32,331 bases of DNA from Candidatus Uhrbacteria bacterium (GCA_016206235.1 JACQRZ010000015.1:1-32331); one strand, 5' to 3'; numbered from the stretch's first letter, positions 1 to 32,331 are shown. The notes: a model not told the origin generated them from the sequence alone. Numbers and translations: made by a program.

Positions 1-486
1 GAGCAGACACTGCTCGTTCGCTTCTCCTCGTCCTTCGAACCAGTCATGGTACGATCCGTCGTACTGCAGCATCTCACCAAACGCATCTTTTCTTTTTCGC
101 CATGAATGGTGCTCAGACTTACTCTTGTTTTTGCGAGGATTCCACAGACCCTCGACTATCTGGATTGCACGGATGGTTTTGGGATCATGGACGATGCCAT
201 GAATCTCAGAGAGTTTTTCTGCAGCAAAGGTGGGACCGAAGTCGGGGTACTTCTTGTGAAGAAGATCTGCGATCTTCTTTTTCTCTTTTTCGGGCACCCG
301 GTGGTGCCCGGGTTTTCCGCGGTTACCGTGGACGAGACCGGCAGGGCCGTGTGCTGCGAATCTCTTTTTTAAGGTGCGAACCTGGCGTTTTGTGAGCGAG
401 AGAAGCTCTGCTGCTTTGGTGCCGTTCATTTCTTTTCTCTGCAATCTGCCGAGCACATCTACTCGGTCAATTTCCTTTTGTGACAT
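1..486 (-). CDS. DDE transposase, N-terminal part (ISNCY/IS1202-like); the gene runs off the left edge of the window
   Basis: Absent from the ORF track because there is no stop inside the window. The ATG is the reverse complement of 484-486, and the frame stays open to base 1. Translation: MSQKEIDRVDVLGRLQRKEMNGTKAAELLSLTKRQVRTLKKRFAAHGPAGLVHGNRGKPGHHRVPEKEKKKIADLLHKKYPDFGPTFAAEKLSEIHGIVHDPKTIRAIQIVEGLWNPRKNKSKSEHHSWRKRKDAFGEMLQYDGSYHDWFEGRGEANEQCLL. It has an N-terminal HTH followed by the FGEMxQxDGSxHxWFEGRG...CLL entry into an rve/DDE core. I recall this layout for ISNCY-family transposases. Confidence 0.8.
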   Translation of the reverse strand, partial: MSQKEIDRVDVLGRLQRKEMNGTKAAELLSLTKRQVRTLKKRFAAHGPAGLVHGNRGKPGHHRVPEKEKKKIADLLHKKYPDFGPTFAAEKLSEIHGIVHDPKTIRAIQIVEGLWNPRKNKSKSEHHSWRKRKDAFGEMLQYDGSYHDWFEGRGEANEQCLL

Positions 487-500
487 AGTGAGGGTCATAC

Positions 501-580
501 TGGAACCATGATGAATCATGGTTCCATCCTACCAGGGGTAGGAAGTTTTAATTTCCCTCAACTAGGAAGTTATCATTTCC
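501..580. repeat. Perfect 11-bp hairpin (TGGAACCATGA-tgaa-TCATGGTTCCA, 501-526) followed by two direct 18-nt sub-repeats TAGGAAGTTwTmATTTCC (539-556, 563-580), each internally palindromic (GGAA..TTCC)
   Basis: Read directly from the sequence. The repeats lie 15-95 nt upstream of the transposase ATG on the minus strand. Confidence 0.85.
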
Positions 581-658
581 GTGGGACAGGAAAAAAATGT
601 ATATAGTATTTAGTGCTTGGTATTTAGTATTAAAGGAGAAAGGGTTTTCGTTTTAAAT

Positions 659-692
659 AAAAAAAAGCTCCTTCAGAATTTCTGAAAGAGCT
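659..692 (-). terminator. Intrinsic terminator of the minus-strand gene 719-1315
   Basis: 11-bp stem 666-676 / 682-692 (AGCTCCTTCAG / CTGAAAGAGCT) with a 5-nt loop. The single C:A mismatch on the plus strand becomes G:U in the minus-sense RNA. The stem is followed in the minus sense by a U-run (plus-strand A-run 659-666). Confidence 0.8.
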
Positions 693-718
693 CACCAAAT
701 AACCCTCAATACCAACTA

Positions 719-1315
719 CTATATACTACATACTAAATACCCCACGTTAGATCCGATCAGCTCGGACAATAGGTTCTTGGTGAAGACCTGATGGGTCGAT
801 ATGTCCTGCTCCGAAAAGTTCGCCTGTGTGTTGAAGCGCATTTCGTATATCTGACCATTTTGAACCCGGGTTTTTTTGATATACAACGCCACGATGCCAG
901 CAACATGCGGAGCCGCCATACTGGTTCCATTCATAGAGCAGTAGGCGCTTCCTCTACATGTGGAGTAGACGTTTACGCCTGGCCCACCAATGTCAACCAC
1001 AGAGCCGTAGCTACTGAATCGTGCAAAAGTGTCGTCTGCGCCTTGGGAGGTGGCAGAACCTTTGCCGCCTGCTCCATATGATTGTGATACCAGCATCGCG
1101 CGCTTTACAGATTGAGCAATGGAGGTAATGGCGTCGGAGTAATTCGGAACGTCGTCGTTAAAGACGACGATGTAGCGATTCTTAATGATTTCAGAACTTG
1201 AGTCTTGTACATCATACGAATCGGGAGGAGTAAGAGCGATTGCCGGCAAGACATTCGAAAAGAAAAAAAGAGAAAGAAGCGGTAGGGCAATGGCTCGTGA
1301 AAGACCATTCTTCAT
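719..1315 (-). pseudogene. Subtilisin (peptidase S8) remnant: signal peptide, start of an I9-like propeptide, then only the C-terminal Ser-box region. The Asp and His boxes are missing.
   Basis: The 198-aa ORF has a signal peptide (LPLLSLFFFSNVLPAIA) and a propeptide-like RYIVVFNDDVP. It then jumps directly to FARFSSYGSVVDIGGPGVNVYS...MNGTSMAAPHVAGIVALY, the S8 catalytic Ser box. No D(T/S)G or HGTH box is present, and the length is about half of a propeptide plus S8 domain. The last 7 codons (GYLVCSI) are read from the intergenic repeat arm 722-741. Confidence 0.6.
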
Positions 1316-1550
1316 ACATCTTATTCATATTCATGACTAAGATGTGAAGAAAATTTTTAAGGCACGACAAAAAACGCGATGAATAATCGTTTTTAAAAGC
1401 GACAAGCTTCTTTAAAGACGAGACGTATTCAATATCAAAAGAGATTTTTGTACCTACAGAACACTGCGTAAAGAGCTCTGCATTTTTCGTTCACAAAACC
1501 ACACTAGAGGTAATACGCCTGCTAAACGGGTTTTGTTTTACTACTTACAA

Positions 1551-2135
1551 CTATTTAATGATTTTATCAACAAGACCATAGCTGAGCGCTTCTTCGGCCA
1601 TAAGGAAATAGTCGCGCTCTGTGTCTTTTTCAATTTTTTCAAATGGTTGCCCCGTGTGCTTAGCGAGAATATCGTTGAGCCGTTTTTTGATTCGTAATAT
1701 ATGCTCAGAACGAATTTTTATATCCGTTGCTTGGCCTTCAAATCCACCCATTACTTGGTGAATCATGACTTCGGAGTTGGGAAGTACAAAGCGCTTGCCT
1801 TTCTGTCCTGCTGCGAGCAGCACGGCGCCCATAGATGCTGCCATGCCAATGCAAATGGTTGAGACATCGGGTTTGATGTACTGCATAGTATCGTAAATGG
1901 CAAGCCCTGCTGTTACCGAGCCGCCAGGAGAGTTGATATAGAGCTTAATATCTTTTTCCTTATCTTCACTTTCAAGGAAGAGCAGTTGTGCAATAATCGT
2001 ATTGGCAATATTGTCATCAATAGCATCGCCCAAGAAGACAATGCGTTCTTTGAGTAGGCGAGAGTAGATATCGTATGCCCGTTCGCCGCCATGTGTTTTT
2101 TCAATAACGGTTGGGATGAGTTGATAGTTTTTCAT
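1551..2135 (-). CDS. clpP: ATP-dependent Clp protease proteolytic subunit
   Basis: 194 aa. Motifs [37 protein letters not shown] (catalytic Ser), MIHQ (His) and DTERDYF (Asp). Confidence 0.95.
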
Positions 2136-2140
2136 ATCGA

Positions 2141-2206
2141 GGGTTTAGGGTTTAGGGTTTAGGGTTTAGGGTTTGAACTATACCCTATACCCTACACGCT
2201 ATACCC
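2141..2206. repeat. Periodic hairpin: (GGGTTTA)x5 (2141-2175, last copy GGGTTTG), AAC, then TATACCC/TATACCC/TACACGC/TATACCC (2179-2206)
   Basis: Read directly. It fills the entire rbfA-stop to clpP-start spacer. Confidence 0.9.
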
Positions 2207-2544
2207 TAATTTTCATGATTGATTATATCAAAAATTTCTTCAACCTGCTCAGTTTCATCTTGGACGTTTTTTACAAACGATATGCGTGGTACGTAATGCA
2301 TCTCGAGCGTGTGGTTAAGTGTATCTTGAATATGTCCAGCTGATTTTTTGAGCTGTTTTAAAACGCTACCAGTATATTTTTCCGGTGTTACTGCAATAGA
2401 AACGGTCGCGTGCTTAAGATCGCCAGTCGCTTTCACCTTTGTTATAGTGACGATTGAATTTTTTGGAAATTCTAGCTCACGGACAAGAATGTTGCCCAAC
2501 TCTTGTTTGAGCAGCTCTTGTACTTTTAAAAGACGGTCAGACAT
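2206..2544 (-). CDS. rbfA: Ribosome-binding factor A
   Basis: 112 aa with a typical RbfA N-terminus (R..KVQELLKQELGNIL...EF) and the conserved position immediately downstream of infB. Confidence 0.85.
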   Translation of the reverse strand: MSDRLLKVQELLKQELGNILVRELEFPKNSIVTITKVKATGDLKHATVSIAVTPEKYTGSVLKQLKKSAGHIQDTLNHTLEMHYVPRISFVKNVQDETEQVEEIFDIINHEN

Positions 2545-2545
2545 A

Positions 2546-2611
2546 TGAGTGGTAAGTGATCAGTGTTGAGTGGAAAGACTCTCGTCACTATTCACTCGAC
2601 ACTCGTCACTC
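2546..2611. repeat. Periodic hairpin of the GAGTG/CACTC type, between infB stop and rbfA start
   Basis: Arm 2546-2574 (GAGTGgtaAGTGatcAGTGttGAGTGG) faces arm 2581-2611 (CTCGTCACTattCACTCgaCACTCgtCACTC). The 4-5 bp cores recur at ~8-nt period with mismatched spacers. Confidence 0.8.
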
Positions 2612-2613
2612 CG

Positions 2614-4608
2614 TTATTCAAGTGTTCTTTGGATTTTTTCCTCTTTGTAGGCGCGGACAATATCACCCACTTGTGCGAGAGGTCTTCCTTCAAGACGCAT
2701 ACCAATCTCTTGTCCTGACTCAGCTCGAGGTATTTCCTGCTTACCTGATTGCAGTCGTGCAATTTTTGCTTCCGTTACCACCATATCATTACGTACGATG
2801 TGAACCTTATTTTTTGGTTCAAGCGTGCCTTCAAGCACAACACCGCCAACGATTTGAGCATTGCTTTCTGTGCGAAAGACTGCCAAAATTTTTACACTTC
2901 CAAGTACGGTTCGAGAAATTTCTGGGGCAAGCAACTCCTCAATGCGTGTCTTGACATCATCAAGAAGTTCATAAATGATCTTGTAGATTTTGATTTCAAC
3001 GTTTTTTTCTGATGCGAGCTGTGCCGCGCTGGAGGTGGCAGTTACATGAAACCCGGCGATAAACGCTTTTGTTGCTTCAGCGCGTAGCACGTCTGCTGAC
3101 GTGACAGCGCCAAGATCCTTTGAAATAATTTTTACCTTTACTTCAGGGTTGTCGATCTTAAAGAGCGCGTTTGCGATTGCCTCCAGCGATCCAAGCGTAT
3201 CTGTTTTGAGTATGAGGTTTACTGCCTTTTCACCTTCTTTGCGCGATTCGGCGCGCGGTGAAACAACAACAGCACCGGATGAGATTTTTCTACCTTCTTT
3301 TTCAACTGTTTTTGGCAAGGTTTTCATGCCAAATACAATATATCCAACGACTGGCGCTTGTTTGAAGCCGATAATTTTGACTGGCTGGCTTGGCAGTGCG
3401 TGGGCAAGAGATTTGCCAAGATGATCTTTCATGGCGCGAACTTTGCCGTAGTAGATGTTATCAATAACCAAATGATCGTTTTGCGAGAGCTGGCCATTTT
3501 GCACAAGAATAGTTGCAACCGGACCTTCGTTTTTGTCGATATGCGACTCAATCACCGTGCCAACTGTAGTGCCTTTGGGGTGAGCAAGAATTTTTTCTTT
3601 TTCCATGTCCGCAACAAGCAGGATCATATCTAGGAGGTCATCGATGCCAGTGCCTTCTTTTGCAGAGACCCCTACGCACGTTGTCTTTCCGCCCCAATCC
3701 TCTGGAATGAGGCCATGGTCTGAAAGTTCGCGTTTGACCCGCTCGAGATTGGCGTCGGGCTTATCGATCTTGTTGATAGCAACAAGAAGGGGAATGCCTG
3801 CCGCTTTGATGATTTTTATCGCCTCAACGGTTTGCGGTTTTACGCCATCGTCTGCGGCAACGACCAAGATAGCAATGTCAGCGATTTTTGCTCCTCTGGA
3901 GCGCATAGTGGTAAACGCTTCGTGGCCGGGCGTGTCAATAAAGGTAATAATGTGATCCTCGTTCGTGCCTTTTCGTTTTTTGGTAACTTGGTAGGCACCA
4001 ATGTGTTGGGTAATACCGCCTGATTCAGAGGCAATAACATTGGCTGAACGGATTTTGTCAAGGAGTGTTGTTTTGCCATGATCAACATGCCCCATAATCA
4101 CAGTAACCGGAGGGCGGTGAATAAGTGATTCTTTTTTCTCTGCTGCCAACACCTCCTTAATAGGGTCGGCTAGTGTGATGAAATCTTCCCCGCCTTCCTC
4201 TTCTTGTTTTTTTTCAGGAACAAAACCTAAATCTTCAGCAATAATAGCCGCGGTGTCGTAGTCGATTTTTTCGTTGAGCGCGGCTAAAATGCCGTTATTC
4301 ATGAGCGTTTTAATAAGTTTTGTTACTGGAATATTGAGTGCAACAGCAAAATCGCGAACAGTTATTACTGCCGACAGCTCCACGCGTGGCTTCACCGTTG
4401 GTTCAGGAGCAGAGGTTTGTTCCTGCACGTCAGGAGATTTTTTAATGAGAAGGTGTTGGTATTGGCTCCAGTTTTTAATAATCTTTGAGGCAAGCGAATC
4501 GTCAATTTTAATTGCGCGTTGCCCCACATCAAAGCCCATCTGCGGCAATACTTCGTGCAGTTGGCTAGTGGTAATCTTCAATTTTCGCGCAAGTTCGCTG
4601 ATGTTCAT
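2614..4608 (-). CDS. infB: Translation initiation factor IF-2
   Basis: 664 aa. G-domain motifs GHVDHGKTTLLD, DTPGHEAF and NKID, plus the C-terminal IF-2 domains. Confidence 0.97.
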   Translation of the reverse strand: MNISELARKLKITTSQLHEVLPQMGFDVGQRAIKIDDSLASKIIKNWSQYQHLLIKKSPDVQEQTSAPEPTVKPRVELSAVITVRDFAVALNIPVTKLIKTLMNNGILAALNEKIDYDTAAIIAEDLGFVPEKKQEEEGGEDFITLADPIKEVLAAEKKESLIHRPPVTVIMGHVDHGKTTLLDKIRSANVIASESGGITQHIGAYQVTKKRKGTNEDHIITFIDTPGHEAFTTMRSRGAKIADIAILVVAADDGVKPQTVEAIKIIKAAGIPLLVAINKIDKPDANLERVKRELSDHGLIPEDWGGKTTCVGVSAKEGTGIDDLLDMILLVADMEKEKILAHPKGTTVGTVIESHIDKNEGPVATILVQNGQLSQNDHLVIDNIYYGKVRAMKDHLGKSLAHALPSQPVKIIGFKQAPVVGYIVFGMKTLPKTVEKEGRKISSGAVVVSPRAESRKEGEKAVNLILKTDTLGSLEAIANALFKIDNPEVKVKIISKDLGAVTSADVLRAEATKAFIAGFHVTATSSAAQLASEKNVEIKIYKIIYELLDDVKTRIEELLAPEISRTVLGSVKILAVFRTESNAQIVGGVVLEGTLEPKNKVHIVRNDMVVTEAKIARLQSGKQEIPRAESGQEIGMRLEGRPLAQVGDIVRAYKEEKIQRTLE

Positions 4609-4613
4609 CGACA

Positions 4614-4676
4614 GAGTGTTAAGTGGAGAGTGTTAAGTGGAGAGTGTGGGCCACTCATCACTCTTCACTCATTAAC
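4614..4676. repeat. Periodic hairpin: (GAGTGTTAAGTGGA)x2.4 at 4614-4646, complementary arm at 4651-4676. Same family as 28538-28615, in inverted orientation.
   Basis: 14-nt units at 4614-4627 and 4628-4641, then a partial unit at 4642-4646. The reverse complement matches 28581-28613 at 31 of 33 positions. Confidence 0.9.
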
Positions 4677-4792
4677 TAATATGATTGATAGTATGCGTAA
4701 AAATAAGGAAAATGTCAATTCAAGGATTGTTGTTGATCTTTTATTTTCGTGATAATCTTACAATGGATGTGTTCAAATCATAACCTCATAGT

Positions 4793-5128
4793 ATGACCAC
4801 TCAGCAACTTTTACAGGTTAACATTATCGACGAACTCGGGCTTTCAGCATTGCCCGATGATCAAAAGACTCAACTTGTGGCTCAAATCACGACAATCGTC
4901 CAAAAGTCGGTTATGATCAGGATTTACGACGCCTTACGCAAGCAAGACAAAAACGCGCTCAATGCGCTTGTCGAAGAAAAAGGCGTTGAAGACTCATCGG
5001 TCATCGCATTTATTCAAGAAAAAGTACCTGATCTCGGAAAAATATTTGAAGAAGAGATTGCGAATGTGAAGCGAGAGTTGATTGAACAAGTGAAGGGAAA
5101 GAAAAAGACTTCAACTAAAAAGAAGTAG
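4793..5128 (+). CDS. Small acidic hypothetical protein with a Lys-rich tail. Its stop lies 3 nt before the giant ORF.
   Basis: 111 aa: IIDELGLSALPDDQKTQLVAQITTIVQKSV... ending KGKKKTSTKKK. The N-terminus resembles a small-protein family I associate with Patescibacteria, but I cannot name it with certainty. Confidence 0.6.
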   Translation: MTTQQLLQVNIIDELGLSALPDDQKTQLVAQITTIVQKSVMIRIYDALRKQDKNALNALVEEKGVEDSSVIAFIQEKVPDLGKIFEEEIANVKRELIEQVKGKKKTSTKKK

Positions 5129-5131
5129 TGT

Positions 5132-8100
5132 ATGGCACGAGTAGAAGGACAAAAATTAAGGATTGATGAAGAAGCTCTTCGGCAGCATCGCGCACTTGAT
5201 AAGCTCGGAGTTCCGAATCCTGACTTATCCGACTTGGAAAGACAAAAGCCGGGACCTGAGGGGCTTTTTGAAGACGCAAAAGAAGCAGTAAAAACTGCCC
5301 TTGAACGGATGAAAACGATTGGTCGTGTTGCCGATGGTATGGAAAAAAGCGTTGATGCAACAGCCATGCTTAAAGGAATACCAGAAAATATCTACAAAGG
5401 ATGGAAATTTCTTGGCGATATCAATCTTTACAATGACTACCTTAAGCGGGCAGAAGAGGGTAAGGGAGGTACATCTCTTTTTGAAAAAGCATTGTTTGCC
5501 GAACTTATCAAACAAAATACTGATACAGAACACAAAGGTACGTATACAAAGGAACAACTTCAGCAATATCTCAACGAACATTTTGTCGAGTCAGTGGTTT
5601 TGAGATTTCTTTCAGTGCGTAGCTGTATCGGCTTTGGCTTAATGGGTGGCGCAGGAATACTCGGGGCATTAACCGGAGCGATTGAAGGCGCATCGATAAC
5701 AAAAAAAATTGTTGACGGTGTTCGTGGTGGTTTTAGGGCAACTGGCGCTGTTATTGCCACGCATGATTTTAAGAAAGCATACGATACTCAATGGGTTGTT
5801 GAGACAACGGAGTTTTTAGAGCTTCAACGTGATGTTGAAGACTTGAAAGCGTATGGCAAAAAACGCGGTGAATCTCAAGATGGAATAAACGAGGCAGTGG
5901 AAGGCTATTTGCGGGGAGAATTCCGAGCAAAAGCAGAAAAGCGCGGTGTTGGGCTTATAGCAGCTGCAACAGATGCCATTGGCAAAAAGGTGACAGGAAA
6001 AGAAAAAACGGAACAGCAGCTGAATACAGATATCCAAAAGATTGCCGACAAGATGTACAAGCAGTATCGGGATCGCGAAAAGAAGCTGGAAGATCCAAAA
6101 GAAATACAGAAACTCTATACTGAACTCAATGCAGTTGCACAGCAGTGGAAGTTTGGCAGAGAAGAGTTGCCAGCAAAAGACACGAAAGCGGCGACAATCC
6201 AAAAAGAAGGTATTGAATCTAGAAATCAGACTGCAGAAAAGATCGATGCGCTAACACAGGAATATAAACAAGTTCTTGGATGTAGCTTTAATCTAGAAAG
6301 TGCAGTCGATAAACGGCTACGAGCGCGTAAAATCGAGCATCTAGCCGCCGTGGCTGGCGCTGGTACAGCGGCATTTTTTGCGCCTGAAATTATCAAAGGA
6401 TTGAGAGGCGGTTGGGAGTTTGTTGCAGGGAAGCTCTGGTCTGGAGCGCATGAGCAGATGGTAGAGCAGGCGAATCCCCCCGTTGCTGTAGTTGAGTCAA
6501 AAACAATTTCTACCCCAAAGCCCGAGATCAACATGGATCTGAATAAACATGGTACAGGCTTAACATATGCGGAAACCGCTTTTAGACAATATCAAGCAAA
6601 CCCAAAAGTGTTTGGAGGTAAGACACCTGAAGAAGTATTGCGATACATTGCGCACAGTCAAGTGGGAGATAGGGGTTTTGCTGCAGAAAATCAGTTCGCC
6701 AAAGATCTCCATAGTCTTAAAATGATGCCGGGTCAGACTATCTCATGGAATGGTGATTCGGGTGATTATGTTACATTTGAGACCCCGAAGTCTGCAACTC
6801 CGCCGCCAACACCAGGGCCAGAAGCTGCGCCAACACCTCCTCAAACACCGGCGCCAACAACACAGCCAACAAGCACGCCGTTTCAGCCTGCTGTTGCGAG
6901 TGGAAGTCCCACCCCATCTCCGACTCCTGACATGTCAGGGAAAGGATGGGGTACAGGAAGAGAATTTACTGGCCAGAATCCTGAAGTAAGTGCTGTACAA
7001 CCAGAGGAAAAAGGAATTGGCAGGGCTATTCGTGATTGGTGGCACGATTTAACACGAGATCGCGTATCGGGCGCAAAGCCCATTTCTTCTGGCAAAGGCT
7101 GGGGTACCGGTGCCACATACAAAGGCATTAATCCTGACTATCCGGAAAATGTTTCTTCTAGCTTGTCTTCTTCAGGAAGTGAGGCTGTGAAGCCAAGAAG
7201 TTTGTCTGGCGCTGAACAATTGGCAAAGCCAACCGCAGGATTTCCTGGCGAAACTGATCATAGTTTTCCCGACGAGCGTGGTTTTGGGACAGGAGCAACA
7301 TACAAAGGTATCAACCCGGATTATCCAGAACAAATCGATACGCGCTCAGATTTTGAAAAAGGTTGGGGGACAGGCGCAACGTATAAAGGACTTAATCCAG
7401 AGTATGATACAAGAAATGACGTGCCAGATGGAAGAGGCTGGGGAACTGGTCGCACGTATACGGGACCAAATCCAGACGCTTCTAATCAAGAAGCGTGGAA
7501 TGAACCGCAAAAAGTCAGTGTATCGCCAGAGGCAAAAACACCATACGGGCCACCTGTGCAGCCTGAGATGTCAAAAGTTGATCCTGAACTTGTAAAGATT
7601 GCTGTTGCAGCTGAGCAGGCTCATGGCTCTACAATAAAAGTGCTTGTTGAGCAATTGGACAAAACAGGAAAAATTGATTTTGGTAAGACACCAGCTCGGA
7701 CATTCATGGATATAGAAAGATTATGGTCGATTTCTCGCCTAAAAGATCCATCAGATTTTAATGACTTCGATAAGATGGTGCAAAGAGCGCATAAATATGG
7801 ATTCGATCATTTGACTGAAAAAGGTGTACATAAAGTTGATTTCGACGGGAATATGACGATTAAAGAGGCGATTACCAAGGCGTATAGTGAAAATCCGCAA
7901 GCGTTTGGTGGTAAGAATTTTAATCAAGTTTTCCATGATTTAGCCAGACAGTACGGCATATATCCTCCTGAACGACTTCCATCTGAAACGAACGCGACTT
8001 ATCTTACGCGATTACATGCGTTTAACGCCGAGATTCAAAACAAGATTGGAGATATAAAAATGCCAAATGGTCAGCACTTGTACTATTCTTCAAGCAAGGA

Positions 8101-9712
8101 AGATGTTGTTCAGGTGAGCGGCGAATTCAAGACATTGAAATCTTTCTTAGGGCAAGAGGAGTATCGGCCACCTGTACGAGAGGTTGCGCCACAGACAAGT
8201 GAAGCACGTGTCATACCCAAAGGCGGTGGAGATTCTCTGTCAGCAGCTGCTGAGGCAAAGACTGCCGCTGCAGTTGAGTCACGAGGCGCAACCAGAAGGG
8301 TTGTTGAGGGAAGAGAGCCTGCACAGAGCGGCAAATCCGAGGTAAAAGATGCTTCGAAAGATGGAAAACAAGCTCAAGTAAACGAACAGCAAAAAACTGG
8401 AAAACCAGGAGAGGCGCCAAGAGCAAATCCCGTTGATGCACCGGCGGCAGAAAGCAAGCCGGCAGCTGGCAAGCCAATACTTCAGGTAGATTCAAAAACA
8501 GGTCATCAAACGTTGCAATTTGTGCGAGGTGGAGAAGTGGCAAAACTCGACGTGAGTACTGAAGGCGCAAAGAAATGGGATTTTCATCATTTTGGCCAAG
8601 CATTTGACGCCTATGGTGAAGTGAAGAGTGACCAACAGATGCAACAGCAGCTCCTTTTAGCTCTGGAGACGGCGGCAAAAACGGAAAGTGGCGCAGAACA
8701 TTTTATTCATACATTTCATGAAAAATTAGTAGGTGCGGTAGGCGCAGAGAAGGCAGAAACATTTTGGGATGTTCAGACAGGAGTAAAACATTTTGGACAG
8801 CCTGAAATACTCCATGGCAAGGGCAAAGAAATGTTCAAGGCGGCACTCATGGCAGGAGGTGATCCAAAATACGGCACAACAGTGAGCGAAGCCATGAGGT
8901 TTTTACATGACAAAGGTGCGACAAATATCCATATCCCTAAAGGTATTTTTGGCAGCAATGTTGAACTCACGCTTAATCATAAGATTTTTGACACGCCAAA
9001 AGGCCCCAAAGTGCCCGATACAAAGACACCAGCTGATTCCAAGCCGAGCGGAGATTTTAAGCTTGAAGTAGAGCAGAAGGCGCCAGCCGCTGAAGTTACT
9101 CCTCAAAATCATTGGAAACAAGAGCTTAATCTCAATAACTTTTACGGCGGAAAACTAACCGGAAGTGTTGAATTTATCAAAGAAGGCAATCGTATTGAAG
9201 TTAGGGGGAGTTATCACATGCCGCCGGAGGCATTTAGAGATGGTGGAATTGAAAATCGATTTTTCAAACATCAGCTAAGTAAGAGTGAGTATAGTGAAGT
9301 ACTCATGCAAATGCCGCAGCTCGTGTCAGCAGGTAAGCTTGAGTCAACAAGCACTGACAAACTTTTTGATCAGCTGAGGCTCTACAACCATAAAGCAGCT
9401 ATTAATCTTCGACTTCATGACGAGCTTATGACAATGGGTAAAAAAGAAGAGGCTGCAGCAGTTTTAAGGGATACCAAACAAATGATTCGAGATGTTCATG
9501 GACTTGGCCTTGATAGATACTTGATGAATAGATACAACTTTCCACCAGCATTGCGCCCACCAGATACATTGGGTGATATTGGAAAATCAGTCGATGATAT
9601 TGGAAAGGCAGTTGGTAAGTTTTTTGAAGAAAAGAAGCCAGCGGTTCCGTCTGAGTCATCAGGAAATGCGAATCTTGAAGCACAGCCGAAAGCGCCTATC
9701 CCTGAAAAGTAA
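5132..9712 (+). CDS. Giant (1526 aa) orphan protein with Gly-rich hydrophobic segments, a Pro/Thr linker and five G(W/F)GTG..NP(D/E) modules
   Basis: A single uninterrupted ORF with no N-terminal signal peptide. It has two hydrophobic Gly/Ala-rich stretches (IGFGLMGGAGILGALTGAI; AAVAGAGTAAFFAPEII) and a PT-rich linker at ~6790-6930. The repeat modules are at 6944, 7097, 7280, 7361 and 7436. I recognise no enzymatic motif. Confidence 0.8.
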   Translation: MARVEGQKLRIDEEALRQHRALDKLGVPNPDLSDLERQKPGPEGLFEDAKEAVKTALERMKTIGRVADGMEKSVDATAMLKGIPENIYKGWKFLGDINLYNDYLKRAEEGKGGTSLFEKALFAELIKQNTDTEHKGTYTKEQLQQYLNEHFVESVVLRFLSVRSCIGFGLMGGAGILGALTGAIEGASITKKIVDGVRGGFRATGAVIATHDFKKAYDTQWVVETTEFLELQRDVEDLKAYGKKRGESQDGINEAVEGYLRGEFRAKAEKRGVGLIAAATDAIGKKVTGKEKTEQQLNTDIQKIADKMYKQYRDREKKLEDPKEIQKLYTELNAVAQQWKFGREELPAKDTKAATIQKEGIESRNQTAEKIDALTQEYKQVLGCSFNLESAVDKRLRARKIEHLAAVAGAGTAAFFAPEIIKGLRGGWEFVAGKLWSGAHEQMVEQANPPVAVVESKTISTPKPEINMDLNKHGTGLTYAETAFRQYQANPKVFGGKTPEEVLRYIAHSQVGDRGFAAENQFAKDLHSLKMMPGQTISWNGDSGDYVTFETPKSATPPPTPGPEAAPTPPQTPAPTTQPTSTPFQPAVASGSPTPSPTPDMSGKGWGTGREFTGQNPEVSAVQPEEKGIGRAIRDWWHDLTRDRVSGAKPISSGKGWGTGATYKGINPDYPENVSSSLSSSGSEAVKPRSLSGAEQLAKPTAGFPGETDHSFPDERGFGTGATYKGINPDYPEQIDTRSDFEKGWGTGATYKGLNPEYDTRNDVPDGRGWGTGRTYTGPNPDASNQEAWNEPQKVSVSPEAKTPYGPPVQPEMSKVDPELVKIAVAAEQAHGSTIKVLVEQLDKTGKIDFGKTPARTFMDIERLWSISRLKDPSDFNDFDKMVQRAHKYGFDHLTEKGVHKVDFDGNMTIKEAITKAYSENPQAFGGKNFNQVFHDLARQYGIYPPERLPSETNATYLTRLHAFNAEIQNKIGDIKMPNGQHLYYSSSKEDVVQVSGEFKTLKSFLGQEEYRPPVREVAPQTSEARVIPKGGGDSLSAAAEAKTAAAVESRGATRRVVEGREPAQSGKSEVKDASKDGKQAQVNEQQKTGKPGEAPRANPVDAPAAESKPAAGKPILQVDSKTGHQTLQFVRGGEVAKLDVSTEGAKKWDFHHFGQAFDAYGEVKSDQQMQQQLLLALETAAKTESGAEHFIHTFHEKLVGAVGAEKAETFWDVQTGVKHFGQPEILHGKGKEMFKAALMAGGDPKYGTTVSEAMRFLHDKGATNIHIPKGIFGSNVELTLNHKIFDTPKGPKVPDTKTPADSKPSGDFKLEVEQKAPAAEVTPQNHWKQELNLNNFYGGKLTGSVEFIKEGNRIEVRGSYHMPPEAFRDGGIENRFFKHQLSKSEYSEVLMQMPQLVSAGKLESTSTDKLFDQLRLYNHKAAINLRLHDELMTMGKKEEAAAVLRDTKQMIRDVHGLGLDRYLMNRYNFPPALRPPDTLGDIGKSVDDIGKAVGKFFEEKKPAVPSESSGNANLEAQPKAPIPEK

Positions 9713-9723
9713 ATAGTAGTACT

Positions 9724-9752
9724 AAAAAACAGGGCCTTTAAACCCTGTTTTT
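9724..9752. terminator. Bidirectional intrinsic terminator between convergent genes (giant ORF / rplT)
   Basis: AAAAAACAGGG-cctttaaa-CCCTGTTTTT: a GC-containing stem flanked by an A-run on one side and a T-run on the other. Confidence 0.7.
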
Positions 9753-9760
9753 GTTGTACC

Positions 9761-10111
9761 CTATGAGACGTTCACCTTCTTAACAATCTTTGCAAAGATA
9801 GTTGGGTTTTCTCGGGCGATTTGCGAGAGAATTTTACGGTCAACTTCAACGTTGGCCACTTTGAGCTTATTGATGAACTTTGAGTAGCTCAGGCCAAGCT
9901 CTTTGCAGGCCGCGCTAATCTGTATCTGCCAAAGGCTACGGAACGATCGTTTCTTTGCACGGCGGTCTCGATAGGCATAGGCGCCTGCTTTGAGCATAGC
10001 GGGCCGCGCTAGTTTAATGGTTTTTTTGCGTCCCCATTTGTAGCCCTTTACGGCCTTGAGGAGCTTTTTTCTTTTTTTGAGGTGTAGTGTACCTCGCTTT
10101 ACTCGGGGCAT
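9761..10111 (-). CDS. rplT: 50S ribosomal protein L20
   Basis: 116 aa: MPRVKRGTLHLKKRKKLLKAVKGYKWGRK...AYRDRRAKKRSFRSLWQIQISAA. Confidence 0.97.
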   Translation of the reverse strand: MPRVKRGTLHLKKRKKLLKAVKGYKWGRKKTIKLARPAMLKAGAYAYRDRRAKKRSFRSLWQIQISAACKELGLSYSKFINKLKVANVEVDRKILSQIARENPTIFAKIVKKVNVS

Positions 10112-10122
10112 ACATTTCTTTT

Positions 10123-10202
10123 AGCTTACAGCTTGCGGCTTATAGCTAGCAGCAAGCATTTAATTTTCTTCTGTAAGCTGAAAGCTGAAAGCTATCAGCT
10201 TG
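10123..10202. repeat. Periodic hairpin of the AAGCTGA type, between rpmI stop and rplT start
   Basis: Arm 10123-10153 (AGCTTACAGCTTGCGGCTTATAGCTAGCAGC) faces arm 10171-10202 (CTGTAAGCTGAAAGCTGAAAGCTATCAGCTTG). About 22 of 30 positions are complementary, with AGCT-centred helices. Confidence 0.8.
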
Positions 10203-10203
10203 A

Positions 10204-10401
10204 TTAAAGTTGATTGGTTGCAACACGGACGGTTTTTTGGAGTGTTTTTGAAAGCGAAACATCATGGCGCTTTTTGCGCGTGATTTTGCCTGTGTTTCGT
10301 GAATTAAAATGATCCTGTCCACAGTAGCGTTTGAGCACCTTTTTGGATTTTGTCACTTTAAAACGCTTGACCACTGCTTTAATCGTCTTTAATTTCGACA
10401 T
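10204..10401 (-). CDS. rpmI: 50S ribosomal protein L35
   Basis: MSKLKTIKAVVKRFKVTKSKKVLKRYCGQDHFNSRNTGKITRKKR. I use the ATG at 10399-10401; the 14 extra codons in the ORF track read into the intergenic repeat. Confidence 0.9.
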   Translation of the reverse strand: MSKLKTIKAVVKRFKVTKSKKVLKRYCGQDHFNSRNTGKITRKKRHDVSLSKTLQKTVRVATNQL

Positions 10402-10410
10402 ATCTTTTGA

Positions 10411-10497
10411 TATTAACAATGTAACCATATAACAATATAACATTCTATTCTAAAAGAAGTTTTTATTGCTATATTGTTAAATTGCTAAATTGTTACA
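10411..10497. repeat. Periodic hairpin of the TAACAAT/ATTGTTA type, between infC stop and rpmI start
   Basis: Arm ~10413-10442 (TTAACAATGTAACCATATAACAATATAACA) faces arm 10463-10497 (TTATTGCTATATTGTTAAATTGCTAAATTGTTACAG). Confidence 0.75.
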
Positions 10498-10499
10498 GT

Positions 10500-11057
10500 T
10501 TATGATTTTTTTGAACCTATAATGACGTTCAGTCGTCCGCCCTGCATACTGATTGGACTCTCCATGTTTGCCGGTACACCCTCTTCTTCTAATCGCTTCA
10601 CAAATTGGCTCATGATATCACGGGCGAGATTGGTATGTTGCCGTTCTCGTCCTCGAAGCACCATTTCCAGCTTTACCTTATCATTACCCTCTAAAAATTT
10701 TTTTGCCTGGGCAATGCGCACCTCTAAATCATGCTGGCCAATACGCAAAGAGATGCGCAAGCCTTTTACTTCAGTCTTTTTTTGGCGAGCCCGTGCCTTC
10801 CGAAGTTCTTTTTCCAGTGTGTATTTCAACTTGCCGTAATCCATGATTTTACACACGGGAGGAACTGCTTTTGGCTCAATTTCTACCAAGTCTGATTCCA
10901 CCTCTTGTGCGCGTTGCAGAGCCTCTTCAAGAGGCACAACGCCAACATGCTCGTTGTTTTCATCGAGAAGGCGCACTTCTAGAGCAGTAATTGCTCTATT
11001 GGTGCGATAGGTGCGTGTTGGTGCCTGCGTTGGTGCGCGGCGGAAATTTTTTCGCAT
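10500..11057 (-). CDS. infC: Translation initiation factor IF-3
   Basis: 185 aa: INRAITALEVRLLDENNEHVGVV, plus the C-domain. It sits in the canonical infC-rpmI-rplT order. Confidence 0.95.
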   Translation of the reverse strand: MRKNFRRAPTQAPTRTYRTNRAITALEVRLLDENNEHVGVVPLEEALQRAQEVESDLVEIEPKAVPPVCKIMDYGKLKYTLEKELRKARARQKKTEVKGLRISLRIGQHDLEVRIAQAKKFLEGNDKVKLEMVLRGRERQHTNLARDIMSQFVKRLEEEGVPANMESPISMQGGRLNVIIGSKKS

Positions 11058-11069
11058 TAATCTTTTATA

Positions 11070-11390
11070 TTATTTACTTACTTTTTTCCAGATACCTAGA
11101 ATTAAATTCATTTTCTTTTTTGTTGTCCAGCCTTTGATCTGCTTTTCTCGTCTTCGAGACTCGAGAAGTGTATCATATGTCTCAAAGTAAACAAGCCATG
11201 CAGGCAGTCGGTTTTTTGTCCAAATTGCGGCCGCGCCGGAGTTATGTTTATTTATTCTTTCTTTTAAATTGCTGGTTGATCCGCAGTATAAACTACCGTC
11301 ACTGCAGTTTAATAAATAAACATAAAATTGATTTTGCCCTTCGATAAACTCAGGACATTCGACTTCTTGAAAGCAATATTTTTCAAGCAT
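11070..11390 (-). CDS. GIY-YIG nuclease family protein (UPF0213/YhbQ-like)
   Basis: 106 aa: FYVYLLNCSDGSLYCGSTSNLKERINKHNSG...WLVYFETYDTLLESRRREKQIKGW. Confidence 0.85.
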   Translation of the reverse strand: MLEKYCFQEVECPEFIEGQNQFYVYLLNCSDGSLYCGSTSNLKERINKHNSGAAAIWTKNRLPAWLVYFETYDTLLESRRREKQIKGWTTKKKMNLILGIWKKVSK

Positions 11391-11540
11391 AGAAGGTCAA
11401 AGACCATGTCTTCGATTCCATTCGACATGCTCATGGCCTGAGTTTATTGAGGGCTGAGGGATGAGTCCTCTCTTCGAGCCTGAGTCTCAGAGCCGAAGGC
11501 AGGCTCAGACTCGAAGAGAGCCCTTCGATTCGCTTTTAGT

Positions 11541-11561
11541 TTTAAAATGGCCAAAGGCCAT
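11541..11561 (-). terminator. Candidate terminator just 3' of the tmRNA
   Basis: In the minus sense, ATGGCC-ttt-GGCCAT (plus 11547-11561) is followed by TTTAAAA. The stem is short (6 bp) and the U-tract is weak. Confidence 0.4.
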
Positions 11562-11582
11562 GAGCGAGCGTAGCGAGTCGAA

Positions 11583-11982
11583 TGGAGATGGCGGGAGTTG
11601 AACCCGCGTCTGGAAAGCAACAAAAATCGAATGTACAAGCGTAGCCGATCGTTGCATACAATAAAAGGGTACAGAGATCGGCGTCCATCCTTTTATCGCG
11701 GCTTACGGTATGCCAATGATGATCCAGTAAGCCAAAAGACCATCAATGTCCTGAAGATATGACACCCGTTCTTTTCTATCAGGAGTCAAAAAGACAGATG
11801 GCAGCGGCTTAGATTAAGCAGCTACAGTCGCAAAGCTTGGGACAAGGTTTGAAGCCAAGACTCTCGCTTTGCTTACAAATGTGTTGACATTTGAATGGTT
11901 CTTACCAGTTTTTTCGAGTCTAGGTAAGCTGCTCGGCTTGAACGATTGTTGTTGGATCTTCCCATCAAAGCCCAGCATCCCC
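11583..11982 (-). ncRNA. ssrA: tmRNA (transfer-messenger RNA), 400 nt, CCA not encoded
   Basis: - **5' end (minus sense):** GGGGATGCTGGGCTTTGATGGGAAGATCC...
- **3' end:** ...GCGGGTTCAACTCCCGCCATCTCCA.
- **Acceptor stem:** GGGGAUG pairs with CAUCUCC, giving the alanine-identity G3:U70 pair with an A73 discriminator.
- **T-arm:** GCGGG-UUCAACU-CCCGC.
- **Tag frame:** an internal frame ends ...SNLVPSFATVAA-TAA (stop at 11814-11816). A possible resume codon is GCG at 11865-11867, giving ARVLASNLVPSFATVAA, but the resume point is uncertain.
- **Context:** smpB lies immediately upstream. Confidence 0.93.
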
Positions 11983-12132
11983 GTTCGACTCAGTTTGTCT
12001 TTCGACAAACTTCGCTCACGACCTTCGGCCAGTCAAACTGAGTCGAACGTCTTGAGCGAACGAAGTGAGTCGAAAGGCCAATGGTCTTTGGCCAAGCCGA
12101 ATCGAATGAGTCCTGAGCCTGTCGAAGGGCCA

Positions 12133-12579
12133 TTACTTCCTTTTCAACTCTTCACGTATCTGTCGTTCGACGTCTCTTTTCTTCATGATCTCGCGCTTCT
12201 CGAACTGTTTTTTTCCGCGTCCGAGACCTAAAACTACTTTTAATCTTGTTTTCGTAGTATACACTCTCAGGGGTAGTAATGTCAAGCCTTTGACATTGAG
12301 TTTTCCTTTTAATCTTGCTATTTCTTTCTTTTTTAGGAGAAGTTTCCTGCTACGACTTGGGTCGTAGCTTTGATCCGGTTTTGCGAACGTATACGGGGAA
12401 ATGTGGGTATTCAGCAAAAAGAGCTCATTATCTTTAAAGGCGGCAAAGCTCCCTTTAAGGTTGATATGCCCATTCCGCGCCGATTTGACCTCTGGGCCAG
12501 TCAGCATCAAGCCAGCCTCGTAGTCTTCGAGGATTTCGTAGTCGTAGGTCGCTCGCTTGTTAATTGCAATTATGGGCAT
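12133..12579 (-). CDS. smpB: SsrA-binding protein SmpB
   Basis: 148 aa: INKRATYDYEILEDYEAGLMLTGPEVKSARNGHINLKGSFA...LLLKKKEI. It is adjacent to the tmRNA. Confidence 0.95.
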   Translation of the reverse strand: MPIIAINKRATYDYEILEDYEAGLMLTGPEVKSARNGHINLKGSFAAFKDNELFLLNTHISPYTFAKPDQSYDPSRSRKLLLKKKEIARLKGKLNVKGLTLLPLRVYTTKTRLKVVLGLGRGKKQFEKREIMKKRDVERQIREELKRK

Positions 12580-12621
12580 AATTGTCTATAATTATAATAT
12601 CCTAAACATATTTGGTCTACC

Positions 12622-13674
12622 ATGCACGGCGACCGAACGATTACAACCATCAATATTTCGACCCTTTCGTTTATTAAAGTCCTTATTATTTTGGGCGTTT
12701 TGGCGTCGTTCTATATTCTTCGCGATGTTCTCGCGATTATTTTTATTGCACTGATTCTTTCGTCGGCAATGGGTCCTTGGGTTACCAGTCTCGAGCGAAA
12801 AGGACTGCCGCGCATGCTAGGTATTTTGTTGATTTATCTTTTGATGATTTCGGGTTTTGGGCTCGTCGTTTTATTGATTATTCCGCCTATGACCTATGAA
12901 TTCAATCTTTTGGCTCAACAGTTTCCATTCTACGCCGAACGTATGCTGCAGCTCCTTCGCGACCTTAATTCCGACTATAATCTTGTTCAGCAGTTTAAAG
13001 ATTCTATCCAATCAATCCAGTCAGGGCTCGTTGATGTTGCGAGTAACGTATTTAGCAAATTGTACGATTTTGTGAGGGGATTTGTTGCTTTTATCGCGAT
13101 CTTTGTCGTAACGTTTTATATTATTGCTGAAGAAACAGCACTGCGAAAGTTAGTACATACGGTCGTTCCCGTGAAGTATCAGCCATATCTCGAAGATGTG
13201 ATCGGACGGATCCAGGGAAAGATTGGGCAGTGGCTTCGAGGGCAGATGATTTTGTGCTTTATAATTTTCACTCTTACGTTTATCGGCCTTTCGATTTTAG
13301 GCGTTAACTATGTATTGCTCTTGGCAATACTCGCCGGTATTTTGGAGTTTATTCCTGTCATTGGTCCAACGATAGCTGCAATACCCGCCTTATTTGTTGC
13401 TTTTAGCCAGTCGCCCATATTAGCTTTTTGGGTGCTTTTGCTCTATATCCTCATTCAGCAACTGGAAAATCATCTTCTGGTACCGCGTATTATGGAGCGA
13501 ACCGTTGGAATCAATCCATTGATTAGTATTATCGCTCTCTTGATAGGCGCTGAAATCGCTGGTATTATCGGCGTTCTCCTTGCGATTCCTGTTGCCACAA
13601 TCGTTATCATTATTATCCAGGACTTCATAGGTCCTGGTCGCGAAGATACACATTCCCTCGCTGTTGAAAACTGA
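12622..13674 (+). CDS. AI-2E family transporter (PerM/YhhT-like permease)
   Basis: 350 aa and polytopic. The C-terminal signature EFIPVIGPTIAAIPALFVAF...LENHLLVPRIM is typical of the family. Confidence 0.85.
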   Translation: MHGDRTITTINISTLSFIKVLIILGVLASFYILRDVLAIIFIALILSSAMGPWVTSLERKGLPRMLGILLIYLLMISGFGLVVLLIIPPMTYEFNLLAQQFPFYAERMLQLLRDLNSDYNLVQQFKDSIQSIQSGLVDVASNVFSKLYDFVRGFVAFIAIFVVTFYIIAEETALRKLVHTVVPVKYQPYLEDVIGRIQGKIGQWLRGQMILCFIIFTLTFIGLSILGVNYVLLLAILAGILEFIPVIGPTIAAIPALFVAFSQSPILAFWVLLLYILIQQLENHLLVPRIMERTVGINPLISIIALLIGAEIAGIIGVLLAIPVATIVIIIIQDFIGPGREDTHSLAVEN

Positions 13675-13807
13675 TAAGATGATATGGTAGAGTTTAGGGG
13701 TTGATTTTTTGTATCTATTTGTTAGGATAGCATCCTTGCTTTTTTGTTTATATTCACAAGGCAAGCCCTAAATTGTAACACTTTTCTCATCAATTTCGTC
13801 TTATTAC

Positions 13808-14365
13808 ATGCGAACCCACTTTAACGAAAAGATCCTTTTGTACAAGGTTCGTAAGGGAGATGCCGAAAGTTTCGGTCCGATTTTCGATCATTATCACGAA
13901 AAGATCTATCGGTTCATCTACCTCAAAGTGCCGACCGGACAGGACGCGGAGGATATAACAGCCGAAACATTCCTCAAGGCATGGCAGTACCTTAAAGAAC
14001 AAAAAAAGATTTCATCACTCCAGGCGTTTTTGTACCAGATCGCGCGCAATCTTGTCATCGACTTTTACCGCAAGCGCGGAACAGTTATTGAGTCGATCGA
14101 TGAGCAGGAAATTGTGATTGCCGATAGGGGAGATCTTACGCTTGAAGAGAAGGTGATGCTCAAAAGCGACATGGTCCAGATCGAAGCGGGATTGCGGCAA
14201 CTCAAAGATGCCTACCGCGAAGTGATCGCCCTGCACTACCTCAACGAGCTCTCTCTCGCAGAAACGGGAAACGTTATCGGCAAGTCTCATGGAGCAACGC
14301 GCGTGCTTCTGCATCGCGGAATGAAGGCGCTCAAACAAATACTTGCAGAAACGAAACAGAAATAA
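13808..14365 (+). CDS. ECF-type RNA polymerase sigma factor (sigma-70 regions 2 and 4 only)
   Basis: 185 aa. Region 2: FGPIFDHYHEKIYRFIYLKV...DAEDITAETFLKAW. Region 4: REVIALHYLNELSLAETGNVIGKSHGATRVLLHRGMKALK. Confidence 0.9.
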   Translation: MRTHFNEKILLYKVRKGDAESFGPIFDHYHEKIYRFIYLKVPTGQDAEDITAETFLKAWQYLKEQKKISSLQAFLYQIARNLVIDFYRKRGTVIESIDEQEIVIADRGDLTLEEKVMLKSDMVQIEAGLRQLKDAYREVIALHYLNELSLAETGNVIGKSHGATRVLLHRGMKALKQILAETKQK

Positions 14366-14370
14366 ATATC

Positions 14371-14463
14371 AAATACCCAATATCCAATATCCAATTAATT
14401 CCAAAACTTTAAAAACTTATAAAAAGTTATTTGGAAATTGGGAATTAGGAATTGGTTATTTTT
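14371..14463. repeat. Periodic hairpin (CCAATAT units vs GGAATTR units) between the sigma stop and the next start
   Basis: Arm 14371-14405 (AAATACCCAATATCCAATATCCAATTAATTCCAAA) faces arm ~14429-14463 (ATTTGGAAATTGGGAATTAGGAATTGGTTATTT). There is also an inner AACTTT/AAAGTT stem. Confidence 0.7.
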
Positions 14464-14469
14464 TTAACT

Positions 14470-15498
14470 ATGTCCAAGACAGTAAAACAATTAAAACTAC
14501 TTCGATCGATTAAACCGAGTAAAGAGTGGAGTGTCACAACTCGGGATCTTTTGCTGTCTCAGATTCAGTCGCAAGGCGTTTCACAAGCTCCCTCAAAGAT
14601 GGCGGGGTTTGTTGCGTATGCGGGCGATACCTTTGCTACAGTCTATGAAAGTACGTTCGGCATTCTTTTTGCACGGCCATTACGTCTTATGGCTGCTTTG
14701 GCGGTGTTTGTTGCAGGCAGTTCATCAGCAGTTATTTTTGCGCAAGGCAGTACGCCAGGCGATCCATTGTACAGCGTAAAGCAAACCAAGGAGCAGATTC
14801 AGGTAGCATTCGCGCCGAACCCCGAAAATAGAGCACAGCTTGAAGTCTCTCTTGTTGACGAACGTTTTTCTGAACTCAAGGTAGTCTCAGGGAAAGAGCT
14901 TTCTCAAGAGGTAAAAAACGAACAGACAGGAGCCTTGGTAAGTGAGGTCGCTAAAAAGCTTTCAAGCGTAACCAAGAGTCTGGACTCAATTAAGCATACG
15001 AGCGAGCCAAAAAAAGCAGCTGAAATTGCAGGATATGTAAGTAAAAAGGCAGAGGAGTATCAGAAAGCTCTTGCCGCATCAACAGGAGATGCCTCGCACT
15101 CTCAGAAGGTCGCTCAAGCAATCACTAAGATTGATGAAACAAAAACAAAAGCCCTTGAAGTGATTGTCGAAAAACAAGATTCAGCAGGTATTCCTGACGA
15201 GGAGGTCGCCTTGCAACTTGCAAACACCATTAAAGAAACCCAAGACACGGTTCAAAAGATCAGGGTTTCTATTGCTGCTCTTGAAGACGAGGCGCAAGAA
15301 CTAGTGGCAAAACAGCAAGAAGCCGTTAAGGTATTGGCAGAAGCAGAAGGGCTTTTGGCAAAGAAAGAGTTTAAAGTCATCCTTTTTAAGCTGAATCAAT
15401 CAAAGGGTATTGTGAGTGAATTGAACAAAAAAATTCAAACAAAACAAACAGAAACAAAGAAAAATTCAGATGGACAAGATAAGGTGAGGGCGTTCTAA
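14470..15498 (+). CDS. Single-pass membrane protein, candidate anti-sigma partner (DUF5667-like coiled-coil ectodomain)
   Basis: Start taken at the ATG at 14470 (the track's TTG at 14452 reads through the repeat). It has a short cytoplasmic N-terminus, a TM segment LRLMAALAVFVAGSSSAVIFA, then DPLYSVKQTKEQIQVAF and a long Lys/Glu/Ala-rich helical region. It sits directly after an ECF sigma. I recall this arrangement as typical of CPR genomes. Confidence 0.7.
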   Translation: MSKTVKQLKLLRSIKPSKEWSVTTRDLLLSQIQSQGVSQAPSKMAGFVAYAGDTFATVYESTFGILFARPLRLMAALAVFVAGSSSAVIFAQGSTPGDPLYSVKQTKEQIQVAFAPNPENRAQLEVSLVDERFSELKVVSGKELSQEVKNEQTGALVSEVAKKLSSVTKSLDSIKHTSEPKKAAEIAGYVSKKAEEYQKALAASTGDASHSQKVAQAITKIDETKTKALEVIVEKQDSAGIPDEEVALQLANTIKETQDTVQKIRVSIAALEDEAQELVAKQQEAVKVLAEAEGLLAKKEFKVILFKLNQSKGIVSELNKKIQTKQTETKKNSDGQDKVRAF

Positions 15499-15578
15499 AC
15501 AGCTTGTAGTTGGTAGCTTTTAGTTTGTAGAAGCGAGTAAGGTTAGTCCTGCAAGCTGCAAGCTGGAAGCTGACAGCT
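15499..15578. repeat. Periodic hairpin of the GCAAGCT type, downstream of the 14470-15498 CDS
   Basis: Arm 15499-15530 faces arm 15549-15578 (CTGCAAGCTGCAAGCTGGAAGCTGACAGCT). There are 15 Watson-Crick pairs plus 6 T:G positions, which become G:U only in the plus-sense RNA. Confidence 0.8.
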
Positions 15579-15725
15579 TTTGGTTGCCAGCTCATTATAA
15601 AATCTTACCGTTGTTATCTCGGTGACGAATCGAGAAAACGGAAGTCCGCGGCGACAAAGGTCGATTGGGTGAAACCCCGAGTCGTCGATGGTAAAATCGA
15701 ATTAATCTAAGAAAGACGATTTATT

Positions 15726-18700
15726 ATGACAAAATTTAGACAGATGGGAAAAAAGGCCCTGAACGTCGTAGTTACGTCATCTGTGATCACATGGTCAGTG
15801 GGTTTTGCAGCATTGGCTCCAGTCAGTGCAGCGCCATCATTGATGGCAGGCGATCTCATCAAGGCTTCTGGTCCCGCAGTGTACTATTATACTACTGACG
15901 GAAAGCGCGCACCTTTCCCAAATGATAAGGTCTTCAAGTCATGGTATGCAGATTACAGCATGGTGAAAACAATCACCGACGCTGAACTCGCAGCCATCTC
16001 ACTGAGCGGAACCAACATGACCTATCGTGCAGGTACCCGCCTCGTGAAAATTACCACCGATCCAAAGACCTATGCAGTCGAACCAGGCGGTTCACTTCGC
16101 TGGATTAAAGATGAAGCAACTGCAAAGGCTCTTTACGGCGATACATGGAATAAGCAGATTGATGATGTCGCTGACGTATTCTTCACCAACTACAGCAAGG
16201 GCGCTGATGTTGCATCGGCAACACCAACCGTCGGTAGCTTGGTCAAGACCGCAGGTTCAGCAGACATCCATTACATTGACACCACAGGCAAGCGCAAATT
16301 TAGCGATTCAACAGCGTTTGCAGCAAACGGAGTCCAGCTGAGTAATGTTCGCACCGTTGCTGACTCGGTTTTGGCCGGACTCACAACAGGAGCGCCAATT
16401 ACTGGCAAGGAATCGGCACTTGCAATGCCATGGGGTGGATCAACTCCAGTAGCCCCAACAAATCCAGCACCATCAGCTGGAACAGCTCTAACAGTTGCAT
16501 TGGGAGATACACCAGCAACAACGTCAATCGTTGCTGATACAACAGCTGGTGATGGCGCACAAGCACAGGCCAAAATGCTCGCTCTCAACCTTACCGCTGG
16601 CTCAGCCGCAGTGAAGGTTACGACCCTTAAATTGAAGAGACTTGGTATTTCAGCAGATACCGATGTTGCAAACGCATACTTGTATGACGGTTCAACACGC
16701 CTTGCTGAGATGTTGTCACTTTCATCTGGCGTCCTTACCTTCAGTAATGCAGCAGGACTGGTTACAGTCCCAGCAAGCTCAACAAAGAGCGTGTGGCTGA
16801 AGATCGACCTTACCAATGGAACGACGTCAGGAAAGACCCTTGGTTTTTCACTGAACGCAGCAGCTGATGTGACCACCGACGGCGCAACCGTTTCCGGCAC
16901 ATTCCCAGTTTCGGGTAACCTCATGTCAACAGCTTCAGTCGGTGATCTTGGTAAGCTCACCGTTGCAAACGTTTCGCCAACAGGTGCTGCAACCGTAGAT
17001 CCAGGACAGGAGAACTACCAGGCATGGCGCTTTAGCCTCCAGGCACAAGACCAAAAGGTTGAAGTTTCACGACTTGCTATGACCTTGATCGGTTCAGTCG
17101 CAACAACCGACCTTGCAAACTTCGATCTCTACGATGGAGCAACAAAACTTGGTTCTGTTGCAGCGTTGCCAGACGACAAAGTCTTGGTCTATGATCTCTC
17201 AGCAAGTCCATTGAAGATTGATGCAGGCGTGACTAAGAACCTCGACCTCAAACTCAAGGTCGTTGGCGGTTCATCACGCACCTTCAAGTTCTCGTTCCAG
17301 AAGCAGTCAGACATTGTCGTGAAGGACGCAAACTACAACATCTACCTCAAACCAAACCAGACAGACACCTTCACGGTTGTCCAGTCAAACAGTGCAACAA
17401 CCAATACCACGATCAACAGTGGTAGCATGACGACCAGCATCAATCCAGGCTCGCCATCAGGTAATGTTGCGCTCGGCGACACCAACGGCCCAGTCGTTGC
17501 CAAGTTCGATATCAAGGCAACAGGCGAAGCCCTTAAGGTAACAACCTTAACCGTGAGCGTTGCCTCAACAGGAAACGCAGGACTTGACCAAGGTAAGGTC
17601 GTTGTGAACGGCACCCAGCTCGGTTCAACAGCAGATATCACAGCTGCAGGAACAGCGTTTACTTTCGGTAACTCACTTACGATTGCAGCTGGTCAAACAG
17701 CAACGATCGCAGTGCACGCCAATCTCGTGAAGGCAGACGGCACCGCATACAATGCTGGTGATACCGCAACGGTGAGTCTCGCAGCGGGCAACAACAACGT
17801 CCAAGGCCTGACTTCACTCTCGCTTTTCAGCACATCGGCAGTTGCTGGCCGTACCCTTACGCTTCAGTCAGGAACCCTTTCCATTGGAAAGAGCCCTTCA
17901 TTGGTTGACTACACAGCGGCAGGCCCCGTAAATCCAACGGGCGCTCTCGGTGGTGTCACCAAGAAGATCGGCGCCTTCTTTGTGAAAGCAGGAACTGGCG
18001 AAGGTGTGAATGTTACCCAGCTTGTTCTTACTGACAACATCGGTACGAATGCTGATGGTATTACCTTGGCAGACGCATTCTCGGGCCTTAGTCTGAAGAA
18101 CAAGGATGGGAAAGATATCGGTTCACCAGCAAGCCAGTCGCTTGTTGACACCGATGCCACAACGTATACGTTTACCTTCTCACCAGCACTCGCATTGGCT
18201 GCAGACCAGGAGTATATCGTCAATGTCTACTCAGACATTCGTTCATCTCTTGGAGCAAGCTTGGCTAACGTAGGTGCCTTCAATGCACTTGGCGCAACCC
18301 AGCGCGGTGTTTCATTGACCTCAGTCAGCGGAACCGGCGCTTCGACAAATCGCGATGCATCAGCAACATTAACCGTTGCAAATGGCGCTGGACAGGCGAA
18401 CGTCCTTTCAGCAGCTGGAACGGTTACTGCAAGTGTTGAAACCAGCGATCCAATTGCATCAAGCTATGCAATGGGTATGCAGGATCAGACCCTTGCCAAA
18501 TTCAAGCTCACAGCATCGGCTGTTGAAAACCACACCCTTACTCGCTTGAGCATTCACTTGAGTGATGGCGATGGAACCGCAGACGAAGCAGCTGTTCGTT
18601 CGAACTTCCAGGATTTTGAACTCTGGGATGTCTCGGGCGCAACACCGGTAAAGGTGAACGCACAAAATGTTTTCAACGCATCTACAGTCGGAGCAAACAG

Positions 18701-19559
18701 CGATAACATGGACGGTGTTGTTGCCTTCAGTGGCTTGAGCTACACCTTGCCAAAGGATACGCCAAAAACATTCGCCCTTAAGGCAGATGCAGCAAGCTAT
18801 CCAGTAGCAACTTCAGGTGCTATGCTCACCTTCTCGCTCCAGACCGATGACGGTGCTGATGATCTTACAACAGCAGTTGCGATCACTGGCGCAGACTCGG
18901 GCGCAACAGCAACAGTAGACCCTGCAGCCGACCAATTAGCAGCAGCAGCAAGCATCTATCGCTCGAAGCTCTCTGTTGCCTATGGCGCTGATTCTCCTTC
19001 AGGAGCAAGCAGTGGCCAGTCAGGTCAGCTTGTTGCAAAGATGGTCTTCACCAACACCTCACCAGGTGGCTACGATATCACCTTGGCGAAGTACAAGCCT
19101 GACTTGGCTTCGACCATCACCATCCCAGCAGCAGCAGCAAATAGCACCACGTTGCGCGATGTCATCATCTATCGCGACAGTATTGCAACAGCAAATGCGC
19201 TTGCCACACTCCGTTTCTGTACTCGAAGTACAGTCGCATGCGCGGCATCAGCAGGAACAGTTACGGTTGTCGGATACGGTGACAATGCAACAGGTAGCTT
19301 TACCACAAGCAACGTAGCTGAAGCAGCGTTTACCGACCTCGTCATCTCGGCAGGTCAGTCGAGAACGCTCTGGATTACTGCAGACACACCGGATGCAGTT
19401 GCAGGCCGCAGCTTTAGCGTCAATGTTGGCTCAAATCGTGGCGCTACCAACAACACTGCAGACGATGCTGACTCTGTGAACTGGACTGACGGCGTTACAG
19501 CGGTCATTGACGACCTCAATAACGTTCCAATCGCTCCAGCGAAGACCGTTACCTACTAA
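15726..19559 (+). CDS. Large secreted surface (S-layer-like) protein, 1277 aa
   Basis: It has a signal peptide (…FAALAPVSA/AP) and a duplicated N-terminal module (GDLIKASGPAVYYYTTDGKRAPFPN... / GSLVKTAGSADIHYIDTTGKRKFSD...). The rest is ~1000 aa of Thr/Ala/Ser/Gly/Val-rich beta-repeat-like sequence that is nearly Cys-free and poor in charged residues. There is no LPXTG motif. Confidence 0.8.
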   Translation: MTKFRQMGKKALNVVVTSSVITWSVGFAALAPVSAAPSLMAGDLIKASGPAVYYYTTDGKRAPFPNDKVFKSWYADYSMVKTITDAELAAISLSGTNMTYRAGTRLVKITTDPKTYAVEPGGSLRWIKDEATAKALYGDTWNKQIDDVADVFFTNYSKGADVASATPTVGSLVKTAGSADIHYIDTTGKRKFSDSTAFAANGVQLSNVRTVADSVLAGLTTGAPITGKESALAMPWGGSTPVAPTNPAPSAGTALTVALGDTPATTSIVADTTAGDGAQAQAKMLALNLTAGSAAVKVTTLKLKRLGISADTDVANAYLYDGSTRLAEMLSLSSGVLTFSNAAGLVTVPASSTKSVWLKIDLTNGTTSGKTLGFSLNAAADVTTDGATVSGTFPVSGNLMSTASVGDLGKLTVANVSPTGAATVDPGQENYQAWRFSLQAQDQKVEVSRLAMTLIGSVATTDLANFDLYDGATKLGSVAALPDDKVLVYDLSASPLKIDAGVTKNLDLKLKVVGGSSRTFKFSFQKQSDIVVKDANYNIYLKPNQTDTFTVVQSNSATTNTTINSGSMTTSINPGSPSGNVALGDTNGPVVAKFDIKATGEALKVTTLTVSVASTGNAGLDQGKVVVNGTQLGSTADITAAGTAFTFGNSLTIAAGQTATIAVHANLVKADGTAYNAGDTATVSLAAGNNNVQGLTSLSLFSTSAVAGRTLTLQSGTLSIGKSPSLVDYTAAGPVNPTGALGGVTKKIGAFFVKAGTGEGVNVTQLVLTDNIGTNADGITLADAFSGLSLKNKDGKDIGSPASQSLVDTDATTYTFTFSPALALAADQEYIVNVYSDIRSSLGASLANVGAFNALGATQRGVSLTSVSGTGASTNRDASATLTVANGAGQANVLSAAGTVTASVETSDPIASSYAMGMQDQTLAKFKLTASAVENHTLTRLSIHLSDGDGTADEAAVRSNFQDFELWDVSGATPVKVNAQNVFNASTVGANSDNMDGVVAFSGLSYTLPKDTPKTFALKADAASYPVATSGAMLTFSLQTDDGADDLTTAVAITGADSGATATVDPAADQLAAAASIYRSKLSVAYGADSPSGASSGQSGQLVAKMVFTNTSPGGYDITLAKYKPDLASTITIPAAAANSTTLRDVIIYRDSIATANALATLRFCTRSTVACAASAGTVTVVGYGDNATGSFTTSNVAEAAFTDLVISAGQSRTLWITADTPDAVAGRSFSVNVGSNRGATNNTADDADSVNWTDGVTAVIDDLNNVPIAPAKTVTY

Positions 19560-19613
19560 CCCTAGGTATGCCGTAGCCCTAACGGGCGAAAGCGAATGGT
19601 TTCGAGAAACTTC

Positions 19614-19652
19614 AAAGCCCTTGTCTTTATGGCAGGGGCTTTGTTGTATTTT
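19614..19652 (+). terminator. Intrinsic terminator after the large surface-protein gene
   Basis: AAAGCCCTTGTC-tttatg-GCAGGGGCTTT forms a ~10-bp stem including one G:U pair, followed by GTTGTATTTTA. Confidence 0.6.
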
Positions 19653-19739
19653 ATGGTGAGGGCATGCCCGCCTGAGTTTTCCGAAGGAAAAGTCTGGCTG
19701 GGGTTGCTTTTTTTTTCGCTTTCCTTACAATTTTGACGT

Positions 19740-20432
19740 ATGGAGAAGAAATATGTATTTGGTATTGCATTACTCATCCTTGTGCTTGCAGGTGCGGGGG
19801 CGGCTTTGTATGTGTTGCCAAAAATGTCGTCGCCTGATGAACAATTGCAGGACTATGCTCTCTTAGAGTCTCTTGCAGCCAAAACACCCGAATCTCAGGA
19901 ATTTTTTGAAAAAGCACGTAACCAAGATGAGGAAATTCGTGAAAACCCTCACAATTTAGACGCTTATGTTGCTGCTTCGTTAAGTTGGAAAGCGCTTGGG
20001 AGTATGACTGGAGAAAAAGCGTTTTATCAGCACGCGCGAGCAGTTATTCACCAACAGATTAAAAGGCCAGGAGGAGAAAATGCTGGAAATTATTTGAATC
20101 TTGGAAATCTCTCACGGCTTTTAGGAGAACAAGATAAGGCGATTCGTTATTACCGTAAAGGAATAGAGCTAGCTCCGGGAGACGAACAGGCACATATAGC
20201 GCTTGCAAATTACTACCGCGAGCTTGAAAAAAGCCCCGATGAGGTTATAGCCGTGTATAAAGAGGGCTTGCGGCGTGTTGCGCAGAGGAATGTCAGTCTC
20301 ATTTTGGAAATGGCTAACTATATGACGCTCGTAGGAAGGAAACAAGAGGCGCGGGAGTTGTATATATTGCTTTTTGAAAAAGATCCGTCAAATCCGTACT
20401 TTCGAGCAAAAATTGACGAGCTTTCAAAATAA
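19740..20432 (+). CDS. N-terminally membrane-anchored TPR-repeat protein
   Basis: 230 aa. TM segment FGIALLILVLAGAGAALYVL, then TPR-like helices (NYLNLGNLSRLLGEQDKAIRYYRKGIELAPGDEQAHIALANYY...). Confidence 0.8.
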   Translation: MEKKYVFGIALLILVLAGAGAALYVLPKMSSPDEQLQDYALLESLAAKTPESQEFFEKARNQDEEIRENPHNLDAYVAASLSWKALGSMTGEKAFYQHARAVIHQQIKRPGGENAGNYLNLGNLSRLLGEQDKAIRYYRKGIELAPGDEQAHIALANYYRELEKSPDEVIAVYKEGLRRVAQRNVSLILEMANYMTLVGRKQEARELYILLFEKDPSNPYFRAKIDELSK

Positions 20433-20497
20433 TTACCCTTGACACGGCAGTATAAACCTATAACCTAGTCCCTATAATCTATAATCTCATACACTCT

Positions 20498-20980
20498 ATG
20501 GATCAGCAGATGCCGTCGGCTCCGATGAATACCTACGTCGAACCAAAAAGACGGGTATCGGTCTGGAAAGTCGTTTTTTATCTCATTCTTGCCGCTCTTG
20601 TTGTATGGATTGCCTATGCGATTTGGCGCGGTTACGAACAGAGCAAGCTGTATTCGGTTGTCTACCTCCGAACGGGGGATATTTACGTTGGAAAGCTTTC
20701 GTTTTTCCCTAAAACAATCTTAAAAGACCCCTATATTTTGAGCGGTACCAAGGATGAAAAAGATCCAAAAAAGAACTCATTTAAACTCAGTCCGCTTCGA
20801 GAAAGCGTGTGGAACACCAAGCGCTTGACCCTCAATAAAGATCAAATTATGTTCCACGGCCTTTTAGACAAGGATAGCGCCGCAGGCAAAGCGCTTATGG
20901 CCGGACCGCAAGCGCAGCAGCAAGCCCCCGCTCAAGAGGTACCACCAGTACAGCAAGTTCCTGCACCCCAAGTAAAATAG
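20498..20980 (+). CDS. Hypothetical single-pass membrane protein with a Gln/Pro-rich tail
   Basis: 160 aa. TM segment VWKVVFYLILAALVVWIAYAIW and C-terminus PQAQQQAPAQEVPPVQQVPAPQVK. I recognise no family. Confidence 0.6.
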   Translation: MDQQMPSAPMNTYVEPKRRVSVWKVVFYLILAALVVWIAYAIWRGYEQSKLYSVVYLRTGDIYVGKLSFFPKTILKDPYILSGTKDEKDPKKNSFKLSPLRESVWNTKRLTLNKDQIMFHGLLDKDSAAGKALMAGPQAQQQAPAQEVPPVQQVPAPQVK

Positions 20981-20984
20981 TATC

Positions 20985-21012
20985 AAAACGCGCTTCACTA
21001 GCGCGTTTTTTT
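20985..21012 (+). terminator. Intrinsic terminator
   Basis: AAAACGCGC-ttcacta-GCGCGTTTTTTT: a GC-rich stem followed by T7. Confidence 0.8.
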
Positions 21013-21100
21013 GTACTTATACACAGACACGGAGAAATAAGTAGTGTATACTGTAAAGAACCTGGCAGACATGCCATGTTTAACTATTTGTAATTAACTA

Positions 21101-23353
21101 ATGCAAAATACTATGCAACATGCGATTCGGAAACGAAGGAACGCGGCTCTTGCTGGAGCACTGTCCTTCGTTTTTTTGTTTAGCGGCACTACGCAGGCGC
21201 ACGCCGCGCTTACGTTTGATGCGACATCTGTTACAAGCGATGGCGCACTTTCGTTTACTACAGCGTCAAACGGAAGTCTTACCATTACACCAAACGGTAC
21301 AGGCGACATAATACTCTTAACCGATGGAGATTCACAACTTTCACTCAGAGGCAACACTCCATTGGAGTTTGAAGGACTTACCGTCGATGCCAATGATACA
21401 AGTTTTATTATTACCGAGCCAACAGGAGCGAGAACTATCACTTTTCCAGATGCAAGCGGGGATATCGTGCTTAATTCAACCACGCAGACATTGACGAACA
21501 AAACTCTCACCTCGCCGCGGCTTGGCACCAGTGTTCTCGATACCAACGGAAACGAGTTGTTGCTTCTGACTGCAACAGGAACCGCAGTCAATGAAATTAC
21601 TCTTGCAAATGCAGCAGCAGGCGGTTCACCACTATTGGCAGCTTCTGGTAACGATGCAACAATTGATCTTGAACTTCGGGCAAAAGGCGCGCGCGATGTG
21701 ATGATTACCACAAGCGTTGCCAATGCTGATCACCTCCATTTGCGCCCAGCAACAGGTGGAGGGGCAGCCTTTAACGGAATTATTACAAGCGCAGACATTA
21801 CTGGCGCAGACAAGACATGGACGTTCCCGGACGCAACCGGTACTGTTCCACTCTTGCAGACGGTAAATTCATGGACAAATACTCAGATGATTTTTACGAC
21901 CACAGGTACCGATGACCAGTTTAACCTTTATGTGACTCCAGGTGGCGCGGGACGTTTTGCGGGAAGTCTGACACCAGCAGATCTTACTGCAAATCGAACA
22001 TGGACGCTGCCAAATGTGGACGGAAATGTTGTTACTACGGGTGATACCGGAACTGTTACAAGCGCGATGATTGGCGCAAACGTAGTCGGCATGGCAGACC
22101 TCGCTCGTGGAACCAATGGACAGATTATTGTTGCAAACACTGGCGCTGACGCAGCATATGTCTCGCTTTCAGGCGACGCAACATTGGCAGCAAACGGCGC
22201 TCTTACAATCGCAAACGATGCAATTACCTCAGCAAAAATTGCTGCAAACGTAGTCGGCATGGCAGACCTCGCTCGTGGAACCAATGGACAGATTATTGTT
22301 GCAAACACTGGCGCTGACGCAGCATATGTCTCGCTTTCTGGCGACGCAACATTGGCAGCAAACGGCGCTCTTACCATTGCAAATGATGCAGTTACTTCAG
22401 CAAAGATCGCGGCAAATGTAGTAGATGCGTCTGATTTGGCAGCAACGCTCACCTTTGCAGATAACGATCTTATTGATCTTGGTTCGGTGACGTATGCTGA
22501 TGGCACCGCTGGTGGATTGAAGTTGCCAAATGTTGGTGCAACACCGACCGATGTTACCGGAGCTACAGAAGGATATATTGCGTGGGATGAAACAAATAAC
22601 CTCTTACTCCTCAACGATGGCGCGGCATGGAATGCACTCGCAGGTAGCGTGAGCGGAAACAACACATGGACCGGCACTAATGCATTCAATGGAGCATCAG
22701 TTACGCTCGGTGATGCTGTTACAGATGGTCTCACCGTTAATTCAGCGATATTGGGAGCAAATGCATTAATTTTTGATGGCGCAACAGATAACACAAATGA
22801 AATTACATTGGCCGTAAGTGATCCAGGTGCAGATGTCACTGTTACATTACCAGCACAAACAGGAAACATTGCGCTCGACACCGGTGGCGAAACAGTAGGT
22901 AATGTCATTCTTGCAACTGAAATTGACACCAGTGCTGAATTCAAGGCAATAGTGGGCGATGAAACAGGAACAGGAGGAGCGCTCGTATTTGCAACATCTC
23001 CGACAATCGCGACACCAACCTTTACTGGCAATGTCACAAAATCAGTGCAGGTAGGCGTAACAGCCTTTGCAGGAGGCGGTCAAGCTAACGCAGTGGCAAT
23101 CACAGCAGATATCGTTGAGGTTACAACCGTTGCAACTGCCGCAGATTCAGTAAAGTTGCCTGCAGCAGCAGCGGGACTTCAAGTTACGGTCGTCAATAAA
23201 GCAGCAGCGAATTCAATGAATCTTTTCCCGGCAGCTGGAGACGCGATTAACGAAACTGCCGCTGATACAGCGTATGCAGTTGCAGCAAAAGTGAAGGTGA
23301 TTTGTACTGCTTTTGATGCGACGAACTGGGAATGTCAGAAGATGGCTCGTTAA
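21101..23353 (+). CDS. Secreted fibre-like protein (750 aa) with phage-tail-fibre-like motifs
   Basis: It has a signal peptide (…SGTTQAHA/AL) and a recurring xTxT(F/L)Pxxx G(D/T/N)(I/V) motif (TITFPDASGDIVL, WTFPDATGTVPL, WTLPNVDGNVVT, VTLPAQTGNIAL). The QTLTNKTLTSP motif also recalls phage tail-fibre / structural proteins to me. Composition is Ala/Thr/Gly/Asn-rich. The C-terminal ~110 aa globular region ends ...CTAFDATNWECQKMAR. Confidence 0.75.
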   Translation: MQNTMQHAIRKRRNAALAGALSFVFLFSGTTQAHAALTFDATSVTSDGALSFTTASNGSLTITPNGTGDIILLTDGDSQLSLRGNTPLEFEGLTVDANDTSFIITEPTGARTITFPDASGDIVLNSTTQTLTNKTLTSPRLGTSVLDTNGNELLLLTATGTAVNEITLANAAAGGSPLLAASGNDATIDLELRAKGARDVMITTSVANADHLHLRPATGGGAAFNGIITSADITGADKTWTFPDATGTVPLLQTVNSWTNTQMIFTTTGTDDQFNLYVTPGGAGRFAGSLTPADLTANRTWTLPNVDGNVVTTGDTGTVTSAMIGANVVGMADLARGTNGQIIVANTGADAAYVSLSGDATLAANGALTIANDAITSAKIAANVVGMADLARGTNGQIIVANTGADAAYVSLSGDATLAANGALTIANDAVTSAKIAANVVDASDLAATLTFADNDLIDLGSVTYADGTAGGLKLPNVGATPTDVTGATEGYIAWDETNNLLLLNDGAAWNALAGSVSGNNTWTGTNAFNGASVTLGDAVTDGLTVNSAILGANALIFDGATDNTNEITLAVSDPGADVTVTLPAQTGNIALDTGGETVGNVILATEIDTSAEFKAIVGDETGTGGALVFATSPTIATPTFTGNVTKSVQVGVTAFAGGGQANAVAITADIVEVTTVATAADSVKLPAAAAGLQVTVVNKAAANSMNLFPAAGDAINETAADTAYAVAAKVKVICTAFDATNWECQKMAR
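22070..22405 (+). repeat. Near-identical in-frame tandem duplication, 2 x 168 bp (56 aa), with a degenerate third copy starting at 22406
   Basis: 22070-22237 and 22238-22405 both encode I(G/A)ANVVGMADLARGTNGQIIVANTGADAAYVSLSGDATLAANGALTIANDA(I/V)TSAK. By my by-eye comparison about 10 nucleotide differences separate the copies, and one stretch of >90 nt is identical. Confidence 0.95.
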
Positions 23354-23382
23354 TCTAACCTAAACCATTCAATCCATAACCT

Positions 23383-24513
23383 ATGTTGATATCAACTAAG
23401 ATCAAAGTTGGATTGGGGATAGCTGGTTTAGGAGTGCTCGGTTTGATGTCGCCTGTATACGCTGGCGATCTCAACTGGAGCGCTGATACCCCTATCAGTG
23501 TTGGTGGTCAGAGTCTCACCATTCGATCAGGCTCAGAGGCAACCAACATGGTTGTTGGAACTTCAACCTTAACTGTAACAGTTGCTTCGGGAGATAGCTT
23601 TACTCTTGCTTCATCAGAGCGAAAAGCTTTTGTTACCAGTCCAAATATTGATGGAACCTGCACCTCATCTGAAAATGCTATAACCGTTACGGGGGCAAAC
23701 ACCGTTGTGATTACTCCTCAGGGGACTGTCTGTGTAAGGGCTGTTGCCGTAGTTGGCGGCGGCGGTTCAACACCTGCACCAGCTCCAACAGCACCCGCAC
23801 CTACCCCAACTCCAACAACAAAGCCTGCTCCAGCCCCAACTTCCACAACCACTTCAGCTCCAGCACCTACGCAAACACCAGCAGCACCAGTTGACCGCGC
23901 TGCGCAATTAACAGCAATTCTTGAAGAAGCAAAATCGATATCGGGTGTAAGTAAGGAATTGCCCAAGGCTATTGAAAAGGGCGTACTTACCCTCGAAGAA
24001 AAACTCTCGGTCTTAGAGGTTAAACCTACAGAGGTCGTGCTTAAAGTTATTGAAAAAGTTGTCCCCGAAACGGTAACTCGTGCAACCGCGGCAGTTGCCA
24101 CAAAGTTTATTGCCGATGGTACGCCCACAACCATGCAGCTTGGCGCAGGGGAGCGCGCAGGCGTTGTGAATAGTTACAAAGCGGCTTTTGGTAGCCTGCC
24201 TACAAACGAAGCAGAGTGGCAGGATGTTGTCAAAATCGCTAACGGACGTTTTCCAAGCCAAACAAACGCTGAGTCAGAAAAACGCGCAGAGCTTTCGTTT
24301 AAGACCATCTACAACCGCGCTCCAAATCGTAAGAGTCCCAATGATGACGCAGCAGTTGTGGTAATGGCCTATGGTTTGAGAACCGCAACTCGTAATATGC
24401 AAAGTGAGTCAGCAGCTATCAAGAGCTACAAGGCGATCTTCAAGAGAGCACCGGTTGCAGCCACTGCTTGGGATGCAGTTCGTGCTATAGCATATTCCGG
24501 AGCAAAACGATAG
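23383..24513 (+). CDS. Secreted/anchored protein: N-terminal beta domain, Pro/Thr/Ala linker, C-terminal triple-repeat domain
   Basis: 376 aa. Signal/anchor GLGIAGLGVLGLMSPVYA; linker GGGGSTPAPAPTAPAPTPTPTTKPAPAPTSTTTSAPAPTQTPAAP. The C-terminus has three related segments (SYKAAFGSLPTNEAEWQDVVKIANG / SFKTIYNRAPNRKSPNDDAAVVVMAYG / SYKAIFKRAPVAATAWDAVRAIAYSG). Confidence 0.7.
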   Translation: MLISTKIKVGLGIAGLGVLGLMSPVYAGDLNWSADTPISVGGQSLTIRSGSEATNMVVGTSTLTVTVASGDSFTLASSERKAFVTSPNIDGTCTSSENAITVTGANTVVITPQGTVCVRAVAVVGGGGSTPAPAPTAPAPTPTPTTKPAPAPTSTTTSAPAPTQTPAAPVDRAAQLTAILEEAKSISGVSKELPKAIEKGVLTLEEKLSVLEVKPTEVVLKVIEKVVPETVTRATAAVATKFIADGTPTTMQLGAGERAGVVNSYKAAFGSLPTNEAEWQDVVKIANGRFPSQTNAESEKRAELSFKTIYNRAPNRKSPNDDAAVVVMAYGLRTATRNMQSESAAIKSYKAIFKRAPVAATAWDAVRAIAYSGAKR

Positions 24514-24554
24514 AAACACGGGAATTGACATTCACAAGAATGTCATTAAGATAC

Positions 24555-24583
24555 AACCAGCTTTTACGCTGGTTTTGTCTTTT
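24555..24583 (+). terminator. Intrinsic terminator
   Basis: AACCAGC-ttttac-GCTGGTT followed by TTGTCTTTT. It is preceded by a second hairpin, TGACATTC-acaa-GAATGTCA. Confidence 0.6.
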
Positions 24584-24594
24584 ATGCACATACT

Positions 24595-25293
24595 ATGACC
24601 GAACAACAACATAAAAAAAGATTTTTTTGGATCTATGCAATGATTCTTCTCATTCTTGCCCCCGTATTTACAAAAAGCATGCTTGACTATAATGAAACGC
24701 TTACTAAGGAAGTTGTTTCAGTAACTCTTACAAAAGAGCAGCGCGAGGAACTGCTCAAAGAAATACGCGAGGCGTCTGAAGAAGTAAAGAAAAGGAATGA
24801 TGATAAGAATTCAGCATATTTGAAACTTGGATCAGCATATGAGCGTATGGGGTATAGGGCAAAAGCTGTGTCTGCGTATAAAGAAGTGTTAGAAATGGAT
24901 ACTATGAACGTTTCCGCCCTTGTATCGCTTGCGAGTTTGCAAGAAAAAATGGAGCAAGAGGAGGAGGCAGAAAACAGCTATAAACGACTGGTAGAAATAC
25001 AACCAAATGCAAGAAATTATAATCTCTTGGCTGGATTTGTTTTGCAGAGAAAGAACGATGTCAGCTCCGCGCGGGCACTCTATTTAGAGGGGCTACAAAA
25101 AACAAATAGCGATACTCTTCTTATGAAATATTTTGCGAGTTTTCTTGAAAGTATTGGTGATCGATATGAAGCGTATTTGTACTGGGATGCTGTATATAGA
25201 AGAGAGTCTTCAAATACAGAAGTGAAAAATAATGTGGAGCGTTTGAAAGTAATAGAAGCTGATGTAATAAAGGCGACAGAGAAGGTGAAATAA
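24595..25293 (+). CDS. N-terminally membrane-anchored TPR-repeat protein (same architecture as 19740-20432)
   Basis: 232 aa. TM segment FFWIYAMILLILAPVF, then TPR-like helices (AYLKLGSAYERMGYRAKAVSAYKEVLEMDTMNVSALVSLASL...). Confidence 0.8.
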   Translation: MTEQQHKKRFFWIYAMILLILAPVFTKSMLDYNETLTKEVVSVTLTKEQREELLKEIREASEEVKKRNDDKNSAYLKLGSAYERMGYRAKAVSAYKEVLEMDTMNVSALVSLASLQEKMEQEEEAENSYKRLVEIQPNARNYNLLAGFVLQRKNDVSSARALYLEGLQKTNSDTLLMKYFASFLESIGDRYEAYLYWDAVYRRESSNTEVKNNVERLKVIEADVIKATEKVK

Positions 25294-25363
25294 GCTAGTA
25301 ACGAGTAACGGGTAACGAGTAATTGAAATTGGATATTAAGTATTGAAATGCTATACTTTATTC

Positions 25364-27430
25364 ATGATAAAGAGAGGTAAACCTTTTCGTTTTTGTAGTA
25401 TTTTACTCACCCTTGCTATGTCGGTTGGGTGGTTTTTTAGCGCATTTCAGAACGTCTATGCGGCCCAGGTTGTCCCTAATGATCCATTATTTCCTAAACA
25501 GACATACTTAACGGAAATGAATGTTCCGGATGCATGGCAGTTCACAACCGGATCAGCGCAAACCGTGGTTGCCGTGCTTGATTCTGGTGTTGATATGTAT
25601 CATCCTGATCTCCGCGCAAACATTTGGACAAACGTCGGAGAAATTCCTGGTGATGGCATTGATAATGATAACAATAGCTATATTGATGATGTTAACGGCT
25701 GGGATTTTATTACCGAAACGCCAGATCCCACACCGAAGTTTAGCGATGATTTTATTGTTGCAGGCGTGCATCATGGCACATTGATTTCCGGGGCCATTGC
25801 AGCTGCAGGTAATAACGGGCTGGGCATCACCGGTATTTCATGGAGATCAAAAATTCTGCCATTGCGCGTGCTCGATAGCAATGGCGAAGGCGATGTGGTA
25901 ACGGTTGTGCAGGCGATTAACTATGCGATTGCTAAAAAAGTAGACGTCATTAATCTCAGTTTTGTTGGCGAGACCGATAGCTCGTATTTACGAGAGGCGA
26001 TCAAGCGTGCGACAGACGCCAATATTGTGGTCGTTGCAGCATCTGGCAACGATTCCGTTCATCGTACAGGAAATAATACAAATACAAAACCCTTTTACCC
26101 TGGCTGCTATAGCCTTTCCAACCCGAGCCTCATCAGTGTCGCATCGCTTGACCACGATGGTGTCAAGGCGAAATTTTCAAACTTTGGTAATTGCATCACT
26201 CTTTCAGCGCCGGGTGTTGAATTTCAGTCAACCCAGGTTGTTCGGTATGATAGAGTAGGATTTGATACCTATTACGGCAGCGGGTGGTCGGGCACATCAC
26301 TTTCAACCGCAACAGTATCTGGTGTTGTTGCGCTCATGCGTTCGATCGATCCTCAACTGAAATCAAAACGCGCTGTGAGTATTTTGAAAGAAACGTGTGA
26401 CTCAATCGAGTTTATTAACTTTAGTTATATTGGGCAGTTGGGATGCGGACGAGTGAACGCGGCACGAGCAGTTGCGCAGGTAGTTACGGAAGCTCAAGTG
26501 AAGAATCCGTCAAATCCCCTATGGAATACATCGGGCACTATTGTCGTCTCGTCTGGAGATGGAAAGCGGCCATTTCAGTTTTTTGATAACAACGGCGCGA
26601 AGCGAACTGATCTCAAAACTACCTTTCTCCCATTTTCGCACACACGCTCATCATTTGCCGTCTACACTGGAATTGCCGGGCAGTTGTATTTGGCAGCACC
26701 CGCGCAGGGAGGCGAACCGTTAGTCAGATTCTACGACAGTAGTTTTACAAAAGTGTATGAGTTCTTGGCATTCGATAAACGATTCCGAGGAGGCGTATCA
26801 TTGGCGGTTGGCGATGTCGACGGCGATGGCATCAATGAGATCGTTGTCGCGGCAGGAGCAGGCGGAGGACCGCACGTGAAAATTTTTGATTCATTCGGAA
26901 ATCTTAAGGGACAATTTTTTGCCTATCACGATTCATTTCGTGGCGGTTTGCGCGTAGCCGTGGGGGATGTTAATAGCGATGGTGTAGCTGAAATTATCAC
27001 AACACCAATAAAAGATATCTTAGGCGATGTGCGAGTATTTACGAGTAAGGGGCATCTTGTAACACAATTTTTTGCCTACGGCATAGGACGAAATGCGCGC
27101 AGTGCTGAGGTTCGTATCGGTGATTTGCTTGGAGATGGAACGAACTCTATTATTACCTCGACAGTGTCTGATGGGGGAGAGGTGCGCATTTTTAACTCCA
27201 TTGGACAGTTTAAAAAATCATTCTTTCCTTACGGTACGTCGTATAGAAATGGCATTTCACTTGCGGTAGGTGATTTGAATCAGGATCACACGGCCGAAAT
27301 TGTCGTTGCGCCCGTTCGCAATGCGGGGCCGCATGTAAGGATGTATAACGGCGACGGACGATTGCTGGGCCAATTTTTTGCCTATGAGAAAAAATATCGA
27401 ACAGGAATACAGGTGCATGTTATACAGTAA
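25364..27430 (+). CDS. Secreted subtilisin-family (S8) serine protease fused to C-terminal FG-GAP/VCBS-type repeats
   Basis: Catalytic boxes VAVLDSGVD (Asp), HHGTLISGAIAA (His) and GWSGTSLSTATVSGVVALM (Ser). The C-terminal half has four or more repeats of the form GDVDGDGINEIVVAAGAGGGPHVKIFD / GDVNSDGVAEIITTP / GDLLGDGTNSIITS / GDLNQDHTAEIVVAP...GPHVRMYN. Start taken at the ATG at 25364 rather than the track's TTG at 25343. Confidence 0.9.
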   Translation: MIKRGKPFRFCSILLTLAMSVGWFFSAFQNVYAAQVVPNDPLFPKQTYLTEMNVPDAWQFTTGSAQTVVAVLDSGVDMYHPDLRANIWTNVGEIPGDGIDNDNNSYIDDVNGWDFITETPDPTPKFSDDFIVAGVHHGTLISGAIAAAGNNGLGITGISWRSKILPLRVLDSNGEGDVVTVVQAINYAIAKKVDVINLSFVGETDSSYLREAIKRATDANIVVVAASGNDSVHRTGNNTNTKPFYPGCYSLSNPSLISVASLDHDGVKAKFSNFGNCITLSAPGVEFQSTQVVRYDRVGFDTYYGSGWSGTSLSTATVSGVVALMRSIDPQLKSKRAVSILKETCDSIEFINFSYIGQLGCGRVNAARAVAQVVTEAQVKNPSNPLWNTSGTIVVSSGDGKRPFQFFDNNGAKRTDLKTTFLPFSHTRSSFAVYTGIAGQLYLAAPAQGGEPLVRFYDSSFTKVYEFLAFDKRFRGGVSLAVGDVDGDGINEIVVAAGAGGGPHVKIFDSFGNLKGQFFAYHDSFRGGLRVAVGDVNSDGVAEIITTPIKDILGDVRVFTSKGHLVTQFFAYGIGRNARSAEVRIGDLLGDGTNSIITSTVSDGGEVRIFNSIGQFKKSFFPYGTSYRNGISLAVGDLNQDHTAEIVVAPVRNAGPHVRMYNGDGRLLGQFFAYEKKYRTGIQVHVIQ

Positions 27431-27503
27431 AGGTTAGAAGGTTGTTAGGTTAGTAGGTTCATAGGAGCCTGCTAACCTTCTAACCTCTTAACCTTTAAAC
27501 CTA
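27431..27503. repeat. Periodic hairpin of the AGGTTAG/CTAACCT type, filling the spacer up to 4 nt before the next ATG
   Basis: Arm 27431-27465 (AGGTTAGAAGGTTGTTAGGTTAGTAGGTTCATAGG) faces arm 27469-27503 (CCTGCTAACCTTCTAACCTCTTAACCTTTAAACCT). The 5-bp AGGTT/AACCT helices recur at 7-8 nt period. Confidence 0.85.
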
Positions 27504-27507
27504 CAGT

Positions 27508-28536
27508 ATGCTGCAACCAAAAGGTGCCGGACGCCCGAATGTGCTTGTTATCGGCGGAGCCGGATTTGTCGGCTCAAACCTCTGCGAATTTTTGCTTGAG
27601 CGCTATAACGTGATTTGTGTTGATAATTTTTTTTCGGGAAAAGAGCAAAATATCGACACGCTGCTTTCACAGCCACATTTTGAATTTATCCGCCACGATA
27701 TCACTGAAAAGCTTGATTTTAAGAATAGTTCCTCGCTCGAGCGTTTTAATGTGGCATTTACTGGCATCCAATACGTCTATTACTGTGCAAGTCCGTCAAA
27801 TCCAACGTTCTTTTTAAAAGCTCCGCTTGAGCTTCTCATGGCAAACTCGGTTGGGGTAAAAAACGCCCTTGATATCGCTCTTTCGTATCGAGCGCGGTTT
27901 ATTCTTGTATCGGACGCATTGGTGTATGGTTCATTGGTTCACCAAAAACCCTCGGAAGACATGGCAGGAGTTGTTGAGCATTCGGATCCGTTGCGGATTT
28001 CCATTCAGGGCAAGCTTTTTGCAGAAAGTCTAGCAGAAAGCTATCAGAAGTTGTACGATCTCGAGGTTTTTATTGTGCGACTTGGAACATCGTATGGCCC
28101 GCGCATGCATCTGGATGACTCGCGATTTGTTCCATTTCTTGCTACCCGATGTTTGCAAAATGAATCGTATACCATTTCAGATGAGATACGCGTTGGTTCG
28201 TATTTGTATATATCAGATGTTGTTGATGCGTTGGAAAAGATTGCGCTTGCAGAAAATAGTTTTTGCGTTTATAATCTTGGCCACGGTTCTGGATATTCCG
28301 TTCAGGAGGTTGTGCAGAGCCTTGCCACGCTAACCGGCACTCATGCGCAATTCAGTCTCGGAAAGCCTGAAGCCTCCGATGCGACTCTGCAGTACGCATG
28401 GCAGGCGCAAACCGCTGAAATGAATATTGAAAAAATAAAAACGGAGCTGGGATGGTTTCCTGTAGTACTTCTTGATGACGGGCTTGAAAAAACGATTGAC
28501 TACATGAAATCCTTGCGAAACGTCCGAGTCCACTAA
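27508..28536 (+). CDS. UDP-glucuronate decarboxylase (UXS)-like extended SDR with substituted catalytic residues
   Basis: 342 aa. Motifs VLVIGGAGFVGSNL (Rossmann), VDNFFSGKEQNI, YGPRMHLDDSRFVPF and LGWFPVVLLDDGL are all UXS-like. However, the TSE box reads SDAL and the YxxxK box reads SIQGK. Confidence 0.8.
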   Translation: MLQPKGAGRPNVLVIGGAGFVGSNLCEFLLERYNVICVDNFFSGKEQNIDTLLSQPHFEFIRHDITEKLDFKNSSSLERFNVAFTGIQYVYYCASPSNPTFFLKAPLELLMANSVGVKNALDIALSYRARFILVSDALVYGSLVHQKPSEDMAGVVEHSDPLRISIQGKLFAESLAESYQKLYDLEVFIVRLGTSYGPRMHLDDSRFVPFLATRCLQNESYTISDEIRVGSYLYISDVVDALEKIALAENSFCVYNLGHGSGYSVQEVVQSLATLTGTHAQFSLGKPEASDATLQYAWQAQTAEMNIEKIKTELGWFPVVLLDDGLEKTIDYMKSLRNVRVH

Positions 28537-28537
28537 T

Positions 28538-28615
28538 GAATGAGTGAAAAGTGAAGAGTGATAAGCGAAAAGGAATTGAACACTCTGCACTTAACACTCT
28601 GCACTTAACACTCAT
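28538..28615. repeat. Periodic hairpin: GAGTGA-type arm at 28538-28567 and (CACTCTGCACTTAA)x2.4 at 28581-28613. Same family as 4614-4676.
   Basis: 14-nt units at 28581-28594 and 28595-28608, then a partial unit at 28609-28613. It ends 6-8 nt before the ATG at 28622. Confidence 0.9.
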
Positions 28616-28621
28616 AAAGAT

Positions 28622-29899
28622 ATGATGGATCACATTCTTCATACGCAGGAAGGGGAACATCATCACAATAAAACAAAAACTCCTTCTCTTTCCACTCGTA
28701 TTCTTATAAGCCTTCTTGTCGGAGGTATTGCAGGTATTGGCGGTGGTATTGCTGGCACCATACTTGCCCCCAAGGTGTTTCATCAATTATCAAAACCTGG
28801 TGCGCCACTGGAAGGCAACACCTTTCTTAAAGTATCTGAGGATTCGGCGACTATTGATGTGGTGAAAAAAGCAGCACCTTCGGTGGTGAGTATTATGGTT
28901 TCGAAAGATCTTTCAAAAATATATGGTCGCACGGGCGTCAATATTTTTCCCTTTGACAGTTTTTTTGACTTGGATTTTCCATTTCAGTTTCGGACTACCC
29001 CGCAAGGCAATGGAGAGGGGCAAAAACAGCAAATAGGTGGCGGTTCCGGATTTATCATCTCGTCCGATGGCATGATCCTCACAAATAAGCATGTCGTGGG
29101 AGATGCTGACGCCGATTATTCTGTTATCACCAATGACGGTAAAGAATACGCTGCAAAAGTGATTGCCAAAGACCCGGTGAACGATTTAGCAATTGTAAAA
29201 ATAGATGCGAAAAATGTGCCAGCGCTTGAGCTTGGGGATTCGAATTCCATACAAATCGGACAGACAGTTATTGCTATTGGCAATTCACTTGGCGAGTATA
29301 GCAATACCGTAACGCGTGGCGTGATCTCGGGCATTAACCGTGTGGTTACCGCAGCAGACGGTAGCGGCGCTATCGAGACACTTCAAGAAGCTATCCAAAC
29401 AGATGCCGCAATTAACCCAGGCAATTCCGGCGGCCCATTACTTAACTTAACGGGGCAGGTTATTGCTATTAACACGGCGATTAACCGATCAGGCCAGTCG
29501 ATTGGCTTTGCGCTTCCGATTAATGTTGCAAAACGTTCGGTGGAGAGCGTTAAAAAGTTTGGTAAAATCATTCGACCATGGCTTGGTGTGCGATATGTAC
29601 TGATTGACGACGAACTTGCACGAAAGAATAATCTCTCTGTTACGTATGGCGCATTGATTGTAGGTAATCCTCAAAAAAAAGAACTCTCTGTTATCCCAAA
29701 CAGTCCGGCAGACAAGGCAGGCTTGCAAGATGGTGATATCATTTTAGAACTCCAAGGCCTGCGAATTTCTCGTGAACATGCGCTTGCAAACGCCATTACT
29801 CAGCATTCACCTGGTGATGAAGTAAAACTCAAAATACTCTCGAAGGGAAAAGAAAAAACAGTAAAAGTAAAATTGGAAGAATTTAAAAGTAACGAGTAA
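28622..29899 (+). CDS. HtrA/DegP-family (S1C) serine protease with a C-terminal PDZ domain
   Basis: 425 aa with an N-terminal TM segment. Catalytic residues in TNKHVV (His), NDLAIVKI (Asp) and GNSGGPLLN (Ser). PDZ-like SPADKAGLQDGDIILEL. Confidence 0.92.
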   Translation: MMDHILHTQEGEHHHNKTKTPSLSTRILISLLVGGIAGIGGGIAGTILAPKVFHQLSKPGAPLEGNTFLKVSEDSATIDVVKKAAPSVVSIMVSKDLSKIYGRTGVNIFPFDSFFDLDFPFQFRTTPQGNGEGQKQQIGGGSGFIISSDGMILTNKHVVGDADADYSVITNDGKEYAAKVIAKDPVNDLAIVKIDAKNVPALELGDSNSIQIGQTVIAIGNSLGEYSNTVTRGVISGINRVVTAADGSGAIETLQEAIQTDAAINPGNSGGPLLNLTGQVIAINTAINRSGQSIGFALPINVAKRSVESVKKFGKIIRPWLGVRYVLIDDELARKNNLSVTYGALIVGNPQKKELSVIPNSPADKAGLQDGDIILELQGLRISREHALANAITQHSPGDEVKLKILSKGKEKTVKVKLEEFKSNE

Positions 29900-29925
29900 C
29901 GAGGAGCTAATAACTAGTAATATAT

Positions 29926-31006
29926 ATGTCTGATATCAAATCATCATTGGCAGAACTTACAGAGAAAGTGCTCCAAGTGCGGAGGTTTCTTTGACATTGA
30001 AAAGAAACGCGCATCAGTCGTGGAATACGAAGCCCTCATGCAAGAGATTGGTTTTTGGAATGATACGGCAAAAGCAAAAAAAATCGCGACAGCGTTAGCC
30101 CAATTGCGAGAGGAAGTAGGCGCATGGGATCGCCTGTTTTCTGATATTCAAAATCTTGAAGAGGTATGCGCTGATGGAGACCAAGAGTTTTCACAAGAAA
30201 TTGAAAAAGAGTTTGAGAACGTTCAAAAGCGTTTTAGCGAGCTTGAGTTTGAAGCGCTCTTTGCCGGCCAGTACGATGCAAACAATGCAATCGTAGCATT
30301 GCATGCTGGCACGGGCGGCGTTGACGCAATGGACTGGACCGAAATGCTCGCGCGCATGTACGCGCGTTTCTGCGAAAAGATGAAGTGGAAGGTAAAAATA
30401 CTTGATGAGCAGCGAGGAGGGGAAGCAGGAATCAAAACAATTACCTTTGAGGTGATCGGAAGGCATGCATATGGACATCTCAAAGCCGAGCATGGCGTGC
30501 ATCGTTTGGTGCGCATATCACCATTTGATGCAGAGGGCATGCGCCATACGTCATTCGCGCTTGTCGAGGTTATTCCAGATATGGGGAGCGCCAAAGAGAT
30601 CGAAGTGCGGCCTGAAGATGTACGTATTGATGTGTTTCGTGCGTCCGGCCATGGCGGTCAGAGCGTGAATACGACCGATTCAGCGGTGCGCATTACACAT
30701 CTTCCAACAGGCATTGTCGTGTCGTGTCAAAATGAGCGATCGCAGCTACAAAATAAGGAAACAGCATTGCGGTACCTCAAAAGCAAACTCCAGAAGCTCG
30801 CTGAGTCAAACACCGAAGAAGAAAAAAAGGCTCTGCGTGGAAGTTACAGTGAGGCCGCATGGGGCAATCAGATACGTTCCTATGTGCTGAATCCGTATCG
30901 TTTGGTAAAAGATCATCGTACACACCACGAGACACAGGATGTGCAAGGAGTGCTAGACGGTGAGATTTTGCCATTTATAGAGACTTTTTTGCGAACAAGA
31001 GTTTAG
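29926..31006 (+). CDS. prfB: Peptide chain release factor 2, expressed through a programmed +1 frameshift: join(29926..29991, 29993..31006)
   Basis: Frame 0 reads MSDIKSSLAELTEKVLQVRRFL and then TGA (29992-29994). The +1 frame continues DIEKKRASVVEYEALMQ..., with the RF2-specific SPF motif (RISPFDAEG) and GGQ (SGHGGQSVNTT). The ORF-track entry 30020..31006 is only the downstream part of this gene. Confidence 0.93.
29981..29995 (+). promoter_or_regulatory. RF2 autoregulatory +1 frameshift site: internal SD-like GGAGG, a 3-nt spacer, then CTT TGA C
   Basis: GGAGG TTT CTT TGA C has the same slippery CUU-UGA-C and the same 3-nt SD spacing as the classical E. coli prfB site (AGGGGG UAU CUU UGA C). 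Confidence 0.9.
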
Positions 31007-31037
31007 GGATCAGCAAAGTATGATATACTAAAAAAAC

Positions 31038-32300
31038 ATGGTTGAAGCAACACAAAAATTTTTTTTCTTTTTTGTCAGTACGTACGCTCTTTTGAGCGTC
31101 GCTTTTTTTGCGCATGCACAGGAATTGCATATTGACGCAGCAACGCTAGAAAAAGGGTATTCAGCAAAAAGTACGGATGGTCTCTTTGGTGTCAGTGTTT
31201 TTCCAAAAACATTTACCGCGCCCGTTCAATTATCGATTGAAAAAAAATATTCCAGCACAGATGCCCCATTTTTTGTTCCACCGCCTATTACACACGTATT
31301 CGCAAGCGATGTGTATGCGTATGATCTTAAGCGAGTAAAACCTCAACAACCACTCATTCTGAGTTTGCAAGCAAAAAGTTCAATAGTTGATGATCCCAGC
31401 ATTGCGTATTATGACAGAAATAAAAAGGCATGGTTTTTTTTGCGGTCAAATCTCAATGAAAAAGGTAGTGTAACATCGGCTTTTTCATTGCCGTTTTCGT
31501 ATGTTGCGCTGTTAAGCCCGCGCAGAGAAGTAGCAGAGGTTAATGACATGATGAAAGGTATGCATGCAGGATACGTGCTTGATGATAAGCTTGCCGTGTT
31601 GTATGCGAAAAATGAACACACTCTTTTACCAATCGCGAGTCTTACAAAGCTCATGACGGCGCTCGTGTTTCTTGATCATAATCCAGGATGGTTTTCAAAA
31701 GTAACGATACGTCCGAGCGATGATGCTGCGCCAGCAAAAGTTGCTTTTCGAAAAAATGAAGTCGCCGTTGTAAAAGATTTGTTTTATGCAACGCTCGTTG
31801 GTTCGGCCAATAACACTGCTAAAGCACTGGCACGATCGACGGGACTTTCAGAAAAGGCGTTTGTCTCACGTATGAATGAAAAGGCGCGTTTCTTGGGTAT
31901 GACACATACGACGTTTGCAGACTGCACAGGATTAGACCCTCAGAATCAGTCGACGGCCAAAGATGTCGCACTTCTTGCAAAGACGGCATTTGGTCATCCA
32001 GATATCATGCGTGCAACAGCGACGGCAACCTATGTCATGAATGTAGTGAATACCAAACGCAAAGTTACTATACAGAATACAAATAAACTTATCACCGAGC
32101 CGTATGTATCATATGCAAAAACCGGATTCACTGACGAGGCAGGATATAATTTTGCTGTACGTGTTCTTCACGATAATCGTGAAGTAACAGCAGTTCTTCT
32201 TGGTGGGCGCTTGAGCAAAACGAGATTTGATATAGCAAAGAATATTATTTCAAAACAATTACTATCTCACAATCAAAATATCACAGCGTCTACCCAGTAG
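31038..32300 (+). CDS. D-alanyl-D-alanine carboxypeptidase (S11, PBP5-like) with an N-terminal extension
   Basis: 420 aa with a signal peptide. It has SxxK (ASLTKLMT), SxN (GSANN) and KTG (AKTGFT) boxes. The ~180-aa N-terminal domain is of unknown type. Confidence 0.85.
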   Translation: MVEATQKFFFFFVSTYALLSVAFFAHAQELHIDAATLEKGYSAKSTDGLFGVSVFPKTFTAPVQLSIEKKYSSTDAPFFVPPPITHVFASDVYAYDLKRVKPQQPLILSLQAKSSIVDDPSIAYYDRNKKAWFFLRSNLNEKGSVTSAFSLPFSYVALLSPRREVAEVNDMMKGMHAGYVLDDKLAVLYAKNEHTLLPIASLTKLMTALVFLDHNPGWFSKVTIRPSDDAAPAKVAFRKNEVAVVKDLFYATLVGSANNTAKALARSTGLSEKAFVSRMNEKARFLGMTHTTFADCTGLDPQNQSTAKDVALLAKTAFGHPDIMRATATATYVMNVVNTKRKVTIQNTNKLITEPYVSYAKTGFTDEAGYNFAVRVLHDNREVTAVLLGGRLSKTRFDIAKNIISKQLLSHNQNITASTQ

Positions 32301-32331
32301 TAGGCTTGTCCGGCTTGATTCTTTTTTGCGC

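Follow-up and report, generated by a model that had tools for sequence, protein, structure and literature searches.

About a third of the intergenic DNA in the window, the 32,331-nucleotide stretch of an Uhrbacteria-like (CPR, ultra-small) bacterium analysed here, consists of small repeat elements. The window is 91.7% genic, and these periodic elements account for 881 of its 2683 intergenic nucleotides. [quoted passage not shown] We give roughly an even chance to the view that these are dispersed palindromic repeats, grown by slippage, which act, if they act at all, as hairpin punctuation in operon mRNAs.

A preliminary description of this DNA had held that almost the whole of such spacers is an inverted repeat of tandem arrays, and Tandem Repeats Finder recovered arrays at every arm that it listed. 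All 10 of its loci are 7-, 8-, 14- or 16-nt tandem arrays forming inverted pairs, in which arrays of complementary units stand in convergent orientation a few nucleotides apart. Periods of 7 or 8 nt, with 14- or 16-nt doublets, are present in 2.1-5 copies in every listed arm, and several arrays are perfect over 2.5-5 copies. The arrays found by Tandem Repeats Finder are as follows.

2140-2174: AGGGTTT array, 5 copies, 100% matches
4613-4647: 14-mer array, 2.5 copies, 100% matches
2178-2208, 2581-2611, 4652-4672, 10171-10193, 10414-10442, 10465-10495: further arrays
14365-14395, 14431-14455, 15501-15530, 15549-15578, 27430-27502, 28537-28613: further arrays
599-631, 708-740: further arrays

Within coding sequence, the same program found only one array of these periods, a weak one at 276-291. 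Arrays of period 7 or 8 reach a density of 0.43 per kb in the window; in loci of other phyla, totalling 883 kb, the figure is 0.02 per kb. Mismatches are concentrated in the linker columns while the cores are invariant (p about 0.005, a value in which the duplicated 14/16-mers are non-independent events). Arrays also supply stop codons: the TAG of rbfA lies inside 2178-2208, the TAA of htrA inside 29888-29903 and, in the related genome L096, the infB stop within an array at 13309-13343. Four more spacers (20450-20490, 23354-23382, 25294-25322 and 29888-29903) hold unpaired single arrays without a fold, so the hairpin is not obligatory. The individual loci are listed below, with z scores for the minimum free energy (MFE) of whole spacers against 200 dinucleotide shuffles.

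599..740, minus strand: outer periodic arms, GTATTTA-type at 599-631 and AATACTA-type at 708-740, the latter overlapping the 3' end of the S8-fragment ORF; whole spacer (487-718) z -5.2/-5.8
2133..2208, minus strand: rbfA to clpP hairpin, 5' arm TAGGGTA in 4 copies, 3' arm AAACCCT in 5 perfect copies, MFE stem ending 7 nt 5' of the clpP ATG; z -5.2/-4.7 (2136-2205)
2545..2613, minus strand: infB to rbfA hairpin, GAGTG/CACTC family, made of arrays; z -4.4
4609..4680, minus strand: infB 5'-UTR hairpin, GAGTG/CACTC family, 14-mer CACTTAACACTCTC in 2.5 copies; spacer 4609-4792 z -2.2
10112..10203, minus strand: rpmI to rplT hairpin, AAGCT family; z -3.1
10402..10499, minus strand: infC to rpmI hairpin, period 8, AACAAT/ATTGTT family; sense z -5.3
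14363..14469, plus strand: sigma to DUF5667 hairpin, CCAATAT arm then GGAATTN arm, among the few with the C-rich arm first; z -3.1/-3.2 (14366-14469)
15499..15585, plus strand: hairpin directly 3' of the DUF5667 stop, AAGCT family, MFE -37.5 with 8 G-U pairs in sense, followed by 140 nt of other spacer; spacer 15499-15725 z -3.7
20450..20490, plus strand: AACCTAT/ATAATCT array, single and unpaired, whose end lies 7 nt short of the ORF 20498 start; spacer unstructured, z +0.3
23354..23382, plus strand: single CTAACCT-type array, read from the sequence, filling the entire 29-nt spacer to the ATG at 23383
25294..25322, plus strand: single GTAACGA array, 3.7 copies, beginning directly after the TPR gene stop codon
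27428..27507, plus strand: S8 peptidase to epimerase hairpin, period 8, AGGTTNNN in 4 copies and NNNAACCT in 4, with invariant cores and variable linkers; z -6.3 (27431-27507)
28534..28621, plus strand: epimerase to htrA hairpin, GAGTG/CACTC family, 14-mer AACACTCTGCACTT in 2.5 perfect copies; z -6.4/-8.5 (28537-28621)
29888..29903, plus strand: GTAACGA array, 2.3 copies, encoding the last residues and stop codon of htrA

The hairpins are real and far beyond chance. At least 8 of the 10 spacers fold far better than their shuffles, with z between -3.1 and -8.5 on at least one strand, and the predicted structures contain 17-35 pairs, arranged in helices of 3-7 bp with small internal loops between them. 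The spacer at 4609-4792 does hold an array hairpin, but its folding excess is weaker because the hairpin is confined to the first 70 nt and two thirds of the spacer is promoter DNA; from a promoter-like TTGACA-17-CATACT at 4718-4690, transcription would begin some 5 nt before the infB hairpin. A second promoter-like site (25330-25357) lies 3' of the 25294..25322 array. The looser member at 601-741 has the periodic arms and the folding excess attributed to it, but the arms enclose a canonical terminator (693-665, minus strand) so that a terminated transcript cannot contain both of them, let alone pair them. Stability shows no strand preference among the 10 hairpins: the sense strand is the more stable in 5, with G-U pairs numbering 24 versus 13. 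As a search for covariation or compensatory changes between the arms likewise gave no signal, nothing shows selection for an RNA fold itself.

The placement of the elements agrees with the preliminary description, in that their neighbours are co-directional genes in conserved operons and they end a few nucleotides before the next start. No periodic hairpin stands at a convergent junction, where canonical terminators are used instead. Three of the canonical terminators previously reported, at 665-693 (minus strand), 20985-21009 and 24555-24574, were confirmed; the terminator scan did not list 9724-9752, although that terminator can be seen in the sequence. The reported absence of U-tracts from the periodic hairpins also held: with no G+C-rich stem followed by a U-tract, and with none of them listed by the scan, they were rejected as intrinsic (Rho-independent) terminators. 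Orientation is biased, the G-rich arm following the stop codon and the G-poor arm preceding the start in 16 of 20 hairpins (p=0.012). Leaders are G-poor, and a Shine-Dalgarno motif precedes none of the 26 genes in the window.

Several core families recur inside the window, namely GAGTG, AAGCT, AGGTT/AACCT, GTAACGA and AACAAT, each at two to four loci in 32 kb. The three GAGTG-type copies (2545-2613, 4609-4680 and 28537-28621) align over their full length in the same orientation, as do the two of the AAGCT type, and two of the GAGTG-type copies share a 14-mer; alignments of these two types show copies that are about 60-70% alike. There are two copies of the GTAACGA type, and the 29888..29903 array has a 14-mer in common with 25297-25322. 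The 23354..23382 array shares a 9-mer with the 27431 element in opposite orientation. The proposal that the unit differs from locus to locus thus holds only in part, given the families that recur. Its stronger form, in which sequences are free and architecture alone is conserved, is contradicted by a small set of cores that returns both in the window and, at other junctions, in another hairpin-rich genome; the elements draw on a limited vocabulary rather than on free diversity.

Comparison with related genomes shows that the elements were recently acquired, from a few families common to some of these genomes. In the nearest relative (IF3 and L20 83% and RbfA 67% identical), infB and rbfA overlap and the spacers measure 18 nt at rbfA-clpP, 9 nt at infC-rpmI, 27 nt at rpmI-rplT, 11 nt at S8-epimerase and 21 nt at epimerase-htrA. 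L088, L091 and L095 resemble it, having the same junctions without hairpins. The comparison does not support the conserved RNA element implied by the preliminary description: at the infB-rbfA-clpP and infC-rpmI-rplT junctions the closest relative and three more syntenic ones lack the hairpins, their genes either overlapping or lying 0-27 nt apart. Junction by junction, relatives show 18 nt, 18 nt, 12 nt or an overlap at rbfA-clpP; an 8-nt overlap, 1, 23 or 15 nt at infB-rbfA; 6-20 nt at infC-rpmI; 3-27 nt at rpmI-rplT (five other relatives); 11 nt at S8-epimerase (a 66%-identical relative); and, at epimerase-htrA, 21 nt in the nearer relative L092 and a GGAATC-type hairpin in L094. The short spacer of one relative already holds (ACGT)x3.

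On the other hand, L096 (IF2 65% identical) has hairpins at the same four junctions, mostly built from other units of the same vocabulary. Its infC to rpmI hairpin is of the AGGTT type and has the 16-mer CTAACCTTCTAACCTC in common with the 27428..27507 hairpin of the window, and the AAGCT family occupies the rpmI-rplT junction in L096 and L117 as well as here, three non-sister genomes altogether. Across genomes 20 canonical 10-mers are shared, versus 1.1 for shuffled sequences and 0.2 for a coding control. Although they occupy different junctions, the hairpins of GAATC type in L094 and L001 can be aligned at 56 of 89 positions. Counted more widely than above, with periods of 14-16 as well as 7 and 8, arrays occur at 0.56 per kb in the window, 0.93 in L096, 0 in L095 and 0.05-0.15 in the others, and hairpin-rich genomes have hairpin-poor sisters. 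The sole second assembly found, the independent Logan contig L083, carries an identical copy of the infB-rbfA element and ends inside the rbfA-clpP element.

The absence of any named RNA family was confirmed, since Rfam at gathering thresholds finds tmRNA only; in E-value mode it adds only sub-threshold matches to generic pre-miRNA and plastid 3'-UTR hairpins. The tmRNA gene is bracketed by hairpins or periodic arms in L088, L091 and L096. CRISPR arrays were rejected, as the units here are 7-8 nt long and contiguous, versus repeats of 23-47 nt with unique spacers of similar length. TIGR arrays are long arrays of ~36-nt dual-spacer units with box C/D motifs beside a Nop-domain tas gene (PMC12045711); they too were rejected, the elements here being dispersed single units of 70-100 nt with a period of 7-8, and no Nop-domain match occurring among the 20 ORFs scanned. 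As in REPs and REPINs, the elements are extragenic imperfect palindromes that form hairpins and inverted doublets, but the near-identity and conserved head of that class are lacking, and no terminal motif is common to the families. No RAYT or transposase was found among the 20 of 26 window ORFs scanned against Pfam, and no target-site duplication was found. As regards a MITE, flanking TA dinucleotides are common, though the AT richness of the spacers would produce them anyway; the sequence upstream of the IS630-like HTH gene (1-486) is unrelated, and the element copies are not near-identical. G3 tracts are limited to the GGGTTTA array at 2140-2174, the GAGTG, AAGCT, AACAAT and AGGTT cores having none, so the elements do not qualify as the G-quadruplex unit (GGGNATC) of the Xanthomonas type.

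The view that the design is unlike every described repeat is nonetheless not supported, given that intergenic heptameric simple-sequence-repeat arrays have already been reported (PMC4692102, PMC4679880). With the LSSR/STRR type the elements share head-to-tail units of ~7 nt and a position near ORF ends, all but one weak array being intergenic. These heptameric arrays are the closest known system and REPINs the nearest mobile analogue. In Xanthomonas, 70-75 loci carry two GGGAATC arrays that face each other as an inverted repeat near ORF ends (PMC4692102, Rehm et al. 2015); the arrays are ~90% intergenic, mostly between co-directional genes, with stem-loop potential, and consist genome-wide of essentially one G-rich unit, studied as a G-quadruplex former, at loci mostly conserved between species (PMC4692102). 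The likeness extends to 7-nt head-to-tail units, facing arrays, array length and sequence that vary between close relatives, and even the GGGAATC unit itself in the L094 hairpin. Here, however, at least seven cores occur together within 32 kb, some families use period 8 as often as 7, most units are incapable of forming quadruplexes, and the elements fill stop-to-start junctions of essential operons and are absent from the sister genome. Heptamer repeats termed STRRs were reportedly described in cyanobacteria by Mazel et al. in 1990. Other heptamer repeats are likewise known from cyanobacteria (bioRxiv 10.1101/2022.06.06.494920).

TAACTGA arrays of Beggiatoaceae, cyanobacteria and Bacteroidetes end a few nucleotides before start codons without Shine-Dalgarno sites (PMC4679880, MacGregor 2015). 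They overlap and supply upstream stop codons, closing all three frames, precede ribosomal protein genes, are biased in orientation relative to the downstream gene and have a patchy phyletic distribution suggesting horizontal spread (PMC4679880). Arrays in the window are likewise near starts, without Shine-Dalgarno sites, stop-supplying, present before ribosomal protein genes, patchily distributed and orientation-biased. TAACTGA arrays are, however, almost always single and direct (of 170 in BOGUAY, one is inverted), and no structure is predicted for them (PMC4679880), unlike the typical element here, a folding inverted pair with many unit families together. A REPIN is a RAYT-linked doublet of a 20-25-nt REP with a conserved head, in many near-identical copies (PMC3116915, Bertels and Rainey 2011). 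Shared traits are extragenic imperfect palindromes, hairpins in ssDNA or mRNA, several families per genome, presence or absence at the genome level and sites between operon genes; in contrast, arms here are internally periodic, with no RAYT in view and more divergent copies. REPs of E. coli are established mRNA stabilisers. The early mRNA of phage T7 carries intercistronic RNase III hairpins with imperfect 20-30 bp stems and internal loops, and cleavage there leaves a protective 3' stem on the upstream message. T7 sites are not made of tandem units, and the likeness concerns a possible mode of action, not descent.

In the reading we favour, some Uhrbacteria lineages, but not their sisters, would have gained elements at junctions that were formerly tight or overlapping, and the array would often have provided the upstream gene with a new stop codon. 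New copies would arise by dispersal of existing elements, whether through REPIN-like mobilisation or templated copying, and would then enlarge and be remodelled through slipped-strand mispairing favouring ~7-nt units. Elements inside operons would be co-transcribed, and the mRNA would fold into bulged hairpins of 20-35 bp, placing the stop near the next start. Because translation in this organism begins on G-poor leaders that lack Shine-Dalgarno sites, elements would survive only in the orientation with a G-poor, start-codon-free arm beside the start. The most likely effect would be REP-like mRNA punctuation, protecting or defining cistron ends and possibly providing RNase III-type substrates, and the stem would keep the downstream leader hidden until the ribosome arriving from upstream opened the base of that stem. 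Against mobility stand the lack of a transposase, RAYT or target-site duplication in the material scanned and the divergence of the copies, unlike young mobile elements, and the AAGCT family at rpmI-rplT in three genomes is poorly explained by random dispersal.

Improbable, in our judgement, is a purely mutational by-product, in which in-place slippage biased to ~7-nt units, with fold-back template switching for the second arm, would generate the elements with neither dispersal nor function, units being alike since few cores are tolerated beside stop and start codons. Perfect arrays, higher-order 14/16-mers, single-arm arrays, rapid turnover between close relatives, the equal stability of the strands and the (ACGT)x3 spacer are consistent with this, and heptamer over-representation in many bacteria has been ascribed to polymerase slippage (PMC4692102, citing Mrazek 2007). 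Against it stand exact 14- to 16-mers and twenty 10-mers joining non-orthologous loci even at ~65% protein identity, the full-length alignment of three GAGTG-type elements and linker-clustered mismatches beside invariant cores, with the same dependence among the duplicated 14/16-mers; the all-or-none genome pattern would, moreover, require a lineage-specific mutator.

It is unlikely that the elements are selected RNAs, whether intercistronic RNase III sites, factor-dependent attenuators or translational-coupling switches, repeatedly recruited by need and with periodic bulges that function in, for instance, single-site cleavage or stability tuning. Stop-to-start placement in essential operons and in the infB 5' UTR, orientation bias relative to transcription, the AAGCT-type element at rpmI-rplT in three non-sister genomes, the bracketed tmRNA gene, conserved cores with free linkers and the pre-miRNA-like shape would all suit such a role. 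Yet the sister and three syntenic relatives manage with spacers of 0-27 nt, compensatory changes were not seen, the antisense is more stable in half, a terminator splits one arm pair and unstructured single arrays occupy equivalent positions.

DNA-level protein-binding arrays, with iteron-like cores for a DNA- or single-strand-binding protein (for example cold-shock-type, ~7 nt per monomer) in a nucleoid, replication or transcription role, are very improbable. A conserved core at regular 7-8-nt spacing fits, cold-shock proteins have been proposed on heptamer arrays, one per heptamer (PMC4679880), and a partner is suspected for Nostoc heptamers (bioRxiv 10.1101/2022.06.06.494920), but the 32 kb contain at least six or seven unrelated cores, too many for any one sequence-specific protein to recognise, the period is unlike the helical repeat, and the elements keep to stop and start codons, not promoters. 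That the elements are artefacts of assembly or amplification, for instance chimeric joins by fold-back, is scarcely credible, for although short-read assemblers break at such repeats, as the end of L083 illustrates, the infB-rbfA element is identical in that independent assembly, unrelated assemblies (L096, L117, L094, L091 and L001) contain the same kind of element, and reading frames and start codons are respected.

A more far-reaching reading, which we regard as distinctly unlikely, is that some CPR (Uhrbacteria) lineages replaced overlapping or abutting junctions with genome-wide modular "punctuation hairpins", built from a small vocabulary of 5-nt cores and spread by a mechanism that targets stop/start junctions. 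The hairpin would then serve as a coupling device without Shine-Dalgarno pairing, and the stem as a boundary for mRNA processing or stability, including around tmRNA. If so, the stem would be opened at its base by the ribosome terminating on the upstream gene, which would leave a G-free landing pad accessible at the next start.

The periodic hairpins outlined in the preliminary description are a genuine feature of the window. Tandem Repeats Finder detected arrays of period 7, 8, 14 or 16 at each arm that had been proposed, several of them perfect, and folding against dinucleotide shuffles gave z-scores of -3.1 to -8.5 for 8 of the 10 spacers concerned; the spacer at 4609-4792 reached only -2.2. 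The predicted hairpins contain 17-35 pairs with small internal loops every 3-7 bp, begin 0-7 nt past a stop codon and, in most cases, finish 7-14 nt ahead of the next ATG. The elements named in this section, including four single arrays, are as follows.

2133-2208: hairpin between rbfA and clpP
2545-2613: GAGTG/CACTC element
4609-4680: GAGTG/CACTC element, infB copy
28537-28621: GAGTG/CACTC element
10112-10203: AAGCT element
15499-15585: AAGCT element
27428-27507: S8-epimerase hairpin
20450-20490: single array, no partner, no fold
23354-23382: single array, no partner, no fold
25294-25322: single GTAACGA array, no partner, no fold
29888-29903: single GTAACGA array, no partner, no fold

Periodic elements make up 881 of the 2683 intergenic nucleotides of the window, and arrays of period 7 or 8 occur at 0.43 per kb; in 74 loci of other phyla, totalling 883 kb, the figure is 0.02 per kb. 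No periodic hairpin was found at the convergent junctions. Part of the rbfA element, 2140-2174, reads (AGGGTTT)x5, the plant-type telomere repeat TTTAGGG; this likeness is almost certainly a coincidence, though one that could trip the contamination or telomere flags of automated screens.

The window, from a CPR/Patescibacteria genome, is 91.7% genic, encodes DUF5663 and DUF5667 proteins, and has a gene layout syntenic with Candidatus Uhrbacteria assemblies. Its minus-strand genes are ordered clpP<-rbfA<-infB and rplT<-rpmI<-infC<-(GIY-YIG)<-tmRNA<-smpB, and genes lie on the plus strand from 12.6 kb onward; GC skew, computed to separate replication from transcription orientation, showed no clear switch. 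The GIY-YIG endonuclease ORF (11070-11390), between infC and the tmRNA gene, has no counterpart in any of the relatives examined. Strong structure (z -4.3 to -5.7) is predicted for the flanks of the tmRNA gene (11391-11579 and 11983-12132), which carry GAGTCGAAWGG, a repeat different from the periodic units; it includes a 32-nt direct repeat lying on either side of the gene (11554-11585 and 12046-12077) and long-range inverted repeats. Elsewhere, a 168-nt tandem repeat (22076-22422; 2.1 copies, 94% identical) sits inside a 750-aa ORF of unknown function and thus constitutes an in-frame 56-residue duplication. An IS630-like helix-turn-helix transposase fragment (1-486) runs off the window start and adjoins a 198-aa ORF (719-1315) that matches only part of a subtilase domain; since clpP is followed by a complete S8 peptidase in relatives, this ORF is probably a gene truncated by an insertion.

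Several identities for the hairpins can be set aside. TIGR arrays and CRISPR were both weighed and rejected, as was membership of an Rfam family, the tmRNA being the only family found when the window was compared with Rfam. In agreement with the preliminary description, the hairpins are likewise not ordinary terminators: they have no U-tracts, and canonical terminators are present at other sites in the window. Other results bear on a selected RNA fold. The more stable strand is the sense strand in 5 of the 10 hairpins and the antisense strand in the other 5, and G-U pairs (24 versus 13 in the sense/antisense comparison) give no decisive bias. A covariation test of the AGGTT family returned no signal and was powerless, as the cores are invariant. 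In the element at 601-741, the arms flank a terminator. Strand stability, covariation and this terminator do not support a selected fold.

The unrestricted sequence diversity originally proposed was not borne out, as families recur both within the window and between genomes. All three GAGTG/CACTC elements can be aligned over their whole length in the same orientation, two of them having the 14-mer CACTTAACACTCTG in common; the AAGCT pair aligns at 59 of 98 positions, and the two GTAACGA arrays also share a 14-mer. L096 (GCA_016206095.1), an Uhrbacteria assembly whose IF2 is 65% identical to that of the window, is denser in arrays (0.93 versus 0.56 per kb, counting periods 7, 8 and 14-16); its copies of the same four junctions hold hairpins, as do rny-ymdB, either side of the tmRNA gene and other sites. 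Compared junction by junction, the units of the two genomes are mostly unlike, but the AGGTT/AACCT, AAGCT, AACAATG, GAGTGAC and GAATC families are common to both. The two sets share 20 canonical 10-mers, compared with 1.1 in shuffles and 0.2 in a coding control, and the 16-mer CTAACCTTCTAACCTC occurs in both the S8-epimerase hairpin of the window and the infC-rpmI hairpin of L096. Exact matches to this 16-mer in IMG/VR numbered 20, close to chance expectation on a rough estimate of collection size; most fell in one unrelated viral family and none in periodic hairpins. Families extend to other relatives: GAATC-type hairpins from different junctions of L094 and L001 can be aligned at 56 of 89 positions, and the window, L096 and L117 each have an AAGCT-type element between rpmI and rplT. 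Unit mismatches concentrate in linker columns, leaving the cores unchanged (p about 0.005, a value inflated by the 14/16-mer duplication).

Further repeats were noted in relatives. L096 holds an approximately 130-nt MITE-like hairpin element (5770-5905 and 10425-10545) with the terminal inverted repeat GAATTACGAAAC, lying within the loops of two distinct periodic hairpins, one with AACATTGTT-type and one with AGCTA-type arms. Comparable small dispersed repeats were reportedly described by Elhai, in 2008, as inserted within Nostoc heptamer arrays. In the relative L088 (8132-9238), four periodic GAGTACT/GTGAACT arms surround smpB and the tmRNA gene, the latter enclosed in its entirety by one complementary pair; smpB is bracketed by the 23-nt inverted repeat AAAAAAGAGCCGGTGATGAAGTA.

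Relatives at the same junctions indicate when the elements arrived. The nearest one found, a groundwater organism (identity of L20 88%, IF3 79%, RbfA 67% and epimerase 66%), has an 8-nt infB/rbfA overlap and spacers of 18 nt (rbfA-clpP), 9 nt (infC-rpmI), 27 nt (rpmI-rplT), 11 nt (S8-epimerase) and 21 nt (epimerase-htrA), with no hairpin in any of them. Three more syntenic genomes (L088, L091/L094 and L095) have -4 to 25 nt at the four translation-gene junctions. On this comparison, the periodic elements are recent additions. An 88%-identical RbfA from another sample (P0002, on a 741-nt ENA contig) is annotated with a 23-residue N-terminal extension, MISGKCQVNCSALITLHSSLH..., which plausibly back-translates to a GAGTG/CACTC-type hairpin. 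With this apparent hairpin before rbfA and a spacer of 17 nt after it, a comparison based on gene calls and the translated extension, element turnover would be fast relative to protein divergence. The upstream gene's stop codon can itself come from an array, as for rbfA (TAG) and htrA (TAA) in the window and infB in L096. In a rough IF3+L20 tree, the window pairs with L087 and L117 with L118, both partners being hairpin-free sisters, and L096 forms a separate branch; this distribution needs several gains or many precise losses. By assembly, GCA_964556905.1 has at least one element, whereas GCA_016186045.1 and GCA_964365725.1 are poor in them. A metagenome scan with RbfA recovered only 2 distant loci (38-41% identity) and no orthologous spacers, and the sole look-up match, a 1.5-kb Logan contig, is identical to the window and so holds no strain variation to compare.

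The elements also bear a relationship to translation starts. Read in the sense strand, 16 of 20 hairpins from five genomes lead with the G-rich arm and have the G-poor arm abutting the start codon (binomial p=0.012), an orientation rule that is only suggestive because family copies are not independent. GGAG, GAGG and AGGA are absent from positions -22 to -4 of all 26 window genes, and the leaders are poor in G (about 3 per 25 nt). The anti-Shine-Dalgarno sequence is nevertheless evidently functional, judging from prfB (29926-31006), which retains the classic programmed +1 frameshift site GGAGG-N3-CTTTGAC (29981-29995). Mimicry of the 16S rRNA 3' end, or Shine-Dalgarno/anti-Shine-Dalgarno pairing, would account for short likenesses such as ACCTCC in L096 arms and GATCAC in the rbfA element, but most families do not fit. 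Of 13 junction hairpins, 9 lack ATG, GTG or TTG in the start-side half, and 9 have every reading frame closed no more than 33 nt from the stop. A TTGACA-17-CATACT promoter match lies about 5 nt upstream of the infB copy, which would consequently form a 5'-terminal stem of the mRNA. In L117 (9649-9726), a strong Shine-Dalgarno site, TAGGAGGTTAAATG, stands ahead of rpmI; no window gene has one, so Shine-Dalgarno usage may differ among these lineages.

The elements had been thought to lack a known analogue, yet heptamer arrays (Xanthomonas, Beggiatoaceae, cyanobacteria) and REPINs are comparable classes. Heptameric simple-sequence repeats are described as over-represented in many bacteria, with polymerase slippage held responsible; Xanthomonas has about 180 intergenic GGGAATC arrays, 70-75 loci being inverted pairs near ORF ends (PMC4692102). 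TAACTGA arrays in Beggiatoaceae, cyanobacteria and some Bacteroidetes stop a few nt short of start codons, have no Shine-Dalgarno sites, overlap upstream stop codons and are patchily, possibly horizontally, distributed (PMC4679880). Nostoc heptamers near start codons influence reporter expression (bioRxiv 10.1101/2022.06.06.494920), and REPINs are extragenic, multi-family hairpin-forming elements moved by RAYTs (PMC3116915). The Uhrbacteria elements unite heptamer/octamer arrays, inverted pairing, stop/start placement and several families. What sets them apart is how many cores coexist, that they fill essential-operon junctions and that their host is a CPR bacterium. Our literature search on CPR/Patescibacteria found no description of such elements.

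The best-supported reading is one of palindromic repeat families that were dispersed, were remodelled by slippage and, in some Uhrbacteria, have recently colonised operon junctions; we infer their mechanism of spread and any benefit. The families would have been filtered by compatibility with Shine-Dalgarno-independent initiation and, if they act at all, probably do so as REP-like or RNase III-type mRNA punctuation and coupling hairpins. In practical terms, the elements break short-read assemblies and mislead gene callers, and can produce spurious N-terminal extensions in databases, as where the P0002 rbfA extension was read through an apparent hairpin. Even if they are just slippage-grown selfish repeats, they still show that streamlined CPR genomes (92% genic here) can gain hundreds of repeat nucleotides in essential operons for ribosomal proteins and translation factors over no more time than separates sister species. 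Beyond Xanthomonas, cyanobacteria and Beggiatoaceae, the heptamer-repeat phenomenon now reaches a fourth and very remote group, in which the shared vocabulary of divergent genomes, the all-or-none distribution and the orientation rule at Shine-Dalgarno-less starts provide handles on how such repeats spread and whether they act in translation or mRNA decay.
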